In this document: positions 1 to 64,000 of the stretch, one piece after another
How the letters are laid out: each line of letters starts with the position of its first letter
Numbering within the stretch: position 1 is the stretch's first letter
Assembly (NCBI GenBank): GCA_963764165.1
Contig: CAVXRD010000002.1
Coordinates: forward strand, 2,656,001 to 2,720,000
DNA: 64,000 nucleotides
Source of the DNA: an uncultured Verrucomicrobiae bacterium
GTDB taxonomy: Bacteria > Verrucomicrobiota > Verrucomicrobiia > Limisphaerales > Palsa-1400
Reading direction: 5' to 3'
The notes under the pieces: generated by a model
Seen by the model: the letters and a program-made list of their open reading frames with translations, nothing else
The model's database searches: none
Told to the model about the DNA's origin: nothing
Translations under genes and position numbers: made by a program

Positions 1-2
1 AT

Positions 3-167
3 GCCCTCGGCGTGCTGCGCGATCCGTCCAAGCGGAAAAATATTCTGCACGCAGCCCGGGAGCTGTTGGATTCTGAATTTTCAACTGAAGTGATGCAATC
101 CCGATGGGAATCGAGCGCTGCGTTTCTATTTGGCAAGCATCAACCCAGTTTTTCGCAAGCCTGCTGA
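3..167 (+). CDS. C-terminal end of a gene running in from the left edge, probably a glycosyltransferase
   Basis: Frame 3 reads ALGVLRDPSKRKNILHAARELLDSEFSTEVMQSRWE...AC* (TGA 165-167), like a GT-B C-terminal helix; co-oriented with downstream GTs. Confidence 0.55.
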   Translation, partial: ALGVLRDPSKRKNILHAARELLDSEFSTEVMQSRWESSAAFLFGKHQPSFSQAC

Positions 168-222
168 CATTTAGCCTGGCGCGCCGTGAGCTTTACATAT
201 CTCCAATGGTGACGGTTGAAAA

Positions 223-1407
223 ATGACAGTGAGATTAGGCAAAGAGCAATCTATTCGCGCTATTGTCATTTCTTCCGTCCGCCCAGAGCCCACGAGCGCG
301 GGACAAATCCTCCTGCACCGGCACCTTGTGAATCAGCCGGGCTTGGAGTGGGAGAGCTTTGGTTCGGAGCCTCCCCGCTTGACGGCCTCGGTCGCCGTCC
401 GCCGCATGGCTGGGCGTCTGGCGCAAACCCGGTGGCGCCGTTTCGCCCACGACTTCTGGGCGTGGCGGGACGGCCGATGGCTGGATCCCTGGCTGCCAAA
501 GGCGCCCCCGGCCGGAGAACAAGTGGTTGTGGTGACCGTCGCGCAAGGAGACGCATTTGGGGCGGCTCTGCGCTTCGCCAAAAAACATCGGTTGCCGCTG
601 GTGACTTTTTTTCATGATTGGGGGCCCGACATGCCTCCTGTCCACTCTCTCTGTCGTGATATGTTAGACCGTCAATTTCGGGACCTTTATCACAAATCGA
701 CAGTTCCGCTATGCATCAGCGAAGGGATGCTTCAGGCGCTGGGCTCAAATGCCGGAGCCCAAGTGCTTCTTCCAATTCCCGAAAAGCGGACGGCAGATTC
801 GCCTGCGCCTCGCAGCCCCCAGCGGCCATTCCGCCTGCTTTATTTGGGGAACCTATTCGAGTATGGGCCGATGCTCGGAGGGGCGTTGGAGACCCTGGCT
901 GATAACCCCAATGTGCGGCTGGAGGTGCGCGGCAGGAACCCGCAGTGGCCGGATGAACTCAAGAAGCAGACAGCGGCATCTGGGACCTGGCTTGAATTTG
1001 CGCCACGAACAGAACTGGATGGCTGGCTGGAAACTGGCGATGCTTTCCTGGTGGCGATGACATTTGAACCGGCGATGCGCAGACGCATGGAAACGTGTTT
1101 TCCCTCGAAAATGCCGGAAATGGCGCAGTTTGAAAAGCCGCTGGTGGTCTGGGGGCCGGACTACTGCTCGGCGGTGCGTTGGGCGCAAATGGGAAACCGG
1201 GCGTTATGCGTCACGGATCCAAGCCCGGCCGCCTTGCGTCAAGCTCTCGAAAAATTGGCGGCTGCGAGGGGCGAACAGCAGCGCCTGGCAGATGCCGCCC
1301 GCAAGGCGGCGCAAACGGATTTCAACCCGGACAAAATCCAGGCGCAATTCATGCAAGGATTGCACAGCGCCGTCAGCCGGCATCTGAGAAATCCGCAGGC
1401 GGGGTGA
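223..1407 (+). CDS. Glycosyltransferase, GT-B fold (GT4-like)
   Basis: 394 aa; FFHDW, LLYLGNL, CFPSKMPEMAQFEKPLVVWGP motifs. Confidence 0.85.
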   Translation: MTVRLGKEQSIRAIVISSVRPEPTSAGQILLHRHLVNQPGLEWESFGSEPPRLTASVAVRRMAGRLAQTRWRRFAHDFWAWRDGRWLDPWLPKAPPAGEQVVVVTVAQGDAFGAALRFAKKHRLPLVTFFHDWGPDMPPVHSLCRDMLDRQFRDLYHKSTVPLCISEGMLQALGSNAGAQVLLPIPEKRTADSPAPRSPQRPFRLLYLGNLFEYGPMLGGALETLADNPNVRLEVRGRNPQWPDELKKQTAASGTWLEFAPRTELDGWLETGDAFLVAMTFEPAMRRRMETCFPSKMPEMAQFEKPLVVWGPDYCSAVRWAQMGNRALCVTDPSPAALRQALEKLAAARGEQQRLADAARKAAQTDFNPDKIQAQFMQGLHSAVSRHLRNPQAG

Positions 1408-1448
1408 GGCAAGCCGCTGGTGGTTTATTGCGCCCGAATTTTAATTCC

Positions 1449-2687
1449 ATGATCGCACACTTTTCAACGACCATCTCCGGCGGGGCAGGGATTGCGGCGC
1501 AACGCTTGCATCTGGCCTTGTGCGAAGCGGGGGTCAAGAGCCGCTACTTTTACAGCTCGGGTGATCCGGTGGATTCCACCATGACTCCCGCTTTCCAGAA
1601 CCGCTCCTTTTTTTGGCGGAACGCAGCCGCCGTGGCCACGAGTTGGAATAACCGCCGAACTGCGGAGGGCGGGCTTGTCCTCAGTCCTCGTTGGATTAGG
1701 AAAACGCCGATACAGGCATTGGCGCCGACACCTCGGATCGTGAATTTCCATTGGGTGGCGCGATGGATGGATCAGCCCAGTTTTTTCGGTTCATTGCCGC
1801 CAGGTCTTCCTCTAGTGTCATCCATTCACGACTTGATTCCGATTACGGGAGGCTGTCATTACCCCGGACAATGCGATGGGTTCACCAAGGGGTGCGGCAA
1901 CTGTCCCCAGTTAAAAAAGCCAGGAATGCGGGATGACAGCTATAAATTCTATCGCATCAAAGACCATTTGTATGGCGGGCGAAATCTCCATTTCGTCGGG
2001 AACAGTGAGTGGACCACTGCGCAAATAAAGCGCTCGGGACTCGCCAAACATAGCAAATCAATCAGGACTATTCATCTGGGCTTGGATGCGGAGCAGTACA
2101 AGCCTGTCGACAAGGCCACCGCCCGCCGCGCGCTGGCGCTGCCGGACGCGCCGTTTGTCATCGGTTTTTCTTGCATGGATTTTGTGGAAAAGCGAAAGGG
2201 AGCGTCCCGTTTGCTGGAAGCGCTTAAGGCGATCCCAGAGCAAAAGTTTCTTGTTGTGACGCTCGGAGCAGGGAAGTGGCCCGAATCGCCAGGCATTAAA
2301 ACCGTCCAGTTAGGGGCGTTGAACAGTCCGAGATTGCAGAGTCTATTTTATTCCGCCTTGGACGTGTTTGCCACCCCCAGTTTGATTGAGACCTTTGGAA
2401 ACACGGCCATGGAGGCGATGGCTTGTGAAACACCGGTTGTAGCCTACGCGGCTGGCGGCCTGACCGATGTGATTGAAGACGGGGTGACCGGACTCATGGA
2501 AAAGGAAATTGGAAGCGTGCCGGGTCTGGTTCGCATGCTCCAGTGGATGTGGAATCATCCGGCAGAACGGGCCGCCATGGGGATTGCAGGCCGGCAGCGC
2601 GTGCTCAAAATGTTCTCAGCTTCATTGATGGCCAGCCGTTACATGGATCTCTATCGTGAATTGATTTCACCGGGCGAAAGCCTTTAA
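1449..2687 (+). CDS. Glycosyltransferase family 4 (WcaC-like)
   Basis: Start moved to ATG 1449 (MIAHFSTTISGGAGIAAQRLH); IHDLIPITGGCHYPGQC, ETFGNTAMEAMACETPVV. Confidence 0.9.
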   Translation: MIAHFSTTISGGAGIAAQRLHLALCEAGVKSRYFYSSGDPVDSTMTPAFQNRSFFWRNAAAVATSWNNRRTAEGGLVLSPRWIRKTPIQALAPTPRIVNFHWVARWMDQPSFFGSLPPGLPLVSSIHDLIPITGGCHYPGQCDGFTKGCGNCPQLKKPGMRDDSYKFYRIKDHLYGGRNLHFVGNSEWTTAQIKRSGLAKHSKSIRTIHLGLDAEQYKPVDKATARRALALPDAPFVIGFSCMDFVEKRKGASRLLEALKAIPEQKFLVVTLGAGKWPESPGIKTVQLGALNSPRLQSLFYSALDVFATPSLIETFGNTAMEAMACETPVVAYAAGGLTDVIEDGVTGLMEKEIGSVPGLVRMLQWMWNHPAERAAMGIAGRQRVLKMFSASLMASRYMDLYRELISPGESL

Positions 2688-2741
2688 TCCTCTTGTTTAT
2701 GGCAGAAATACGAAACCGCTGAGATTTACCCGGACATAAGT

Positions 2742-4769
2742 ATGCTCCCCGACAACAATGCGTTGAAACGCGCCGCAGCCAGCCGCACAATCGGAAGTCC
2801 CGCCGATTCTGTTTCCGAGAGCCTGCCGCATGCCCTTGGCAGCTACCGGCCCGATATAGACGGATTGCGGGCGATCGCTGTAAGCGCGGTTCTTCTTTAT
2901 CACGCTCACTTGGGGCTGCCGGGTGGGTTTATTGGAGTCGATGTATTCTTTGTCATCTCGGGATTCCTAATCACATCGCTCATCTTGAAGGACGCGGAAT
3001 CTTCCAAAGGTTTCGGAATTTTAAATTTTTGGGAGCGGCGAATCCGTCGAATTCTGCCGGCGCTGCTGGTGGTGATTTTAGCTACAATCGCGGGCGGCTG
3101 GTTCGTGCTTCTACCTTCCGACTTCAGCGATCTGGGGAGATCGGTGCTCGCACAAGCGGTATTCGGGGGGAATTTTTACTTCTGGCTCACCGGGGGCTAT
3201 TTTACCGCGCCCGCCGGCCTGAAGCCGCTGCTGCACACGTGGTCCCTCGCCGTCGAAGAACAGTATTATCTTTTTTTCCCGTTGTTATTTCTCCTTGGGG
3301 CATGGAAACGCGCCGCGCTGCGCCTTGTTGTTGGGCTGGCGGCGCTGGCTTCATTTTTCTTGTGTGTTTCCCTGACGCGATCGTCGCCGGAGGCTGGATT
3401 TTATTTATTGCCGTCTCGCGCATGGGAGCTGTTTGGCGGCGCGCTGCTGGCGATGGCGCCTCAAGGCTTCAAACTTGCGGGATGGGCTCGTGAAGCTTTG
3501 GGGTGGGGAGGGCTTCTGGCGGTCGGGTGCTGCCTTTTTCTTTACCACGATACAACTCCATTTCCAGGAGTGGCAGCCTTGCCTCCGTGCCTTGGCACGC
3601 TAATGATGATTTACGCCAATGGCGGCCCGGCGTCATGGCTGGGCCGCGCGCTCTCAGTTCGGCCGCTTGTATTTTTAGGCAAGATTTCTTATTCGCTTTA
3701 CCTTTGGCATTGGCCAATTCTGGTTTATGCGGTGTACTGGCAGGACAGTAACATTCTTCGCTGGTATTACAGGATAGCCTTGCTGGTTCTAAGCGTCATC
3801 CTGGCCACCATCTCGTGCAAATTCGTCGAGATGCCTTTCCGAAGCCGCCGGGTATTTCCGCGCCGCTGGCAAATTTTAACGCTTGGTGTCGCCTCTCCCT
3901 GCTGCCTGGCTTTGCTGGGGGTGGCCCTGGCGGCCTCCCACGGATTCCCTTCGCGATTTCCGGAGTCGGTCCTGCGTTGCGATTTTGGCAAGTCCGCCGC
4001 CTTGGAAATTCCGAAACCTTCGCTCGATTTGAATTCTTCCTTGGAAACCGCCCAAAGCGGGGCTTTTCCGTGCGCAGGCAAGTCCAATTCTCCTGTCCAA
4101 TGCCTGGTCTGGGGAGACAGCCACGCCATGGCCATCTTTCCCGCCTTCGATAAACTTGCCATGGATTCCGGAACGAGGGTCGCATTTGCGGCCCACGTTG
4201 CCACATGCCCGGTGTTGGATTACCTAAGCCGCGATCCCAACAGCATGCGAACCGCTTCAGCCAAGTGGTCGGAGGCCATAGTGAACGATGTTCAAAGGGA
4301 CCGCATCCCCAATGTTGTCTTGGCCGCAAATTGGCTGATGTATTTTGGGCAATTCGAGACTCACGATCCAGCCGCGGTTCAAAGAGGCCGTGAAGTATCC
4401 AAGGACTTGGCGGCTACGGTCGTCGCTTTGCGCAAAGCGGGCGCAAAGGTTTGGATTCTAAAGACTGTTCCTCCGCAGCCGGTGGATGTGCATATGGCGC
4501 TGGCCAAGGCGGCTTTGAGAAACACCTCGACAGACATCGGTGTCACAAAATCAAACTATATGACTTTTTCCCGGGCGGAAGACGCGTTGTTTGCGCCAGC
4601 CGTTTCAAGCGGGGCGGAAATCCTGGATCCTTCCCGGTTCTTTTTTGAAGGCCGGCAGACATGCCTCCTGGTGTCGTCAGACCGTCTGCTTTACAAAGAT
4701 AGCAATCACGTCACCATAAGCGGCGCCCTGGCTCTCTTGGATCTGTTCCGGCCCACTGTTGCAAGATGA
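2742..4769 (+). CDS. OafA/YrhL-type O-acyltransferase (Acyl_transf_3 plus C-terminal SGNH domain)
   Basis: YRPDIDGLRAIAV, GFIGVDVFFVISGFLIT, HTWSLAVEEQYY; C-terminal GDSHA and DSNH. Confidence 0.93.
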   Translation: MLPDNNALKRAAASRTIGSPADSVSESLPHALGSYRPDIDGLRAIAVSAVLLYHAHLGLPGGFIGVDVFFVISGFLITSLILKDAESSKGFGILNFWERRIRRILPALLVVILATIAGGWFVLLPSDFSDLGRSVLAQAVFGGNFYFWLTGGYFTAPAGLKPLLHTWSLAVEEQYYLFFPLLFLLGAWKRAALRLVVGLAALASFFLCVSLTRSSPEAGFYLLPSRAWELFGGALLAMAPQGFKLAGWAREALGWGGLLAVGCCLFLYHDTTPFPGVAALPPCLGTLMMIYANGGPASWLGRALSVRPLVFLGKISYSLYLWHWPILVYAVYWQDSNILRWYYRIALLVLSVILATISCKFVEMPFRSRRVFPRRWQILTLGVASPCCLALLGVALAASHGFPSRFPESVLRCDFGKSAALEIPKPSLDLNSSLETAQSGAFPCAGKSNSPVQCLVWGDSHAMAIFPAFDKLAMDSGTRVAFAAHVATCPVLDYLSRDPNSMRTASAKWSEAIVNDVQRDRIPNVVLAANWLMYFGQFETHDPAAVQRGREVSKDLAATVVALRKAGAKVWILKTVPPQPVDVHMALAKAALRNTSTDIGVTKSNYMTFSRAEDALFAPAVSSGAEILDPSRFFFEGRQTCLLVSSDRLLYKDSNHVTISGALALLDLFRPTVAR

Positions 4770-4883
4770 CACCGGCCCATGATATCCGGGGGATGAGCGC
4801 AGCCGGACCCATGTCCTTTCCTAGTCACTCGCGATGAATGCCTGGTTTCAATTTCTGAGTCGAACCGACACCGCTCCAGCCTG

Positions 4884-5834
4884 ATGAATATTGTGTTTTG
4901 CGTCGACCGCGGAGTGCTGCCTGGGTTGCATGTGGCCGCGTTTTCCGCTCTGGAAAGAATTCGATTCAGCCCAGAATGCGCGGAAATATCCTTCCATGTA
5001 TTTAGCAATGATCTGGACGAAGCCGACATGGCTCTTCTGCGGCAGACGCTTCGGCCCCTCGACAAGAAATTCACCCTTGCCCTCCGCAGGGTGGATGCCG
5101 CGCAACTGGAGGGTTTCCCACCGCTGAACGCCAGCCTGGCTGCCTATTACCGGCTTTTGGCGGCCCAATTGATCGAGGCGGAGAATTTTCTTTATCTCGA
5201 TGCCGACATTTTATGTGATGCGGACGTGAGCGAATTGAGCCGGCTTGACATTGGCAGCGCGCCAGCCGGGATGGTTGCCGAAGCGCCGATGGCGACTGCC
5301 GTGGACCGGTTTGTGGCCCGGCAATTGGGCGACAGCTCCGCGGAGCCGTACTTCAATTCGGGCGTCATCTGGGTCAATGTGGCCGAATGGCGCCGCCAGC
5401 GAGTCACAGAACGGGCCATGCAATACATCGCGGAGCATCGCCCTCCGTTTTGGGACCAGTCTGCCCTCAACGTCGTTCTCCATCGCAGCGCCTTTCCATT
5501 AAACGAGCGCTTTAACTGCATCACCAACATGAGAAGACATTGGCCTGACCTAAGAAAGCGCGATGGCGCGACGGGCCGGGTCATTCATTTTGTGGATTAT
5601 CCCAAGCCCTGGGGGCTGTTCGGCGAGTTTGTGCATCCGCAATACCGGCGGTGGCGTTCGGTGCTCGATAAAACAGCCATGCGCGGTTTTCGTTCCTGGC
5701 ATGCAACACCGTGCCGCCGGTTTCCCGGAACCCGCAAAGACTGGATTGGATATCGCAAGGCGCTCAAAGACCGCGTCTTGTTTGCGGGCTATTCAAACGG
5801 CTGGTTCAAGCAGGTCAAAGGCGTGGGAAAGTAG
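4884..5834 (+). CDS. Glycosyltransferase family 8
   Basis: YLDADIL (DxD), YFNSGVIWVN, DQSALN, IHFVDYPKPW. Confidence 0.92.
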   Translation: MNIVFCVDRGVLPGLHVAAFSALERIRFSPECAEISFHVFSNDLDEADMALLRQTLRPLDKKFTLALRRVDAAQLEGFPPLNASLAAYYRLLAAQLIEAENFLYLDADILCDADVSELSRLDIGSAPAGMVAEAPMATAVDRFVARQLGDSSAEPYFNSGVIWVNVAEWRRQRVTERAMQYIAEHRPPFWDQSALNVVLHRSAFPLNERFNCITNMRRHWPDLRKRDGATGRVIHFVDYPKPWGLFGEFVHPQYRRWRSVLDKTAMRGFRSWHATPCRRFPGTRKDWIGYRKALKDRVLFAGYSNGWFKQVKGVGK

Positions 5835-5859
5835 ATGAGCCCATTCATCCGGAAAACAA

Positions 5860-6714
5860 ATGAACGTCTCGGTGATGATCACAACTAGGAATCGTGTCGA
5901 AGATTTAAAGCGAACATGCCGCGTATTGCAGCGGCTGAGCCCTCCGCCGCTTGAAATTTTGATCACCGCCGACGGCTGCACCGATGGCACCGCGCAAATG
6001 GTCCCGGCTGAATTGCCTGGCGCAAAATTAATTGTCAACGAGCCGGCGCGGGGATCGGTTGCCTCGCGTGATCGGATGATGCGGGAGGCGCGGGGAGATT
6101 TGGTGCTGGCGCTTGATGACGACAGCTACCCTGAGCAGATTGACTGCATAACTCGCTTTGAGCATTTGTTTGAACAAAATCCAAGGCTCGCGATAGCGCA
6201 TTTTCCGCAGCGAACCGATGAATATCCAGAAACGCTGGCGCAAACGGATTTCGGCCCGGACCGGAAGACGCGTTCGTTTCCCAATTCAGGAGCGGTGCTG
6301 AGGCGCTCGACCTATTTGGAATTGCCCGGCTTCGAGCCGAGCTTTTTCCACGCCTACGAGGAGCCGGATTACGCGCTCCAATGCGTTGCCGCCGGGCATG
6401 AGGTCTGGTTTACTTCGGTCATTAGCATCCGGCACCATTACTCCGGGCAGGGCCGCAGCGAGATGCGCACACACCACAGGCACGCCCGCAACGAGTTCTG
6501 GAGCACGCTCCTGCGGTGCCCTTTGCCGCAAATGCCATTTGTGGCCGCTTATCGGATTCTTTCGCAATTTCGTTACGCTTGCAAGCGCGGCTGGTCCTGG
6601 GCCTTTCGCGAGCCGGCGTGGTGGTGGCAGGCATGGAAGGGCATTCCGCGCTGCCTCAAAAAGCGCAACTCCGTTCCATGGCCGCGATACAAGGCATGGC
6701 TTCAACTCAACTAA
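5860..6714 (+). CDS. Glycosyltransferase family 2
   Basis: VSVMITTRNR, ADGCTDGT, LALDDDSY, YEEPDY. Confidence 0.92.
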   Translation: MNVSVMITTRNRVEDLKRTCRVLQRLSPPPLEILITADGCTDGTAQMVPAELPGAKLIVNEPARGSVASRDRMMREARGDLVLALDDDSYPEQIDCITRFEHLFEQNPRLAIAHFPQRTDEYPETLAQTDFGPDRKTRSFPNSGAVLRRSTYLELPGFEPSFFHAYEEPDYALQCVAAGHEVWFTSVISIRHHYSGQGRSEMRTHHRHARNEFWSTLLRCPLPQMPFVAAYRILSQFRYACKRGWSWAFREPAWWWQAWKGIPRCLKKRNSVPWPRYKAWLQLN

Positions 6715-6944
6715 GAGCGTGTTTTGAAAATGGCTTGGGCGGTCTTGCGGCGGGGCGGGCGGCTGGCTTCCTCCTTCGCCATGGCTACGGAGGACAGGTC
6801 GTTGCTCCTCGGTCGAAGATCCACAAGGGATATTCTCCTTCGTCGAGTCAGAACAAATTAATAGCTGCCCGCTCTGCGGGCTGCCTCGCCATCCGCCCCG
6901 CCGCACTCGCAATCCCTTACCCAGGCTATTTTCAAAACACGCTC
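6715..6944. mobile_element. 230-bp non-autonomous MITE-like element with IS5-type ends
   Basis: 25-bp terminal inverted repeat GAGCGTGTTTTGAAAAT(G/A)GC(T/C)TGGG, 2 mismatches; TAA on both sides (6712-6714, 6945-6947); no coding capacity. Confidence 0.85.
6769..6798 (-). repeat. 30-bp REP-like unit nested inside the MITE
   Basis: Reverse complement CCTGTCCTCCGTAGCCATGGCGAAGGAGGA closely matches 46880-46909. Confidence 0.75.
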
Positions 6945-6990
6945 TAAACCCAATTCGGCAGAAGAATTGCTTGCAATGGAAAAATGGAAT

Positions 6991-8889
6991 ATGAAAAAAA
7001 CTGAAATCCTCCAGTCAACAACAGCGCGCCGTTCGTGGCTTGCCGCCCCGGTGGCGGCGCTTGCCGTCCTGGCCGCATGGGATCCCTCCCTGCGGGCGCA
7101 GTCAACCAATTTAAATGTAGCGAATTTTGGCGCGGTTGGGGACGCTGTCCAACTTTGGGTCAATGCGACCAGCAACTCGACGGTCATCACAACCACCAAC
7201 CAAATCCCCAGCACCGCCGTTGGCGATGCGATTGAGGTGTTTTGCGCGGGCACGCCCACCGGGCCGACAAACAATCAAGATTTGATTGCCACGATAACCC
7301 AGGTGGCTGAAGGCACAAATATCACCATTTCGCTGCCGGCGTGCGCTTCGCTCACCAACGCGTTTGCCACCTACGGGCACAATAACGAAACAAACTTCGC
7401 CAACGCCATCGCCGCCTGCGGGGCGTCCACCAACGCCGTCATCAACATCCCCGCGGGCAAATACCTCTTTCTGACAACTTATTATCCATCCGTTATCTTC
7501 GGAAGCGCCGCCATCGTCCTGCACGCAGGGGGCATTCACTTTGTGGGGGCCGGAAGCAACAACACGACTCTCTTAAGCCAGGGCGCGTGGACAATGCAGG
7601 CAGGGTCAGCGTGGCGGGGCTTCCTTTTTTGCATCAATCCACCCATTACAAACGATTATCCGGTCAGCATCGAGAATCTTACCCTGGATGGCGGTGTGTG
7701 GCAGGGCAACACCAGCAGCCACGGCTTCCCCGCCAGCATTACCAATGGCATGGGCTGGGACGAGACTCACGACGCCATCGTGATTCGGGGCGGCAATGGC
7801 ACACAGAGGGTATTCACCCAGCAAACGTGGACCAACGTCGTGTTCCAGCATTGGCGGGGAGAGATGGTGAAAAGCAATGAAGAAAGCACCAATGGCAATC
7901 TCAACATTTTCAATTGCATCTTCAACGACGGCAATGCGACAGCCATCAACATCTATCCATCGTTGAACATCTCCAACAGTGTTTTCGAGAACCTGTTTCA
8001 AGTGGCGGAGTATTACCAGGCGTACTCGACCAACACCTGCTATTTTCAAAACAACTATGTGACTAACATCACGGGCAATGGTTTTGCCATTAACGGCGGA
8101 AAGGGCACGAATCCGCCGTTTATCATACAGAATAACACCCTGTGTTTTCCCTCCTCCGGTTACAATGGAGTGGAGACAACGCCGGGAGACAATCTATTCA
8201 TCATCAGCAACCACTTTTACTGCCAGCCCCATGGCACAGTTGTCACCATGGGATGCCCCGGCTATCAGGGAACATGGTGCAACAGCAACATCGTGATCGC
8301 CGGGAATATTGTTGAAAATCCGTACGTTTTCGCCGCAATAGCCGGAGGAGGCAGTTCAACAGATCCGAACCGGACGGACACCGTTTCCATATACAACAAT
8401 GTCCTTACAAATGCGTCAAATGCCTTCACCCTGTTTAACTCCTACGGATGGGCGACAAACGTTCATGTCTTCAGCAATGATTGCAGCTCGATCGCCATGG
8501 CAATCACGGCCTCATCCGGCGCCAATGGAAGTCCCTTCGCGCTGGTTGACCTGAACAATTCGTATTATACCTATGTGAATAGTTCCTCGGCCACCACAAA
8601 TTATATCAGTTATAGCAAGGGCTCGCGGTATAAAATAAACTTTAACTACGTGGCTGGCGCTTCGTATGTGCTGACGGCGACGAACTCAAGCCAGATTCCT
8701 GAGGGCGCGCAGATCATGGTTCAAAATGCCACCGCGCAATCCGCCACAGTGCCTCTTTATCTAAACTCTCTCCAGGCAGGAGGCCCATTTTCTCTTGCCA
8801 ACGGGCAATCTGTCACTTTTCAGTGGCAGAATGGGGCCTGGCTGCCATATGTGATGCCGCCCACCGGGTTGCATGTGGTGGGCAATTGA
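6991..8889 (+). CDS. Secreted right-handed beta-helix (pectate-lyase-like fold) protein
   Basis: Signal peptide ending SLRA-Q; NVANFGAVGD, IPAGKY, GIHFVGAG, IENLTLDG and Asn-rich beta-helix repeats. Confidence 0.8.
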   Translation: MKKTEILQSTTARRSWLAAPVAALAVLAAWDPSLRAQSTNLNVANFGAVGDAVQLWVNATSNSTVITTTNQIPSTAVGDAIEVFCAGTPTGPTNNQDLIATITQVAEGTNITISLPACASLTNAFATYGHNNETNFANAIAACGASTNAVINIPAGKYLFLTTYYPSVIFGSAAIVLHAGGIHFVGAGSNNTTLLSQGAWTMQAGSAWRGFLFCINPPITNDYPVSIENLTLDGGVWQGNTSSHGFPASITNGMGWDETHDAIVIRGGNGTQRVFTQQTWTNVVFQHWRGEMVKSNEESTNGNLNIFNCIFNDGNATAINIYPSLNISNSVFENLFQVAEYYQAYSTNTCYFQNNYVTNITGNGFAINGGKGTNPPFIIQNNTLCFPSSGYNGVETTPGDNLFIISNHFYCQPHGTVVTMGCPGYQGTWCNSNIVIAGNIVENPYVFAAIAGGGSSTDPNRTDTVSIYNNVLTNASNAFTLFNSYGWATNVHVFSNDCSSIAMAITASSGANGSPFALVDLNNSYYTYVNSSSATTNYISYSKGSRYKINFNYVAGASYVLTATNSSQIPEGAQIMVQNATAQSATVPLYLNSLQAGGPFSLANGQSVTFQWQNGAWLPYVMPPTGLHVVGN

Positions 8890-8975
8890 CAACACGCCTG
8901 ATTTCAATCCCGGCGCTGGGCAAATAGCGGATGGAACTCCCACATCTTGTTCGCGCTGGAATTTGACCCCTAAAC

Positions 8976-10230
8976 ATGGCCCAGGCACCGATTGCCCCTG
9001 CTTTGTTCCAGCCTCAAACGCGGCAGGAAAACTGGATCTGCTGTCAAATTGGCAGGCGCGAGCATTACGCGGTGCCGCGGGCATTGAACCAGAGTCGCAG
9101 GCTGGCCACCCTTTACACTGATTTTTGGGCCGGGCCCGCCGTTCGCCTCCTTGCGGGAAAGAAGCTGCGCCCGCTGGCCACGAGGTTTCACGCCGATTTG
9201 CCTGATGCGCGAGTGCATTCCTGGAACGCCCGCACATTGGCAGGGCAGGCCATCCGCCCCGGAAGAAGCGAAGGCGCAGGCCCATACCACAGCTTCATTA
9301 AAACGGGCCAGCGTTTTGCGGAGCGCGTTCGCGGCGCGCTTCGAAGCCGGTCTGACTTGGGGCCCGGCTCGATCTTGTTTGCATACGACACCGGGGCTTT
9401 GGAGGCGCTGGAATGGGGCCGCGAGCATGGCATCAAGTGCATTCTGAACCAAATGGATCCCAACCGGATTGAGGTCGCCCAGGTCCGGGAAGAGGAGACG
9501 CGCTGGCCCTCTTGGGCGTTGCGCCCGACATCGGTGCCGGAGGAAATATTTCAGGCGGCGCGAGAAAGAATGGGAGCTGGCGGATCGAATCGTGGTCAAC
9601 TCAGAGTTTTGCCGCCAGGCCATGCTAACCCAGGGAGTGCCATCTGAAAAGCTAGCCGTGGTGCCCTTGAGCTACGAAGCTCCCACCCTTCCGCAAGGGC
9701 GCCCAAACAACCCTTCGCTTCGCGTGCTCTTTCTAGGCCAGGTTATTCTGCGCAAGGGAGTTCAATACTTGCTGGGCGCCGCGCGGCTGCTCGAACGCGA
9801 GAGCATTCGGTTTGATGTCGTCGGGCAGATCGGCATTTCGGAGGCGGCTATTCGCGAAGCGCCATCCAACGTGGCCTTTCACGGCCAGGCCACCCGTGAT
9901 CAAGCGGAAAACTGGTATCGCCAGGCCGATGTTTTTGTTCTGCCGACACTTTCTGACGGGTTCGCCATAACGCAACTGGAGGCCATGGCGCACGGTTTGC
10001 CAGTGATAACAACCCCTTGCTGCGGCGACGTCGTCACAGATGGGGTGGATGGGTTCATTGTTCCACCCCGAAATAAAATCGCGCTGGCCGAAACGCTCCT
10101 GCGCTACCAAAGGGAATCAAGCCTGCTGGCCTCTCAACAACACGCGGCCGTGGCGAAGGCAAAACAATTCACCCAGGCGCGCCTGTCCATGAATTTAATT
10201 GCGCTGGAACAATCACTTTTAGGCAATTGA
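8976..10230 (+). pseudogene. GT4 glycosyltransferase split by a +1 frameshift (or sequencing error)
   Basis: ORFs 8976-9647 and 9469-10230 join into one GT4 (..VPEE/YFRRREKEWELADRIVVNS..SDGFAITQLEAMAHGLPV) if one A is removed from 9544-9546. Confidence 0.8.
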
Positions 10231-10261
10231 AATGAGCTCTGCTGGCTGGTAGGCTCGCGCC

Positions 10262-11233
10262 ATGGATCATCTCGCGAAAGCGCGCCAAGTTCTCGAAATT
10301 GAAATCGCAGGCCTCAAAGCGGTGTGCGGACAATTGGACGACTCCTTTACGCGGGCCGTCGATGTCGTGCTGGATACATTGCGCCAGCGCGGCAAAATCG
10401 TCGTCGTCGGCATTGGCAAATCGGGCAACGTCGGCCAGAAGATAGCAGCCACACTGACCAGCACTGGTTCCACCAGCGTATTTCTCCACGGCGCGGATGC
10501 GCTGCATGGCGATTTGGGGGTTGTTTCTGATGGCGATGTCGTTCTCGCCCTTAGCTATTCCGGGGAATCCGAGGAATTGCTGAACCTTCTGGGAGCGTTA
10601 AAGCGCTTTTCGGTCAAGATTATTTCCATAACCGGCGGCGCCAAGTCATCGCTGGCCCGTTACAGTGATATCGTCCTCAACGTCAAAGTGCCCAAGGAGG
10701 CGTGCCCATTCAATCTGGCCCCGACGGCCAGCACCACCGCAACGCTCGCGCTCGGAGACGCGCTGGCGATGACAATCTTGCAGGCGCGCGGCTTCAAGGA
10801 AAAGGACTACGCGCGGCACCATCCTTCAGGAGCCATCGGACGCGCCTTGCTGATGAAGGTTTGTGATATCATGCGCACCGGCAAGCGGAACGCAGTGGCC
10901 TCGGAGGCCGTCACCGTCAAAGAAGCGCTCCTCCTGATGTGCCAGGCCAAATCCGGCAGTGTAAGCATCGTCAATGGCAAGGGGAAGCTGATCGGCGTCT
11001 TCACCGACGGAGATTTCCGACGCCGGGCTGCTGACGGCCAGGACATCCTGTCGAAGCCGCTCTCCACTGTGATAACCCGCGGCCCCATCAGCATCCGAGA
11101 TGAGGCCCTGGCCGTGGAAGCGCTCAAGATTTTCAACGAACGAAACATTGACGATCTGATTGTGGTCAATTCCCGCGGCGAGCCGGTCGGTTTGATCGAC
11201 TTGCAGGATTTGCCGAAATTAAAATTAATGTGA
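10262..11233 (+). CDS. kdsD: Arabinose-5-phosphate isomerase (KpsF/GutQ family, SIS plus CBS)
   Basis: GIGKSG, ALHGDLG, EACPFNLAPTASTT, HPSGAIG, TDGDFRR. Confidence 0.93.
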   Translation: MDHLAKARQVLEIEIAGLKAVCGQLDDSFTRAVDVVLDTLRQRGKIVVVGIGKSGNVGQKIAATLTSTGSTSVFLHGADALHGDLGVVSDGDVVLALSYSGESEELLNLLGALKRFSVKIISITGGAKSSLARYSDIVLNVKVPKEACPFNLAPTASTTATLALGDALAMTILQARGFKEKDYARHHPSGAIGRALLMKVCDIMRTGKRNAVASEAVTVKEALLLMCQAKSGSVSIVNGKGKLIGVFTDGDFRRRAADGQDILSKPLSTVITRGPISIRDEALAVEALKIFNERNIDDLIVVNSRGEPVGLIDLQDLPKLKLM

Positions 11234-11270
11234 CCATTTCCAGACGCGTATAACCAATGAAATCAAAAAC

Positions 11271-12098
11271 GTGTTAACCACCGCTGCCATTTGGGCCCAA
11301 CTCCGGAACCCCAAACAATTGACCCTGATCGCCGGACCCTGCGTGATTGAAAACGAAGCGCTCTGCATGCACGTAGCCAAGTCGCTGCGGAAAACGTGTC
11401 ATTTGCTCGGAATCAATTATGTTTTCAAGGCCAGCTTTGATAAAGCCAATCGATCGTCTTCGCGAACGTTTCGGGGGCCGGGCGCGGCAGATGGCCTGCA
11501 AATTCTTAAGAAAGTGAAGTGCGAACTGGACGTGCCGATTCTAACGGACGTCCACACCGAAGATCAGGTGGCGCTGGCCGCCCCGGTCGTGGACGTGCTG
11601 CAAATTCCGGCCTTTTTGTGCCGCCAGACGGATTTGATTGCAGCGGCGGCGCGCACCGGGAAGATTCTTAATTTGAAAAAAGGCCAATTTCTTTCCCCGC
11701 CCGAAATGGGCAGGGTCGTTGCCAAAGCGGCTGAAGCGGGCAACCGCAAATTGCTAATCACTGAGCGTGGCACCACTTTTGGGTATAACAACCTCGTCGC
11801 TGACATGCGCTCAATACCCATCATGCGCCAATTCGGCCACCCAGTGATATTTGACGCCACTCATTCGGTTCAATTGCCCGGCGCGGGCGGCGACCGTTCG
11901 GGCGGACAGCGCGAAATGGCGCCGGTGCTTGCTCGTTGCGCCGTTGCCGCAGGAGCTGATGGATTATTTATCGAAACCCATCCGAAGCCTGATGAAGCGC
12001 TGAGTGACGGCCCAAATATGATTCCACTCGCCGAAATGGCGCGCCTGCTGGCCGGTCTTGTGAAGTTGCATTCTTTGGCCCGCACGTGGGCCAAATGA
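11271..12098 (+). CDS. kdsA: KDO-8-phosphate synthase
   Basis: AGPCVIE, KASFDKANRSS, QIPAFLCRQTDL, KKGQF, DATHSVQLPG. Confidence 0.97.
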   Translation: MLTTAAIWAQLRNPKQLTLIAGPCVIENEALCMHVAKSLRKTCHLLGINYVFKASFDKANRSSSRTFRGPGAADGLQILKKVKCELDVPILTDVHTEDQVALAAPVVDVLQIPAFLCRQTDLIAAAARTGKILNLKKGQFLSPPEMGRVVAKAAEAGNRKLLITERGTTFGYNNLVADMRSIPIMRQFGHPVIFDATHSVQLPGAGGDRSGGQREMAPVLARCAVAAGADGLFIETHPKPDEALSDGPNMIPLAEMARLLAGLVKLHSLARTWAK

Positions 12099-12140
12099 CA
12101 GGCTGAGTGATCAGGGAAGAACGGCTTTCAGAAGACAAAC

Positions 12141-12173
12141 AAAAGAGGGCGATTTTAACAATCGCCCTCTTTT
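12141..12173. terminator. Bidirectional intrinsic terminator between convergent kdsA and PEP-CTERM gene
   Basis: AAAAGAGGGCGATT-TTAAC-AATCGCCCTCTTTT perfect 14-bp stem including A and T tracts. Confidence 0.85.
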
Positions 12174-12201
12174 TCGTTGAATGATGGGTAAAATCCCAGG
12201 C

Positions 12202-13041
12202 TTATGCCATGCGGGAAAGTGCTTTTCTGCGCAAGATCCGAATCGTGCTTGCGCCCAGCGGAAGCACCAGCAAAGCCCCGGAGATAATCGTGCCGGGTTC
12301 GGGCAAAGCAGCGTAGATCGTGGCGCTGCCCAAGGAAATACCACCCAAGAATGCCGCTCCTCCAGGTTGTGTATACGGGTCAGTGGTGTAGACATAAAAC
12401 ACTGCGGTTGCGTTAGATGCAAGCTCGCCGTTCGGTCCGTTAAAGTTCAATTCCAAGGTGTTGTCTGTCGGCACATTATCCTGAACACCGGAAATATTCG
12501 CGGTCCCAAAACCAACAGCATTTGAGCTGGCTTGGAAGAAGGTCAGACCTGCGCTTGCCGGCCCCCCGTCGACATGGTTTGTAGTATACGTGTAACTGGT
12601 CGTGTAGCTCGTGTATACATTAGTGTGATACACGGTATGAATGCCGCTGCCGGTGTGCGTAATATTAGTCGTATAAACGGGAGTCTCAACGGTATTGGTT
12701 GTCCGATATGTCGCAAGGTCCGTGTTGTGGATCGTGTACTCGAATAACAACGGGGCTCCAAGAGTCGCCGAGCCAACGCGAAACACTTCGGTCGTTATGG
12801 TTCCGCTGTCAGTGACCTCCCAAGGATACAAGCCACTGTAGCTGGTGTAGGCGCTTGTATAATCAATGATCTGGGTCAGTGGCAGGTTCAGACCGGTCGT
12901 TGAAAGGGTGGTCAGGCCGCCGGTGTTTGAAACGTTCTGCCCTGGCGTAATCTGAACCAGATTCGCCTGTGCAGTCGCCGCAGTTCCCAGAACGCCGGCC
13001 AGCAAAATCGCTTTTTGAAAGATTCCCATGTTGTTTTTCAT
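12202..13041 (-). CDS. PEP-CTERM surface protein 1 (Thr/Tyr-rich)
   Basis: Signal peptide ending TAQA; C-terminal LPEPGT, hydrophobic stretch, RILRRK. Confidence 0.9.
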   Translation of the reverse strand: MKNNMGIFQKAILLAGVLGTAATAQANLVQITPGQNVSNTGGLTTLSTTGLNLPLTQIIDYTSAYTSYSGLYPWEVTDSGTITTEVFRVGSATLGAPLLFEYTIHNTDLATYRTTNTVETPVYTTNITHTGSGIHTVYHTNVYTSYTTSYTYTTNHVDGGPASAGLTFFQASSNAVGFGTANISGVQDNVPTDNTLELNFNGPNGELASNATAVFYVYTTDPYTQPGGAAFLGGISLGSATIYAALPEPGTIISGALLVLPLGASTIRILRRKALSRMA

Positions 13042-13133
13042 ATCTCGGTTCCGTTTAATCAATTCTCAATTTCTTTATCTCAGTTTCAGTTTCCATACTC
13101 AATTATGGCGTGGCATATTCCTAAGACATGTTG

Positions 13134-13198
13134 ACTTTGCCGTCCTGCGCCTTTTTTCGCTATCCCATAAGAGGACATCGTTGCACATATTTGGGACA
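13134..13198 (-). promoter_or_regulatory. TGTCC direct-repeat box plus promoter for PEP-CTERM gene 1
   Basis: Minus strand TGTCC-N16-TGTCC-N10-TAGCGA-N17-CAAAGT. Confidence 0.7.
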
Positions 13199-13539
13199 TT
13201 CCCCTTGTTCGGAAAAAGTTCAGGCTGGAGATGAACCATCGTTACGCAAGTCGTTGCGGTGAAACGCGCTCGGCGCTGCGGGCGGAATTTCATGGGTCAA
13301 ATGCGCCTTGGACCGGCGAAATTAGGTTCGATCCGGGGGTGAAATGCCCCTTTCACGTGTCCGCAGGCCGAATGGCAACCACCGTCATAAAGACAGCTCT
13401 TGGGCTCGGCGGAACAAAAGAAAAAAGACGGACGCCAGGAGAGTTTTGGGCGCGAAAATTGCTTAATCCGAGGGACTGTAATCCAAATACTTGAACTTCA
13501 TTCGCTAATCAATTAACGTCTTTGCAACCCAGCGCCAAA

Positions 13540-14106
13540 ATGAAAAACATGAGCCATCGCAAGATGAACGTGCTAGTGGCCCGATGCGGCAACGCAACGG
13601 GCGCAGATCTCGAATTTACCTATTGGCGCGACGGAATGGCGTTTTTCCATAGCGAGTCGGTCCAGTGGCTTGATATTGCGCGCGCGGTGCTCTCGGTTTG
13701 CGCGCCAGACGTGATTGTTTTCGAGGGGAGTTCGCTTAACGGCGCCGTATTTGACGCCGCGAAACAAATGCGGTCGGCAAGTCCGGGCACAAAACTGCTG
13801 TTTGTTTGCGAAAAGGCAGACCAATTTGCGGCCTACCGCGCCCTGGCGGCTGGGGGAGATGGAATTTTAATCGGACGACAAAATCGCGAGGAACTTGCGT
13901 ATGCGATCTCCGAGATATTGTCGGGAGCCGCTTATATTGGAACCGGCATTTTCACCTCGAACCGCTTTCGTCGGCGGTTTCCCCGCCGAAATTACCTCCG
14001 GGACGAGAAAGCTCGCGCTTTTGGTGTCAAATGTGCGGAAAGGGCAAGAACCAACCCGTGCGGCCGTTTCGGGTCTTTGGCGGCGGAGAATATTGCCACC
14101 GAATAA
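13540..14106 (+). CDS. Atypical NarL-type receiver domain protein without a recognisable HTH
   Basis: PDVIVFE...PGTKLLFV...ALAAGGDGIL...EELAYAISEILSGAAY matches the NarL receiver pattern. Confidence 0.65.
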   Translation: MKNMSHRKMNVLVARCGNATGADLEFTYWRDGMAFFHSESVQWLDIARAVLSVCAPDVIVFEGSSLNGAVFDAAKQMRSASPGTKLLFVCEKADQFAAYRALAAGGDGILIGRQNREELAYAISEILSGAAYIGTGIFTSNRFRRRFPRRNYLRDEKARAFGVKCAERARTNPCGRFGSLAAENIATE

Positions 14107-14388
14107 CGGTCGAGCCGGGCGCTTCGGTCGTTTTCACGGTCGAGGAGAGGCGGCGGCAATTCCCGCCATTTTGCCGGAAAATGGTTTCATAAGCCGGGCA
14201 TTGTTTCGATTCGTTGGCTTAATTTCGGGAAGGCTCTCCACAGGATGAATGTAATCTTGGAGCGGGGCGCAAATCCTCTCGCCTTTTCCCATTCACGTGG
14301 ATCCGCCGCCCGCCGAGTGCCATATCTGTCGGCGGGCAATTCTGCATTTTCAATTTTCAACTCATGCCTTGGCGGCTGAAAATGGAAA

Positions 14389-14454
14389 TGTCCAGATGCC
14401 GATTCATGATGTCCAAAATGTGCATAGACGGTTTCTGCCGCATGAATGTAGCCT
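14389..14454 (+). promoter_or_regulatory. TGTCC direct-repeat box plus promoter for response regulator 14478
   Basis: TGTCC-N16-TGTCC-N10-TAGACG-N18-TAGCCT. Confidence 0.7.
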
Positions 14455-14477
14455 ATAGACATCACAGGGAATAGCGC

Positions 14478-14885
14478 ATGATGCAATCAATCTTGAAGGC
14501 CGAAACGGATGTCGGCTCTGGAACTCCAACCCCATCAACCATATTGTGCGTCGATGTGAATCACAGGACACGGCTGCTGACCAAATGGTTTTTATCAAGC
14601 ATCGGTTACGCTGTTGATGCCGCCTCAACTGCGGCGGAAGCGCTGGCAATTTTCGACGCCGCAACGCACGATTTGGTCATCGCAGACGATGATCTCGGCG
14701 GGATGACGGGCGAGGAGATGGCTCATGTGATCAAAATCAGGTCGTGCGCCACGCGAGTGATGTTGATCTGCAAAAAGCCGGCACGAAGTCTGGCCTGTGT
14801 CGATTTGGTGGTGCAGAAGCCCATCTCGCTTCCTTTATTGAGGGATAAACTGGAATGGTTGCGGTCAAAGCATGTTACTGCATGA
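14478..14885 (+). CDS. Single-domain response regulator (CheY-like)
   Basis: ILCVD, HDLVIADDDLGGMTG, VVQKP. Confidence 0.85.
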   Translation: MMQSILKAETDVGSGTPTPSTILCVDVNHRTRLLTKWFLSSIGYAVDAASTAAEALAIFDAATHDLVIADDDLGGMTGEEMAHVIKIRSCATRVMLICKKPARSLACVDLVVQKPISLPLLRDKLEWLRSKHVTA

Positions 14886-15052
14886 GCTGGGCTGCGCGGA
14901 AGTGATGGGGCGGGTTAAGGCAGAAAGGGCAGAAATAAAAAGTCCGTTTGCCGCCAATCTATATTGACAGCAAACGGATGAAATTCTAATAAGCCAACGC
15001 GGGCGGGAAAAATCGAGTTGGCCCTGAAACGGCCCAATCCCAATCCGAAACA

Positions 15053-15874
15053 CTAGGCGTTCGAAGAACCTTTTCGAAACTTGCGAACCGCGCCGACACC
15101 GAGCGGAACCAACATCATGGCTCCCGCGACGATCGTGCTGGGTTCAGGGGTGGGCTCACCCAGAAGGAAGAATTCCTGGTCATCTCCCCCATTAGGGCCA
15201 TCGCCAGGGGCGCCAGTCCCTTGAAGAATGCTGCCATTATAAATGGGCATGTTGGGACCTGCATTCAACAAGGCGTTAATGTAAGCGTTGTAATCCTGCT
15301 GCTCGCTGGCATCAAATTGAGCAAATGGCGCCGAATACCCCGCTGAACTGAAAGACGACTGGCCGTAGGCGGTGCTGTTGTATAATACATTCCAGATCGC
15401 AAATTGCAGGGCGCAACCCTCTTCGCTCGCATTGCCGGCAAGATGCAAACCCGAGGTGGTTTGATCGACAATGTTCATGCCAAAGGTATGCCACAAGTAG
15501 GCCGCGTTGCAAATCCCCCAATCCTGAGTTTGTCCATGAACAACCCCCGATGCCCATTGCGAAGGGAAAATTCCTGGACTCGCTTGCGCAAAGGTCTCCT
15601 GATTGTAGGTATGCGTGTTTCCGTCGAGCAAACCCAGCGGGCTCAGACAAACGCTGTAAATCGTGTTTGGCAAGGTTATCCCAGTGGTTCCGGCCGTGTT
15701 GAATGCATAGATTCCAATGGCATCATCCGATTGAGCATCCCCGCCGGTAAAACCATCCTCCCAGACGCTGCCACTCCATTGGAACGTAAGGGTGATGTCC
15801 GCATGTGCTGTGCACATTCCCGCAACCCCGGCAGCAAGCGTCAGCGCCAGTTTTCCGATTGATTTCAATGACAT
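15053..15874 (-). CDS. PEP-CTERM surface protein 2 with thioester-domain-like motifs
   Basis: Signal peptide ending TAHA; YSVC, NAAYLW, ALQFAIW, DQEFFL; TPEPST, hydrophobic stretch, RKFRK. Confidence 0.9.
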   Translation of the reverse strand: MSLKSIGKLALTLAAGVAGMCTAHADITLTFQWSGSVWEDGFTGGDAQSDDAIGIYAFNTAGTTGITLPNTIYSVCLSPLGLLDGNTHTYNQETFAQASPGIFPSQWASGVVHGQTQDWGICNAAYLWHTFGMNIVDQTTSGLHLAGNASEEGCALQFAIWNVLYNSTAYGQSSFSSAGYSAPFAQFDASEQQDYNAYINALLNAGPNMPIYNGSILQGTGAPGDGPNGGDDQEFFLLGEPTPEPSTIVAGAMMLVPLGVGAVRKFRKGSSNA

Positions 15875-15884
15875 ATCGCAGATG

Positions 15885-15948
15885 ATTATGATTTAACGGC
15901 CCGAACTATCTATGCGAGTTTAGGACAAGCGAGGTTACTTTTAGGACA
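15885..15948 (-). promoter_or_regulatory. TGTCC direct-repeat box plus promoter for PEP-CTERM gene 2
   Basis: Minus strand TGTCCTAAA repeated at 21-bp period, then N10-TAGATA-N16-CATAAT; possible third half-site TGACC at 15965-15969. Confidence 0.72.
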
Positions 15949-16051
15949 CTGGCGTGCAACCCCCGGTCATCAGCTTGGGATGAGACGTGTTCAGATGTTT
16001 CCTTAGATGCTGCCATTAAGCAACTTGTGCGCTTCACGGTTGCAGTGCGCC

Positions 16052-17716
16052 TTATTGTCGCGCCAACTCAAATAGCCGCTTTTCTTCGGGAAGGTGGCGG
16101 GTCTTCTCGGCAATTTTTAGATACTTTTGTGCCTTTGCAGAGTCCCCGTTCGCTTTCAAGATGATACCGTAATATCCCGCGACGCTCGGATTTTCCAATT
16201 CGCCTTCATTTAATTTCTCCATGACGCGCAGCGCGTCTGGATTTTTCTTCTGAAGGAAGAGCGAGAAGGCATATGTCGAGGCGAAGGAAGAGTTTGTCGG
16301 GCTGCTTTGGTAAACCTCGCGCGCCATATCGTCCGGCTTAAGGTCCTTCTGCCCAAGCAAGAGCGCCGTCATCGCCAAGTTGTTCTTGTACAACAGGTCT
16401 GAAGGCTGTGACTTAACCTCGGCGCGAAAGAGGTTAAGGAGGGATGTTGTGCGGGAATCAAGGAAGAAAATAGTCGCCAGGGCTTGCACCGCCCACCTCT
16501 CGTCCGGGTGCTGCCTGATAATGGTCCACAACAACTCTTCCGTCTCCTTCTGCCAGCCCCACGACGCGGCAAGCTTAAGAAGCATGGTTTGGTTCATTTT
16601 TTGGCCCGCCGCAGCGGCCAGAGCTTGATCCCACTGGCCTTTGGAGGACTCAGTCAAGTCCAACTGCTTGAGGGCAAACGACAGAAACGCGTGCCGAACG
16701 AAGTCCGAGCCCGCCCAATTCTGCTTTTCGAGCGCCTTTTGCATCCCTGACCAGTCCTTGGCAATGATTTGGAATTCCGCCGAAAGCAAAGCCGCTGGCT
16801 GGTTGGTGCGGGTTGCCGGAGGAAGGCTGGTCAGCCAGGCAAGACCGTCGCCAATCTCACCGTGGGTTTGCTGCCACGTCGCCAATTGATACAGTTTGGT
16901 GGGGTTGCTGGAGGCCTCATGCTCGCAATTCGTCATAAACGGTTTGTATTCAGAATTGTGAGCGGCGCGAAGCACTTCCAATCGCGCCATGCGATCGCTG
17001 AAGTCCGCGTTGGTGGCATCCACGAGGTCCTTGGATAGGCTCAGCGCCGCGGAATCGTTGGTAAACCGCACCGCATCCCCGATCAACTCACGCATCGCCT
17101 GGTGGCGAAGCACCGCATTGGTGGCGTTCACGCTCAAGCTCTGCAGGGTGATGCGCGCTTTCGCAATGGCCTCTTTATTGGTTCCGCGGATATCGACCAT
17201 GGACAGATCAAGGAGAGGCATGGGATTTTGGGGATCGAGCCGCGAAGCCTCCGCAAAATGCTCTTTGGCCGTTGAGAACATATTCATCGCGGCGAAAACG
17301 CTTCCCGCCACAGTTTGATATTCGACGGATTGCTTCCCTTCCTCGGTCACGCCCTCCAAGGCGTTTGTTGCCGTGGGCAAATCCCGGAAAATGACAGCTG
17401 CCTTGGCCAAAGCCAGCCGATCCTCGGTGGATTTTGGATTTAGTTCAACCGCCAGCGAGCGCCAAAGCATTGCTTCCGGAGAGCGGCTCGATTCAAGCAC
17501 TTCCGCAGCCAGGCGAGCGCCTTCGAGATTTCGGGGATTGGTGGCCAATGCCATTCGCAGGCTCAAAATAGCGTTCCGATTGTCTGAATTGGCATAAAAT
17601 TGCCGGGCCATGGAAAGAAGATGCTGCTGCTTCCACACCAAATAAGCACGATACCCAGCGTAAAGAACAAGAATGGTTAAAGAACACGATATTAGCAGGA
17701 CGAATAACTTTCGCAT
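16052..17716 (-). CDS. Membrane-anchored tetratricopeptide-repeat protein
   Basis: N-terminal hydrophobic anchor; helical repeats such as ALATNPRN, EASRLDPQNP, YKNNLA. Confidence 0.8.
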   Translation of the reverse strand: MRKLFVLLISCSLTILVLYAGYRAYLVWKQQHLLSMARQFYANSDNRNAILSLRMALATNPRNLEGARLAAEVLESSRSPEAMLWRSLAVELNPKSTEDRLALAKAAVIFRDLPTATNALEGVTEEGKQSVEYQTVAGSVFAAMNMFSTAKEHFAEASRLDPQNPMPLLDLSMVDIRGTNKEAIAKARITLQSLSVNATNAVLRHQAMRELIGDAVRFTNDSAALSLSKDLVDATNADFSDRMARLEVLRAAHNSEYKPFMTNCEHEASSNPTKLYQLATWQQTHGEIGDGLAWLTSLPPATRTNQPAALLSAEFQIIAKDWSGMQKALEKQNWAGSDFVRHAFLSFALKQLDLTESSKGQWDQALAAAAGQKMNQTMLLKLAASWGWQKETEELLWTIIRQHPDERWAVQALATIFFLDSRTTSLLNLFRAEVKSQPSDLLYKNNLAMTALLLGQKDLKPDDMAREVYQSSPTNSSFASTYAFSLFLQKKNPDALRVMEKLNEGELENPSVAGYYGIILKANGDSAKAQKYLKIAEKTRHLPEEKRLFELARQ

Positions 17717-17734
17717 AAGTAGCTCAAATTGCGA

Positions 17735-19717
17735 CTAAACAGGGTTCTGGAGAGTGCCCGAAAACGGCGGAACTCCCGTCTCCGGGGCTGTCGACGGGGC
17801 TGGTAAAATGCTGTCCTCCGCGGCGGGCGTCACAGGCGGATGCGAGTTCAGCAGCAAATGATTTTGAAATCGCCATTCGGTAAGGGTTAATCCTCGTTCA
17901 GTGGCCAATCCCCGAAGTTTGGCCATGGCCTCTTCGCGCAACGCGGTCGTAATGACGATGCCGTTGATTTTATGCCGGCCAATCAACAGCGGCAGCTCAT
18001 CCAGTCCACCGAGCACCATGACGCCGTAGACCCACTGGAAATGCAGCGACGGCTCGTCGTCGATCAACCCAACGACATGCCTCCCATCAAAGCTGCTGGA
18101 ATTGTTGAAGCCGCGCTCCCGCAAAAACAACTGGCACCGGCCGCCAGCGCCATACAGGAGAATGCGGTCGCTCTCCTTGCCGATATCGGGTTTCATTCGC
18201 AGATAATCCAGCATCTCCTCGACGCACCGATACGCCACCCGAACCGCCAAGATTCCCGTATTGGCGAAAGCGCCAATAATGACGGCCCTGATAAACGCGG
18301 TGGATGTCCGCGTGGGATCGATCATCAAAGTGATTCCCACGCTGATGACAAGACCAACCAAGAGCGTTAATTCCAACGTGAGAATGTCGAACAGGCGCGC
18401 GCGCTGCCACACAATGACGTAGGTGCGGGACATCGCCAGCAGCGAGATGGTCGGCGTCACCCAGATTGGCAAATCAACAAACCACGTATGCCAGAAGTTT
18501 GCGGTCGGCGGGTCGCAATACCTCATGGCCAGCGCGCGGGCGGCGCCCAGGCAAATGACGTCCCACACAGGCACCAGAAGGGCGCGCAGCGTCGATTGGG
18601 AGGGCCGCTTCAACCCTGTCAATAATACTCTGCCCGTTTCGCGCAGCTCAATGACGGCCATGCGGCGCAGGAGCACGTAAGCGACAACCAAGACTGTAAT
18701 CAGAAAAATGCCGGTCGTGCGGGCATGAAAGGTCGTCAGCAGCAAACCAAAGAAAACCAGCATCGCATTGGTGAAAAAAAGCGTGGACGCGACTCGAGGC
18801 GTGCTCAATCCGGTCTTGGCAAGACGGTGATGCAGATGATCCAAATCAGGCTGCATAATCCCTGGACGCTTCTTGCTTCCGCCAGCGACAGCGGAAGCCA
18901 GGATGCCACGCATGGTGCGGCGCCATATGGCCAGCAAAGCATCATAAATAGGAACGCCAAGCACCATCATCGGGATTCCCAACGAGAGGGCAAAGGTGTT
19001 TTTGTTGTAGGTCTGGAGCGCCACCGAGCCCAGGATAAAACCGAGAAACATGCTCCCGGTGTCGCCAAGAAAAATTGTGGCCGGATGAAAATTATACCGA
19101 AGGAATGCCAGGCATGCGCCGATCAACCCCAGCAACACCAGGACGTTTCCGGGAGAATGATTGATGGCGAAAATTCCGCCCAGCCCAATCGCTGAGATCA
19201 CGGCCAGCCCCGAGGCCAGCCCGTCCAGGCCGTCGATTAAATTAAACGCGTTAATGGTCCCCAAAAGCCACAATTCCACCATGAGGAAGTCCAGCCAGAC
19301 CGGCAGCGGGCATCCGAAAATTTCACCGAACCGGGCGCCATTCAAAAACATGATCGCGGCGGCGGCAGCTTGCCCGGCCAGCTTCACGAGAGGCTTCATC
19401 CCCCGAACATCGTCCACCAAGCCGACAACCAATAACACCAGAGACGCTGGCAGGAAGCCTTGCCACCAATGGAAATCAAGATCGGCGGAAAATTTCGGCC
19501 ACGGGAAGAATAATCCGACCGCGCAAGCTGCGTAGACGCCCAGAACAACGGCCACCCCGCCGGCCCGCGGCGTCACGCGTTTGTGCGGCCGCCGCGCGTC
19601 CGGCTTGTCCACCACACCGAATCGAATCGCCAGAGCGCGGACCAGCGGCGTCAGGACGTAGGTGACGACAACTCCGCAGAGGAATACCGTTATATACTTA
19701 TCGAGGTAGCCAAACAT
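17735..19717 (-). CDS. WecA/MraY-family polyprenyl-phosphate sugar-1-phosphate transferase fused to extra TM helices and a Rossmann-like domain
   Basis: VGLVDD, NAFNLIDGLDGLA, FLGDTGS, DLDHLHH; C-terminal ILLYGAGGR and VVGLIDDEP. Confidence 0.88.
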   Translation of the reverse strand: MFGYLDKYITVFLCGVVVTYVLTPLVRALAIRFGVVDKPDARRPHKRVTPRAGGVAVVLGVYAACAVGLFFPWPKFSADLDFHWWQGFLPASLVLLVVGLVDDVRGMKPLVKLAGQAAAAAIMFLNGARFGEIFGCPLPVWLDFLMVELWLLGTINAFNLIDGLDGLASGLAVISAIGLGGIFAINHSPGNVLVLLGLIGACLAFLRYNFHPATIFLGDTGSMFLGFILGSVALQTYNKNTFALSLGIPMMVLGVPIYDALLAIWRRTMRGILASAVAGGSKKRPGIMQPDLDHLHHRLAKTGLSTPRVASTLFFTNAMLVFFGLLLTTFHARTTGIFLITVLVVAYVLLRRMAVIELRETGRVLLTGLKRPSQSTLRALLVPVWDVICLGAARALAMRYCDPPTANFWHTWFVDLPIWVTPTISLLAMSRTYVIVWQRARLFDILTLELTLLVGLVISVGITLMIDPTRTSTAFIRAVIIGAFANTGILAVRVAYRCVEEMLDYLRMKPDIGKESDRILLYGAGGRCQLFLRERGFNNSSSFDGRHVVGLIDDEPSLHFQWVYGVMVLGGLDELPLLIGRHKINGIVITTALREEAMAKLRGLATERGLTLTEWRFQNHLLLNSHPPVTPAAEDSILPAPSTAPETGVPPFSGTLQNPV

Positions 19718-19771
19718 GAATGGTTTTCGTTTTAAGTGGCGAGCCTGCAGTTCGCCTGCCTGACCCGGACT

Positions 19772-20968
19772 TCAACCGCATCGTTCTAACATGTTGGCAA
19801 TCATGTCGCAAGTGGCGTTCATGTGAAACCGCGCGCGCGCGAAGTTCAAGGCGGCTTCGCCCCGGCGCGCGCATTCGGCGCGGTCAGACGCCTGTTTTAC
19901 CGCCTCGAGCAATGCCACCTCGTCATTTTGTTCGACAACCCAGCCTCCCCCGGATTGCATAATCCATTCCGCGGTTTCACACTTTGTGCCCCCGACATAG
20001 AGCACCGGGCGGCCGACCGCAAAACTCCCCTGCAGCTTGCTCGGAACAATCGTGCCTTGCCAATTGGCGTCGAGGCTTACCAGATGCACATCGGCGGAGC
20101 ACAGGTGCGCGCGCAGCTTGGCCGCTGGAACGTAACCCAGCATCTCGATGTTCGCGCCAGGATGGGATTTCGCGAACGATTCCACTTCGCTCCGGCGTTT
20201 CCCGCCACCGCTGAAAACCCAGCGGGGGCCGGATGAACCGAGGTGCGCCGCCGCGGCGAGGAACTCGCCAAAGCGATGTCCCAGCCCCATATTTCCTGAA
20301 TAAAGAAAAATCGTCTCGCGATTCGCCCATCGGCGCTCGGCGCGCAACGCATCCACCGCTTCTGGAGCAGCCGGACCGAGGCTTGGGTCACTCCAAAGTG
20401 GCGCCCATTGAACCGCTGGAGCATACAACGACACGCGTTCCGCCATGCGCGGCCCCAAGGCAAGCACCAGCTTTGCGTTCCTGAGTTGAGCCTTCGTCAT
20501 CTGTTGGAGAAATCGGTAAAGCAGCGATTTATTCGAAGTCATTCCGTGAGAAGCCATCACGTCTGGATACAGGTCCATAATCCAATGAGCATGGCCGCAC
20601 CGCCGTGTCCAAGCCGCGAACCTGGCCAGGACTCCAGCGTAGGGTGGCGTTGTCAATGAGAGGATTAAATCCGGCTTGAATTTATCCAATGTTACCGCGC
20701 CGGCTAAAGACGTGTAGAATGTGGCGTAATCGCTCATTTTTCCAACGAAGTTCTTTCTCCCCAAGCCAGTGGCGAACAGCCGCCGCACTTCCACACCATC
20801 CCGGACCTCCCGCGGCGCAAAAGATTGCGTCCCGTCATACGAATTTCGGGAGCACAGAACTTTGATCGCATGGCCGCGCTTGGCGAGCGATTTTGCCAGA
20901 TCATGAAGGTAGACGCCGGTCGGCGCGACGTCCGGGGGATAAAATTGATTTATGAAAAGCAGGCGCAT
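19772..20968 (-). CDS. Glycosyltransferase family 4 (WcaI-like)
   Basis: INQFYPPD, MDLYPD, YSGNMGLGH, VPSKLQG. Confidence 0.9.
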   Translation of the reverse strand: MRLLFINQFYPPDVAPTGVYLHDLAKSLAKRGHAIKVLCSRNSYDGTQSFAPREVRDGVEVRRLFATGLGRKNFVGKMSDYATFYTSLAGAVTLDKFKPDLILSLTTPPYAGVLARFAAWTRRCGHAHWIMDLYPDVMASHGMTSNKSLLYRFLQQMTKAQLRNAKLVLALGPRMAERVSLYAPAVQWAPLWSDPSLGPAAPEAVDALRAERRWANRETIFLYSGNMGLGHRFGEFLAAAAHLGSSGPRWVFSGGGKRRSEVESFAKSHPGANIEMLGYVPAAKLRAHLCSADVHLVSLDANWQGTIVPSKLQGSFAVGRPVLYVGGTKCETAEWIMQSGGGWVVEQNDEVALLEAVKQASDRAECARRGEAALNFARARFHMNATCDMIANMLERCG

Positions 20969-21020
20969 GCATGACGAACAGCTTAAAATTCACGCAAAGG
21001 AATCCGAGTGGTCATTTCGA

Positions 21021-22661
21021 CTAAAGCCGAGCTTGTGCCGCCGGCTGCTTGACTACAATGAATTTCTCCAATTCACGCTTGAGGGCCAATTCCGCCTGGT
21101 CCGCGTCGGGGCATCCTTGGATCATGAATTCAATGACCTTTTGCCCATGTTTTCCACGCCCGTTCCAGATGGCGCGAATCAAATTGAAACGCGCGGAGTC
21201 CTGCGCCACATACTTATCGTCGTCAACGCCAGCCTCCCAGCGGCAATGGTAAACATACATCGGCCCGAGGGCTGTTTTGAAAAGATAACTGCGCACAGGA
21301 AGCACAATGCCTTTGACGCGCACAAGCGAAAGGGTCGGCCCCGATACCAGGCGATTGCCGACCGCTGTCATGCAAATCTCGGGCGTGTGCCGCTTGGCAA
21401 GGTAGCCGGCCACGCGGCCTGCGTCCCAATTAAAATAAAAGCCGTTCCAGTAATTCCCATCGGAGTCCTTCCACTCTCCTTGCTCTCCGTCGTCGAATTG
21501 CAGGAGTTTGCGGGTTTTATCTGTCATCGCAATCTCCTTGAAGGTTGGGTTATCCTTCGGAAAATTGAGGCTCCAATCGGGGCCCGGCTTGATGCGCGCC
21601 TCACGGCTCCGGAACCATGTTTCCACTCCCACATCCGCCATGGCAATCCAAATGCAAACAGCGCAGGAGGCGAAAATAAATTGCCGGGAGCCCACTCCGG
21701 GAATCGGCTCAGGGCTGGACGCGCACTCCGGTGCCGCCTCAAGTTTTTTTCGCGACATAAGCCATGCCAGCAGCCACAGCATAGCCGTGCAGACGAACGT
21801 AATGCTCAACCCTGCCTCGTCATGATATTCGCCGACCGCCGAGACCCCCTTTTTCGCCGCCGCGACAGTGAGGATCGTCACGCGGCCAATATTGCACGCC
21901 ATCGCGACGGCGAATCCAAACGGAACGAGCAACAGCCTGCGCAAGACTTTCATGCGGTAGTATTCGCCGAAGAAGAGGGAAATCATGAAGCTGGTTTGGA
22001 AAGAGCGGATGCCGCTGCAAGCCTCCTCGACTCCAACCATCCCTTTGCCAACTTCAATGACGTTTCCGTGCTGCAACGCTGGAATGCTGATGCACCCCAT
22101 CAATTCCACCACCACTCGCGACGTCAAGCTGGTCAATCCCTGGATCAGGGGACCTTCAATCATCGACACCCATGGCACGGCCACCAGAAAGAAGCCAATC
22201 GGGAAGGCGAGTTCCTTCAGCCATTTTGGACCCATGAGAAGATAAATCGCGCAGAGAGTCAGCCCGACTGATTCCACTCCAAGCATCCACTGGATGGGGC
22301 GCCACTCAGGCGTCGCGCCTTGAATCAGGTGCGTGGGCAGGTATAAAAACGCCAGCAATAATCCAGGCGCAAGAACTGGAAAAGACATCCTCTGTTGGAT
22401 GCGCGGGCAGCCGGCATTGATCATCTGAACGCGGCGGAGAATCAGGCCCGCGCACAGAATCGGGACGACCCACCCGTAGCTGTATTGCGGATTCGTGCTC
22501 CACTCTGGCGCGACGCTGTCGATAAACTGATACCACAAAAAGCTGATCGGAAGAAAGGTGACAATCCAAATGAAGAGGGAATTTCCGCTCGCTTTCGGTG
22601 TGTCGCCGCTCGAAACGCCGCGGGCCGCGGTCAAATTTTGGGGGGCACTCATGAAATTCAA
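21021..22661 (-). CDS. xrt: Exosortase fused to a C-terminal EpsI-like domain
   Basis: WSTNPQYSYGW; VEEACSGIRS (Cys), CNIGRV (Arg), YHD (His); C-terminal HTPEIC. Confidence 0.92.
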   Translation of the reverse strand: MNFMSAPQNLTAARGVSSGDTPKASGNSLFIWIVTFLPISFLWYQFIDSVAPEWSTNPQYSYGWVVPILCAGLILRRVQMINAGCPRIQQRMSFPVLAPGLLLAFLYLPTHLIQGATPEWRPIQWMLGVESVGLTLCAIYLLMGPKWLKELAFPIGFFLVAVPWVSMIEGPLIQGLTSLTSRVVVELMGCISIPALQHGNVIEVGKGMVGVEEACSGIRSFQTSFMISLFFGEYYRMKVLRRLLLVPFGFAVAMACNIGRVTILTVAAAKKGVSAVGEYHDEAGLSITFVCTAMLWLLAWLMSRKKLEAAPECASSPEPIPGVGSRQFIFASCAVCIWIAMADVGVETWFRSREARIKPGPDWSLNFPKDNPTFKEIAMTDKTRKLLQFDDGEQGEWKDSDGNYWNGFYFNWDAGRVAGYLAKRHTPEICMTAVGNRLVSGPTLSLVRVKGIVLPVRSYLFKTALGPMYVYHCRWEAGVDDDKYVAQDSARFNLIRAIWNGRGKHGQKVIEFMIQGCPDADQAELALKRELEKFIVVKQPAAQARL

Positions 22662-23230
22662 TTGGCCAGAGCCGGACTGCGCTCAACAAGGTCACGGCGG
22701 CGAACAAAGACTGCCGGATTGCCCTGGCAGATGGCCCAGGGTTCGAGATCCTTGGTGGCAACGGAGCCGGCCGTCAACACGGCGTGTGTTCCGACATTGA
22801 CACCCGGCGCGACCCAGCTTCCCGCCCCCAGCCACGCGCCTTCCTGAACTGTTATCGGGCGCACGATCAGATCAAATGCGGGCTGTTTGTAGTCATGGCT
22901 TCCAGTGCAGAGGAAGGCCCGCTGGGAAATGCACACGTGGCTTCCAATGGTGATGCTGCCGAGGTTCAACAACCAGCATTCCTCGCCAAGCCAGACGTGA
23001 TCGCCAACCCGGAGCTTCCACGGAAATGTTATTTTGACGCGAGGCTTGATCACGACTCCCTTGCCGATCTCTCCGCCAAAGGCGCGCAGAACAGCGCATT
23101 TCAGCGCGGAAAGACTTACGGGGCACAACTCGAACAGAACAAAACTGCATAGCAGCCAGGCGGTTTCCTTCAACCTGCCAGCGCCGCGGTCAAATTGCGG
23201 ATTTGAAAACTTGGAAAGGTCTACTGGCAT
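22658..23230 (-). CDS. wcaF: WcaF-like hexapeptide-repeat acetyltransferase
   Basis: MPVDLSKF start; FPWKLRVGDHVWLGE, ISQRAFLCTGSHDY, GNPA. Confidence 0.85.
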   Translation of the reverse strand: MPVDLSKFSNPQFDRGAGRLKETAWLLCSFVLFELCPVSLSALKCAVLRAFGGEIGKGVVIKPRVKITFPWKLRVGDHVWLGEECWLLNLGSITIGSHVCISQRAFLCTGSHDYKQPAFDLIVRPITVQEGAWLGAGSWVAPGVNVGTHAVLTAGSVATKDLEPWAICQGNPAVFVRRRDLVERSPALAN

Positions 23231-24405
23231 TGGACAAAATCTGGCGCTGGCGAGCTTCCAAGCAGCCATTCGTAAACATTGCCCAAACGATCCACGATGC
23301 GGCTCCACGTGTATTCGCGCGCGATCAAATCACGCCCATGGCCGCCCATCTCGCGCCGTTCGGCATCCGTCATGGCCAGCAAGCAGCGCACCCCGATTTC
23401 ACAATCGGTGGCATTGGGCGCGAATTCGATGGCCGCATGCGCGGCTTTCAACTCGGGAAAATTGCATGCCGAGGTCATCAGCACCGGCAATCCGCAGGCG
23501 GCGGCTTCCAAAACCGCGACGCTGAACCCTTCGCTCAATGAAGGCAGAACAAAGGCATCCGCGCCCGCCAGCGTTTTCATCTTCATTTCGCCAAACACCG
23601 GCCCGAGAAATTTCACCGATGGCGCCACCCCGAGCTCCTCCGCCAGCAACTCCATTTCGTGGCGATGCCCCCCTTGGTCATTGCCGCCGATGATCAGCAT
23701 CCACTGAGGGTATTGCGCCGAGACCCGGCTCCACGCCCGGATCAAGTGAGGGAGCCCTTTCTTTGGATGAATTCTGGAAAGAAAGAGCAAGCGCTTCCGT
23801 CCATTCAATTCAGGAAAACTGGATTCAATCGCGTTGCGACCCGGCAGCGAAGCGTACTCTTCCATCGCAATTCCGTTCGGCACGATCGCGATTGGATTTT
23901 TCAGCCCATAGTCGCGAATCTGGCGGGCTTCGGCATCGCACAAGGCCAGGATGCAGTCTGCGGCGCGCAGATTTCCGTCTTCAAAAAGCCGGGCGGCGAT
24001 GCGCTTCTTCCAGCCGGAATTTTTTAGCGCCCAAGGCTCGAGCATTCCGTGAGGCGACACGACCAGCGGCGAGGAAGTGCGCTGGGCCAGGCTGCGCGCC
24101 AGGCGTCCCGGATACATCCACAAGCCGTGGCTGTGGATGACCCCTCCTTGAACGGCATTCTGGACCAGCTTCCCGCGCAGGGATGGGGAAAAACCAAATG
24201 CGCGCGGCCCCACGATGCCGCCAGTAAAATAGGGAACGCCCCAGCCCTCGCAATCTCCCTGGACAAATTCATCGCTCAAGCCGGCGACAGACGAAGGCAC
24301 CCCGCGGCGCTTCAACTCGCGCGCCTGAGACCAGACCACAGGGGGAATCCCGCCTCCCGCGCGCGAAATCCAGGAAGTCAAATGCAGAACGTTTTGCACC
24401 CGCAT
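23221..24405 (-). CDS. Glycosyltransferase family 4
   Basis: HSHGLW, SPHGMLEPW, LSRIHPKKGL, SEGFSVAVLEA. Confidence 0.92.
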   Translation of the reverse strand: MRVQNVLHLTSWISRAGGGIPPVVWSQARELKRRGVPSSVAGLSDEFVQGDCEGWGVPYFTGGIVGPRAFGFSPSLRGKLVQNAVQGGVIHSHGLWMYPGRLARSLAQRTSSPLVVSPHGMLEPWALKNSGWKKRIAARLFEDGNLRAADCILALCDAEARQIRDYGLKNPIAIVPNGIAMEEYASLPGRNAIESSFPELNGRKRLLFLSRIHPKKGLPHLIRAWSRVSAQYPQWMLIIGGNDQGGHRHEMELLAEELGVAPSVKFLGPVFGEMKMKTLAGADAFVLPSLSEGFSVAVLEAAACGLPVLMTSACNFPELKAAHAAIEFAPNATDCEIGVRCLLAMTDAERREMGGHGRDLIAREYTWSRIVDRLGNVYEWLLGSSPAPDFVQCQ

Positions 24406-24413
24406 AGCCGCTC

Positions 24414-25685
24414 TTAGCCGGGGCTCCGCATCGACAATGCCTTTAGCAATGCCCTGTCCACCGGGTTCGACCGGCGAAGGGGCGCGCTTTTGGCGGCCTC
24501 CATCGCCGTGCGCATCCCTTGCGCGAATTGGCCGGGCCCCCACGCAGCGATAATTTTCTGGCTGGCTTTTCCCATCTCGTCCAGAGCCGGAGGCGCCAGC
24601 GAGCTTAGCTTCGTCATAAGTTCCGCTGCGCGCCCAACATCAAATGGATCGAAGGTGAATCCGTTGCGCCCTTCGCGGACCAAGTCCGAGGCGCAGCCGC
24701 ATTTCTCAGACACCAGGACGGGAAGGCCCGAGGCCATCGCTTCGTTGACGACCAAGCCCCATTGCTCCACGGTGCTCGGATGAACAAATGCGCTGGCGAG
24801 CCCATAGTAAGTTGGCAGTTCGTGGTACTGCTTGAAGCCCGGAAAATGAACGGCATGGGTCAATCCCAATGATGCCACCGCTTGCTTCAATTCGTTATTG
24901 AGCGGGCCGTCCCCGAGGATCACCAAATCCCAAGCCTGTGAGGCTGGCGGCGCCGATTGGCGGCATTGCGCGAATGCTTGCAGCAAACGTGGAGCGTTCT
25001 TCTTCTCGACAAAGCGCATTGAGGCGAGAAAGAACTTTTCCGGCAGGCCGAGACTTTTCCTCAAGTCCCGCTCTTGCCGCCGCGCTTCCGCGGCGCCTCG
25101 CGAAAAATACTCATTGTCCACCGCATCGTAGCCGAGGGCAATGCTTCCGCGAGGCATTCCGAGCGCCGCCAGATAATCCGCATGAGGCGCTCCGCCAGCC
25201 AGCGCTGCTGAACACAGTCCCACCGTCCGGGACTTGGCCCACTCTTTCCACCAAGTGCGCCTGCCGTCCCATTGAGTGCTCTCGGACATCACTACGGCCG
25301 GCACGCCTGACTCCACGCACCAGTCGAGCGCGGCCAGGGCGCCAGCGTCCGCCCAGCCCGGAATCGCCACCACCTCGGGCTGGCAGGAACACAACGTTTG
25401 CCGCATCCGTTCGGCTATCATTCGGGCGGTGGGAGCGATCTCGTGTGATTCGAACAGCGTCAGCCGCTCAAAACTGTCACTTCCTGAAACCAAGTCCCAA
25501 GCGTAAGTGCTGTCGGTGCGGCACAATTCGATGGCCATCAGCCCGGAAATCAAACGACCGGCGGCCCGTAATCTGGCGAAGTGGTATGGGCCGATGCGAT
25601 GAAAAATCACCGCCAAGGCTGGCGAAGCTTTTTTCCCGCGCGCGGGCTCCCTTTGTGGCGCCGTTTGTCTGGCATAGGCTGTCAT
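24414..25685 (-). CDS. Glycosyltransferase family 4
   Basis: GPYHFARL, RFVEKKN, EQWGLVVNEAMASGLPVL. Confidence 0.92.
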   Translation of the reverse strand: MTAYARQTAPQREPARGKKASPALAVIFHRIGPYHFARLRAAGRLISGLMAIELCRTDSTYAWDLVSGSDSFERLTLFESHEIAPTARMIAERMRQTLCSCQPEVVAIPGWADAGALAALDWCVESGVPAVVMSESTQWDGRRTWWKEWAKSRTVGLCSAALAGGAPHADYLAALGMPRGSIALGYDAVDNEYFSRGAAEARRQERDLRKSLGLPEKFFLASMRFVEKKNAPRLLQAFAQCRQSAPPASQAWDLVILGDGPLNNELKQAVASLGLTHAVHFPGFKQYHELPTYYGLASAFVHPSTVEQWGLVVNEAMASGLPVLVSEKCGCASDLVREGRNGFTFDPFDVGRAAELMTKLSSLAPPALDEMGKASQKIIAAWGPGQFAQGMRTAMEAAKSAPLRRSNPVDRALLKALSMRSPG

Positions 25686-25687
25686 GC

Positions 25688-27178
25688 TCAGCGCCTGAAG
25701 ATTGGACGGCGTTGAATTGGCCTCAATCCGGAGAATTTTCGCGCTTGCGCCGGCCGCCAGTCAGAAGAATCGTCGGGCGCGGACGAACGGGACGGCGCGG
25801 GCGGAGGCAAGGCATGGCCGGGTTTGTGTTGAGACCGCGTCATCCACCAAGTCATGGCCAAGCCGAACAAAAACGGATAAATGGTGAGCAAGGTAATGTC
25901 GCGTCCGAGATTAAAAGTCAGGATCAATCCCATGGAATAAAGAGAGACGCGCCCCAGCTCTTCCAAGTGCAAGTCCATTCGCGCCAGCATGGCCACCCAA
26001 ACGGACATGAGCAGAGCCGCCGCCGCGGGCCCCAGGATCGTCCCGAAATTGACGACACCTTGCCCGATCAGGCCAGTTGAAATGGTGGCATGAACCCCAG
26101 CCGCATCGTCCTCCCCGCCGCCCTGGCCGCGCGCAATCGCATAGTCAATTCCAATTTCCGGCTTGCCGTGCCAGAGGGCTCGAGGGACGAAATTGACCGC
26201 TTCGGCGAAATACCGTGCGCCCAAAGTGGGATTGTAGGTGCCGTCTTTCATGAAGGTGTTAATCCAGCACAATTCCTCGTACATGTTCAGGCCTTCGTGC
26301 TTGGCTTTTTCAGTCTCGGCCAGATCAAGCCCGTTGCCATGCAGGGCCTCCGTGACGGAGGTATGGGAACGGTTTGCAATGACAAATTTCATCCACGCAT
26401 TCACCGTAAGAAAGCAAAGCGCAAGCACGCCAAGGCGCTTCAACATCGAACCGCGCAGGCGGAAGAAAATCCAGCACAGCACGGCGGGAATCACCACAGC
26501 GAGCATGAAGTTGCGCGTGCGGCCAAAAATATAATACGGCCACGAAAGCAGGCAGAACACCAAGGCCATGCGCCGGACCGCCGGTTTTTGGGCTGTCGCC
26601 GCGACCACTCCGAAGGTCGAGGCGACAAGCAATTGCAGATAAGCTGCCAGCGATAAGATTGCGTCCAATCCGTGCCCAATCCGGTCACGTTCCCACGGCT
26701 CGGCAACAAACCCAAGAAAAGGGAAAAAGTAAAAGACGATTAACTCTTTGAGGCGGATTACCGCGACCACAGTCAATACCACCCACACCACCACGCAGCC
26801 GCCATACAGAACATTCATTTGCTTCTGGAACGCCGGCTGGCCAACGCCGTTCCGAAAGATAAACAGCACTCCACTGCCGCAGGGAATGTCCCGCCCGTTC
26901 AGCCGGCGGTGAACAGCAGGAGCCGCCGCCAGAAACACGATCAGAAACACCGCAACCTGGCACCATGCATTCGAGAGCGTAGCCGGATCGAAATCGACCA
27001 TGTACTGGCCAGCGTAGTCGTTATAAAAGGCGTCCCCCACGTACCATACGCACACCGTCGCCAGAACAGCCGCCATGGGCAGCCCAATGCCATCGCGCAT
27101 CCTGCCAGCGCAAAAGGCAAGGCCCCCGAGCAACAGGGCGATCACCACCCAAAACGACAGCGGAAAAATTGAAAACAT
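25688..27178 (-). CDS. Polytopic membrane protein, probable Wzy-type polysaccharide polymerase
   Basis: Many TM segments with a large loop NFVPRALWHGKP; directly after wzc. Confidence 0.7.
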   Translation of the reverse strand: MFSIFPLSFWVVIALLLGGLAFCAGRMRDGIGLPMAAVLATVCVWYVGDAFYNDYAGQYMVDFDPATLSNAWCQVAVFLIVFLAAAPAVHRRLNGRDIPCGSGVLFIFRNGVGQPAFQKQMNVLYGGCVVVWVVLTVVAVIRLKELIVFYFFPFLGFVAEPWERDRIGHGLDAILSLAAYLQLLVASTFGVVAATAQKPAVRRMALVFCLLSWPYYIFGRTRNFMLAVVIPAVLCWIFFRLRGSMLKRLGVLALCFLTVNAWMKFVIANRSHTSVTEALHGNGLDLAETEKAKHEGLNMYEELCWINTFMKDGTYNPTLGARYFAEAVNFVPRALWHGKPEIGIDYAIARGQGGGEDDAAGVHATISTGLIGQGVVNFGTILGPAAAALLMSVWVAMLARMDLHLEELGRVSLYSMGLILTFNLGRDITLLTIYPFLFGLAMTWWMTRSQHKPGHALPPPAPSRSSAPDDSSDWRPAQARKFSGLRPIQRRPIFRR

Positions 27179-27410
27179 TTTCTAGCAACAACCAGACCAG
27201 CAGGCGCCCACGCGCTGGAATCTTGACCCGCGCAGCTTTTACGATGGCCCGGATTCGGGCACACTCCGTGCCCGTCAGTTCGCAGGCGCGTCCCCGCTTG
27301 GCGCAAATCCAAGCGCGTCATCCCCATTTTCTTGAAAAAACGAAGACGCGAACGATCTCGGGGCATCCGCGGAAACGATCCGCTCAGGCACACGCGCCCA
27401 TTATTGCCTG

Positions 27411-29609
27411 CTACTCTGCCTCAGCATTATTGCTGGCCTGATAGTCTTCGTGCTTGTAGTAGTAGTACGAGCGGTTCTCGGCGTCCGCGCCATTGAACAC
27501 AAGCCCGATAACCTTGACTTGCCGTTGAGCAAGCAGATCCAGGGCTTCTTTCACCACACCCGCCGAAGAAAAGCGGTTTCGAACGACGAAAAGTGTGGCA
27601 TCCGCCTGAGGAGCCAGTGTCGGCGAATCATCCGCGGCAAACACAGGACTCGTGTCCACAAGCACATAATCGAATTCCTCCCGGAATTTGGCAAAAGCAA
27701 CACTGAGTGTTGGGCCAATAAAAAGATCGCCGGGGTTTGAGGTGGGATTGCCATGGGAAATGAAGTAAAAGGAGGAGAAACCGTCGCGCTGGAGAACTTC
27801 ATTAAACTCCGCTTTTCCTTCCAGGTATTCCGCAAAGCCCGGGCCGGAGCGCATCGAGAGCACCTTGTGCAGATAGCCTTTTCGAAAATCCGCATCGACA
27901 AGCAAAACGCGTGAACCGCCCTGAGCCAGAGTTCGCGCGAGATTTGAAACTACAGTTGACTTTCCTTCTCCTGGTATCGCACTTGTGACAACCAATATTT
28001 TCGGACGCTTCTCCTCCGCTGGCATGAAAAATATCGCAGAGCGAAGATTCCGGTACGATTCGGCGGACATATGACTGGCGTCCTTGAAGACCTCCATGCC
28101 GCCGGATGGGCCTTTAAGAAGCGGCACCTCAGGCACCTGCCCCACGATCACGTCGCCGAAGCGATCATTTACCTCGGAAATTGAATTAAATCGGTCGTCC
28201 CTGATGGTGATCAAATAAACCAGGCCAAAGCCGACCGCCAATCCCGCAAAAACTGAGATCTGAATCGCAAGAATCTCTTTGGCCAGACTCCGCCTGGCCA
28301 AAGAGGCCGATCCAAGCACGGACATCGTGTCTTGTTCAATGTTCCGGCTTATATCCACATTTTGCAGCATTTGCGTCAGGCGATCGTAAACGGTCTGTGT
28401 GCGAGCCACATCCAGTTTCAGCTTGTCCGCCTCAGCAACACGCCGATTGGCGTCTGTTACCTTTTGTTCCCATTCCTTGATCGAAGTGATTACGCTTGAA
28501 GCTTTGCTCTGGTTCGATCGAATAGAAGCCAAAAGCAGCCATTTTGCCGATTCGTAAGAGGCGTTCATCTGCTTGAGGTTCCGCGACCTCGCAAGCTCAA
28601 CAAGCTTTTCGTCGGTGGCAATCTGCTCATCGAGCTTCACAATCTTCGGGTGCTTCGGGCGCAGGTTCTTGCTTAGTTTTGCGCGCTGGAGCCTGAGCAT
28701 TTCAATTTCCTCCTCCGGAGACAACTGATTCGGAGCGCCCATCAGCGCCATGCGGGATCCCTCGAGGCCGCGGGAACCATTCGTGCTCGCAGCATCGTTT
28801 GTTGCGCTCGAGGCAGAGGCAGTGTTAGTGCGGGCAGCCTCTTCCATCACCTGTTTTTCGGAGGCGGCAAGCATTTCAGAGTCAAGACGGAGGTCGGACA
28901 ATTCCGTTTGCAGCTTGGCAAGGTAAGCTCCCGCCACCCTCCCCTCCTCTTCGAGAACCGCAAGATTATTGCTTTGTTCATAGCTTGTCAGCGCCGCCTG
29001 TTCTTGCTTCAGCTCGCTTTCCATTCTCAGCACTTGTTCCGAAATCGAGGCGAGCGTGTCTCCCGAGACGGTCTTGCGAATGTTCTTCTTGTAATCAAGG
29101 TACACATTCAAAAGAGCATCCAAATAGGCTTGGGAATAGGCGGGGATCGGGCTCGTCGCCTCGATCTGAAATATCTTGCTTTTGGGAACTTCCTTCACGC
29201 CGATTGCCACCACCGGCGGTCTGCCGTCTTTGCCAAGAGGAATGCTCTTTGGGTTGAGCGATTGTATGCGGGCCAGGGTTCTCTGGGCCATCTCTCCGCT
29301 GCGAAGCAATTCGATTTGGGTGCCAAGATAGGTGACGGAATTATCGTTAAATGAAGCCCCTCCCGGCAACGTGAGTTTTTCCGGCTCCCACATTGTCGCG
29401 GTTGATGTATATTGCGGTTCCACCCAGTGGAACGCGGCCCAGGCGCCGGCAAGGCCAAGAAGAAGCGTAATGGAAGGGATCCACCAATAGCGGCGGAGGA
29501 ACAGCACGTAACGGCCGAGTCTTCCACTGGATCCGGCGCCCGCCGCGGGCGGCTCTGGCGCTCGAACTGGATACCGATTGTCCTCGTAGGGAACTGGCGA
29601 GTAAGTCAC
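27411..29609 (-). CDS. wzc: Polysaccharide co-polymerase / BY-kinase
   Basis: Two TMs around a coiled coil; ESYRNLRS, Walker A GEGKS, DADFRK, C-terminal YYYY cluster. Confidence 0.93.
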   Translation of the reverse strand: MTYSPVPYEDNRYPVRAPEPPAAGAGSSGRLGRYVLFLRRYWWIPSITLLLGLAGAWAAFHWVEPQYTSTATMWEPEKLTLPGGASFNDNSVTYLGTQIELLRSGEMAQRTLARIQSLNPKSIPLGKDGRPPVVAIGVKEVPKSKIFQIEATSPIPAYSQAYLDALLNVYLDYKKNIRKTVSGDTLASISEQVLRMESELKQEQAALTSYEQSNNLAVLEEEGRVAGAYLAKLQTELSDLRLDSEMLAASEKQVMEEAARTNTASASSATNDAASTNGSRGLEGSRMALMGAPNQLSPEEEIEMLRLQRAKLSKNLRPKHPKIVKLDEQIATDEKLVELARSRNLKQMNASYESAKWLLLASIRSNQSKASSVITSIKEWEQKVTDANRRVAEADKLKLDVARTQTVYDRLTQMLQNVDISRNIEQDTMSVLGSASLARRSLAKEILAIQISVFAGLAVGFGLVYLITIRDDRFNSISEVNDRFGDVIVGQVPEVPLLKGPSGGMEVFKDASHMSAESYRNLRSAIFFMPAEEKRPKILVVTSAIPGEGKSTVVSNLARTLAQGGSRVLLVDADFRKGYLHKVLSMRSGPGFAEYLEGKAEFNEVLQRDGFSSFYFISHGNPTSNPGDLFIGPTLSVAFAKFREEFDYVLVDTSPVFAADDSPTLAPQADATLFVVRNRFSSAGVVKEALDLLAQRQVKVIGLVFNGADAENRSYYYYKHEDYQASNNAEAE

Positions 29610-29622
29610 AAATCTCCTTAGG

Positions 29623-30402
29623 TTAAAAGTGGACCAGCCGCTCCGGGATGAAAATCAAGTCGCCGTCCTGCAGCTGCAGATCCGCCGCCCGATCTCCCCG
29701 CTTGAGCACTTCTTCGACGTCCACGGTGAACACTTGGTCCTTTTCGCCTAGGTTGACTGGCTTGCGAGTCACTCGAACCTTTTTGCGATCAGCGTATTCG
29801 GTGAATCCGCCAGCCCGCAGAATGGCTTTGCTCAACGTAAGGGTCTCGTCGCTTGGAATATCCTGGCCGCCCGGCACACCCACAGGCCCGACGATGTAAA
29901 CTTTTCCCTGGGTCCGAGCCCACTGTTGCACGGCAACTATGACGGTGGCGTGGTAATAATAATCCTTCTCCAATTCGCCCTGGAGCGCGCGCGCCAATTC
30001 CTTGCAGGTCTTCCCCGTTGCGGCATAGAGTCCAATATAGGGAAGCTCGAGCTCCCCGGAATCATTGACTGTTAACTGCAATGACGGCTCGTCATCTTCC
30101 ACGATTCTAAAGCTTACCTTGTCGCCCTTGGTCAGCTTATACTTGTCGTCAAGCACCTCCATGTTATCAATTCGTCCGGTGGCCGCCGGCTTGGAGGCTT
30201 CGGTTTGCGGCGGGGCTGGCAGCCTCAAGGAGCCACCGATGTCATTCGTCTTGACCCGATTCGGGGGACTCCAATTTGTTCCATAATCGACCGTCATTGG
30301 CACATTGCCCTGGCCGCGCAACTGCCATGCCGGAAGAACGATCATCATCGCAAGGCAGATGACGCGCGAGATTATATTGCCATGTATGCGAGATTGTTTC
30401 AT
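29623..30402 (-). CDS. wza: Polysaccharide export protein (Poly_export plus SLBB)
   Basis: YKLTKGD, GELELPYIG, KAILRAGGFT, LQDGDLIFIPE. Confidence 0.88.
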   Translation of the reverse strand: MKQSRIHGNIISRVICLAMMIVLPAWQLRGQGNVPMTVDYGTNWSPPNRVKTNDIGGSLRLPAPPQTEASKPAATGRIDNMEVLDDKYKLTKGDKVSFRIVEDDEPSLQLTVNDSGELELPYIGLYAATGKTCKELARALQGELEKDYYYHATVIVAVQQWARTQGKVYIVGPVGVPGGQDIPSDETLTLSKAILRAGGFTEYADRKKVRVTRKPVNLGEKDQVFTVDVEEVLKRGDRAADLQLQDGDLIFIPERLVHF

Positions 30403-31754
30403 GAGGCATGATAGGTAAGTCGAATACCGAAGACATCCTGGCTGTAATCGCGGCCCCCTTGCGAGGAAGAGCGCACTGAACTGCGCACATTTACTCCGGC
30501 GTCGAACCGTTTGGTAATGCTATAGGAGGTGGAGAAGCTCGCGCCAACCCAATCGTAGCTTTCGGTCAAATTGCCGCGCACATTGCCGACGCCCTGCGTT
30601 CCATAATTATAAGATATTCCGGTCGAAAAATTAAGCTTCCCCAAGATTGCCCACCTGACAGTTGCATCCACAAACCATTCTTCAACCGCGTCCGACTGGA
30701 GACCCGCGCTTATGTCGTGGCCGGCTTTTAAAGTATAGCCAATGGATTTCGTCACCTGATGGGTCAGGGACAAGTTCGCATACCACGAACTCAGTCCGGA
30801 GGTCTGGATCGGCATGCTCGACGGGACCGCCACCGGGTTGACATTTCCCTGGGACTCATTCGGCACGAATGAGGATCTGCTTGTGTTTTGAAAGTCATAA
30901 ACAGCATAGCCAACCCGCGGCTGCAATTGAAACGCGGGATCGGGTTTCCAGTCGGCAAAAACACCGGCGTTGTAACTCTCGTTGTTGTTCAAGATCGGCT
31001 GGTCGTATTCCAGGAAGGACGCGCCGAGTTCAGCGCCCGACTTGAAGCTGGACGAAAACGCATAGGAAAGCTGGTCTATCAAGCTCTCTGTCCCCGAGTC
31101 CTGCGAATTAAATTCGCCAGTGGTTGATTCATTTAGAATATAGTCAAAACCCAAGCTGTCGGACAGCCTTCCAAAATCATGAGACACAATGATGCCGGAG
31201 CGGTTCCTCAGGGTGCCGAACTCGCCGGTGCCGGCAATCAACGGATTCTGGCTTGAGTCCTGGATGTAACTGATTGAATCGTGGATGTTGAACATGAACG
31301 GGCCGACGCCGAAATTGAACGAAGGGCCGCTTCCGGCGGTTATATTAAGCGTGCTCAGTTCGCTATGGTGCAGGTACTCGATATATCCAATTCCCAGGCT
31401 CAATTTCAATAAATTGCGGTCCGTTAATGCGTAGCTGCCTGTCAAGTCAAGTTCCGGCCTGAGTATGAAATCGCCACTCGATCCTGACTGTGCCAAAGTC
31501 ACGTTGTCGCTCCAGTCCGCCTCAATCGAACCGGTCGCGAGCATTTGAAAGTCCCCATATTTCCAAGTGTATGGGCCTCGCGCAAGTTGGTTGTTTTTGT
31601 AGTTGTCCAGTGCTAAAAAGCTGGATAACGCCTGTTGCGCGGGCGCCGGGAAAATGGGTGCTAAGAAGGCCAATGCCCCAAGGACGAAAACGGCGCCGCG
31701 TGCGTTCCAGCCACGTTGGTTTCGATGCATAACAGTCATTCGCAGAGTCTTCAC
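30399..31754 (-). CDS. EPS-associated outer-membrane beta-barrel protein
   Basis: Signal peptide, amphipathic beta strands, ends GIRLTYHAS; overlaps araC stop and wza start. Confidence 0.8.
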   Translation of the reverse strand: MKTLRMTVMHRNQRGWNARGAVFVLGALAFLAPIFPAPAQQALSSFLALDNYKNNQLARGPYTWKYGDFQMLATGSIEADWSDNVTLAQSGSSGDFILRPELDLTGSYALTDRNLLKLSLGIGYIEYLHHSELSTLNITAGSGPSFNFGVGPFMFNIHDSISYIQDSSQNPLIAGTGEFGTLRNRSGIIVSHDFGRLSDSLGFDYILNESTTGEFNSQDSGTESLIDQLSYAFSSSFKSGAELGASFLEYDQPILNNNESYNAGVFADWKPDPAFQLQPRVGYAVYDFQNTSRSSFVPNESQGNVNPVAVPSSMPIQTSGLSSWYANLSLTHQVTKSIGYTLKAGHDISAGLQSDAVEEWFVDATVRWAILGKLNFSTGISYNYGTQGVGNVRGNLTESYDWVGASFSTSYSITKRFDAGVNVRSSVRSSSQGGRDYSQDVFGIRLTYHAS

Positions 31755-32800
31755 ACCCCATAAGCGGGGCAGAGAAGCGTCCCCGGGGATCGTTTTTCCG
31801 CGCCTGCCTTCGGCGTCAAGTGCGCCGATACTGCTGAATTTTCATTGTCACCATCGTCGGCCCGCAGTATTTGGCTTACTTTCTCCTCCACGGCAAATGA
31901 CACCTTCCTCGCGGTTCCCTGAGTGGCGCTTGCTTCAAGGATGCGCGGACCCGCTTGGTTCGCGGCGCGAGGCGCCGGAGCGACCAGGCTAGCGGTCCGT
32001 CCGGATTTGCGCCATTGGCCGGGGCTGCTTCCAAATCGCCGCTTGAAGCAAGTATTGAAGAGGCCCAAGTGATTGAATCCGCACTGCTCGGCGACGTTGA
32101 TCACTTTCGTCTCCGGATTGCGCAGGAGCGACACAGCTTTCAACAATCGCATCTCCATGCGCAGGGCCGCCACGGAATAACCAAAATGCTGGTGAAATAG
32201 CCTGTTGAGGTGGCGCCGGCTGCAGCCAAATTTGGCAGCCAGATCCCCCACCGACAGCGTCAGCAGCTCATCGACCGAAAGCGCTTCAAAAACCTTTATC
32301 ACCCGCTCATCCGCGCCAAACACGACGTTGCGCTGCGACCGCGCAGAGCTCAATTCTTCAGTAATCACGGCAGCGGCAACTCTGACCAGCTGGCTTCGGT
32401 GGTCTACATTTCCTTCCGGCGGCGCGCTTTCCACCAAGCGATGGCATTCCTGCGCCACGGCGCTCGAAGCAGCGTAATGTTTGCAATGGGTCAGATCATC
32501 AACGATTCCCTGCAAAAGACAAATTTCCTCGGCCGAGAAGAGCGGCAACAGGTGCTCGAAGCAGACCGTGAACTGCCAAAAAATCATCTCCCCGCCAGGA
32601 ACCAGATTTGCCGACGGCCCCGGGCTCGAGACAATAACGTCGCCGGCGTTCACATGGACACGCTGAGACCGGGATTGGTAGACGCCGCTGCCGCCCTTGA
32701 GCAGAATGAAAGACAATCCCTCTGCTGTGTCCTTCCAGTCGTTGGGGCGTTGCAGACGCACTAAGCGCAAGGTCAAATATTGCTTTTTTGTTGTCGACAT
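31751..32800 (-). CDS. AraC-family transcriptional regulator, first gene of the EPS/exosortase operon
   Basis: LAAKFGCSRRHLNRLFHQHFG and VAEQCGFNHLGLFNTCFKRRFGSSPGQWR double HTH. Confidence 0.95.
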   Translation of the reverse strand: MSTTKKQYLTLRLVRLQRPNDWKDTAEGLSFILLKGGSGVYQSRSQRVHVNAGDVIVSSPGPSANLVPGGEMIFWQFTVCFEHLLPLFSAEEICLLQGIVDDLTHCKHYAASSAVAQECHRLVESAPPEGNVDHRSQLVRVAAAVITEELSSARSQRNVVFGADERVIKVFEALSVDELLTLSVGDLAAKFGCSRRHLNRLFHQHFGYSVAALRMEMRLLKAVSLLRNPETKVINVAEQCGFNHLGLFNTCFKRRFGSSPGQWRKSGRTASLVAPAPRAANQAGPRILEASATQGTARKVSFAVEEKVSQILRADDGDNENSAVSAHLTPKAGAEKRSPGTLLCPAYGV

Positions 32801-33018
32801 CAGGCCCTCTCAATCACTTTGAGAAATTTGGTTTTGATTGCTTATTTCCTGAAAGCTCGCCTATAGCTGCGCCAACTTGCGCCCAACAGTTTGCACTTGC
32901 CACATGATCTTCCAAGCAAAAACTCTTTGCGGACTCTTCAGCCAATACATAGTTCAGCCAAGGCACTGCGCTCTTGGGACTCTAACATTCAAGTCCCTTC
33001 GGAACTGTCTGTTCTCTG

Positions 33019-33035
33019 AGCAAAGGTCGGGCCAA
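33019..33035 (-). promoter_or_regulatory. Sigma54-like (-24/-12) promoter upstream of araC
   Basis: Minus strand TTGGCCCGACCTTTGCT, GG-N10-GC. Confidence 0.55.
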
Positions 33036-33767
33036 TGTCCAAAAATTGGAATGTAAATTTCTAATGCGCTGAACTCAAGACAGTTATGCCCAGCCTAGGG
33101 GCATTATTAGCGTTGCGAAAACCCGTTTATTTGCCGTTTTGAATGCACAAATCTGAGACAGCGAGCATGGCGATCACCAAGATGTCGCAATTCAGCCATC
33201 CAGATTTAACAAATCGCCCTTGGCAGCCCTCTGGGCGTCCCAAACATCCGCTCCTGGCTTCCTCGTTAAAACCAGTATAGGCACTATTTCAATAGTCGCC
33301 ACCGGCGGGAGAACAAAACCGAGCTGATCCTTCGGATTTCGCCAAATCCGAGCCATGATGATTGCAAACGATTTATAAGCAATCCCTTATGATAGAATGA
33401 AGATATAAATCTAACACCGCGCCCCAAGAGCAAAACGTCAAATATGCCGACAACCAAATTTGCAAGAATGCGAAGAAAGCGTGGATGGATCAAGGTCGAC
33501 CGCGCAAAATTAATGGCATTATTGGGCTGGCCTAAACGTGTATTTGTCTTCAGCCATATCGACCCCAAAATCGGAAATCATTCGTGTTTCTGCCAAGCAC
33601 CGGGAGAAAACGGACATGAATTTCAGGCGGCGGCGACGCCAGGGGCGCGATATTAGTGCCGCCATTGATTATCTGGGCCAGTGATCGATCAGCCGGCCAG
33701 AGAATGGAGGGGCATCGGAAGGCCGTCCACTTCAAGAATTTCTGAACCGCCCAAACCTGCTTCTTGT

Positions 33768-33832
33768 TGTCCCAAAAACGCACTAACATGGCCCATCCCC
33801 GCATAGCGTCAAAATTGGAATGGGGTTAAATT
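33768..33832 (+). promoter_or_regulatory. TGTCC direct-repeat box plus promoter for PEP-CTERM gene 3
   Basis: TGTCC-N16-TGGCC-N10-TAGCGT-N17-TAAATT. Confidence 0.68.
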
Positions 33833-33937
33833 TCCTCGCAGTGTGGCGAAAAGTGCGTCTTTGCGCAGGAATTTCGCAGTTTTAATTCAGTGAGCCAAGG
33901 CGTCTATGCAAGAGACGGCCGGACGGGAAACCGTTTT

Positions 33938-34816
33938 ATGTTGAAAAGTCAGAAATTGATCGTGCATGGCGCCCTGATTGGGGCTTTTTGTTTTGCCGCG
34001 CAACAAAGCGCTCAGGCTACACTTTCGTATACGATTTCGAATGGATACGTCGGCGGAGCCACTGAAAGCGGCTACGCGGACCTGCAAGTGGTCAACATCT
34101 CTCTGGACAACTCAGGGCCGATGAGCGTGTTTTGTGGAGGCATTCAAATCAGCGAGGCCGGAGCGCCAGTGGCGGGCATGCCGACGCAGTATACAACCGT
34201 TTGCACGGATCTTAACGCGACGCTCTATCTCGGCGACACCTATACCTACAACCGGACGGCCTCGTTCAGCGGGCTGGCGGGAATCGATCCGACGTGGGGC
34301 GCCGCGAATGGTTTGCAGGCTGCTTCCATTAATGCGCAGAACGCGACGCAGTCCATTGAGAATGCCGCTTACATATTTTACAATTTCGGCCAATTGAACA
34401 CCCGGGGAATAAACGGATCCGCAGACCAGATGGCTGGTTTGCAGCTGGCGGTCTGGCTTGCCCTTTATGACACCACCACGTCGGGACAAGTGGTCGTGGG
34501 TGGCAGCTCCCGAATGCAGATTTCAGGAAACGGAGGAGACACTGCGGCGGTGACCGACGCGTTAGATTATCTTTCCGCCTTGAACCAGTCCGGCCACGCC
34601 GGGAATTTTTCGTATGACGGCGGTATTCTGGTGCCGAACCCGGAGACATCCGACAATGGCAGCCCCTACAACAATTCCAATTACGACAATCAACCGCCGC
34701 AGGAATTGCTGGTCGCGGTTCCGGAGCCTTCCACATTCGTTGGCGGCGCACTGTCGCTGATGCCCTTGGGCTTGGCTGGGCTCCGGTTCATCCGGACCCG
34801 GGCAACGGCAAAGTAA
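33938..34816 (+). CDS. PEP-CTERM surface protein 3 with thioester-domain-like motifs
   Basis: Signal peptide ending SAQA; TTVC, NAAYIF, GLQLAVW, PQELLV; VPEPST, hydrophobic stretch, RFIRTR. Confidence 0.9.
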   Translation: MLKSQKLIVHGALIGAFCFAAQQSAQATLSYTISNGYVGGATESGYADLQVVNISLDNSGPMSVFCGGIQISEAGAPVAGMPTQYTTVCTDLNATLYLGDTYTYNRTASFSGLAGIDPTWGAANGLQAASINAQNATQSIENAAYIFYNFGQLNTRGINGSADQMAGLQLAVWLALYDTTTSGQVVVGGSSRMQISGNGGDTAAVTDALDYLSALNQSGHAGNFSYDGGILVPNPETSDNGSPYNNSNYDNQPPQELLVAVPEPSTFVGGALSLMPLGLAGLRFIRTRATAK

Positions 34817-35197
34817 GCCAGCTTTCGGTGGGGGCCGGAAATCGGATCTGAAACCAAGTTCCTGGCTCCGCGTTTGTCGGCCAGCCTCTTCTACCGATAA
34901 GGTGTCGGGAGCGGTTTAATTCAATCACGTCATAGCAAAGGCCATCCGGCTTCGCCGACTCCATTCATGTCCGACGGGTGCGGAACAAAATTTTTCCGCC
35001 GCTCTGGGGGACGAGGCAACTCGCCTCCACCGGCAAATTCAGCGGGGGGGACGCCGCTGCCACGCTTTTCGTGAAGATTTTGTCCTGCGCCCGGTCCCAA
35101 TAAAAAGCGATAAATGCGCTTTGAATTCCGAGGCTCGTCGCTTAAATTCGGGCAAATCCTTAATGGAGTCCCGCCATTAAGCATTGTTTACTGAGGC

Positions 35198-35869
35198 ATG
35201 AAACAACGCGCGCGCGCAAAATTGCGAAAGGTCTTTCTGGTTGAAGACCATCCGGTGTATGCCGAAGGGCTGGTTGAGATCGTTGAAAACGAACCCGATC
35301 TGTCTTTCTGCGGACAAGCTTTCACTGCCGAAGATGCTTTGCGGGCAATCCCCCGCCTCCAGCCGGACTTGGTGCTTATCGACATCACTCTGCCGGGAAT
35401 GAGTGGGCTGGATTTAATCAAAGCGCTCCGGCCAAAGTTCCCCGCGATGAAACTTCTGGTCATATCCATGCGGGAGGAACAGCTCTACGCAGCCCGGGTG
35501 TTGCGAGCCGGCGGCGACGGCTATGTGATGAAGCATCAGGGCGCCGAGGAGATTATTGATGCGATTCGTGATTTGCTCGCCGGGCGCTTGCACGTGAGCG
35601 AATCCATCATCTCAGGCAATTTTAAAAGCGCCGACCCAAAGACGCAGCCTCGCAAACGGCCGATTGACCGGCTGAGCGATCTGGAGCTGGAAATCCTTGG
35701 ATTGCTGGGCGCTGGAAAAAGCAATCCCGAGATCGCCTCGCAATTGAATATAAAATCCAAAAATCTGCCGGGGCATTTTGCCGAGATGCAAAAGAAACTT
35801 CGTTTGAAGAGCATCAACTCGCTGATTCGATACGCTGTCTGCTGGGCCGGCGCGGGCGAGGCTGATTAG
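35198..35869 (+). CDS. NarL/LuxR-family DNA-binding response regulator
   Basis: VEDHP, LIDITLPGMSG, LSDLELEILGLLGAGKSNPEIA. Confidence 0.93.
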   Translation: MKQRARAKLRKVFLVEDHPVYAEGLVEIVENEPDLSFCGQAFTAEDALRAIPRLQPDLVLIDITLPGMSGLDLIKALRPKFPAMKLLVISMREEQLYAARVLRAGGDGYVMKHQGAEEIIDAIRDLLAGRLHVSESIISGNFKSADPKTQPRKRPIDRLSDLELEILGLLGAGKSNPEIASQLNIKSKNLPGHFAEMQKKLRLKSINSLIRYAVCWAGAGEAD

Positions 35870-35874
35870 GCGAA

Positions 35875-37386
35875 TTAAGCCACCCCCTGGCGCGGCTTGC
35901 GATCGGCCAATGGAATGCGCACGGTGATGGCGGTGCCTTCATTCGGCTTTGAAACAAATGCGCAGGTTCCTCCCAGCGCGGAAGTCCGTTCCCTGATGCT
36001 CGACAAGCCGATGCCCCGCCGCCGATCACCATCGGATGATTCGGCAGCGGTCGTGTCAAATCCACAGCCGTCGTCGCGAATGCTGGCGCGCACCTCATTT
36101 GCCTCAACCACAATCCGCACGCGGACCAATTTGGCTTTGGCGTGTTTCTCGATATTGTTGAGCGCCTCCTGCACCACGCGAAACAGGCCCAGGTCGATAT
36201 TCGGGGGAAGGGTGCTGCCATTCTGCACGAACCTGTACTTTACAACAAGCCTTGTTCGCGATTCCAGTTCGTTGCACAAGTTGCGGCAGGCGGCGCTCAA
36301 CCCGAGTTCATCGAGGTCGCCGGGGCGGAGATTTCTGGCGATGCGCCGGTTCTCGTCCAACGCCTGCACCAGCAGCAATTGGCACCGGGACAGAATTTCG
36401 GCGGCGACGGGGTTCTGCGCCCCCACCAGCTCATGAACGCGCCGGAGGCGCATCGTCGCGGCAGCGATGACTTGGATCACGCCGTCGTGCAATTCACGCG
36501 CGACTCGGGACCGTTCGGCTTCTTGCGCTTCAGTGATGCGCCGCGGCAGGCCACGCAGTTTTTCCTCCAGGCGCTTGTGGTCCGTCACGTCACGCGCGGC
36601 CATGATCAGGCCCAGGTTCTCTCCGCCTGGTGAGAGAGACATCGTTATATTCGTCTCCACTGGAAAACTGCGGCCGTCGCGGCGCACGAATTCGTACTCG
36701 GCGGCTTTCACCTCGCCGGTTTTGAACGAGGATATGTCTGCGCGAAAGCGGTCTCGGTCCGTCGGGTGGACGAAATCAAAGATGCTTTTCAGGTGCAGCT
36801 CGTCGATGTTCCCGTATCCCAGCATCACCGCCGTCCATTGATTCAGCCCGGAAACTCGAAACTCAGGATCGATGGTCGCGATGGAGTCCGGCAGAATTTG
36901 CACCAGTCTCCGGTAATGCTGCTCGCTCTCGCGCAGCGCTGCCGCTGTCTCGGCCAGCCGCGCGATGGAGCGAACCCGCGCCAAAAACTCTTTCGCCGCC
37001 ACTGGCTTATGAAGGTACTCGTCAGCGCCGATCGCCAGCCCGCCCGCCGTCTGATCCGCGCTGATCGCTTCCCCAGAAATGAGGATAACGAATACATCGC
37101 GGGATTTTGGGTCTGCCTTGATGCGTTGGCAAACGTCGATCCCGCTTATGTCCGGCAGCCCGACGTCGAGCACCACCAGATCCGGTTTCCATTCCAGCAC
37201 CGCCTTCAGCGCCTGGGCGCCATCCGTGACGGCCAAAACATCAAAGCCGCCCTTGATGAGGACTTGAGAAAAAACCTCCAGGATCGACTCATAATCATCC
37301 ACTATAAGCACACGCGTCTTTCGGCGCGGCGGATTATGAGCCCCCTCGCTGCTATTGGGGCCATTGGTCTTTGGAGATGGTGTCAT
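35875..37386 (-). CDS. Cytoplasmic hybrid sensor kinase (REC-PAS-HisKA_3-HATPase)
   Basis: VDDY/VLDVGLPD receiver; VHPTDR PAS; ARELHDG; QEALNNIEKHA; DDGCGF; no TM segment. Confidence 0.92.
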   Translation of the reverse strand: MTPSPKTNGPNSSEGAHNPPRRKTRVLIVDDYESILEVFSQVLIKGGFDVLAVTDGAQALKAVLEWKPDLVVLDVGLPDISGIDVCQRIKADPKSRDVFVILISGEAISADQTAGGLAIGADEYLHKPVAAKEFLARVRSIARLAETAAALRESEQHYRRLVQILPDSIATIDPEFRVSGLNQWTAVMLGYGNIDELHLKSIFDFVHPTDRDRFRADISSFKTGEVKAAEYEFVRRDGRSFPVETNITMSLSPGGENLGLIMAARDVTDHKRLEEKLRGLPRRITEAQEAERSRVARELHDGVIQVIAAATMRLRRVHELVGAQNPVAAEILSRCQLLLVQALDENRRIARNLRPGDLDELGLSAACRNLCNELESRTRLVVKYRFVQNGSTLPPNIDLGLFRVVQEALNNIEKHAKAKLVRVRIVVEANEVRASIRDDGCGFDTTAAESSDGDRRRGIGLSSIRERTSALGGTCAFVSKPNEGTAITVRIPLADRKPRQGVA

Positions 37387-37566
37387 GCTTGTTGAAAGCA
37401 GCACTGCAATTTTCTTGGCATGCCATCATAAATGCATGCAAGCCGCAAAGGGCAAGAAAAATGCAGTGCGCGCCATGAAAACGGTAAAAAAGCGCCGGGA
37501 GATTGAGCGTGATTCAATCGAATTCGAATCGCCCCTGAATTTTTCCACGAGATTTCCGCCGCATGC

Positions 37567-37630
37567 TGTCCGCATCATGCAGTTTGATGTCCCAAAGAAG
37601 ATAGACGGTCATCACTCCAGCCCGTAGCCT
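37567..37630 (+). promoter_or_regulatory. TGTCC direct-repeat box plus promoter for response regulator 37650
   Basis: TGTCC-N16-TGTCC-N9-TAGACG-N17-TAGCCT. Confidence 0.7.
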
Positions 37631-37649
37631 CCTAATTATCAACGATCCC

Positions 37650-38078
37650 ATGCAGAACAAAGAGGACCACGAAATTCCGGAAGCCGAAGCAACGAGTGCG
37701 CAAGTCAGCAATTCAATCCCAAAGACCGTCCTATTAGTGGACGACAGAATGGAATTGAGGTTCGTCACCAAAACCTATTTGGAGAATTTTGGATTTATCG
37801 TCCAGGTTGCGGGGAGCACGGCAGAGGCTCTTGCGCGATTCGATTCCAACAGCAACGATATCGTCGTCACGGACAACTCGATGACAGGGATGTCGAGCGT
37901 GGAGATGGCGCACGTGATTAAAATGCGCTCGCCATCCACGCCGATCATCATGTATTCGGGTTCCCGGCCGCGCGACCGTTCCTCTGTCGACGCCGTTATT
38001 TTAACGCCCTCGCCTTTGTCAGAACTAAAGCTGGCGATTGATGATGCGCTTTCGCGGAAAGAAGGCCCGAAGAGTTAA
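37650..38078 (+). CDS. Single-domain response regulator, paralog of 14478
   Basis: LLVDD, DIVVTDNSMTGM, EMAHVIK shared with 14478. Confidence 0.87.
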   Translation: MQNKEDHEIPEAEATSAQVSNSIPKTVLLVDDRMELRFVTKTYLENFGFIVQVAGSTAEALARFDSNSNDIVVTDNSMTGMSSVEMAHVIKMRSPSTPIIMYSGSRPRDRSSVDAVILTPSPLSELKLAIDDALSRKEGPKS

Positions 38079-38529
38079 TGTAAACCGCGCCCAATATCCC
38101 CACTGAGGAGACGCCCAGCAACATCGCCCCGGCTCCGATTTCGTTTGTTGCCAGCGCTTCGCCAAATCCAGGCGATGCCCGCAAGCGGACAAATCGCGAG
38201 CAAGGCAACAGGAACGATCGAACTCAGGAAAAGAGGCTTGGGGTCATTTTCCCGGCAATGGGAGCCTTGTGAATTGATGGGGCGATGAATGGAGTGGGAA
38301 GGATTTCGAATTAACGATGCGCGCGAACCCAGTTTTGGCCTCTTTTCATAAGCCCGGCCATTCGTGATTCAATTCTTCCCAATATTTCTTGAAAAAAGAG
38401 CGGCAAACACCAGGGAGATTTTCTCTTTCCAAATCAATGCGCCAAACTGGTTTCGTGGCTATTATGTCTGATGGGCAGTATTGAACACAGGCGAATGAGC
38501 GCGGAACTAACAACGAATCCCAGATTGCG

Positions 38530-39726
38530 ATGACAGCGGGCAAGCAGGAACCGATGCGCAAGGCGACGATCTGGCTGATGGCCAGCACAGTGGGAGTGGT
38601 TGTCGCCAATATTTATTATGCGCAACCGCTCCTGGCTGACATTGCGCGCACCTTTGGGCTTACCGTCACCCAGGCCGGTGCCATCGCCATGCTCAGCCAG
38701 GTGGGCACCGCGGCGGGGATGTTCCTTTTCGTGCCGCTGGGTGACAAGTTCGAGCGCCGCTCGCTCATTACCACCCTGATGATGGGCGCGTTTGCGGCGC
38801 TCCTGCTTTTCACCGTCTCACCGAATGTTGTCATGCTCGCATTCGCCAGCTTCACGGTGGGCGCTTTTTCGGCCAACGTGCATGTCGTGGTTCCCTTTGC
38901 CGCCCATCTTGCGTCGGATGAACAGCGGGGCCGTGTCGTCGGCACGATGGTGGGTGGAATTCTATTTGGGGTGCTGCTCGCGCGCACCTTCAGCGGATTA
39001 ATCGGAGCGTGGCTGGGCTGGCGCGCCGTGTATGGCATCGCATCCCTCGCCATCCTTGTTCTCGCAGGAATCCTGCGCGCGCAACTGCCCCAGAGCCGCC
39101 CGGCTCTTGTCCTCTCCTGGCCGGACTTGATGCGCTCCACGCTGCATCTGGTGCGCCGCCACGCGCGGCTGCGGGAATCGGCGCTGCTGGGCGCGATGTG
39201 CTTTTCGGCCTTCAGCGCCTTCTGGACAACGCTGATTTTCTTCCTGGCATCGCCAGCCTACCGCTACGGCAGCGCGGTGGCGGGCTTCTTCGGCCTCGTC
39301 GGGGCGGTTGGCGCAGCGGGCGCGCCCACCTTCGGCCATCTTGCCGCCAAGCACGGTCCTCGCGCCGTTATCCGCATCGCGCTGTGGCTCAGCCTGTTTT
39401 CCTTCGTATTGATGGGCTTCATCGGACGAAATTTTTTCGGGCTTATCCTCTCCGTGATTCTCATGGACTTGGGAATCCAGATTGCCCACATCTCGAACCA
39501 GACCCGCATTTACAGCATCGATCCGGCGGCGCGGAGCAGGCTCAACATGGTTTATATGTTCTGCTATTTCGCCGGCGGCGCCCTCGGCTCATACCTCGGC
39601 GCCGTCTGCTGGCACCATGGCGGATGGGCGGGCGTCTGCTCATTTGGAGCGGGGATCCTCTGCGTTGCGATTCTGGTGGAATGCCGTTACAACCGCTCGT
39701 TCAAGCAAGACGTCCCACTCAACTGA
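38530..39726 (+). CDS. MFS transporter
   Basis: ANIYYAQPLL, PLGDKFERR, RGRVVG; about 12 TM segments. Confidence 0.92.
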   Translation: MTAGKQEPMRKATIWLMASTVGVVVANIYYAQPLLADIARTFGLTVTQAGAIAMLSQVGTAAGMFLFVPLGDKFERRSLITTLMMGAFAALLLFTVSPNVVMLAFASFTVGAFSANVHVVVPFAAHLASDEQRGRVVGTMVGGILFGVLLARTFSGLIGAWLGWRAVYGIASLAILVLAGILRAQLPQSRPALVLSWPDLMRSTLHLVRRHARLRESALLGAMCFSAFSAFWTTLIFFLASPAYRYGSAVAGFFGLVGAVGAAGAPTFGHLAAKHGPRAVIRIALWLSLFSFVLMGFIGRNFFGLILSVILMDLGIQIAHISNQTRIYSIDPAARSRLNMVYMFCYFAGGALGSYLGAVCWHHGGWAGVCSFGAGILCVAILVECRYNRSFKQDVPLN

Positions 39727-39737
39727 ATTGTTACCGG

Positions 39738-40805
39738 TTAGACCAATGACTTCAAATCGGCGAGGAAGGAATCGACATCGGCCTCAGTCGTGTCCCAGGC
39801 GCACATGAGGCGGCAGCCACCGCTGCCGATAAACGTGTAGAAGAGCCATCCCGTTTCCCGCAAGGCGCGAATCGCGGGAGCCGGGAGTTCGACGAAAACA
39901 GAATTGGCCTGGCGGGGAAAGAGGACCTTGGCGGTCAAGCCCTGCAATCCCGCTTCAAGCCTCGCTGCCATGTTGTTGGCTTGCGCGGCATGCCGCAGCC
40001 AGGCGTTGTCGCGCAGCATTCCCAGCCATGGCGCGGACAGATAGCGCATCTTCGAGGCAAGCTGCCCGGCTTGCTTGCAACGGTAAGCGAATTCCTCCGC
40101 GAGCTTGGTGTCGAAAAACACGACCGCATCGCCGACTCCCACGCCGTTCTTCGTGCCGCCAAAGCACAGAACATCCACTCCCGCCTGCCATGTTATCTCC
40201 TTTGGTTTGACACCGAGGGAGACAACGGCGTTGGCAAAGCGCGCCCCATCCATATGAATGCGCAAGCCCAGAGACTTGGCCACCGCCCAAATCGCTTTAA
40301 GCTCGTCGGGGGAATAAACGGTGCCGACTTCCGTCGCCTGCGTGAGACTGACAGCGCGCGGCTTCGGAAAATGAATGTCGGAGCGGCGCTGGACGACACG
40401 CTGGATGGAGTCCGGTGTCAATTTGCCGTCTGCGCCACCCACAGTGAGAACTTTGGTGCCGTTGGAAAAAAACTCCGGCGCGCCGCATTCATCGGTTTCG
40501 ATATGGGCCAGCTCATGGCAGATGATGCTGTGATAAGACTGGCACAGCGAGGCCAGCGAGAGAGAATTGGCTGCCGTGCCATTAAAAACGAAATACACCT
40601 CGCATCGAGTCTCGAAAATGTCGCGGATCAAGTCGGCGGCCTGATCTGTCCAAGGGTCATCCCCATAGGACGGGACGTGGCCTTGGTTGGCTTGTTCCAT
40701 CGCCGACCACGCTTCGGGACAAATCCCGGCGTAGTTATCGCTGGCGAACTGGCGGCGGACCGGCTTGCCGCCGGCCCGAAGATTTTTGTCTGTTTGTGAA
40801 GACAT
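39738..40805 (-). CDS. ltaE: Low-specificity L-threonine aldolase
   Basis: FASDNYAG, FNGTAAN, HMDGARFANA, GGTKNG. Confidence 0.92.
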   Translation of the reverse strand: MSSQTDKNLRAGGKPVRRQFASDNYAGICPEAWSAMEQANQGHVPSYGDDPWTDQAADLIRDIFETRCEVYFVFNGTAANSLSLASLCQSYHSIICHELAHIETDECGAPEFFSNGTKVLTVGGADGKLTPDSIQRVVQRRSDIHFPKPRAVSLTQATEVGTVYSPDELKAIWAVAKSLGLRIHMDGARFANAVVSLGVKPKEITWQAGVDVLCFGGTKNGVGVGDAVVFFDTKLAEEFAYRCKQAGQLASKMRYLSAPWLGMLRDNAWLRHAAQANNMAARLEAGLQGLTAKVLFPRQANSVFVELPAPAIRALRETGWLFYTFIGSGGCRLMCAWDTTEADVDSFLADLKSLV

Positions 40806-41225
40806 GGAAACAATTCAACCAGAATCCCATTTTAATCCAAGCCCATAGGCGGTCGCCCCCCGGAAACAAATCGCCGAGGAGCATTTCCGAAAACAGCGAG
40901 GGCGGAAGCGTTGTGAACGTCAACTCGCCATGCAGCGCCCCAGCGTTGATAATCCGAGAGCAAGGGCAATTATGGCCTTCATTTTGTGGTCAACAAATCC
41001 AGAATCCGTTGCCGGGTTTGACGGGGGGCAGGACAAATTCGGTGAGCTTGGTTCAGGGTCAATCCAGCTTTTTGGCTGCCGCGCTCATGTGCCCATTGTG
41101 GCCTTTCGTCAAACCTCATGAAAACGCGGTTCAAGATTGATTTCCACCGCGGGGCAGCGCGCCGCGGCATCTGTTGTCCAGACAGTAAAATATACTTGCC
41201 AGAATGCTCAGTTTAAGGCATCTTA

Positions 41226-41636
41226 ATGCAAGACCGACATATTATGGACAGCAAACCCACTCGGCACGCCCCCGCCGGTTCGGTATTCGTCGTGGATGAC
41301 AACGCAATGCTCGTGGAGCTTGCCGCGACGGTTCTGGAATCCGCAGGGTATTGCGTCAATCAATTCCTCGACCCGGCGGAAGCGCTGCTAGCCATGAAGT
41401 CCGCCAATCCGAAGCCCGCCGTGCTGGTGACTGATTACGATATGAAGGGCATGAACGGACTGGATTTGATCAATTTTTCGCACAAGGTTCATCCTGCCCT
41501 GAAAACGATACTTGTCAGCGGGTCGGTGGACAGTTCGGTCACGGCCACGCACGTGGCGCAAGTGGATCGCTTTCTGGGAAAACCTTACGGCCCGGCCGAG
41601 TTGCAGAGCCTCGTTGCCCAATTGATGCGGGTTTGA
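41226..41636 (+). CDS. Single-domain response regulator
   Basis: VVDDN, LVTDYDMKGMNG, LVSG, FLGKPY; start may be the ATG at 41244. Confidence 0.88.
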   Translation: MQDRHIMDSKPTRHAPAGSVFVVDDNAMLVELAATVLESAGYCVNQFLDPAEALLAMKSANPKPAVLVTDYDMKGMNGLDLINFSHKVHPALKTILVSGSVDSSVTATHVAQVDRFLGKPYGPAELQSLVAQLMRV

Positions 41637-41691
41637 CCCGCCCCGCCGCCTCGCTTTAGTCTTCCTCGCGGCTGGCCGTTCAGCCGAATTC

Positions 41692-42861
41692 ATGGCTCTG
41701 AAACCTGTCAAACGACGCCTTGTAGCCCGCGCGGCCCCTGCCGCGCAGTCAGAGGATGTCAAATATATGCGGCTCGCGCTCAGCCTGGCGCGGAGAGGAT
41801 TTGGCCGCACCTCGCCCAATCCCATGGTAGGCGCGGTGCTCGTTTCAAAGAATACCATCATCGGCAAAGGCTGGCACCAGCGCGCGGGCGAGGCGCATGC
41901 AGAAATCCATGCGCTTCGTGACGCTCAAGGCAAGCGGCGAAATCCAAGCGGCGGGACTTTATACGTGACGCTCGAACCGTGCTGCACGCATGGCAGGACG
42001 CCTCCGTGCACCGAGACCATCGTTCGCTCGGGCATCCGGCGCGTGGTCGTTGCCGCCACGGACCCAAACCCGGCCCATGCCGGGCGCGCCTTTGAAATTC
42101 TGCGCAAAGCCGGCATTGAAGCGGCCCACGGCGTCCTGGCGGACGAAGCCAGCGAATTAAACGCCGCCTTCAACCACTGGATTGTTCATCGCACCCCGCT
42201 TGTCACGGTAAAGGCCGGGATGTCGCTCGATGGAAAAATCGCCACCGCTGCCGGAGAATCACGGTGGATCACAAGCGAAGCATCGCGAGCCGCCGGAATG
42301 AAATTGCGAGCCGGAGCGGACGCCATCGTTGTTGGAGTCAATACGATTATCGTGGATGACCCGAGCTTGACTATTCGATTGAAGGGCTTCGAAAACAAAC
42401 GGTGGCGCCGAATTATTCTTGATCCGCGCGCCCGTATTCCGCCTGGCGCTAAAGTGCTCACGGATGGCAAATGCGAGACGCTCATTGTTACGACGAATAC
42501 CGCGCCGGAACGGAGGCCGAAGGCGCTGGCAAAATTCGCGACCGTCTTAAATGCGCCGGTGCGCGATGGCAGCATCGACCTGAAATGGCTGCTGCGAAAA
42601 TTGGGCGCATTGGAAATAACTTCTCTGCTCGTCGAAGGCGGCGGCGAGACGAATGCTTCGTTTCTCGAGGCGGGATTGGCGCATCGCGTGGCTTTCTTCT
42701 ACGCCCCGCTGGTGATTGGCGGGCGGAGCGCGCCCAAAGCCGTCGGCGGGACCGGCGCTCAAACCATCGGCGGCGCAATCAAACTGCTCGAACCGCGCTG
42801 GCGCAAGATCGGCGCGGATGTTTTATTGACCGCGCGCGTCAACAACGGGGGCGCGAAATAA
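41692..42861 (+). CDS. ribD: Bifunctional riboflavin-pathway deaminase/reductase
   Basis: TSPNPMVGA, HAE, TLEPCCTHGRTPPC, SLDGKIA, LVEGGG. Confidence 0.96.
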   Translation: MALKPVKRRLVARAAPAAQSEDVKYMRLALSLARRGFGRTSPNPMVGAVLVSKNTIIGKGWHQRAGEAHAEIHALRDAQGKRRNPSGGTLYVTLEPCCTHGRTPPCTETIVRSGIRRVVVAATDPNPAHAGRAFEILRKAGIEAAHGVLADEASELNAAFNHWIVHRTPLVTVKAGMSLDGKIATAAGESRWITSEASRAAGMKLRAGADAIVVGVNTIIVDDPSLTIRLKGFENKRWRRIILDPRARIPPGAKVLTDGKCETLIVTTNTAPERRPKALAKFATVLNAPVRDGSIDLKWLLRKLGALEITSLLVEGGGETNASFLEAGLAHRVAFFYAPLVIGGRSAPKAVGGTGAQTIGGAIKLLEPRWRKIGADVLLTARVNNGGAK

Positions 42862-42862
42862 T

Positions 42863-43477
42863 ATGTTTACAGGAATTGTCGAAGAAACGGGCCGGATCGC
42901 CGCCATCAAGCCAGCCAAGGAGGCCATCGAATTGCAGGTTACCGCGCGCGTGTGCGGGCGCGATCTGAAAACCGGCGACAGTCTCGCGATCAATGGATGC
43001 TGCCTGACGGTGGAGAAAATCGCGCGGCGCGGCAAAGGCAGGCTGCTGCAATTTTCTGTTTTGCAGGAAAGCTGGATCCGCACGAATCTCCAGTTTGCCA
43101 AACCCGGCTCGGGCGTCAATCTCGAACGCGCCTTGCGCATGGGCGACCGCCTCGGCGGGCATTTCGTCACCGGCCACGTTGAAGGATTGGGCCGCATCGC
43201 GCGCTGGGAACAATCCGGCAAGGACTTCATCCTGGAAATTTCCGCGGCACCCGAATTGATGCGCTACGTCATTTTCAAAGGCTCGATTGCCGTCGACGGC
43301 ATCAGCCTGACGGTTGCGGCGGTGCGCAAAAAAAGTTTCGATATTTGGATCATTCCGCACACGCGCGAAGTGACAACGCTGAGCGAGCGCGCTGTCGGCG
43401 ACGCCGTGAATCTCGAAACGGACATGCTCGGAAAATTTGTGGAACGCTTTGTGAGCTTGCCGAAGAAAAAGGCGTGA
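42863..43477 (+). CDS. ribE: Riboflavin synthase (alpha chain)
   Basis: MFTGIVE, NGCCLTV, VNLERAL, GGHFVTGHV, KGSIAVDGISLT. Confidence 0.96.
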   Translation: MFTGIVEETGRIAAIKPAKEAIELQVTARVCGRDLKTGDSLAINGCCLTVEKIARRGKGRLLQFSVLQESWIRTNLQFAKPGSGVNLERALRMGDRLGGHFVTGHVEGLGRIARWEQSGKDFILEISAAPELMRYVIFKGSIAVDGISLTVAAVRKKSFDIWIIPHTREVTTLSERAVGDAVNLETDMLGKFVERFVSLPKKKA

Positions 43478-43496
43478 CCTATTTCGCTTTTTGCGC

Positions 43497-43608
43497 GGGG
43501 CGCGGCTGTATTCGAAGGAGCGAAGCGACGAAGAATCAGCCACAGCACGCCGCGATCAATCGACGTGTATCTTAATGCTGCGACTGGTCTGCGACACAGT
43601 CGCGCTCC
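43497..43608. repeat. REPIN-like inverted repeat, family B (degenerate)
   Basis: Right arm TGCTGCGACTGGTCTGCGACACAGTCGCGCTCC; left arm diverged; related to 51107 and 62122. Confidence 0.7.
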
Positions 43609-43610
43609 GG

Positions 43611-44615
43611 CTATTGCGCCGCTCGTCGCAATCGATCCACTATCCCCCGCCATGCTTCGCCGGCTGGCGGCGTTTCGACAATGATCAGTTCCGTGCCTGC
43701 CGCGTCGCAGCGATGCAAAAGCGCGTAAAGAGAACGCGCATAGGCCTCGGGGTCATCCGAAATCGTGGTGACTTGTCCAAAATACTTCAATCCCGCACTC
43801 GCGCGGAATGTGACAAGATGAATTTTCTCCCTGTCGGCCTTGGATTTGGAAATCGCCGCCAGCAACGCAGCTTCGTCGTCAAACGCCATTACGATCAACT
43901 TGGCGCGAGGCGAATAATGTTTTGGCAATTGGCCGGGGCTTCGCGCGATGGCGTCAACCGAATCGCCCGTCAAAATTTTCCGCCCTAGAACAGCTTCCAA
44001 GGCATCGGCAGAAATCATGCCTGGCCGCAGCAATCGAGGCTGTGCGGTTGACAAGTCCACCACGGTCGATTCAATCCCGACTTGCGCCGGCCCTCCGTCA
44101 ATTATCAGCGGAATTTTTGCGCCCAGACTTCTGGTGACATGCTCGGCTGTCGTGGGCGAAAGCTCGTTGGAAGGGTTGGCGCTCGGCGCGGCCAGCGGAA
44201 ATCCGCACGCGCGAATGACAGCCTCCATGAAAGGATGCCGCGGCCATCGCACGCCCACGGTCGGCCCGCCCGCCGTGACAATCAGCGGGATTTCCTCCGA
44301 ACGCGGCAGCACCATCGTAAGCGGTCCCGGCCAAAATTTTGCCGCCAGCCGTTCAGCGGATTCAGGCCAATCCGCAACCATCTGGCGAGCCATATCAAAG
44401 CTCGCGACGTGGACAATGATCGGATTTCCCGGGGGACGTCCCTTCGCCGCATAAATTTTTGCAACGGCCTGCGCGTCTAACGCATTGGCGGCCAGCCCAT
44501 AAACCGTCTCCGTCGGCAGCGCGACGATCTCCCCCGCGCGCAGAAGCGCGGCCGCCCGCGAAACTGCGGCGTCAAATTCTCCCGGCGATTGAATAGATAG
44601 CGTTTTAGCGCTCAT
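43611..44615 (-). CDS. sua5: L-threonylcarbamoyladenylate synthase (Sua5 type)
   Basis: PTETVYGLAA, KGRPPGNPIIVH, AAPSAN, GIESTVVD, SPGQLPKHYSP. Confidence 0.94.
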   Translation of the reverse strand: MSAKTLSIQSPGEFDAAVSRAAALLRAGEIVALPTETVYGLAANALDAQAVAKIYAAKGRPPGNPIIVHVASFDMARQMVADWPESAERLAAKFWPGPLTMVLPRSEEIPLIVTAGGPTVGVRWPRHPFMEAVIRACGFPLAAPSANPSNELSPTTAEHVTRSLGAKIPLIIDGGPAQVGIESTVVDLSTAQPRLLRPGMISADALEAVLGRKILTGDSVDAIARSPGQLPKHYSPRAKLIVMAFDDEAALLAAISKSKADREKIHLVTFRASAGLKYFGQVTTISDDPEAYARSLYALLHRCDAAGTELIIVETPPAGEAWRGIVDRLRRAAQ

Positions 44616-44760
44616 GCCTGCATCAACAATGGGAATTGTGGCGGCAGGATTTGCGTGGCGCAACGATTTCTGGACGCAGCTTTTACTCCAAGCCAACTTT
44701 TCGATTGCGACTGTTTTGAATTGAATCGCCCATGTGCCGCCGGTATTGTAGCGCACCGTA

Positions 44761-44776
44761 TGGCGCAAGATTTGCG
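44761..44776 (+). promoter_or_regulatory. Sigma54-like (-24/-12) promoter for the ABC exporter operon
   Basis: TGGCGCAAGATTTGCG, GG-N10-GC, about 40 bp before ATG 44816. Confidence 0.5.
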
Positions 44777-44815
44777 GGTGCGTTGCCCTAATCTATCGCC
44801 GCCACAACAACTTAA

Positions 44816-46036
44816 ATGAGCGCTCCCAAAACCTCGCTCGATGATTTGAAAATCGAGCGCCGCGAGACGCACTCGCCCCAGCCAAATCGATGGTTGTGGC
44901 CGGTCGTCGTTTTGGTTTTGGCGGCAGCGGCCGCGGCGGGGTTCTACTTGACGCGAAATCCGTCCATCGAAATTACCTCCGCGCCTGTGCGTGTAGTGAG
45001 CAGTGGAGGCGCTGGCGTTACCATTCTCAACGCTTCGGGTTACGTCACCGCACGGCGGCAGGCGACCATTTCCGCAAAGGTGACGGGCAAAGTCGTCGAT
45101 CTGCTGGTGGAAGAAGGGCTGCGCGTCAAATCCGGGCAGGTGCTGGCGAGATTGGATGATTCGAACATCAAGATGGGTCTCAGCGTTGCCGAAAGCCAGT
45201 TGGAATCCGCCAAGCTCAATCTCGACGAGACCCGAGCCCTCCTGAAACAGGCCGAGAACGAGTATCAGCGCGAAACCGAGCTCGCCAAGCAGAAGATCAC
45301 CTCGCAATCCGATCTCGAGAAAGCGGAGTCCGACGCCGTTTCCATCAAGGCCCGTCTTGCCCGCCAGACCGTTGACGCCACAGTGGCCGACCGCCAGTTG
45401 GCGGTGCTGAAACAGGAGATGGAGGACATGGTGATTCGCGCGCCGTTCGACGGCATTGTGACCACCAAGGACGCCCAGCCAGGCGAAATGATTTCTCCAG
45501 TCTCGGCTGGCGGCGGCTTCACCCGCACGGGCATTTGCACGATTGTTGACATGGATTCTTTGGAGATTGAAATTGATGTCAACGAAAGCTATATCAATCG
45601 CGTCGAGCCGGGACAGCCAGTCGAGGCGACGCTGGATGCGTATCCGGACTGGAAAATCCCGTGCAAAGTAATCGCCATCATTCCGACCGCGGACCGTCAG
45701 AAATCGACCGTGAAGGTGCGGGTGGGTTTTGACAAATTGGATCCGCGCATTTTGCCGGAGATGGGTGTGAAGGTCGCCTTCCACGAGGCCACCACCGCGA
45801 ATGCCGTGGCAAAGCAAACGATGCTGGTGCCAAAGGCCGCCGTTCGCCAGGAGACTGGGAAAGACATCGTGATGGTGGTTCGGAATGACGCGGTCGAACG
45901 CCGAGCGATTTCGGTGACCGGGTCGAGCGGCGATGATATTATTGTCAGCGCGGGCCTCACCAGCGGGGAGCGCGTGGTGGTGGATGGCCCGAAGGATTTA
46001 AGCGACGGCGCGAAGGTCAAAGAGAAAACCAAATAG
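44816..46036 (+). CDS. Efflux membrane-fusion (periplasmic adaptor) protein
   Basis: N-terminal TM; VEEGLRVKSGQVLARLD; IRAPFDG; coiled coil. Confidence 0.92.
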   Translation: MSAPKTSLDDLKIERRETHSPQPNRWLWPVVVLVLAAAAAAGFYLTRNPSIEITSAPVRVVSSGGAGVTILNASGYVTARRQATISAKVTGKVVDLLVEEGLRVKSGQVLARLDDSNIKMGLSVAESQLESAKLNLDETRALLKQAENEYQRETELAKQKITSQSDLEKAESDAVSIKARLARQTVDATVADRQLAVLKQEMEDMVIRAPFDGIVTTKDAQPGEMISPVSAGGGFTRTGICTIVDMDSLEIEIDVNESYINRVEPGQPVEATLDAYPDWKIPCKVIAIIPTADRQKSTVKVRVGFDKLDPRILPEMGVKVAFHEATTANAVAKQTMLVPKAAVRQETGKDIVMVVRNDAVERRAISVTGSSGDDIIVSAGLTSGERVVVDGPKDLSDGAKVKEKTK

Positions 46037-46043
46037 GAAAACC

Positions 46044-46751
46044 ATGAGCGAGCCTACTAAAAGCAATGCCGCGCTGGTCAGCGTGGATGGCGTGGAAAAA
46101 GTCTTCCGGCGCGGCTCGGAGGAAATTCACGTCCTGCGCGAATTGAATCTGAAAGTTCCTTCGGGCGAATTTCTCGCGCTGATGGGGCCGTCCGGATCCG
46201 GCAAGAGCACGCTTCTCAATTTGATCGGCGGTTTGGACAAGCCCACGCGCGGCTCCGTCAGTGTTGGCGGCGAGCGTTTGGACAATTTGGGCGAACGGCA
46301 GTTGGCGGCGTGGCGCGCGCGGCACATTGGATTCGTTTTCCAGCTCTACAATTTGATGCCGACCTTGAACGCTGAGCGGAACGTCGAACTGCCGCTATTA
46401 TTGACTCATCTTTCCAGGGAGCAGCGGCGCAAGCATGTTGCGGCGGCGCTGGATGTCGTCGGACTCTCGCATCGCGCAAAGCATTTTCCGCGCACAATGT
46501 CTGGCGGCGAACAGCAACGCGTGGGAATTGCCCGCGGCATCGTGACCGACTCGACGCTTCTTCTTTGCGACGAGCCGACGGGAGATTTGGATCGAAAGGC
46601 GGGCGACGGCATTCTGGATTTGCTCCAGGCGCTCAACAGCCAGCACGGCAAAACGATCATCATGGTCACGCACGATCCGCACGCTTCCGCAAGGGCGGCG
46701 CGAACCGTTCATCTTGACAAAGGGCAGCTCAGCGCCCAAGCCGTTGCGTAA
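46044..46751 (+). CDS. ABC transporter ATP-binding protein (LolD/MacB type)
   Basis: GPSGSGKST, MSGGEQQRV, CDEPTGDLD, VTHD. Confidence 0.96.
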   Translation: MSEPTKSNAALVSVDGVEKVFRRGSEEIHVLRELNLKVPSGEFLALMGPSGSGKSTLLNLIGGLDKPTRGSVSVGGERLDNLGERQLAAWRARHIGFVFQLYNLMPTLNAERNVELPLLLTHLSREQRRKHVAAALDVVGLSHRAKHFPRTMSGGEQQRVGIARGIVTDSTLLLCDEPTGDLDRKAGDGILDLLQALNSQHGKTIIMVTHDPHASARAARTVHLDKGQLSAQAVA

Positions 46752-46801
46752 ACCATGAATACTGCTGCCACGCATCATTTTGATTCTGGTCACGCAGCGA
46801 C

Positions 46802-46933
46802 GGTAGGGACGCCTCGCCGAGGCGTCCGCGGTGAGGTGTTCTATACTCGAAAACCGTCCGAGAAATCGCACGCAACCGGCCTGTCCGCCGTAGCTTTAGC
46901 GAAGACGGAACGCCTCGGCGAGGCGTCCCTGCC
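46802..46933. repeat. GTAG-type REPIN-like doublet, family A, carrying a nested 30-bp unit
   Basis: GGTAGGGACGCCTCGCCGAGGCGTCC ... ACGCCTCGGCGAGGCGTCCCTGCC; spacer matches the copy at 53604-53692. Confidence 0.85.
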
Positions 46934-46942
46934 TCTGAAGTC

Positions 46943-48097
46943 ATGAAATTCTTCCCCCTCATCTGGAGCAATTTGAAACGCAAGAAACTGCGGACGTTTC
47001 TGACGTTTCTCTCGATTCTCGTCGCGTTCGTGCTCTTCGGAATTCTGTCCGCCATCAAGGAGGCCTTCACCGGCGGCATCAGCATCAACGGCGCGAATCG
47101 CCTTATTGTCCAGCACAAGGTTTCGCTGCTCATTCTGCTGCCGGAAAGTTACAAGGCTCGGATGGAGCGCATTCCTGGCGTCGATCTGGCCACCCATCAA
47201 ACTTGGTTTGGCGGAATCTACCAGGATCCGAAGAATTTCTTCATGCAATGCCCGGTCGTGCCGGATGATTTTTCGAGCATGTGGCCGGAAATTCTGCTGG
47301 CTCCCGAACAACTCAAAGCATGGAAGGAAACGCGAACCGGCGCCATCGTCGGACGCAAGAGCGCGAATAAATTTCACTGGAAGATCGGCGACAAAGTCCC
47401 GATCAAAACCCCGATTTGGGCCAAAAAGGACGGCAGCGACACCTGGGAATTTGACATCGTCGGAATATTTGACGGGAAGGAAAAAAACACGGACACGACC
47501 GCGCTGTTTTTCCGCTACGACTATTTTGACGAGGCGCACAAGGGCGAACGCGGCCAGGTCGGCTGGTACACCGTGCGCGTCAAAGATCCAAAGCGCTCCG
47601 GAGAACTCGCCAAATTGATTGACAAGGAATTTGAGAATTCGACTGCCGAGGTCAAAGCCGAGCCCGAAGCGGCCATGGCGCAATCATGGGCGAATCAACT
47701 GGGCGACATCGGCCTCATTTGCACTTCGATTCTCGGCGCGGTGTTCTTTACGATTTTATTGGTGACAGGAAACACCATGACACAAGCCGTGCGCGAACGG
47801 ACGGGCGAGCTGGGTGTGTTGAAGGCAATCGGTTTCACCAATGCCCAAGTGGTTGTTTTCGTGATGACCGAATCCTGCCTCATCGCGACCGGCGGCGGGC
47901 TGGTGGGGCTTGGATTGGCGTGGCTGATTGCCTCCAGCGGCGATCCGACGGGCGGCATGCTGCCGATGTTTTTCATTCCCACGCATGACCTGGCTGTCGG
48001 CGCTGGCATCAGCGTGGCGCTGGGATTGGTTACCGGCTTGTTCCCCGCCGTTCAGGCGATGCGCCTGCAAGTGGCGGTGGCTTTGAGGAGAATGTAA
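46943..48097 (+). CDS. ABC transporter permease (MacB/FtsX type)
   Basis: RTFLTFLSILVAF, VRERTGELGVLKAIGF. Confidence 0.92.
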   Translation: MKFFPLIWSNLKRKKLRTFLTFLSILVAFVLFGILSAIKEAFTGGISINGANRLIVQHKVSLLILLPESYKARMERIPGVDLATHQTWFGGIYQDPKNFFMQCPVVPDDFSSMWPEILLAPEQLKAWKETRTGAIVGRKSANKFHWKIGDKVPIKTPIWAKKDGSDTWEFDIVGIFDGKEKNTDTTALFFRYDYFDEAHKGERGQVGWYTVRVKDPKRSGELAKLIDKEFENSTAEVKAEPEAAMAQSWANQLGDIGLICTSILGAVFFTILLVTGNTMTQAVRERTGELGVLKAIGFTNAQVVVFVMTESCLIATGGGLVGLGLAWLIASSGDPTGGMLPMFFIPTHDLAVGAGISVALGLVTGLFPAVQAMRLQVAVALRRM

Positions 48098-48098
48098 T

Positions 48099-49298
48099 AT
48101 GGCTGGCCCCATCAATTGGATTTTGCAGGTTGTATCCGTGACGAAGTTCGGCTTGCTGAGCATCCCGCAACGGCTGGGATCGGCGCTGACTTCGATCATC
48201 GGCATCGCGGGCGTGGTGGCGGTGCTTGTCAGCGTGCTCTCCATGGCGACGGGGTTTCACAAAACCATGTCCGGCTCGATTCCCCCCGACGCCGTCATCG
48301 TCCTGCGGTCGGGAGCCACCAGCGAGATGGTCAGCGGATTGACCCGCGCCGACACGCGCTTGATCGGGGACGCCCCAGGGCTCGCCCGCGACACCAATGG
48401 CCCGCTGGCCTCGGCGGAATTATTCGTTATTATTGACTTGCCCAAGCGCTCGACCGGCACCGACGTCAACGTGCCGATGCGCGGGGTTGAACGGGCGGCG
48501 TTTCAAGTGCGCGACAAATTGAAAATCGTAGACGGCCGCGCGTTTGAATGGGGCAAAAACGAAGTGATCGTGGGAACGGCCGCCGTGAGTCAATTCGCGG
48601 GATTGAAGGTTGGCAACACGATTAAAGTGGGCCGCGAGCAATGGCCCATCGTCGGCATTTTCTCCGCCAACGGCGCGGCGGCTGAATCTGAAGTCTGGAC
48701 GGACGCGACGATGCTGCAAGGCGCGTTCAACCGCGGCGATTCGTTCCAGGCGGTGTACGGAAAATTGGCCACGCCGGGCGCGTTCGCTCAATTCAAGGAT
48801 TTCCTGACCAGCAATCCGCAACTGAGTGTCAAACCCGAGAAGCAGGCCGACTTCAATGAAGAACAATCCTCCACCATGACTCAGATGATTAACACGCTCG
48901 GCGTGCTGATCGCGGGCTTGATGGCAGTCGGCGCGATGTTTGGCGCGCTCAATACGATGTACAGCGCCGTCTCCGCCCGCACCCGCGAGATCGCCACGCT
49001 GCGCGCTCTCGGATTCGGGCGCGGCTCTGTAGTCATCTCCGTCATGCTGGAATCGCTGGCGCTGGCGTTGATCGGCGGCGTGATTGGCGGCGCGCTCGCC
49101 TACGCGTTTTTCAACGGCTACCAAACTTCGACGATGAACTTCGCCAGTTTCAGCCAGGTTGCATTCGCGTTTGCCGTTACGCCCGCCCTGCTCACCGAAG
49201 GGATTGTCTGGGCGGCGATGATTGGATTGATCGGCGGATTTTTCCCGGCCATTCGCGCCGCGCGCCTGCCGATTGCCTCGGCGCTGCGGGAATTGTAG
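48099..49298 (+). CDS. ABC transporter permease (MacB/FtsX type)
   Basis: IIGIAGVVAV, SARTREIATLRALGF. Confidence 0.92.
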   Translation: MAGPINWILQVVSVTKFGLLSIPQRLGSALTSIIGIAGVVAVLVSVLSMATGFHKTMSGSIPPDAVIVLRSGATSEMVSGLTRADTRLIGDAPGLARDTNGPLASAELFVIIDLPKRSTGTDVNVPMRGVERAAFQVRDKLKIVDGRAFEWGKNEVIVGTAAVSQFAGLKVGNTIKVGREQWPIVGIFSANGAAAESEVWTDATMLQGAFNRGDSFQAVYGKLATPGAFAQFKDFLTSNPQLSVKPEKQADFNEEQSSTMTQMINTLGVLIAGLMAVGAMFGALNTMYSAVSARTREIATLRALGFGRGSVVISVMLESLALALIGGVIGGALAYAFFNGYQTSTMNFASFSQVAFAFAVTPALLTEGIVWAAMIGLIGGFFPAIRAARLPIASALREL

Positions 49299-49302
49299 CC
49301 CA

Positions 49303-50970
49303 TTACGGCGCGCCCAGGAGAATGACAATTCTTCCTGCGGCATTGGACTTCAGCCGAATTTTGCCATCGTCCAATGGCTCGAACAAACCCGCATCCGGGC
49401 CAGTTCTCATTTCATAGGTTGTCCCGGCGTAATGATAGGTGACGCAATTCGTCTTCACGCTTTCAATCGCGGCGCTCATTTTCCCGCCGCCGTACCATTC
49501 CCAAGCCCAAGCCAGCGGATGTCCGTGCCCATCGGTCGCCGCGCAGTAGAGGCCGGATTCGCCGCAATCCATGGAGAAAGAGCCGCCTCCGCGAAGCGCT
49601 TGCTTGATCTCCAAATCCGTCGCGTTCAATTCCTTCACTACCGGTGGCCCTTCAGGATCCATATTCGCACTGGCGCCGTCCGCGGAAATAATCACCGGAC
49701 GCATGGCGGCTTTTTGTTTTCCCGACCATTGCGCTTGATCCATCAACGGCAACGTTTCGTAAGCCAGCGAACGCGTGGCCAGCGGCGTTTCGTGCGTTGG
49801 CGAAACCAGCTCTTCGTCGAACCGATGAAGATCGCGAATGAAAAAACTGCCATTCTCCCACAGAACGTTGAGCCGATAAAACCGGCTGTCATACCAAACC
49901 GTCTTCCGGCCCTCATGCTTCCAATCGTCCAGCGCGACGACCGAAGTGGCGGGCGTGAGCGGAAATTGCCGGCGGAACCATTCGCCTGATTGCGCCAGCG
50001 TCTCCACCCGAATTTCGCCCGCCTTCGCTTGTTTCGCGAGCAGCGCCATTTGCAGTTTCTGGCCTGCTTTCATTGAGTCCCAGCCGAACGAATTTTCCTG
50101 TCCCGCCTGCGTGTAGCCGAAAGCAAGCGCGGGCTGGTGAATCAGGCAATCCATAAACCAATTCACCCAATTCGTCGAACCGCCTGCCGACGAATACACG
50201 GGCTCAAGCGTGAACATGCCCGGCGTCGTGCCGTGCTGATAAATCGGGTCGCTGCCCAGCATGCGGAATATGGGAACGTCAATTTGGTTCGCCTTGTTCT
50301 GGGCGGGCATGTAGGCATTCAAGCGGCTCGGGTAATACGCCTGATTCCAGTAACCGCCCCACAGCGTGTATCCATCGGTGCCAACTTGATCTTTGCAATT
50401 GCACGAAGCCACAACACCATACTTCTCACCCATGTAAGCCAGCGTGATTTCGTCGATATACCACGAGCCCACCGAGCGCGGATATGCGGCGAAGACCGCC
50501 TTGAAATCCGCCATGTAAACATCCACCAGCTTGCGGCGCTCCTCAGGCGTGTAACCCGGCGAAAATCCGACATTGGCGGTCGGATCCCATTCGTGGTGCC
50601 CGCGCCATTTCAAGCCCGCCTTTTCCACCAGCGGCTGCGGGAGTTCCCACCAGGCCGCGATTTCATCATTCGTCCCCAATTCCTCCTTGAGCAGCTTCTG
50701 GTAGCGCGGGTTGATCAGCGCGTCATACTCCAGCGCCCAAGTCGCAGGCAGCCCCAGCGACTTCGTCAACAAGATTTCCTGCCGTGTTGCCCCGAATAAA
50801 ATATCCTCCGAATTAGCGAGGCGGTAATCCGAATTGCGAATGAAATTGTAGATATTGACGATCTTCGGGCCGTCGGCGAAAGCGGTTGGAGCAACGGCCA
50901 TTGCGGCGGCGCTCAAAAGCGCGAAAGCGGACGGGAAAATTCGACCGAGTAACGTGATGCGCATTGTCAT
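49303..50970 (-). CDS. Secreted hypothetical protein, possibly carbohydrate-active
   Basis: 555 aa with signal peptide ending AFA; Trp/Tyr-rich motifs DGYTLWGGY, GQENSFGW; family not identified. Confidence 0.7.
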   Translation of the reverse strand: MTMRITLLGRIFPSAFALLSAAAMAVAPTAFADGPKIVNIYNFIRNSDYRLANSEDILFGATRQEILLTKSLGLPATWALEYDALINPRYQKLLKEELGTNDEIAAWWELPQPLVEKAGLKWRGHHEWDPTANVGFSPGYTPEERRKLVDVYMADFKAVFAAYPRSVGSWYIDEITLAYMGEKYGVVASCNCKDQVGTDGYTLWGGYWNQAYYPSRLNAYMPAQNKANQIDVPIFRMLGSDPIYQHGTTPGMFTLEPVYSSAGGSTNWVNWFMDCLIHQPALAFGYTQAGQENSFGWDSMKAGQKLQMALLAKQAKAGEIRVETLAQSGEWFRRQFPLTPATSVVALDDWKHEGRKTVWYDSRFYRLNVLWENGSFFIRDLHRFDEELVSPTHETPLATRSLAYETLPLMDQAQWSGKQKAAMRPVIISADGASANMDPEGPPVVKELNATDLEIKQALRGGGSFSMDCGESGLYCAATDGHGHPLAWAWEWYGGGKMSAAIESVKTNCVTYHYAGTTYEMRTGPDAGLFEPLDDGKIRLKSNAAGRIVILLGAP

Positions 50971-51106
50971 AGTGCAGTTGACAAAAGTTTTTGCATGCCG
51001 TGCTGCATAAATAATTCCATGAGCATAGTGAGACGACGCCTCACATACAAAACTTCATTCTGTGTGGTTGATAGAGCAGAACGGCAAGGATGAGCGCGAT
51101 GAAAAG

Positions 51107-51263
51107 CGGAGCGCGGCTGTGTCGAAGACCAGCCGCAGCATGTGCAAAGAGTTCAAGGTTAGGCACGCCAAAGGCCCAGAACGCCACGGAAAGTCTTCAC
51201 GAACTTCCGATGCGCCCTTCCTTCCGACGTGCTGCGGTTGGTCTTCGACACAACCGCGCTCCG
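51107..51263. repeat. REPIN-like inverted repeat, family B
   Basis: CGGAGCGCGGCTGTGTCGAAGACCAGCCGCAGCA ... TGCTGCGGTTGGTCTTCGACACAACCGCGCTCCG. Confidence 0.85.
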
Positions 51264-51286
51264 TTATAAGCGAATGCAAGTAAAAC

Positions 51287-51823
51287 CTATTTCGGCGCCT
51301 GATTGTGCGCCTCGACAAACCAGAGCCATTTATCGATGCCTCGAGACACTTCGGTGAAGATATCCGCAGTGTCGGCATCTTCCAGGCGATCAGCTTCATC
51401 AATCGTAGCGCGAGCATCCTTCCCAAAAGTGGAAAGCGCGCGGGAGACCGCTTCGACATGCGCGTGGCCATCCGCGATGTCCGTCGGATATTCCTCGAGG
51501 CGCGATTTCGCGGCCACCGCCCGCACCGTGCCAAAGGCTACGCCGCCAAGTTGAACAATCCGCTCGGCAATCAAATCCACGTATTCCTCGACCGCCTCAT
51601 CAATCTGGTCGAACAATTCGTGCAGGCCGATGAAATTCGGGCCCTTCACGTTCCAGTGCGCTTGTTTCATTTGCAATTGCAAATCAATGGCCGATGCCAG
51701 CCGTTGATTCATCAATTCGATGAGCGCCGTCCGCATTTCAAGCGGGAGGTCATTTTCAGTCTCATACATGGTGGGTGGTTCCACATGGTTCCTGACGGAT
51801 GTTCCCGATCTTTTTGTAGTCAT
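51287..51823 (-). CDS. dps: DNA starvation/stationary-phase protection protein
   Basis: KQAHWNVKGPNFIGLHELFD, DLIAERIVQLGG, DKWLWFVEAH. Confidence 0.95.
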   Translation of the reverse strand: MTTKRSGTSVRNHVEPPTMYETENDLPLEMRTALIELMNQRLASAIDLQLQMKQAHWNVKGPNFIGLHELFDQIDEAVEEYVDLIAERIVQLGGVAFGTVRAVAAKSRLEEYPTDIADGHAHVEAVSRALSTFGKDARATIDEADRLEDADTADIFTEVSRGIDKWLWFVEAHNQAPK

Positions 51824-51920
51824 AAATAAATTCGTTAAAGGTCTCGCCTGTCACAATAACATCTCCCACAAAAATCGCCACTGCTGCGAAACCCGCCCAT
51901 CATGGTAGGGACGCCTCGCA

Positions 51921-53603
51921 GAGACTGTCTCAAAACGTTTTAGTCTGGCCGATCTGGTTATATGGGCACCAATAGGGGCTGTGGAAACGGGTGTCAACTT
52001 TTAGTTGTCAGAGCGTGGCTGGCGTCAGCGATGACGCCAAGCTTCCCTTTCCCTCCTTTTTTAGGCCGCCATCGCCAAATTTCCTTCAACCGCGGCGGTT
52101 TTGACTTCCATTTTCGGCGTCTGGACCCGGGCCTGCCACTTTTTATAGAGGATTCGCAGGTTCAAGGTGGCGCATAACAAGGCCCATTGGGCTTGCACGG
52201 CTTCCAGACCCCAAACTGTCCAACGCCGAAAGCCGTCGTGTTGCTTGAGCTGCCCAAACCGGCGTTCGATGATCTCTTTGCGCTTTCCATAAAGCGCGGC
52301 GGGTCCTGGCTCTTGCAGCCGGGCCCGCATGGCTTGCACCAGCGTGGTGTGCGGCCACACTTCGACTTGCCGCCCTTTGGGATCGCGGCTGCAGAGGGCG
52401 CGCACGGGACAGTCTCGGTGATGGCAGCGGAAGCGCTCAACGGTCTGGCCTTTCTTGGTGGTCTGGCCTTCGTGGTCCAGAAGGCGCTCTTGCGGGCAGG
52501 TGACGGTGTGGGCCGCCTCGTCATAATGAAAATGCTGCGTCGCGTAGGCGTTGTCGTGGGCTGGCTTGCCCTCCGCCGGCGGGGCCAGCACATTCATCTG
52601 CTGTTCCACGGCCGCTTTCAAGTCGGCCCCGCCCCCATAGCCGGCGTCGGCGGCGGTGAGGGTTGGAATGGCCGCCGGACCGAGGTTTTGCCTCGCTTCT
52701 TCAATCATGGGGACCAGCTGGCCGGCGTCGGTTTCCTGGCGGGTGGCTTGACAGGCGACCATGATGCCCTCCTGGCTGTCGGCCACCGCCTGGGCGTTGT
52801 AGGCAAAGCGGTTGGTGTCGCCGACTTTCATCCGGCGCGCCTCCGGTTCGGCTGGATGGTAATGGTGGCGCCCGTCGGCCTGCAGCTGGGCCAGGCCTTT
52901 TTTGATTTCCTCGCGCAGGGCCTGGCGCTGGGCCAACCCGGCGGGCAGCCGGCAGCCCGGTGCGCTGGAATCCTGGTTCTCCGCCACGACTTTGAGCTCG
53001 ATTTCCTCCAAGGCGCCATCCAGCTGGGCCAGGAGCTTCTCCATGTAAACCTTGCTCCAGCCCTGCGGCCCGCTGCAGGCGGCTTGAATCTTGGTGCCGT
53101 CCAACGCTTGCAAGGCAAATCCCACCGCCCCGGTGCGGAGGGCCAGCTGCACGGTTTGCTTGAAAACCTGGCGCAGGGCCTTTTTGTTTCCGTCCCAGAA
53201 CCGCCAGAGGCTGTTGTGGTCGGGGGCGTTGAGCCCCGTCAGCCACAGCAGCGAGACATGCTCCGTGCAGGCGGTTTCCAGCTTGCGGGTGGAGCGAATG
53301 CGGTGGAAATAACCGTAAAGCCAAATCTTGAGCAGGAGGCTGGGGGCATAGGGCGGACGGCCTTCGGCGGCGGCGGGAATGACAAACCCAAGCTGGGGCA
53401 GATCCAACTGGTCGACAAATTCGCGCAGGAAGCGGGCGGGATGGTCGGCGGACACCCAGTCCTCCAGGGCGGGCGGGAGGAGGAACTGCTGTCCGTAATC
53501 AGGGGCAATCGGTTGAGCCATATTTGTTGAACGGCATTGTCAACTAAAGGCTCACATATTGTCAAATACATTCCTCAAAAAACAGAAGTTTTGAGACAAT
53601 CTC
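51921..53603 (-). mobile_element. IS1182-family insertion sequence (1683 bp)
   Basis: 16-bp terminal IR GAGA(C/T)TGTCTCAAAAC; flanks CGCA and CGCC; single transposase; splits a REP hairpin. Confidence 0.92.
52061..53521 (-). CDS. IS1182-family DDE transposase
   Basis: LLPPALEDWV..DHPARF, GRPPYAP, PDHNSLWRF, LDGTKIQA, YNAQ, ADAGY, IERRFGQLK. Confidence 0.93.
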   Translation of the reverse strand: MAQPIAPDYGQQFLLPPALEDWVSADHPARFLREFVDQLDLPQLGFVIPAAAEGRPPYAPSLLLKIWLYGYFHRIRSTRKLETACTEHVSLLWLTGLNAPDHNSLWRFWDGNKKALRQVFKQTVQLALRTGAVGFALQALDGTKIQAACSGPQGWSKVYMEKLLAQLDGALEEIELKVVAENQDSSAPGCRLPAGLAQRQALREEIKKGLAQLQADGRHHYHPAEPEARRMKVGDTNRFAYNAQAVADSQEGIMVACQATRQETDAGQLVPMIEEARQNLGPAAIPTLTAADAGYGGGADLKAAVEQQMNVLAPPAEGKPAHDNAYATQHFHYDEAAHTVTCPQERLLDHEGQTTKKGQTVERFRCHHRDCPVRALCSRDPKGRQVEVWPHTTLVQAMRARLQEPGPAALYGKRKEIIERRFGQLKQHDGFRRWTVWGLEAVQAQWALLCATLNLRILYKKWQARVQTPKMEVKTAAVEGNLAMAA

Positions 53604-53692
53604 CGCCGAGGCGTCCGGGGCGAGGTGTTCTATTCTCGAGAACCGTCCAAGAATCCACACGCAACCGGACGCCTCGGCGAGGCGTCCCTACC
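53604..53692. repeat. Right part of the family A REPIN-like doublet interrupted by the IS (left part 51904-51920)
   Basis: Joining the two flanks recreates the 46802-46933 element without its 30-bp insert. Confidence 0.85.
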
Positions 53693-53774
53693 TCGCTTCG
53701 CGATTAAAGAGTGAACGCCAATCAAAATTGCATCGCCGCGCCGATTCCCGTAGCGTGGCGGTTCTCGGTGATTT

Positions 53775-55466
53775 ATGGCCATGCAAATACCATTTTGGCT
53801 GCTGACTCTCTTGGTTTCCGGCATCGCTCTGCAAGCGAGCGATTCCGTTTACGATGTCGTCATTCGCAACGGCGTCATTTACGACGGCTCGGGCGGCGCG
53901 CCTTTCAACGGCGACATAGCCATTAATGGCGACAAGATCGTTGCGCTGGGAAATCTGGCGGGGGCGAAGGGAAAATTGGAAATCGACGCGCATGGCTTGG
54001 CGGTTGCGCCTGGATTCATCAATATGCTCAGTTGGGCGACCGATTCGCTCATTGTCGACGGCCGTTCGCAAAGCGATTTGCGCCAGGGCGTGACGCTCGA
54101 AGTCATGGGTGAAGGCGAATCAATGGGGCCGCTCAACGCCTCAATGAAAAAGGGAATGCTCGACGCGCAGGGCGACATCAAGTTTCCCATCGAATGGACA
54201 ACCCTGGGCGAGTATCTCGAATTTCTCGTCCGCCGAGGCGTCTCGTGCAACGTCGCCTCCTTTTTTGGGGCGACGACCGCGCGCATTCACGAAGTGGGCT
54301 ACGCGGATCGCCCGCCGACTCCGGCGGAACTGGAGCGCATGAAAAAATTGACGCGACACGCGATGGAGGAAGGCGCGATGGGTGTGGCGTCCGCTCTTAT
54401 TTACGCGCCCGCCTACTACGCCAAGACTGACGAGTTGATCGCACTGGCCAAAGTCGCCGCCGAATATGACGGGATGTATATCTCCCACCTTCGCAGCGAG
54501 GGAACGGATTTCGATGGCGCGCTGGATGAATTCCTGCGCATCGCTCGCGACGCCAATATTCGCGCTGAAGTATACCACCTGAAGGCGGCAGGCCGCGCCA
54601 ATTGGAGAAAGCTCGATGGCGTCATCGCAAAAATTGAAGCCGCCCAAAAAAGCGGCCAGCGCATCACCGCGGACATGTACACGTATGCCGCCGCCGCCAC
54701 CGGCCTCGATGCGATCATGCCACCGTGGGTTCAGGAAGGCGGTTACGATGAATGGGCGAAACGGCTGAAGGACCCGGCGATCCGCGAAAAACTGCGCGCG
54801 GAAATGCAATCCCCAAGCGACAAGTGGGAGAACTTTTACGTGGCCGCCGGTTCGCCGGAAAACATTCTTCTTGTCAACTTCCGCAACGACAAATTGAAAC
54901 CGCTCACGGGCAAAACCCTCGCCGAAGTCGCCGCCATGCGCGGAACACCGCCGATTGACACCGCCATGGATTTGGTGATCGAAGACGGCAGCCGGGTCGG
55001 CACAATTTATTTCATCATGTCCGAGGATAACGTTCGCAAGCAAATCGCGCTGCCGTGGGTGAGTTTCGATTCGGACGCCGGTTCGATTGCGCCGGAGGGA
55101 GTCTTTCTAAAATCCAATCCGCACCCGCGCACTTACGGAACCTTCGCCCGGCTGCTGGGAAAATATGTGCGCGACGAAAAAATCATTCCGCTGGCGGAGG
55201 CGATTCGGAAACTCACATCCCTGCCCGCGGCCAATTTGAAACTAGATCGGCGCGGCTCGTTAAAAGCCGGATACTACGCGGATATCGTTATATTTGACCC
55301 TGAGAAAATTCAGGACCACGCCACATTCGCCAAGCCGCACCAATATTCGACGGGCGTGGTGGATGTGCTGGTGAACGGCGTGCCGGTCATCAAGGAGGGC
55401 GAGCACACCGGCGCGAAACCAGGCCAGGTCGTGCGCGGCCCGGGATGGAAAAAGAGGCGGCGTTGA
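53775..55466 (+). CDS. N-acyl-D-amino-acid deacylase (D-aminoacylase) family amidohydrolase, secreted
   Basis: Signal peptide; IYDGSG, VAPGFINMLS, SHLRSE, PHPRTYGTF. Confidence 0.9.
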   Translation: MAMQIPFWLLTLLVSGIALQASDSVYDVVIRNGVIYDGSGGAPFNGDIAINGDKIVALGNLAGAKGKLEIDAHGLAVAPGFINMLSWATDSLIVDGRSQSDLRQGVTLEVMGEGESMGPLNASMKKGMLDAQGDIKFPIEWTTLGEYLEFLVRRGVSCNVASFFGATTARIHEVGYADRPPTPAELERMKKLTRHAMEEGAMGVASALIYAPAYYAKTDELIALAKVAAEYDGMYISHLRSEGTDFDGALDEFLRIARDANIRAEVYHLKAAGRANWRKLDGVIAKIEAAQKSGQRITADMYTYAAAATGLDAIMPPWVQEGGYDEWAKRLKDPAIREKLRAEMQSPSDKWENFYVAAGSPENILLVNFRNDKLKPLTGKTLAEVAAMRGTPPIDTAMDLVIEDGSRVGTIYFIMSEDNVRKQIALPWVSFDSDAGSIAPEGVFLKSNPHPRTYGTFARLLGKYVRDEKIIPLAEAIRKLTSLPAANLKLDRRGSLKAGYYADIVIFDPEKIQDHATFAKPHQYSTGVVDVLVNGVPVIKEGEHTGAKPGQVVRGPGWKKRRR

Positions 55467-55480
55467 TTAACCCACGCGCT

Positions 55481-55550
55481 CGGTAGGGCGAGGCTCCTGC
55501 CGAGCCGCTCCCCGTTTCCAAGATGGCTCGGCAGGAGCCTCGCCCTACCG
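55481..55550. repeat. GTAG-type REP inverted repeat, family C
   Basis: Perfect 26-bp IR CGGTAGGGCGAGGCTCCTGCCGAGCC with 18-nt spacer. Confidence 0.85.
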
Positions 55551-55724
55551 ACATTATCATTTCGCGGAGTCATTAATGTCACAGAAATTTTTCAGTTGCA
55601 GCGCGGGGGATTTGTGCTGAGAATCGGCGCCATGACAAATCCAATCAGTCCTGGCGCAAGTGTCGCCTGGCGCTGTTCGTCAGCATTCATTGCAATCCCC
55701 CGTTTCCTCGCCAGTTAAGTTGAT

Positions 55725-57653
55725 ATGCAACCGATTCATCTAGCCTGGGTAGATTACGCCATTCTTCTCGCCTACACTGCGTTCGTCATCGGCATCGGCT
55801 TTGCCCTGCGCGGCCAGTTGAAAACGTCGGCGGATTTCCTGACTTCCGGGCGTTCGATTCCGACCTGGGTAACCGGGCTGGCCTTCATGGCGGCGAACCT
55901 CGGCGCCCTTGAATTGGTCGGCATGGCGGCGAGCGGCGCGAAGTACGGCATATCAACGGCGCACTTCTATTGGGTCGGCGCGATACCGGCGATGATCTTT
56001 CTGGCCGTGTTCATGATGCCGTTTTATTACGGCTCGAAAGCGCGCTCAGTGCCGGAATACCTCAATCTTCGTTTCGACGGGCGCGTGCGCTGCTTCAACT
56101 CGATCACCTTCGCGGTCATGACCGTTTTCGCGTCCGGCATTTCGATGAACGCGCTGGCGAAATTGCTGCATCTGCTCCTCGGTTGGAATTACACCAGCAG
56201 CCTGTTCATCTGTTCGGCGATTGTGCTGGTCTACGTGCTCAAGGGCGGATTGACCTCCGCGATTTACACGGAAGTGCTGCAATTTTTCATGATCGTGCTC
56301 GGCTTCGCGCCGGTCGTTTATCTGGGGCTCAAGGACATGGGCGGATGGGATGCCATCAAGCAGAAATTGGTGGCTGTTTCGGCCAATCCGGCAGCGCTCT
56401 CACTAAATACAAAGACTTTCCAATCAGACGCCTGGACGAGCGCGTGGAAGCCTGTCCTGGCCGGCCCGAGCCATAACCCGATGGGCGTGGATTGGTTCGC
56501 GATCCTGTTCGGATTGGGCTTCGTGCTTTCGTTTGGTTATTGGTGCACCAACTTCCTCGTCGTGCAGCGCGCGATGGCGGCGAAAGACATGGGCGCTGCC
56601 CGCCGCACTCCGCTCGTCGCGGCGGTGCCGAAAATGATTTTTCCAGTCCTCGTCATTTTGCCTGGCATCATCGCCATTGCGCTGGCTTCGACACCGGGAA
56701 AAGGTTATCGGCTGCCGCCGGTTGCCATTAATGAATACTCGACTGCGATGGCCGATTTGAACGCGGCAAAAACCGCGGGCGCCGACGCGACTTACGCCAA
56801 GTTGCAAAAGGATCTCGACAAGAAATTGGACAAGGCAAAAGTTGACGCGCTCGTGGCGGACATGGGCAAAGGCAGCGTTCCAGAATCCGATGTCAAGAAT
56901 CGCTTGCAGGACGCTGTGACAGATGTCGATTTCGACGGAATCATCCTTTCGCTCGTCAAAAAGTATTGCCCACCCGGATTGCTCGGCTTGGCACTGACGG
57001 CGTTGCTGGCTTCGTTCATGTCCGGCATGGCAGGCAACGTGACGGCGTTCAATACGGTTTGGACTTACGATCTTTATCAGGCTTACCTTGCGCCCAACAA
57101 GCCCGATCGCCATTACTTCTTCATGGGCCAGGCGATTACGGTAGTGGGAATTGGTCTCAGCATCGGCTGCGCGTTTTTCGCCGCGCATTATTCGAATGCC
57201 ATGGACGTCGTTCAGTTGGTGTTCGGTTTTGTCAACGCCCCGCTTTTCGCCACGTTCCTCCTCGGCATGTTCTGGGCGCGCACAACGGGGACAGGCGCAT
57301 TCCTCGGACTGCTCGGCGGCACCGCGACGTCTGGACTATTCCACGCGATGACCATTGCGGAAGGAAACACGCCCGGCATCAAAGGCGGCTACCTCAAAGT
57401 GGTTCAAACATTTCCGAGCGAGATGGCGCAAAATTTCTGGCTCGCGACCTTCGCGTTCGGCGCCTGCTTCATATTGACAGCGGGCATTTCGCTCGCCACC
57501 CGCCGCACGAAAACGGATGCGGAGCTTAAGGGATTGGTCTATTCGATGACGCCGAAACTGGTGGATGCGAATGAACCGTTCTATTTGAAACCGGCTGTGC
57601 TGGGAACGATCCTCCTTGTGTGCTGCCTCATCCTTAACGTCATATTCTGGTAA
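55725..57653 (+). CDS. Sodium:solute symporter family sugar transporter
   Basis: DFLTSGRS, AANLGALELVGM, SVPEYLNLRF, VVQRAMAAK; upstream of galK. Confidence 0.92.
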   Translation: MQPIHLAWVDYAILLAYTAFVIGIGFALRGQLKTSADFLTSGRSIPTWVTGLAFMAANLGALELVGMAASGAKYGISTAHFYWVGAIPAMIFLAVFMMPFYYGSKARSVPEYLNLRFDGRVRCFNSITFAVMTVFASGISMNALAKLLHLLLGWNYTSSLFICSAIVLVYVLKGGLTSAIYTEVLQFFMIVLGFAPVVYLGLKDMGGWDAIKQKLVAVSANPAALSLNTKTFQSDAWTSAWKPVLAGPSHNPMGVDWFAILFGLGFVLSFGYWCTNFLVVQRAMAAKDMGAARRTPLVAAVPKMIFPVLVILPGIIAIALASTPGKGYRLPPVAINEYSTAMADLNAAKTAGADATYAKLQKDLDKKLDKAKVDALVADMGKGSVPESDVKNRLQDAVTDVDFDGIILSLVKKYCPPGLLGLALTALLASFMSGMAGNVTAFNTVWTYDLYQAYLAPNKPDRHYFFMGQAITVVGIGLSIGCAFFAAHYSNAMDVVQLVFGFVNAPLFATFLLGMFWARTTGTGAFLGLLGGTATSGLFHAMTIAEGNTPGIKGGYLKVVQTFPSEMAQNFWLATFAFGACFILTAGISLATRRTKTDAELKGLVYSMTPKLVDANEPFYLKPAVLGTILLVCCLILNVIFW

Positions 57654-57665
57654 GAAAGAAAATTT

Positions 57666-57884
57666 ATGGGTCTCGATATTCGCTTTCCAATCGGCATCAT
57701 GTTCTCCCTCATCGGAGTGCTCCTTGTGGGCTACGGCGCGATGACAGGCTCGGATACGGAGATGTACGCGCGCACCTCGCTCGGCACCAACATCAATCTG
57801 ATCTGGGGCGCCGTGCTGCTGGTCTTCGGCGTCGCCATGCTCGCGGGCGCCATCATGGGCCGCAATAAACCTCTCACCAAATAA
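57666..57884 (+). CDS. Small two-TM protein associated with the SSS transporter
   Basis: 72 aa MGLDIRFPIG..NINLIWG; tightly spaced between SSS and galK. Confidence 0.8.
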   Translation: MGLDIRFPIGIMFSLIGVLLVGYGAMTGSDTEMYARTSLGTNINLIWGAVLLVFGVAMLAGAIMGRNKPLTK

Positions 57885-57898
57885 CGCCAGGGCCTCAC

Positions 57899-59071
57899 AT
57901 GAAATTGCAGGAGCTCGCCGCGCAAACCGCGGACGAATTTAAGAAAATTTACGGACGCGCGCCGCGCTGGATCGCCGCCGCGCCCGGGCGCGTCAACGTC
58001 ATTGGCGAACACATTGATTACAACGATGGTTTCGTGCTGCCGATGGCGATTGAGTATTTTTCCGTGATGGCAGCCGACCGTCCCGTGAATGGCGGGACGG
58101 TGATCACAATGCGTTCCACCGCCGAAGCCGAAGCGGCGACCATCGACACCACGGAAACCATTTCAACCAGCCCGCTCAAATGGAGCAATTACCCCCGAGG
58201 CGTGATCGCAGGATTCGTCGCGCGCGGATTGAACCCGGGTGGACTGGATGTTTTGCTGCGCTCGACCGTTCCGCTCGGCAGCGGATTGTCTAGCAGCGCG
58301 GCCTTGGAAGTTTGCACCGCGACCTTGCTAGAGGCGGTCACGGGCACGCGGCTCGATCCCGTCGAAAAGGCGCTGTTGTGCCAGAAGGCGGAGCATGAAT
58401 TCGCGGGTGTTCCTTGCGGCATCATGGATCAATTCATTTCCGCAATGGGACGCGAAGGGCATTTGCTCCTGCTCGATTGCCGCACTCGCAAGACGGAACT
58501 GGTGCCGATGCAGGATCCGTCCATCGAGCTTTTGATTGTCAATACGAACGTCAAACACGAATTGGGCAGCAGCCAATACGCCCGCCGCCGCGCCCAATGC
58601 GAAGCCGCCGCCAAGATTCTCGTCGTCCCTTCCCTGCGCGACGCCTCCTTCGATTTGCTCGAAAGCGGCAAAGGCAAAATGGACGAAGAGACGTTCCGCC
58701 GCGCCCGCCACGTCATCGGCGAAATCGACCGCACCGTGCGCGCCGCCAGCGCCATCCGCGCCTCAAAATGGACCGAGGCAGGCGAATTGATGTACGCCAG
58801 CCACAATTCGCTGCGCAATGATTACGAAGTAAGCTGCTCTGAGTTGGATGCGGTGGTCGAAACGGCAGCAGCGATTGGGTTAAGCGGCGGCGTCTACGGT
58901 TGCCGCATGACCGGCGGCGGTTTTGGAGGATGCGCCGTCGCTTTGGTGAAGAGCGAAAACGTCTCCGCGATTACGAGTCAAATTGCATCCGGTTACAAAG
59001 AGAAGACGGGCATTGAGGCGACGATTTTCGGCTCCCGCCCTGCCTCGGGTGCAATCATCATCAAAGAATAG
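57899..59071 (+). CDS. galK: Galactokinase
   Basis: APGRVNVIGEHIDYNDG, GSGLSSSAA, CGIMDQ, RMTGGGFGG. Confidence 0.96.
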   Translation: MKLQELAAQTADEFKKIYGRAPRWIAAAPGRVNVIGEHIDYNDGFVLPMAIEYFSVMAADRPVNGGTVITMRSTAEAEAATIDTTETISTSPLKWSNYPRGVIAGFVARGLNPGGLDVLLRSTVPLGSGLSSSAALEVCTATLLEAVTGTRLDPVEKALLCQKAEHEFAGVPCGIMDQFISAMGREGHLLLLDCRTRKTELVPMQDPSIELLIVNTNVKHELGSSQYARRRAQCEAAAKILVVPSLRDASFDLLESGKGKMDEETFRRARHVIGEIDRTVRAASAIRASKWTEAGELMYASHNSLRNDYEVSCSELDAVVETAAAIGLSGGVYGCRMTGGGFGGCAVALVKSENVSAITSQIASGYKEKTGIEATIFGSRPASGAIIIKE

Positions 59072-59125
59072 TCAAATAGCCATCATTGGAGGCGGAAGTT
59101 TTGCCAACTTCTCGCTTTAGCAACT

Positions 59126-59647
59126 TTATGCGGAGGAACTGCCCGGCGGCATTCTGTCTAAATAATAATGCACAATTTTCAAGGCTTTCTCCAGCGTGAT
59201 GCCCTGGCTCTGATCAATGGCAAGCGGGTGATCTGAGGGTTGTAACTCAATCGATGGACGCAGTGCAGCCCCCCAGTAGTGCGCACGGGTTTTCAGCATC
59301 TCGGTGGTCGTCGCATAATAGTCAATCCGAGTGCATAGCCAGCCGAAAAACGGTCCAATAGAATTTGACTCGGGATGCTCCACATAAGCGCGATAGTTCT
59401 CCTCCTTATGCGACACCCAGACTCCAAATCCAAAGCCCTCAGGGTAATCGATGACTGGAATCTCAATAACTCCGCGCACAAAAAAGGACTTCCCATCAAT
59501 TTCGCAGGTATCAGGAGTCAATTTGATGCGCCGATCCCTATCTCCTTCCGACACGTCCCAATAGTGAATCGGACGATCGGCACCAATGTGTGGCAAGTCC
59601 TCATGCTGCCGGCCGCAAATTGGACACTTGTATTCGATCATCGTCAT
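59126..59647 (-). CDS. DUF2199-like hypothetical protein
   Basis: CPICGRQH, FFVRGVIEIP, GVWVS, FFGWL, HPLAIDQSQGI. Confidence 0.8.
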   Translation of the reverse strand: MTMIEYKCPICGRQHEDLPHIGADRPIHYWDVSEGDRDRRIKLTPDTCEIDGKSFFVRGVIEIPVIDYPEGFGFGVWVSHKEENYRAYVEHPESNSIGPFFGWLCTRIDYYATTTEMLKTRAHYWGAALRPSIELQPSDHPLAIDQSQGITLEKALKIVHYYLDRMPPGSSSA

Positions 59648-59688
59648 TCCTCAGCGGGAAAGAATAAGAGGCCCTCGAATTTTCCAAG

Positions 59689-60585
59689 CTAGCCTGCCAC
59701 TTCCTTCCAGGGCGGCGCAGACGGGAGGCTTTTTTCAAATTCTTCCACACGTTGCTTCTCGTATTCGCCGGCAAATGTTCCAGCGAAAAAGCGATCAATG
59801 CCGATGTCAAATAATTCCTTCCACGAAGCTTCTTCCTCGTGTGGAATTATGGGGTAGAATAAAACATTGTTGGCTTTCGCGGCTTTGTAGTCTCCGGGCG
59901 CATCACCGATCATTAAAATGTTTTCGTTCGGATATTTGCCGACGGCGGCGTATTTGAGGTGTTCAGTTTTAGATCCCATTTCCTGGCCAGCGATCAGGCG
60001 GACGTATTTTTCGATGCTATGCTCGGCCCATTCGCGTTCAAGGGCTTCGCCGGGGGTTTGAGAAATCACCATCGTGTCCGCCTGCGCGTTCATTTTTTCC
60101 AGGCAATCACGCACCAGCGGAAACGGCGGCACGCCATGCACGATATCGGCGATGGCGGCGTTCACGGCTTTCGACCAATCGAGCAACGGCGCAAGTTCCG
60201 CGCGGCCAGCCTTGATTTCGGCGGCGAGCGTTTTGTCGCCCAATTTGCTTTCGCGGGCCGTCCACTCCTCCAGCGGTTTAGTGTCAAATATCTGCACGCC
60301 GCGCTCGACAATTTCCGGGCGGCGTTTCAGAAAGGCCAGGGCGTAACCCAGGGCGTGAAAGCGGTTGCAGCCGCGATTTTTGGAATACAGATTCACGAAC
60401 TCCCACGTCTGCCGCGCGTATTTGCTGGCGGCCTGCAAGTGGAAATGCTTGATGAACATCGGCGTGAAGCATTCCTTCTGCTTGACCTCCATCGAGTCAA
60501 ATACGCAGCCATCGGAATCGATGCCGATGAAGAATTTCTGCCGCGGCGCGAAGTCGCGCAACGGCTGGGAGGAATCGGCGCTCAT
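59689..60585 (-). CDS. HAD-family hydrolase
   Basis: GIDSDGCVFD (motif I), MIGDAPGD (motif IV). Confidence 0.88.
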   Translation of the reverse strand: MSADSSQPLRDFAPRQKFFIGIDSDGCVFDSMEVKQKECFTPMFIKHFHLQAASKYARQTWEFVNLYSKNRGCNRFHALGYALAFLKRRPEIVERGVQIFDTKPLEEWTARESKLGDKTLAAEIKAGRAELAPLLDWSKAVNAAIADIVHGVPPFPLVRDCLEKMNAQADTMVISQTPGEALEREWAEHSIEKYVRLIAGQEMGSKTEHLKYAAVGKYPNENILMIGDAPGDYKAAKANNVLFYPIIPHEEEASWKELFDIGIDRFFAGTFAGEYEKQRVEEFEKSLPSAPPWKEVAG

Positions 60586-60589
60586 CGGC

Positions 60590-62044
60590 TCAGACGGTGT
60601 AGGAGCCGGAAGAGGTCACGCCGCCGCGGCCCGTCCAGTTCGTGTGGAAATGCTGGCCGCGCGGCTGATCGACGCGCTCGTAGGTGTGCGCGCCGAAATA
60701 ATCGCGCTGCGCCTGCAGCAAATTGGCCGGCAAACGCGCGGTGCGGTAGCTGTCGTAGAAATTGAGCGCGGTGGAAAACGCGGGCGTCGGAATGCCCTTG
60801 CGCGCAGCCGTCGCCACCACCAAACGCCAGCCGCGCTGGCACTTCTTGATTTCGCCGCGAAAGAAATTATCCAGCAGCAAATTCGTCAGCTTCGGATTTT
60901 TGTCGTAAGCCTCCTTGATCTTGCCAAGGAACCGGCTGCGGATGATGCAGCCGCCGCGCCACATCAGGGCCACGCCGCCGTAGTTCAGGTTCCAGCCGTA
61001 TTCCTTCGCCGCCGCCGACATCAGCATGTAGCCCTGCGAGTAGGAAATAATTTTCGACGCGTAAAGCGCGAGGCGAATGGCCTCTACGAAGGCGGCTCGA
61101 TCCGCCGAGATCTTCGGGCGCGGCCCTTTTAATTTCTTGGCCGCCGCGACGCGCTCATCCTTCAAGGCCGAAACGCAGCGGGAGTAAACCGCCTCGGCAA
61201 TCAGCGTGATTGGAATGCCCAGATCAGTGGAATTGATGACCGTCCATTTGCCGGTGCCTTTCTGGCCGGCAGTATCAAGTATTTTGTCCACCAGCGGCAG
61301 GCCGTCGGTGTCCTTGTAGCCCAGAATGTGCGACGTGATTTCGACCAGATACGAATCGAGTTCGGATTGGTTCCACTTCACGAACTCCGCCTGCATTTCC
61401 TCGGCCGTCATGCCGAGGCCGTCTTTCATCAATTGGTAGGCTTCACAAATCAGCTCCATATCGCCGTATTCGATGCCGTTATGCACCATTTTGACGTAAT
61501 GGCCCGCGCCGTTCTCGCCGACCCAATCGCAGCACGGCACGTCGCCCTCGACTTTGGCCGCGATAGACTGGAAAATATCTTTGACGTGCGGCCATGCGTC
61601 CTTCGAGCCGCCTGGCATGATCGACGGGCCCTTGCGCGCGCCTTCCTCGCCACCGGAAACTCCGGTGCCAACGAACAGAATGCCCTTCCCCTCCAGATAT
61701 TTGACGCGGCGGGTGGTGTCCTGGAAAAGCGAATTGCCGCCGTCAATAATAATATCGCCTTTCTCGAGAAACGGCAGCAGTTCCTCGATCAAGTCATCCA
61801 CCGGCTGGCCGGCCTTGACCATCAGCATCACGCGGCGCGGACGTTTGAGCATCTTCGCCAATTCCTCAAGGGAATGCGCGCCGATGACCTTTGTCCCCTT
61901 CGCCTCGCGGCCAAGGAATTCATCGACCTTGGCGACGGTGCGGTTGAAAACAGCCACCGTGAAACCGTGGTCGTTCATGTTGAGGACGAGATTTTGGCCC
62001 ATGACGGCCAACCCGATTAGTGCGATATCAGCTTGAGCTTCCAT
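60590..62044 (-). CDS. gnd: 6-phosphogluconate dehydrogenase (decarboxylating, NADP)
   Basis: IGLAVMGQNL, VSGGEEGA, KMVHNGIEY, GQKGTGKWT, QAQRDYFGAHTY. Confidence 0.97.
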   Translation of the reverse strand: MEAQADIALIGLAVMGQNLVLNMNDHGFTVAVFNRTVAKVDEFLGREAKGTKVIGAHSLEELAKMLKRPRRVMLMVKAGQPVDDLIEELLPFLEKGDIIIDGGNSLFQDTTRRVKYLEGKGILFVGTGVSGGEEGARKGPSIMPGGSKDAWPHVKDIFQSIAAKVEGDVPCCDWVGENGAGHYVKMVHNGIEYGDMELICEAYQLMKDGLGMTAEEMQAEFVKWNQSELDSYLVEITSHILGYKDTDGLPLVDKILDTAGQKGTGKWTVINSTDLGIPITLIAEAVYSRCVSALKDERVAAAKKLKGPRPKISADRAAFVEAIRLALYASKIISYSQGYMLMSAAAKEYGWNLNYGGVALMWRGGCIIRSRFLGKIKEAYDKNPKLTNLLLDNFFRGEIKKCQRGWRLVVATAARKGIPTPAFSTALNFYDSYRTARLPANLLQAQRDYFGAHTYERVDQPRGQHFHTNWTGRGGVTSSGSYTV

Positions 62045-62121
62045 AGAGATTCCAATGAATGGAACATACAAAACGGCCTGCGATTAGCAACAGGAGAATG
62101 TTTGGGCGCAAGATTTTAATT

Positions 62122-62280
62122 GGACCGCGGCTGTGTCGAAGACCAGCCGCAGCCGCTTCGAAATTAGAGGCCGTTGGAAAGATCACCCCGATTTGCCGAT
62201 GATGGTTCCGAAGTTTTGAGTATTTTCAGGTTTTCGGTTGTTTGGGTGCTGCTGCGGCTGGTCTTCGACACAGCCGCGCC
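62122..62280. repeat. REPIN-like inverted repeat, family B
   Basis: CGCGGCTGTGTCGAAGACCAGCCGCAGC ... GCTGCGGCTGGTCTTCGACACAGCCGCG perfect 28-bp IR. Confidence 0.85.
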
Positions 62281-62603
62281 GCCTGCCGGCCTGCGCCCAT
62301 CACCCACTTCCAATCACACTCTGCTTGAACAATCGTGTTCCAGTTTGCCATGCGTCCTAAATACCACGAAAGGATGTATTTACAAGCGTAATTGACGTGA
62401 AAGGCTTTCAGGCTTATATTGCTCCCTGTCGCCGCCAACGCGTGCTCTTTGACATATTGCGGATTTTCGCGATTCCGGGCCGGGGGGCCTAATGATGCGT
62501 GATCGGGGCATTGCACGGTATTGCACCCTATTGCACCCTTGGTTTTCGCGACGAAAAGCTCGTCACCCCGGGCTCTCGTTCGGCGGCTGACTCGAACCGG
62601 AAA

Positions 62604-62699
62604 TTGAACAGGAGGGAAGACCGAGGACGCAGAGATAACGGCCCTTTTCTCTAGGAATCGTTTTCTCTTCTCTGCGCCCTCGGTCTTCCTCCTGTTCAA
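62604..62699. repeat. Long imperfect inverted repeat, family D
   Basis: TTGAACAGGAGGGAAGACCGAGGACGCAGAG ... CTCTGCGCCCTCGGTCTTCCTCCTGTTCAA. Confidence 0.7.
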
Positions 62700-62797
62700 G
62701 GCTTTATTTTCCCAGCAACGTGGGTGAGACGCCTCTAGTGACGCTTGAATCCATTTCGATTCTTGCAATTCGCCGCCATTGAGAGGATTCAATTCCG

Positions 62798-64000
62798 ATG
62801 CAAATTCACCGGCGTGAGTTCATTCGCAGCGGTTGCGTGGCGGCGGCTGCCGTGGGCGCATCGTCGATTTTTTCGCAACTTTCTCCCGCCCATGAAAAAC
62901 AAATGCTTCCGATTGATGAATCTTTCGACCAGACGGTGAACGCGTTTATGAAAGCGCGCCGTGTTCCCGGCGGGGCGCTGGCGGTGGTGAAAGATCGCCG
63001 GTTGGTCTACGCCAGGGGATACGGCTTTTCCGATTTAGATAAGAAGGAAGCCGTCAAACCGGATGCGCTTTTTCGTATCGCCAGCATTTCAAAGCCGTTC
63101 ACCGGGGTGGCGGTGATCAAGCTCGTCGCAGCGGGGCGGCTCGACATCGATGCGCCCGCGTTTCCGCTCCTTGGCATTGAGCCGCTGCCTGGCAAGACGC
63201 CTGACGCGCGCTTGAACCAAATTACCGTCCGGCATTTGCTGCATCATACGGGAGGATGGGACCGCGACAAGAGCGGCGATCCAATGTTCATGTCGGAGAA
63301 AATTGCCCACGCTGTCGGCGACACGCCGCCTGCCATGCAGCGCGCCATCATTCGTTACATGATGGGGCAGCCGCTGGATTTCGACCCGGGCGGCAAATAC
63401 GCCTATTCCAATTTCGGCTACTGCGTGCTTGGGCGCATCGTTGAGAAAATCTCCGGCCAGAAGTACGACCAATTCGTGCAAAAGGAAGTGTTGGCGCCCA
63501 TCGGAATTCACCGGATGCGCCAAGGCAGGTCCGCCCTGGCCGATCGCGCTCCAGGGGAAGTCATGTATTACATGCCCGAGCGCAAAGCGGGCGAGGACGC
63601 AGCGAAGACGCAGCCATATGCGGGATTCTGCCTGGAAGCGATGGATTCGCATGGCGCGTGGATCGCATCGGCGGTTGACTTGGTGCGATTTGTCGCTGCG
63701 CTGGATGATCCGGCGCGCGCGAATTGGTTTTCGCAGCCGGCCCATCGCATGCTTTACGAGCCGCCGGCCCGGCCCGTCTCGCGCGCGGCCAACGGCGCCA
63801 TGGAACCAACGTATTACGCGTGCGGCTGGTCCGTGCGGCCCGTTGGAAACGCGGCGAACTACTGGCACAACGGCAGCCTGCCCGGCACCGCGACGCTGCT
63901 GGTGCGGCGTTACGACGGATTGTCCTGGGCCATGCTTTTCAACCAGCGTTCCAACGACAAAAAACTTCCCGACGGCGAAATCGACGGTGCGCTGCACCGG
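62798..64000 (+). CDS. Tat-exported beta-lactamase-family serine hydrolase (runs off the window end)
   Basis: Own translation: MQIHRREFI Tat signal, FRIASISK (SxxK), LLHHTGG, YSNFGY (YxN), HNGSLPG; no stop in window so absent from the ORF track. Confidence 0.9.
   Translation, partial: MQIHRREFIRSGCVAAAAVGASSIFSQLSPAHEKQMLPIDESFDQTVNAFMKARRVPGGALAVVKDRRLVYARGYGFSDLDKKEAVKPDALFRIASISKPFTGVAVIKLVAAGRLDIDAPAFPLLGIEPLPGKTPDARLNQITVRHLLHHTGGWDRDKSGDPMFMSEKIAHAVGDTPPAMQRAIIRYMMGQPLDFDPGGKYAYSNFGYCVLGRIVEKISGQKYDQFVQKEVLAPIGIHRMRQGRSALADRAPGEVMYYMPERKAGEDAAKTQPYAGFCLEAMDSHGAWIASAVDLVRFVAALDDPARANWFSQPAHRMLYEPPARPVSRAANGAMEPTYYACGWSVRPVGNAANYWHNGSLPGTATLLVRRYDGLSWAMLFNQRSNDKKLPDGEIDGALHR

Follow-up and report, generated by a model that had tools for sequence, protein, structure and literature searches.

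The stretch of DNA analysed here (64,000 nucleotides, hereafter the window) carries a PEP-CTERM/exosortase/EPS module whose genes lie behind a common direct-repeat box, and this box is likely bound by the AraC-family regulator encoded at the head of the EPS operon, which would act as an activator. We assign this reading a probability of roughly 0.6. That the genes behind the box form a shared regulon is almost certain. The module is a new regulatory variant of PEP-CTERM/exosortase/EPS systems, and no earlier description of it was found in the literature searched.

According to the open reading frames and profile matches of the window, the operon spans 32800-16052 on the minus strand (16,749 bp) in the order araC, beta-barrel, wza, wzc, wzy-like, two GT4, wcaF-like, exosortase, wcaI-like, wecA-like and TPR; the intergenic gaps are at most 54 bp, with the sole exception of wzc/wzy (232 bp). 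The araC-headed EPS/exosortase/TPR operon of about 16.7 kb in the original prediction is therefore real. The genes of the module are the following.

12202..13041, minus: PEP1, secreted Thr-rich protein, variant PEP-CTERM tail from 12306
13522..14106, plus: receiver-like but degenerate ORF (Pfam E 0.07) that lacks an acidic pocket and a DNA-binding domain
14478..14885, plus: REC1, stand-alone receiver, paralogue of REC2
15053..15874, minus: PEP2, TED-family PEP-CTERM protein (E 4e-12 against a domain profile that excluded PEP2)
16052..17716, minus: TPR protein, 554 aa, PrsT-like but far below cut-off (TIGR02917, 64 vs 312 bits)
17735..19717, minus: WecA/MraY-type initiating transferase fused to a CoA-binding-like sugar-transferase N-terminal region
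19772..20968, minus: WcaI-like GT4 (profile match)
21021..22661, minus: exosortase (PF09721, 145 bits) with a C-terminal region of about 240 aa
22658..23308, minus: WcaF-family acetyltransferase, true start probably later
23221..24543, minus: GT4 glycosyltransferase, true start probably later
24414..25685, minus: GT4 glycosyltransferase (profile match)
25688..27178, minus: Wzy-like membrane protein (TIGR04370, E 1e-4, below cut-off)
27411..29609, minus: Wzc tyrosine autokinase/chain-length protein (profile match)
29623..30402, minus: Wza-type export protein (profile match)
30399..31754, minus: outer-membrane beta-barrel, weakly EpsL/TIGR03016-like, its start overlapping the araC stop by 4 nt
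31751..32800, minus: AraC-family regulator, in a 26-row orthologue clade, predicted box binder
33938..34816, plus: PEP3, TED-fold PEP-CTERM protein, tail from 34718
35198..35869, plus: NarL/LuxR-type response regulator, intact receiver, unconserved recognition helix
35875..37404, minus: soluble REC-PAS-HisKA_3-HATPase kinase
37650..38078, plus: REC2, stand-alone receiver

EPS biosynthesis and export genes are linked to exosortase and PEP-CTERM genes in the window and in related loci. The synteny proposed as a check was also recovered, with araC ahead of the export genes in 7/8 family loci, 17/20 order loci and 27/35 related loci.

The box consists of two direct copies of ATGTCCCAAAAGTG, a 21-bp repeat, and ends on a -35-like TAGAC. 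The second half-site runs into the -35-like hexamer, and a -10-like element follows approximately 17 bp beyond TAGAC. In a logo of 111 sites, nAnnnT peaks at a 17-bp spacer (28% vs 4-6% at shorter spacers), and the layout of these predicted promoters is one of tandem bipartite half-sites reaching -35, with -10 at 16-18 bp. The exact pair TGTCC-N16-TGTCC occurs four times in the window vs 0.06 expected, and the same pair with a downstream SATAG, a pattern drawn from these sites, occurs four times vs 0.00 expected. The shared promoter box claimed earlier is thus far above chance, but it is a direct repeat and not a single TGTCC. Five window genes lie behind it (PEP1, REC1, PEP2, PEP3 and REC2). 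The genome ranks below come from a scan of 7 Mb with a matrix trained on 44 sites, all from other genomes.

13160..13198, minus: box before PEP1, 42.6 bits, rank 1 with the matrix lacking this genome's sites
14389..14427, plus: box before REC1, rank 5
15910..15948, minus: box before PEP2, between the TPR gene and PEP2, rank 2
32941..32981, minus: degenerate box before araC, score 0.9 (above the 95th percentile, below the shuffled maximum of 2.9)
33019..33034, minus: sigma-54 -24/-12-like match 234 bp upstream of araC, not conserved, abutted by an inverted half-box (33036-33048, plus)
33747..33806, plus: box before PEP3, core 33768-33806, possible third half-site at 33747, ranks 4 and 9
37567..37604, plus: box before REC2, exact TGTCC pair, poor leave-one-out score

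The PEP2 box is followed by a promoter-like TAGATA-16-CATAAT, and at the REC2 box GATAG lies one base closer than at the other sites. With the 44-site matrix, the top six positions in the 7 Mb precede PEP1, PEP2, a 2286-aa protein, PEP3, REC1 and a fourth variant-tail gene, and a fifth variant-tail gene ranks fifteenth. The genome has five variant-tail PEP-CTERM genes in total, and a box precedes all five. The targets comprise variant-tail PEP-CTERM genes, which occur behind the box across the order, together with genes for stand-alone receivers and for a large surface protein of Ig/HYR type; most relatives also have a box before araC.

The three window PEP proteins each read as a signal peptide and a C-terminal PEP, hydrophobic helix and basic tail. 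We call the tail variant because no curated PEP-CTERM model matches any of the three at E 0.1; it has a mid-helix proline and is missed by the Pfam and NCBIfam models. Three PEP-CTERM genes are present, as first proposed, but their tails are not identical, since the three pairwise comparisons give 12, 12 and 14 identical positions out of 28. The proposed thioester-like adhesins were likewise upheld in part: the thioester-domain (TED) fold was recovered for the PEP3 family (PEP2 and PEP3), but PEP1 has no Cys, is not TED-like and has one homologue besides itself. The PEP3 model (pLDDT 88.7) was compared with 48,161 chains, and the top eight were all TEDs (Z 9.0-10.6; next 3.9; rmsd 2.9-4.0 over 144-166 aligned residues); PEP2 is joined to the fold by profile homology. 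The key residues are Cys89 (34202-34204), QLAVW at 169 and Gln255 (34700-34702) in PEP3, and Cys76 (15647-15649), QFAIW at 157 and Gln233 (15176-15178) in PEP2, which has the additional Cys122 and Cys154.

The PEP2/PEP3 domain and the Class I TEDs of Gram-positive TIE adhesins (CpTIE 5a0g, Cpa 2xi9, SfbI 5a0l, PnTIE 5a0n) are alike in fold, in a Cys within a strand, in a central QxxVW helix of the TQxx-W type and in a C-terminal Gln motif (Walden 2015, PMC4450167). Unlike those adhesins, the proteins described here belong to a diderm host, have an exosortase tail in place of LPXTG, lack an isopeptide/ester stalk (the PEP tail follows the domain without one) and carry Val before the Cys where Walden's motif has Y/F/L; their thioester is predicted. 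It is possible, at less than even odds, that they keep the fold without a reactive thioester and are ordinary non-covalent matrix proteins. Identity to solved TEDs is 8-14%, no sequence match to PDB was found for the TED-like proteins, and most variant-tail cargo is not TED-like (only 14/64 variant-tail ORFs match the TED profile). In addition, the Foldseek TED matches were not significant (E 0.02 or worse), and Pfam TED matched 9/26 homologues below cut-off (E 0.002-0.09). Against this stands the joint retention of the lone Cys and the C-terminal Gln in 126 of the 132 covered sequences among 150 homologues, in strands at the positions described by Walden's motifs (PMC4450167). From the model and this retention, we consider a real thioester quite probable.

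An exosortase–EpsI fusion had been proposed for the operon. The exosortase part is sound and has Cys215, Arg219 and His280, but the EpsI part is weak: the C-terminal region is weakly EpsI/XrtD-like and below every named subfamily cut-off, the profile search found no EpsI domain in the window protein, and TIGR02914 matched one of five C-terminal regions examined (E 0.003, below cut-off). XrtD (VPLPA-CTERM), XrtA and XrtW are likewise eight-helix exosortases, with a C-terminal extension in XrtD and XrtW; the window protein scores 114/400, 104/208 and 101/425 against their models, all below cut-off. Judged from sequence, it likely belongs to a subfamily that has not been named and that has a tail of its own. 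Proximity suggests that, of the three exosortases in the genome, this is the one that pairs with the variant tail.

The regulator of the boxed genes is probably the operon-head AraC, binding the box directly. It has a two-HTH AraC domain in which helices 3 and 6 are conserved (identity 0.84 and 0.85, vs 0.41 for the N-domain). At Pm, the sites for XylS have a 21-bp period and overlap -35. XylS contacts the A and B boxes of two direct repeats by means of helices 3 and 6 (PMC5481539); the AraC-type activators of the XylS/Pm kind share with our case a two-HTH domain and two bipartite direct half-sites reaching -35. Unlike XylS, which has a catabolic role, the AraC described here is predicted to control surface and matrix genes, and many of its orthologues carry a C-terminal CPLxxxGLCP motif.

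A pattern fixed on this family matched 30/301 order genomes, and its reversed control matched none. The proposed co-occurrence of AraC, box and variant tail was recovered: the box pattern is found in 13/23 AraC-positive vs 17/278 AraC-negative genomes (10/17 vs 16/272 outside the family), and the tail in 18/23 AraC-positive genomes vs 23/278 others and in 22/30 box-positive genomes, although the P values are overstated because pattern and matrices trace back to sites of this genome, training overlaps and the genomes are related. Within the AraC clade, 22/25 genomes have box evidence, one of them marginal, and no box was found in G118, G268 and G273. The box before araC scores above the shuffled maximum in 18/26 and 28/35 upstream regions (overlapping sets; two araC-upstream sites belonged to the training set of the former), which points to autoregulation.

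The relation is not reciprocal. Of the 22 genomes in which box and tail are both present, no more than 12 have the AraC orthologue. One of the others has a fragment at a contig end, a second carries a divergent araC linked to EPS genes, and three have paralogues only. At 1e-22, no orthologue was found in G117, G146, G248, G286 and G317 (87-96% complete) despite strong boxes. That AraC implies the box and the box does not imply AraC is equally expected from an upstream regulator, and another protein may bind the box, with araC as just one target, an intermediate step in driving the EPS operon; the box before araC in most relatives fits a target as well as autoregulation. We nevertheless regard this as unlikely. 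The five box-rich assemblies lack any exosortase in two cases, Wzc in three and the barrel in four, which suggests assembly gaps, although G286 retains barrel-wza-wzc without araC, counter to that reading. Moreover, the site layout is AraC-like, a scan of 47 ORFs neighbouring the boxes gave no further candidate, and the sole AraC common to the five genomes occurs in 67/80 genomes, including 28/36 without box or AraC.

The cascade first proposed, in which sigma-54 transcribes araC and AraC then activates the boxed genes, fared poorly in its first tier and is very unlikely. The good -24/-12 match before araC, the approximately 12 NtrC-type activators of the genome and the weakness of the local araC box speak for it. 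However, such a site precedes araC in 1/26 (shuffled rate 1.4%) and 1/35 upstream regions, this genome only, which is the chance rate, and it precedes none of the eight PEP genes tested, so the site could only be a lineage-specific addition. The reported absence of PrsK and PrsR from the window holds at cut-off for the whole genome: the best profile scores, at unlinked places, are 119.6/300 and 430.6/502.6 bits, respectively. A PrsK-like kinase that is full-length but below cut-off is encoded at G000:C2:3362559; neither PrsR nor a PEP gene was seen next to it.

The NarL regulator and soluble kinase of the original prediction are both present, and no membrane domain is among the Pfam matches of the kinase, whose orthologues usually adjoin that of NarL. 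Three stand-alone receivers had been counted; two are clear (REC1 and REC2), whereas the ORF at 13522-14106 is degenerate, with no orthologue among the related loci compared, and the receiver at 41226 lies outside 12202..38078 and has no paired box. The REC2 orthologue is found within 3 kb upstream of araC in 22/38 related loci. It is also very unlikely that NarL, phosphorylated by the kinase, binds the box, for example at the imperfect palindrome TGTCCCA-N4-TGGGATA: NarL is co-inherited (each of the 20 best matches lies in a genome positive for the box or AraC, and 36 negatives supplied none of them, although the G146 member looks like a paralogue) and adjoins boxes in many loci, including AraC-less G117, G251 and G317, but its recognition helix is unconserved (identity 0.28 vs 0.68 for its receiver), with a proline here where paralogues keep the canonical helix, and G143 (7 contigs) has boxes and AraC with no NarL match at 1e-50.

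With AraC as the binder, two monomers would occupy the box head-to-tail and recruit sigma-70 polymerase as XylS does, and AraC at its own box would exert positive feedback on the araC-barrel-wza-wzc operon. The exosortase would cleave the variant tails and place the proteins in the polysaccharide layer, where the predicted internal Cys-Gln thioesters of PEP2 and PEP3 may react with amines of the matrix, neighbouring cells or surfaces and so favour aggregates. The weakest element is the wiring of kinase, NarL and receivers, tentatively a phosphorelay that would modulate the switch by protein contact and not by DNA binding. More speculatively, and with the odds against it, a self-reinforcing AraC switch and a DNA-blind phosphorelay may commit Limisphaerales to a covalently glued lifestyle, in which EPS and stalkless, exosortase-sorted thioester "harpoons" are co-induced and the latter cross-link cells, matrix and surfaces; if true, PEP-CTERM systems would gain a new regulatory architecture, and covalent adhesion would extend to an environmental lineage of diderms.

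In Proteobacteria, PEP-CTERM/exosortase loci use PrsK/PrsR with sigma-54 and the TPR protein PrsT (Haft et al., 2006; PMC1569441). Their EpsH(XrtA) system and ours each have a Wzy-type EPS locus with a Cys/Arg/His exosortase, a gene for a TPR protein, and PEP-CTERM genes that stand singly after a common upstream motif (PMC1569441). It differs from ours, which has no PrsK/PrsR at cut-off, no sigma-54 motif before the PEP genes, a 21-bp direct repeat on a sigma-70-type promoter, AraC as the likely regulator and the mid-helix-proline tail. The AraC/box pair likely replaces the sigma-54 circuit for slime and adhesion genes. According to Haft et al. (2006; PMC1569441), non-sigma-54 regulators and DNA motifs for PEP-CTERM systems were still to be found, and our analysis supplies one such candidate with a defined site and target list. 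The box can also serve to flag genes for matrix and adhesion in an order of which most members are uncultured, and PEP-CTERM cargo that escapes standard models is picked up by the tail profile. The thioesters, if real, would explain in chemical terms how EPS is bound to cells by PEP-CTERM proteins. An aggregate or floc role is somewhat favoured by analogy with PepA, which turns soluble EPS into bound EPS in the flocs of Aquincola (PMC9850573). The PepA/PrsT floc system is among the closest known systems (PMC9850573); the TPR protein of the window scores far below the PrsT cut-off, and its orthologues (43-54% identity) adjoin boxed PEP genes in relatives.

The box of this locus, with AraC as its likely reader, is a new regulatory variant among PEP-CTERM/exosortase/EPS systems. 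In searches of the openly accessible literature we found nothing on the box, on AraC-controlled PEP-CTERM genes or on exosortase-tailed thioester domains (TEDs). According to Haft 2006 (PMC1569441), the PrsK/PrsR/sigma-54 motif is proteobacterial, and other such motifs were predicted. The window system differs from those proteobacterial systems: neither PrsK nor PrsR reaches its cut-off and the sigma-54 motif is not conserved. The window covers G000:C2:2656001-2720000 of the source genome (5 contigs, 7.0 Mb), and the features in it that carry the argument are:

12202..13041, minus strand: PEP1, variant-tail PEP-CTERM protein
14478..14885: REC1, stand-alone receiver
15053..15874, minus strand: PEP2, variant-tail PEP-CTERM protein
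32800 (araC) to 16052 (TPR gene), minus strand, 16,749 bp: EPS/exosortase run, in the order araC (31751..32800), beta-barrel, wza, wzc, wzy-like, two GT4, wcaF-like, exosortase, wcaI-like, wecA-like, TPR
33938..34816, plus strand: PEP3, variant-tail PEP-CTERM protein
37650..38078: REC2, stand-alone receiver

The operon starting with araC and including wza, wzc, a wzy-like gene, glycosyltransferases, an exosortase and a TPR gene was recovered as this minus-strand run, with 4-nt overlaps at the araC/barrel and barrel/wza junctions and a sole large gap of 232 bp after wzc. Three stand-alone receivers had been claimed, and two are clear while the third is degenerate; the receiver at 41226 (REC3) was rejected as a system member, being of another receiver type and without a paired box.

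The shared promoter box of the original prediction proved to be a 21-bp direct repeat. The window contains four exact TGTCC-N16-TGTCC pairs where 0.06 would be expected by chance, all intergenic and oriented as the next gene, and a fifth site has TGGCC in its second half. The exact pair alone is not enriched genome-wide (22 matches; other spacings give 3-33), and the signal resides in a longer motif. The consensus of 111 unique sites from all loci reads ATGTCCCAAAAGTG at 0-13, again at 21-34, and then ATAGAC, with an nAnnnT peak 17 bp past the TAGAC hexamer (28% vs 4-6% at shorter spacers; the spacer as printed is 1 above the count from TAGAC). An initial loose pattern had given many chance matches within genes and was tightened. 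When the genome was ranked with a matrix of 44 sites, all from genomes other than G000, ranks 1-6 fell to PEP1, PEP2, a 2286-aa SdrD/HYR/Ig protein, PEP3, REC1 and another variant-tail gene, the fourth in G000, while the fifth such gene came fifteenth; this ranking is not fully independent, because the training sites were chosen by a pattern descending from G000. The REC2 site lies outside the top 30 because its GATAG is one base closer. The 2286-aa secreted protein (G000:C2:258906-265787; L031:8907-15787), with a strong box 5′ of its gene and SdrD-B, nine HYR_4C and Ig domains, is likely a giant adhesin of the same regulon. Elsewhere, in G251 (L246:255), a box and a gene pair for an NRPS and a phosphopantetheinyl transferase are divergently oriented, and similar transferases adjoin boxes in G208.

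We consider AraC the predicted binder of the box, with a probability of roughly 70%. Sites of the XylS type have a 21-bp period and overlap the -35 element. In a XylS study (PMC5481539), helices 3 and 6 of that protein read two direct repeats, and our AraC resembles XylS in its conserved helices 3 and 6 and its predicted direct-repeat site. After removal of eight fragment or distant AraC rows and four NarL paralogue rows, these helices were 0.84 and 0.85 identical (27 rows) vs 0.41 for the N-domain, and the NarL recognition helix was 0.28 identical (20 rows) vs 0.68 for its own receiver. A quick tree built from 53 AraC-like rows, without the partial G024, groups the orthologues in one clade of 26 rows (SH-aLRT 99); a box was found in 22 of the clade's 25 genomes, the box labels being our own assignment. 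With 37 candidates scored per genome, the NarL orthologue was likewise seen to follow the system, and yet its recognition helix is degenerate. Because conservation of a motif requires conservation of its reader, we reject NarL as binder in favor of AraC.

A second AraC (G000:C5:78048) is the only AraC common to the five AraC-less genomes considered below, and was rejected as binder since it occurs in 67 of 80 genomes irrespective of the box, including 28 of 36 negatives. Sites of OmpR/PhoB and SARP type have periods of 11 or 22 bp, a mismatch to 21 bp that makes such binders unlikely. The second AraC (78048-78980) is highly conserved (67/80 order genomes), and its gene often adjoins those of a kinase and of a NarL paralogue of the canonical type.

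Box and tail occur together in 22 genomes, of which five (G117, G146, G248, G286 and G317) have no AraC-family match at 1e-22 and three have paralogues only. Of the five, two also lack any exosortase, three lack Wzc and four lack the barrel, so that missing contigs are suggested as the cause; G286, in which barrel-wza-wzc is present without araC, counts against this reading. No other regulator near the boxes of the AraC-less genomes was recurrent among 47 ORFs scanned.

AraC relatives with a lineage label (38 loci) are mostly from Verrucomicrobiota, many from Limisphaerales or subdivision 3. The orthologue occurs in 10/27 family and 23/301 order genomes (six candidates scored per genome order-wide). 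The expected synteny with the export operon was confirmed in three overlapping sets, with AraC 5′ of barrel, wza or wzc in 7/8 family loci, 17/20 order loci and 27/35 loci with room; in the order set, one gene lay 2.6 kb off, two were unlinked and one locus was cut. The downstream xrt-wcaI-wecA-TPR block is retained in G019 and G143, and a REC2 orthologue lies <3 kb upstream of araC in 22/38 loci. The predicted co-occurrence of AraC, box and tail was likewise observed. A box pattern fixed on the family matched 30/301 order genomes (reversed control 0), comprising 13/23 AraC-positive vs 17/278 other genomes, or 10/17 vs 16/272 outside the family, and the variant-tail profile matched 41/301 genomes, 18/23 AraC-positive and 22/30 box-positive; Fisher values for these associations are overstated because the genomes are related. 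Box matches in relatives lie mostly 5′ of variant-tail PEP genes, REC2 or araC, and those in G131, G133 and G169 look like chance.

Several AraC variants were observed. Divergent araC genes lie 5′ of export genes in G239, G050 and G291 (L236, L304 and L306), with short ORFs, one NusG-like, before the EPS export genes, suggesting that deeper forms of the locus use antitermination. A CPLxxxGLCP-like two-cysteine motif, possibly a metal or redox sensor, stands just past the DNA-binding domain in about 14 of the 24 orthologues aligned (L015:50-1117, L118:5497-6561 and L126:4803-5846, for example); the window AraC lacks it. In L010, L011, L136 and L265, proteins of ~1000 aa fuse an N-terminal AraC region akin to the window's to a long domain.

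The step from sigma-54 to the araC operon did not survive. Its motif lies upstream of araC in 1/26 regions (G000 itself) and 1/35, near the shuffled rate of 1.4%, while the box exceeds the shuffled maximum in 18/26 and 28/35; we therefore dropped this tier. The motif was found before 0/8 of the PEP genes tested, a lower-bound list that leaves out the fifth variant-tail gene. The absence of PrsK and PrsR reported for the window holds genome-wide, both falling below their cut-offs in a model search, and supply from elsewhere in the genome was rejected, the candidates being sub-cut-off and unlinked. At G000:C2:3362529-3366445 (L229), a full-length, sub-cut-off PrsK-like kinase precedes a receiver-kinase gene apparently split into two ORFs, and neither PrsR nor a PEP gene was seen nearby.

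PEP1, PEP2 and PEP3 do not match PEP-CTERM models, and their tails, thought identical, share only 12, 12 and 14 of 28 residues pairwise. The variant-tail consensus is VPEPTTxIAGALLLLPFGASTLR, with an invariant mid-helix proline and five members in G000. A second tail class forms a cluster without boxes at C2:645-648 kb. PEP3 has 29 homologues besides itself at E 0.001 or better, and its profile including the tail drew 2,663 cluster representatives. When its model (pLDDT 88.7) was compared with 48,161 chains, the top eight were all TEDs (Z 9.0-10.6; next 3.9); the same chains rank first in Foldseek, below significance. Cys89 and Gln255 are both kept in 126 of 132 covered sequences among the best 150 homologues. 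The thioester-like reading thus stands for PEP3 by predicted fold and for PEP2 by family membership (E 4e-12), and fails for PEP1, which lies outside the family and has no assignable domain that we could find. The TED profile matches 14/64 complete variant-tail ORFs, and visual inspection shows comparable Cys and Gln motifs in ~10 others. A PDB sequence search with this profile gave no match, and an ESM Atlas search gave unnamed clusters only. Walden 2015 (PMC4450167) found TEDs in no bacteria other than Gram-positive ones.

The gene set, the motif and its targets, their co-inheritance and the predicted TED fold, as established here, frame a possible mechanism. AraC would activate boxed sigma-70 promoters, its own operon included; the exosortase would sort the variant tails; and the TED proteins may form covalent bonds. 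If the system works like PepA in Aquincola (PMC9850573), its product might be aggregates together with bound EPS. The kinase, NarL and the receivers are co-inherited with the system, and any wiring among them would be a guess.

Other genes were noted. A second exosortase-TPR pair (G000:C1:1394966-1398347; L230) is 35% and 21% identical to the window's counterparts, and a third, shorter exosortase lies at C2:2272276-2273289 (L231). A separate plus-strand polysaccharide cluster (window 223-12098 and L234; glycosyltransferases, acyltransferase-SGNH and KDO genes), in which no box was found, converges on PEP1. An IS transposase with DDE and DUF772 domains occupies 52061-53521 on the minus strand.

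Follow-up and report, generated by a model that had tools for sequence, protein, structure and literature searches.

Five promoters in the window, by which is meant the whole stretch of 64,000 nucleotides that was analysed, carry a real and conserved promoter-proximal direct repeat with the consensus ATGTCCcAAAagTG, a unit of 14 bp recurring with a 21-bp period. Judged from sequence comparison, the repeat probably serves as the operator for the product of 31751-32800, an AraC-family protein that is predicted to occupy it as two subunits, or as three at some promoters, and to activate sigma-70-type promoters. The genes downstream encode three PEP-CTERM proteins and two paralogous receivers.

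The first-pass annotation had reported TGTCC-N16-TGKCC at 13173-13198 (-), 14389-14414 (+), 15923-15948 (-), 33768-33793 (+), where the second box is TGGCC, and 37567-37592 (+), here called S1 to S5, and all five sites were borne out. Each faces the downstream gene on its own strand, has TAG(A/C)NN 9-10 nt past the second box and is followed at the position claimed by a YANNNT hexamer (CAAAGT, TAGCCT, CATAAT, TAAATT and TAGCCT, respectively). The 21-bp period stood as described but the 5-bp repeat unit did not, the 14-bp unit being longer than first proposed. The motif lies above background, with five occurrences in the window; 100 shuffles that kept the dinucleotide composition averaged 0.30, had at most two and never got to five.

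A genome-wide scan gave 68 TGTCC-N16-TGKCC places, and ATAG was found 8-9 nt downstream only at the five window sites and at C3:122504. The match at C3:122504 looks like coding sequence. Outside the window there are two further sites, C2:258906 and one before a PEP-CTERM gene at C2:1094637. The 7 Mb genome to which the window belongs, G000, was searched with a matrix trained only on 24 sites from other genomes. Eight matches scored above 14, against none in the reversed control, and the best were S1 to S4 (39.2, 37.6, 36.9 and 23.2, respectively). The composite pattern is also present in related genomes, with no reversed-control match in any of the 41 genomes searched. Across 30 sites the 14-bp unit occupies positions 0-13 and again 21-34, and positions 0, 6-9, 12-13, 21, 27-31 and 34, which were never used in selection, are conserved.

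Site S1 (13133..13199, -) has half-sites at 13186-13199 (ATGTCCCAAATATG) and 13165-13178 (ATGTCCTCTTATGG), a -35 TAGCGA at 13157-13162 and a -10-like CAAAGT at 13134-13139. It is the promoter of the first PEP-CTERM gene (12202..13062, -), whose product ends with LPEPGT, a hydrophobic helix and an RILRRK tail. S3 (15883..15949, -), with half-sites at 15936-15949 and 15915-15928, -35 TAGATA at 15907-15912 and -10 CATAAT at 15885-15890, precedes the second (15053..15874, -; TPEPST, RKFRK tail). S4 (33746..33833, +) precedes the third (33890..34816, +; VPEPST, RFIRTR tail) and has three phased half-sites, a degenerate one from 33746 and those at 33767-33780 and 33788-33801, the latter containing the TGGCC box; the register one period upstream scores 12.3. 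Its -35 is TAGCGT at 33804-33809 and its -10-like hexamer TAAATT at 33827-33832. A C-terminal PEP motif, a transmembrane helix and a basic cluster can be read in all three translations, as proposed, and in the targets in other genomes, while no Pfam or NCBIfam model matched the three proteins.

The two remaining sites precede single-domain receivers which are 36-38% identical to each other, in agreement with their description as paralogues. S2 (14388..14454, +), with half-sites at 14388-14401 and 14409-14422, -35 TAGACG at 14425-14430 and -10-like TAGCCT at 14449-14454, lies before REC1 (14478..14885, +; Pfam Response_reg, 2.8e-9), a member of the AraC-linked receiver family. S5 (37566..37631, +) lies before REC2 (37650..38078, +; Response_reg, 9.1e-14), the copy closest to the receivers adjoining AraC in other genomes. 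The S5 half-sites are at 37566-37579 and 37587-37600, with -35 TAGACG at 37602-37607, one base nearer to the repeat than at the other sites, and -10-like TAGCCT at 37625-37630. S5 scores 23.7 with a one-base-shorter matrix, which is less specific (seven matches versus five in the control).

Position 34 is the last of the proximal half-site, and a TAGAC -35 follows 2-3 bp further on. In 113 distinct sites scoring above 20, T37 A38 G39 A40 C41 is followed by a 17-nt spacer and T(A/T)(T/A)AAT at 60-65; TANNNT starts at 59-62 in 32% of these sites and at any other position in at most 4%. Asymmetric half-sites, directly repeated about 21 bp apart, with the proximal one adjoining the -35 of a sigma-70-type promoter, are the form of an AraC-type class-II operator. 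That form does not account for the conserved A in TAGAC. Class-II-type activators of the AraC/XylS family that work on direct repeats include AraC at araI1-I2, XylS, RhaS and MelR. The two TGTCC boxes might instead be the -35 and -10 elements of an ECF-type sigma factor, since ECF promoters recall the element in their 16-nt spacer and in the GTC core of the downstream box, and in G162 an ECF sigma gene is found some 4 kb away from a site. However, both boxes are one and the same 14-bp unit rather than two different elements, S4 and several AraC promoters have three units in phase, and the separate TAGAC-17-TAtAAT promoter lies at a fixed distance downstream. A Pfam scan of the 27 proteins encoded in 10262-42861 found no sigma-factor domain. 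A sigma-factor reading of the boxes is therefore extremely improbable, and an activator site is preferred.

In the Limisphaerales the element is conserved before three classes of gene: PEP-CTERM genes with an LLLPFG-type tail, the stand-alone receiver and the AraC gene. These account for 31, 31 and 30, respectively, of the 113 sites, counts which are biased because loci were taken around AraC genes or motif matches. Downstream of the AraC gene is an exosortase/EPS operon (16052..31754, -) encoding an outer-membrane protein (OMP), Poly_export, a Wzz-tyrosine kinase, a polymerase, glycosyltransferases, an exosortase, a GT4 transferase and a PrsT-like TPR protein. It is likely to be co-transcribed with the AraC gene, which heads the operon, and G004, G009, G011, G023 and G044 have AraC, OMP, Poly_export and Wzz in the same order.

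The predicted binder (31751..32800, -) is an AraC/XylS-family regulator of 349 amino acids matching Pfam HTH_18 (1.4e-23, residues 187-265) and HTH_AraC (3e-17), and its profile matches include the DNA-binding domains of RamA, Rob, AraC and MarA. The structural model (pLDDT 78.9) contains a beta-barrel regulatory domain at 12-79 which, like the helices, is of high confidence, helices at 81-173, a seven-helix DNA-binding domain with two helix-turn-helix (HTH) units at 176-265, and a disordered tail at 273-349. In the AraC/XylS family an N-terminal cupin-like domain and helices are followed by a C-terminal domain of some 100 residues that contains two HTH motifs, and the protein has this arrangement. 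Foldseek found full-length Rns, ToxT, CsvR and CuxR and the regulatory domains of AraC, ExsA and BgaR, and the N-terminal domain had no sequence relative among solved structures. No curated equivalog model was reached; the best, RhaS, scored 51.6 bits where 288 are required. According to the model the protein has the fold of a full AraC/XylS activator, with DNA binding and activation as predicted functions.

The first-pass annotation had proposed this protein as the binder, and comparative genomics supports the proposal through co-occurrence, autoregulatory sites, operator architecture and invariant HTH units. The AraC orthologue is the sole DNA-binding protein that tracks the motif reasonably well, being present in 12 of 17 motif-bearing genomes (11 clear, one distant); the AraC-type protein of G051 is just 31% identical. 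Of 76 orthologous loci, 46 have the motif before the AraC gene, which is the usual signature of autoregulation; of 295 control genes from the same loci 3 have it, and on the antisense strand it is seen in 1 of 76. In G000 itself the upstream site is a weak candidate (32916..32982, -; GAGTCCCAAGAGCG ... TTGGCTGAACTATG; score 8.1) located 181 nt before the start codon of AraC, with the same first bases and distance as the site scoring 26.2 before the AraC orthologue of G019. One of the two AraC copies in G044 is without an upstream site (1.3).

A same-strand site scoring at least 8 within 400 nt upstream, the measure also applied to the wider sample of 76 loci, was found for 9 of 10 AraC orthologues, and this result bears on a second candidate binder, the NarL-type response regulator encoded at 35198-35869 (+) between S4 and S5, for which the hybrid kinase REC-PAS-HisKA_3-HATPase at 35875-37404 (-) is a possible signal input. 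Orthologues of this pair adjoin motif-controlled genes in G024 and G182, the kinase has orthologues in 7 of 16 motif-bearing genomes tested, and one of five NarL orthologues, that of G009, has an upstream site (17.0). The other four NarL orthologues and all five kinase orthologues lack one, G008, G023, G044, G163 and G051 carry the motif and an AraC or AraC-like gene without a kinase orthologue, and the NarL look-alike of G023 is devoid of any HTH. A 14-bp asymmetric unit at a 21-bp period is also unlike the site of a GerE-type HTH, which singly reads about 6-7 bp, usually in inverted repeats. Binding by the NarL-type regulator is accordingly very unlikely. Operators of LytTR response regulators are 9-bp direct repeats with a 12-13-bp spacer. 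They were rejected as an explanation, PF04397 having no match in G000 (97% complete) in a search that matches 5 of 14 control genomes.

The main caveat on the AraC assignment is that no AraC orthologue turned up in 5 of the 17 motif-bearing genomes: G003 (85% complete), G006 (94%), G162 (82%), G166 (96%) and G182 (87%). Some other regulator could therefore bind the repeat, the AraC and receiver genes being merely members of its regulon. Such a cascade would likewise place a site upstream of the AraC gene, and G162, G166 and G182 have at least two high-scoring sites (37-55) before intact PEP-CTERM genes. However, a scan of 20 neighbouring proteins in these genomes brought up no other regulator recurring beside the sites, and the REC-AraC-OMP block goes missing together with AraC, as would an unbinned segment: the adjacent OMP gene is also absent from G003, G162, G166 and G182 and the receiver from G162, G166 and G182. 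As divergent exosortases are present in G003, G162, G166 and G182, loss through poor binning is only a supposition. The long asymmetric half-site in a 21-bp direct repeat has the AraC/XylS form, and the two HTH units are nearly invariant among AraC orthologues which are 39-52% identical overall. Binding by some other regulator is, we consider, unlikely. Given the autoregulatory sites, the failure of NarL in the same test and the lack of both LytTR and a PrsR equivalog, the assignment to the AraC protein is well supported by comparative genomics.

The receiver lies directly upstream of the AraC gene in 29 of 36 loci. In these 29 tandem loci a site precedes REC in 25 and AraC in 21, and five of six divergent REC-AraC loci have two back-to-back sites, each facing its own gene. 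The phospho-acceptor Asp of the receiver and its alpha4-beta5 face (EMAHVIKMRSPSTP) are invariant. It is possible, though we put it forward tentatively, that the two genes form a split response regulator in which the phosphorylated receiver uses its alpha4-beta5 face to dock on the regulatory domain of AraC and turns on the whole programme of exosortase cargo and EPS. If so, an AraC-family activator would be under the control of a partner receiver protein rather than a small ligand. Of the leads to come from this analysis, the conserved pairing of receiver and AraC genes is the most novel.

A working mechanism can be proposed in which each AraC subunit would read the TGTCC and GTG blocks, one helical turn apart, via its two HTH units, with class-II-type activation resulting from contact between the proximal subunit and RNA polymerase at the weak -35. 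Positive feedback from the regulator would reach both its own gene and the receiver gene, and the receiver may modulate the circuit by acting either on AraC itself or, in the manner of EpsW, on a sugar transferase.

The element had been labelled PIP-box-like, which holds as an analogy only because both consensus and spacing differ. The PIP box of HrpX in Xanthomonas is given as TTCGB-N15/N8-TTCGB in PMC7831014. Both systems would have an AraC-type activator, a direct repeat of a short pentamer before a weak promoter and a dispersed regulon of secreted proteins, and the -10 distance of the first-pass annotation is similar. In contrast to the PIP box, the present element has TGTCC rather than TTCGB, N16 rather than N15, a period of 21 rather than 20 bp and a 14-bp unit, and it is found in another phylum, where the genes behind it encode PEP-CTERM proteins and not type III effectors. 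None of the models scanned identified the AraC protein as an HrpX orthologue; there was no HrpX model among the matches listed (25 of 30 families), where the best HTH-only matches, RhaS, FeaR and RamA, were far below their cut-offs.

A single-domain receiver encoded with EPS genes is also known from EpsW-EpsZ of Myxococcus xanthus, where, according to PMC12802240, it controls exopolysaccharide output by acting post-translationally on a transferase. In G009 the receiver orthologue is similarly found directly upstream of a Bac_transf phosphoglycosyl transferase. The receiver described here differs from EpsW in that its gene mostly comes immediately before that of AraC, and the window's priming transferase is of the Glycos_transf_4 type.

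For PEP-CTERM genes of Proteobacteria, PrsK/PrsR/PrsT and an upstream sigma-54 promoter have been described (Haft et al. 2006, PMC1569441), with motifs which, that paper states, are common only to Proteobacteria. The two systems share a dedicated cis-element before many single-gene PEP-CTERM operons, a regulator assigned by phylogenetic profile and encoded near exosortase/EPS genes, and a PrsT or PrsT-like TPR protein. They appear to differ in the promoter, the sites here being followed by a -35/-10 geometry instead of -24 GG and -12 GC, and in the regulator, which is AraC-type rather than an NtrC-type enhancer-binding protein; none of 83 G000 matches passes the PrsR equivalog TIGR02915 (best 430.6 versus 502.6 bits). 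The closest likeness is to the class-II activators of the AraC/XylS family, with their cupin-like regulatory domain, double HTH domain and asymmetric direct repeats about two helical turns apart, the proximal one touching a weak sigma-70-type -35. The consensus ATGTCCcAAAagTG, the pairing with a stand-alone receiver gene and the exosortase-cargo regulon set the present system apart from them. The sequence comparisons point to a regulon that is new but of a textbook kind, that of an AraC/XylS class-II-type activator. If, as is likely, the repeat is the AraC regulator's own binding site, Verrucomicrobia would possess a dedicated switch for exosortase cargo, and by analogy the regulon would play in this phylum the part that the PrsR/sigma-54 system plays in Proteobacteria.

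Exactly five matches to TGTCC-N16-TGKCC were found in the window, against 0.30 expected, and five were reached in none of 100 shuffles. They lie where the first-pass annotation had put them, at 13173-13198 (-), 14389-14414 (+), 15923-15948 (-), 33768-33793 (+) and 37567-37592 (+), hereafter S1 to S5. The sense orientation claimed for all five was also recovered, each site being followed 8-9 nt on by (C/G)ATAG and then by CAAAGT, TAGCCT, CATAAT, TAAATT and TAGCCT respectively. The genes downstream are those originally named: S1, S3 and S4 precede PEP-CTERM genes 1-3, whose products each have a PEP motif, a hydrophobic helix and a basic tail, and S2 and S5 precede two paralogous single-domain receivers, REC1 and REC2. 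Between PEP-CTERM gene 1 and REC1 there is a 194-aa ORF, 13522-14106 (+), with no Pfam match and a weak partial match (2.8e-6) to the receiver part of FimZ, which may be a degenerate receiver. In the source genome, G000 (7.0 Mb, 57% G+C, 5 contigs), TGTCC pairs at N16 are enriched, 22 versus 3-19 at other spacings from 8 to 29, N19 excepted. The N19 pairs, with 33 copies, have the top count among these spacings and may be a repeat family. Correctly placed ATAG was present in only 6 of the 68 TGTCC-N16-TGKCC matches of the genome, namely S1 to S5 and a single match that looks coding.

Related genomes also contain the composite pattern, in front of PEP-CTERM proteins and receiver orthologues; the reversed control pattern gave zero matches in 41/41 genomes searched. 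The information profile of 30 credible sites showed a 14-bp unit, A-TGTCC-c-AAA-a-g-TG, at positions 0-13 (counted from the first base of the distal unit) and again at 21-34, with conservation extending to positions never selected on. Downstream of the repeated unit, 113 distinct sites showed T37 A38 G39 A40 C41, a 17-nt spacer and T(A/T)(T/A)AAT at 60-65; TANNNT starts at 59-62 in 32% of these sites and at every other position in 4% or fewer. As judged from this layout, the promoter is of the sigma-70 type with its -35 touched by the proximal repeat. The reading of the two boxes as an ECF promoter rather than an activator site was given minor weight. The possibility that the element is a mobile repeat or a duplicated promoter was rejected since conservation is confined to the 14-bp units, the -35 and the -10, with spacers and flanks differing, and since it sits before unrelated genes in many genomes. 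In G000, TTGAC is 8 times commoner than TAGAC and a -10 is found more often downstream of TTGAC. By these counts it is TTGAC, and not TAGAC, that behaves as the generic -35. The -35 of the sites is kept as ATAGAC at positions 36-41 (e.g. window 14424-14430), the second hexamer base being A in 88/113; ATTG replaces ATAG at five sites in the related genome G009.

A genome-wide scan, as suggested in the first-pass annotation, was made with a matrix built from 24 sites, all from other genomes. It gave 8 matches scoring above 14 in G000 and 0 in the reversed control, which bears out the motif. The top matches were S1 (39.2), S2 (37.6), S3 (36.9), a site at C2:258906 outside the window (30.6) and S4 (23.2). 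The -35 of S5 is one base closer, and this site scored 23.7 with a matrix shortened by one base. The shortened matrix is not specific alone, with 7 matches versus 5 in the control; S5 stands on the pattern, its context and the promoters of orthologous receivers. A match at C2:974156 (+), scoring 21.0, has ATATCC and a second box GGTTCC without the ATAG element. A near-identical stretch (one base differs in C4) occurs at C1:1711802, C4:787377 and C5:90832, about 3 kb or less from the contig ends; this is probably repetitive DNA at which the assembly broke off.

The site at C2:258906 (+) precedes a gene, C2:258977-265786, for a secreted protein of 2,269 aa with seven HYR-like four-cysteine repeats. 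This protein, which lacks a PEP-CTERM tail, probably serves as a surface adhesin within the same regulon. Searching by tail pattern gave ten PEP-CTERM candidates in G000, about eight of them convincing. Four of the ten have a site in the scanned upstream region, all four with an LPLG/LPFG-type tail: the three window genes and a gene with an LLPFG-type tail at C2:1094637 (+), where the site is moderate (13.8). The four genes with an ALGVMG-type tail had upstream scores of 8.0 or less. Presence of the motif at the promoter seems to distinguish the subtype of cargo handled by one exosortase.

The window holds two candidate binders, the AraC-family gene at 31751-32800 (-), which heads the exosortase/EPS operon, and a NarL-type regulator, 35198-35869 (+), with its hybrid kinase, 35875-37404 (-). 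Among the 31 genomes of the family, clear AraC orthologues were found in 10 and kinase orthologues in 5, with a further partial match in G016. Credible sites were found in G000, G004, G008, G009, G019, G023, G024 and G044, with single ones in G003 and G006; the loose pattern matched much coding-looking DNA by chance, and a match counted only if it had a matrix score or showed the CAAA...GTG signature. For every regulator gene, the 400 nt upstream were then scanned on the same strand and the highest matrix score was taken. It was at least 8 for 9/10 AraC orthologues (at least 12 for 7/10), versus 1/5 for NarL and 0/5 for kinase orthologues; about 0.2% of random 420-nt segments reach 8. None of the AraC-upstream sites was part of the training set of the matrix. 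A wider sample of 79 loci, collected by an AraC alignment scan and for the most part under titles naming Verrucomicrobiota, Limisphaerales or subdivision 3, had a site upstream of AraC in 46 of the 76 loci with enough upstream DNA (at least 12 in 44), versus 3/295 for other genes in those loci and 1/76 for the antisense strand. The helix-turn-helix units of AraC are almost invariant among orthologues only 39-52% identical overall, and the structure model of the window protein is that of a full AraC/XylS activator. The upstream scores thus favour AraC over the NarL-type regulator and the kinase as binder, in agreement with the first-pass annotation, and it is rather likely that the five window sites are the operator of the AraC protein. 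A LytTR-type regulator was rejected as binder, no LytTR domain being found in G000, and a search of G000 for the PrsR/sigma-54 system gave no PrsR equivalog above the cut-off.

Some bins with an AraC locus (L116, L118, L122, L126, L157, L189) are titled Bifidobacteriaceae, Baltobacteraceae, Dongiaceae, Acidoferrum or Sulfotelmatobacter; one oddly titled bin is the record behind G044, of the same family as G000, and the titles look unreliable. At locus L078 (G024:C24, 10648-13438) a site in the divergent intergenic region of the kinase precedes an 891-aa kumamolisin/subtilase-like protease with BACON domains, which occupies the place of the receiver behind the site.

A search begun from the motif rather than the gene used a strict 15-base pattern on 201 genomes of the order, the reversed control giving zero everywhere. 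Credible matches were found in G000, G051, G066, G162, G163, G166, G182 and G184, and a chance-looking single match in G070; the strict pattern is insensitive, matching none of the 9 variant sites of G009. G066 and G163 each encode a clear AraC orthologue in tandem with the receiver, G184 an orthologue cut by the contig end and followed by the outer-membrane protein gene of the operon, and G051 an AraC-type protein of 31% identity. As no more than 10 candidates per genome had been scored in the protein search across the order, absences were re-tested by a profile search scoring every candidate; this found no AraC orthologue in G162, G166 and G182. The receiver was likewise not found in these three, nor the outer-membrane protein gene in them and G003. 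All four have divergent exosortases (28-39% identity), and in G182 the NarL/kinase pair adjoins a motif-controlled gene. In G006 the only site lies before a truncated ORF of 82 aa, and the search for an exosortase in this genome was negative, so the site looks like a relic. In total AraC is present in 12 of 17 motif-bearing genomes (11 clear, 1 distant) and the kinase in 7 of 16 tested; 5 have AraC without the kinase, 1 the kinase without AraC and 4 neither. No other regulator recurs among the 20 proteins scanned beside the sites in the AraC-less genomes. Incomplete metagenome bins may explain part of this gap, and the gap keeps confidence in AraC at the level stated.

A receiver lies within 4 kb of AraC in 36 of the 79 loci, upstream on the same strand in 29, divergent in 6 and downstream in 1. 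The tandem loci have a site before the receiver in 25/29 and a second before AraC in 21/29, and 5/6 divergent loci have two back-to-back sites, one facing each gene. The phospho-acceptor Asp of the receivers is invariant, the acidic pair and Lys are kept in at least 90%, and the alpha4-beta5 segment is very conserved. The receiver could work through AraC; single-domain receivers acting via transcription factors, VemR-HrpG and FlmD-SoxR, have been published. Alternatively it could, by analogy, act on a sugar transferase, as EpsW does according to PMC12802240. At locus L084 (G009:C529, 7518-9599) another receiver orthologue, which also has a site of its own, is followed directly by genes for a Bac_transf phosphoglycosyl transferase and a Wzz-type kinase, an order recalling the EpsW-EpsZ arrangement.

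The architecture, orientation and conservation of the sites, their target classes and their presence before the AraC gene itself are seen in the sequence. A possible mechanism follows from what is established for AraC/XylS proteins. One AraC subunit would occupy each 14-bp unit, its two helix-turn-helix motifs presumably contacting TGTCC on one turn and GTG on the next, with the A-tract between them. Two or three subunits may be phased on the same helix face, and the proximal one would contact polymerase at the weak -35. Such a contact would make the AraC protein an activator with positive autoregulation.

PEP-CTERM/exosortase systems are common in bacteria of soil, peat and freshwater, and to our knowledge a cis-regulatory code for them is known only from Proteobacteria (PrsR/sigma-54). 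In the library searched, no paper was found that links PEP-CTERM genes to an AraC-type regulator or describes PEP-CTERM regulation in Limisphaerales. With the sites described here, uncultured Limisphaerales (Verrucomicrobiota) gain a predicted regulon with a defined operator, a conserved receiver partner and a candidate master activator, encoded at the head of the exosortase/EPS operon and predicted to feed back on itself. The cargo of one exosortase becomes predictable from promoters, the LLLPFG tail subtype having the site and another subtype lacking it, and some 40 bp of DNA together with one protein offer a compact, testable switch for surface and biofilm traits of organisms not yet grown. 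The kind of system is well known; what is new is the exosortase-cargo regulon in Verrucomicrobia and the conserved receiver-AraC gene pair. The likeness to a PIP box named in the first-pass annotation is one of analogy only, because pentamer and spacing both differ. The element that the AraC protein is predicted to bind would work like a classical AraC-type class-II operator. Its functional counterpart is the PrsR/sigma-54 element before proteobacterial PEP-CTERM genes, described by Haft et al. 2006 (PMC1569441) as common to Proteobacteria only and not to other phyla.
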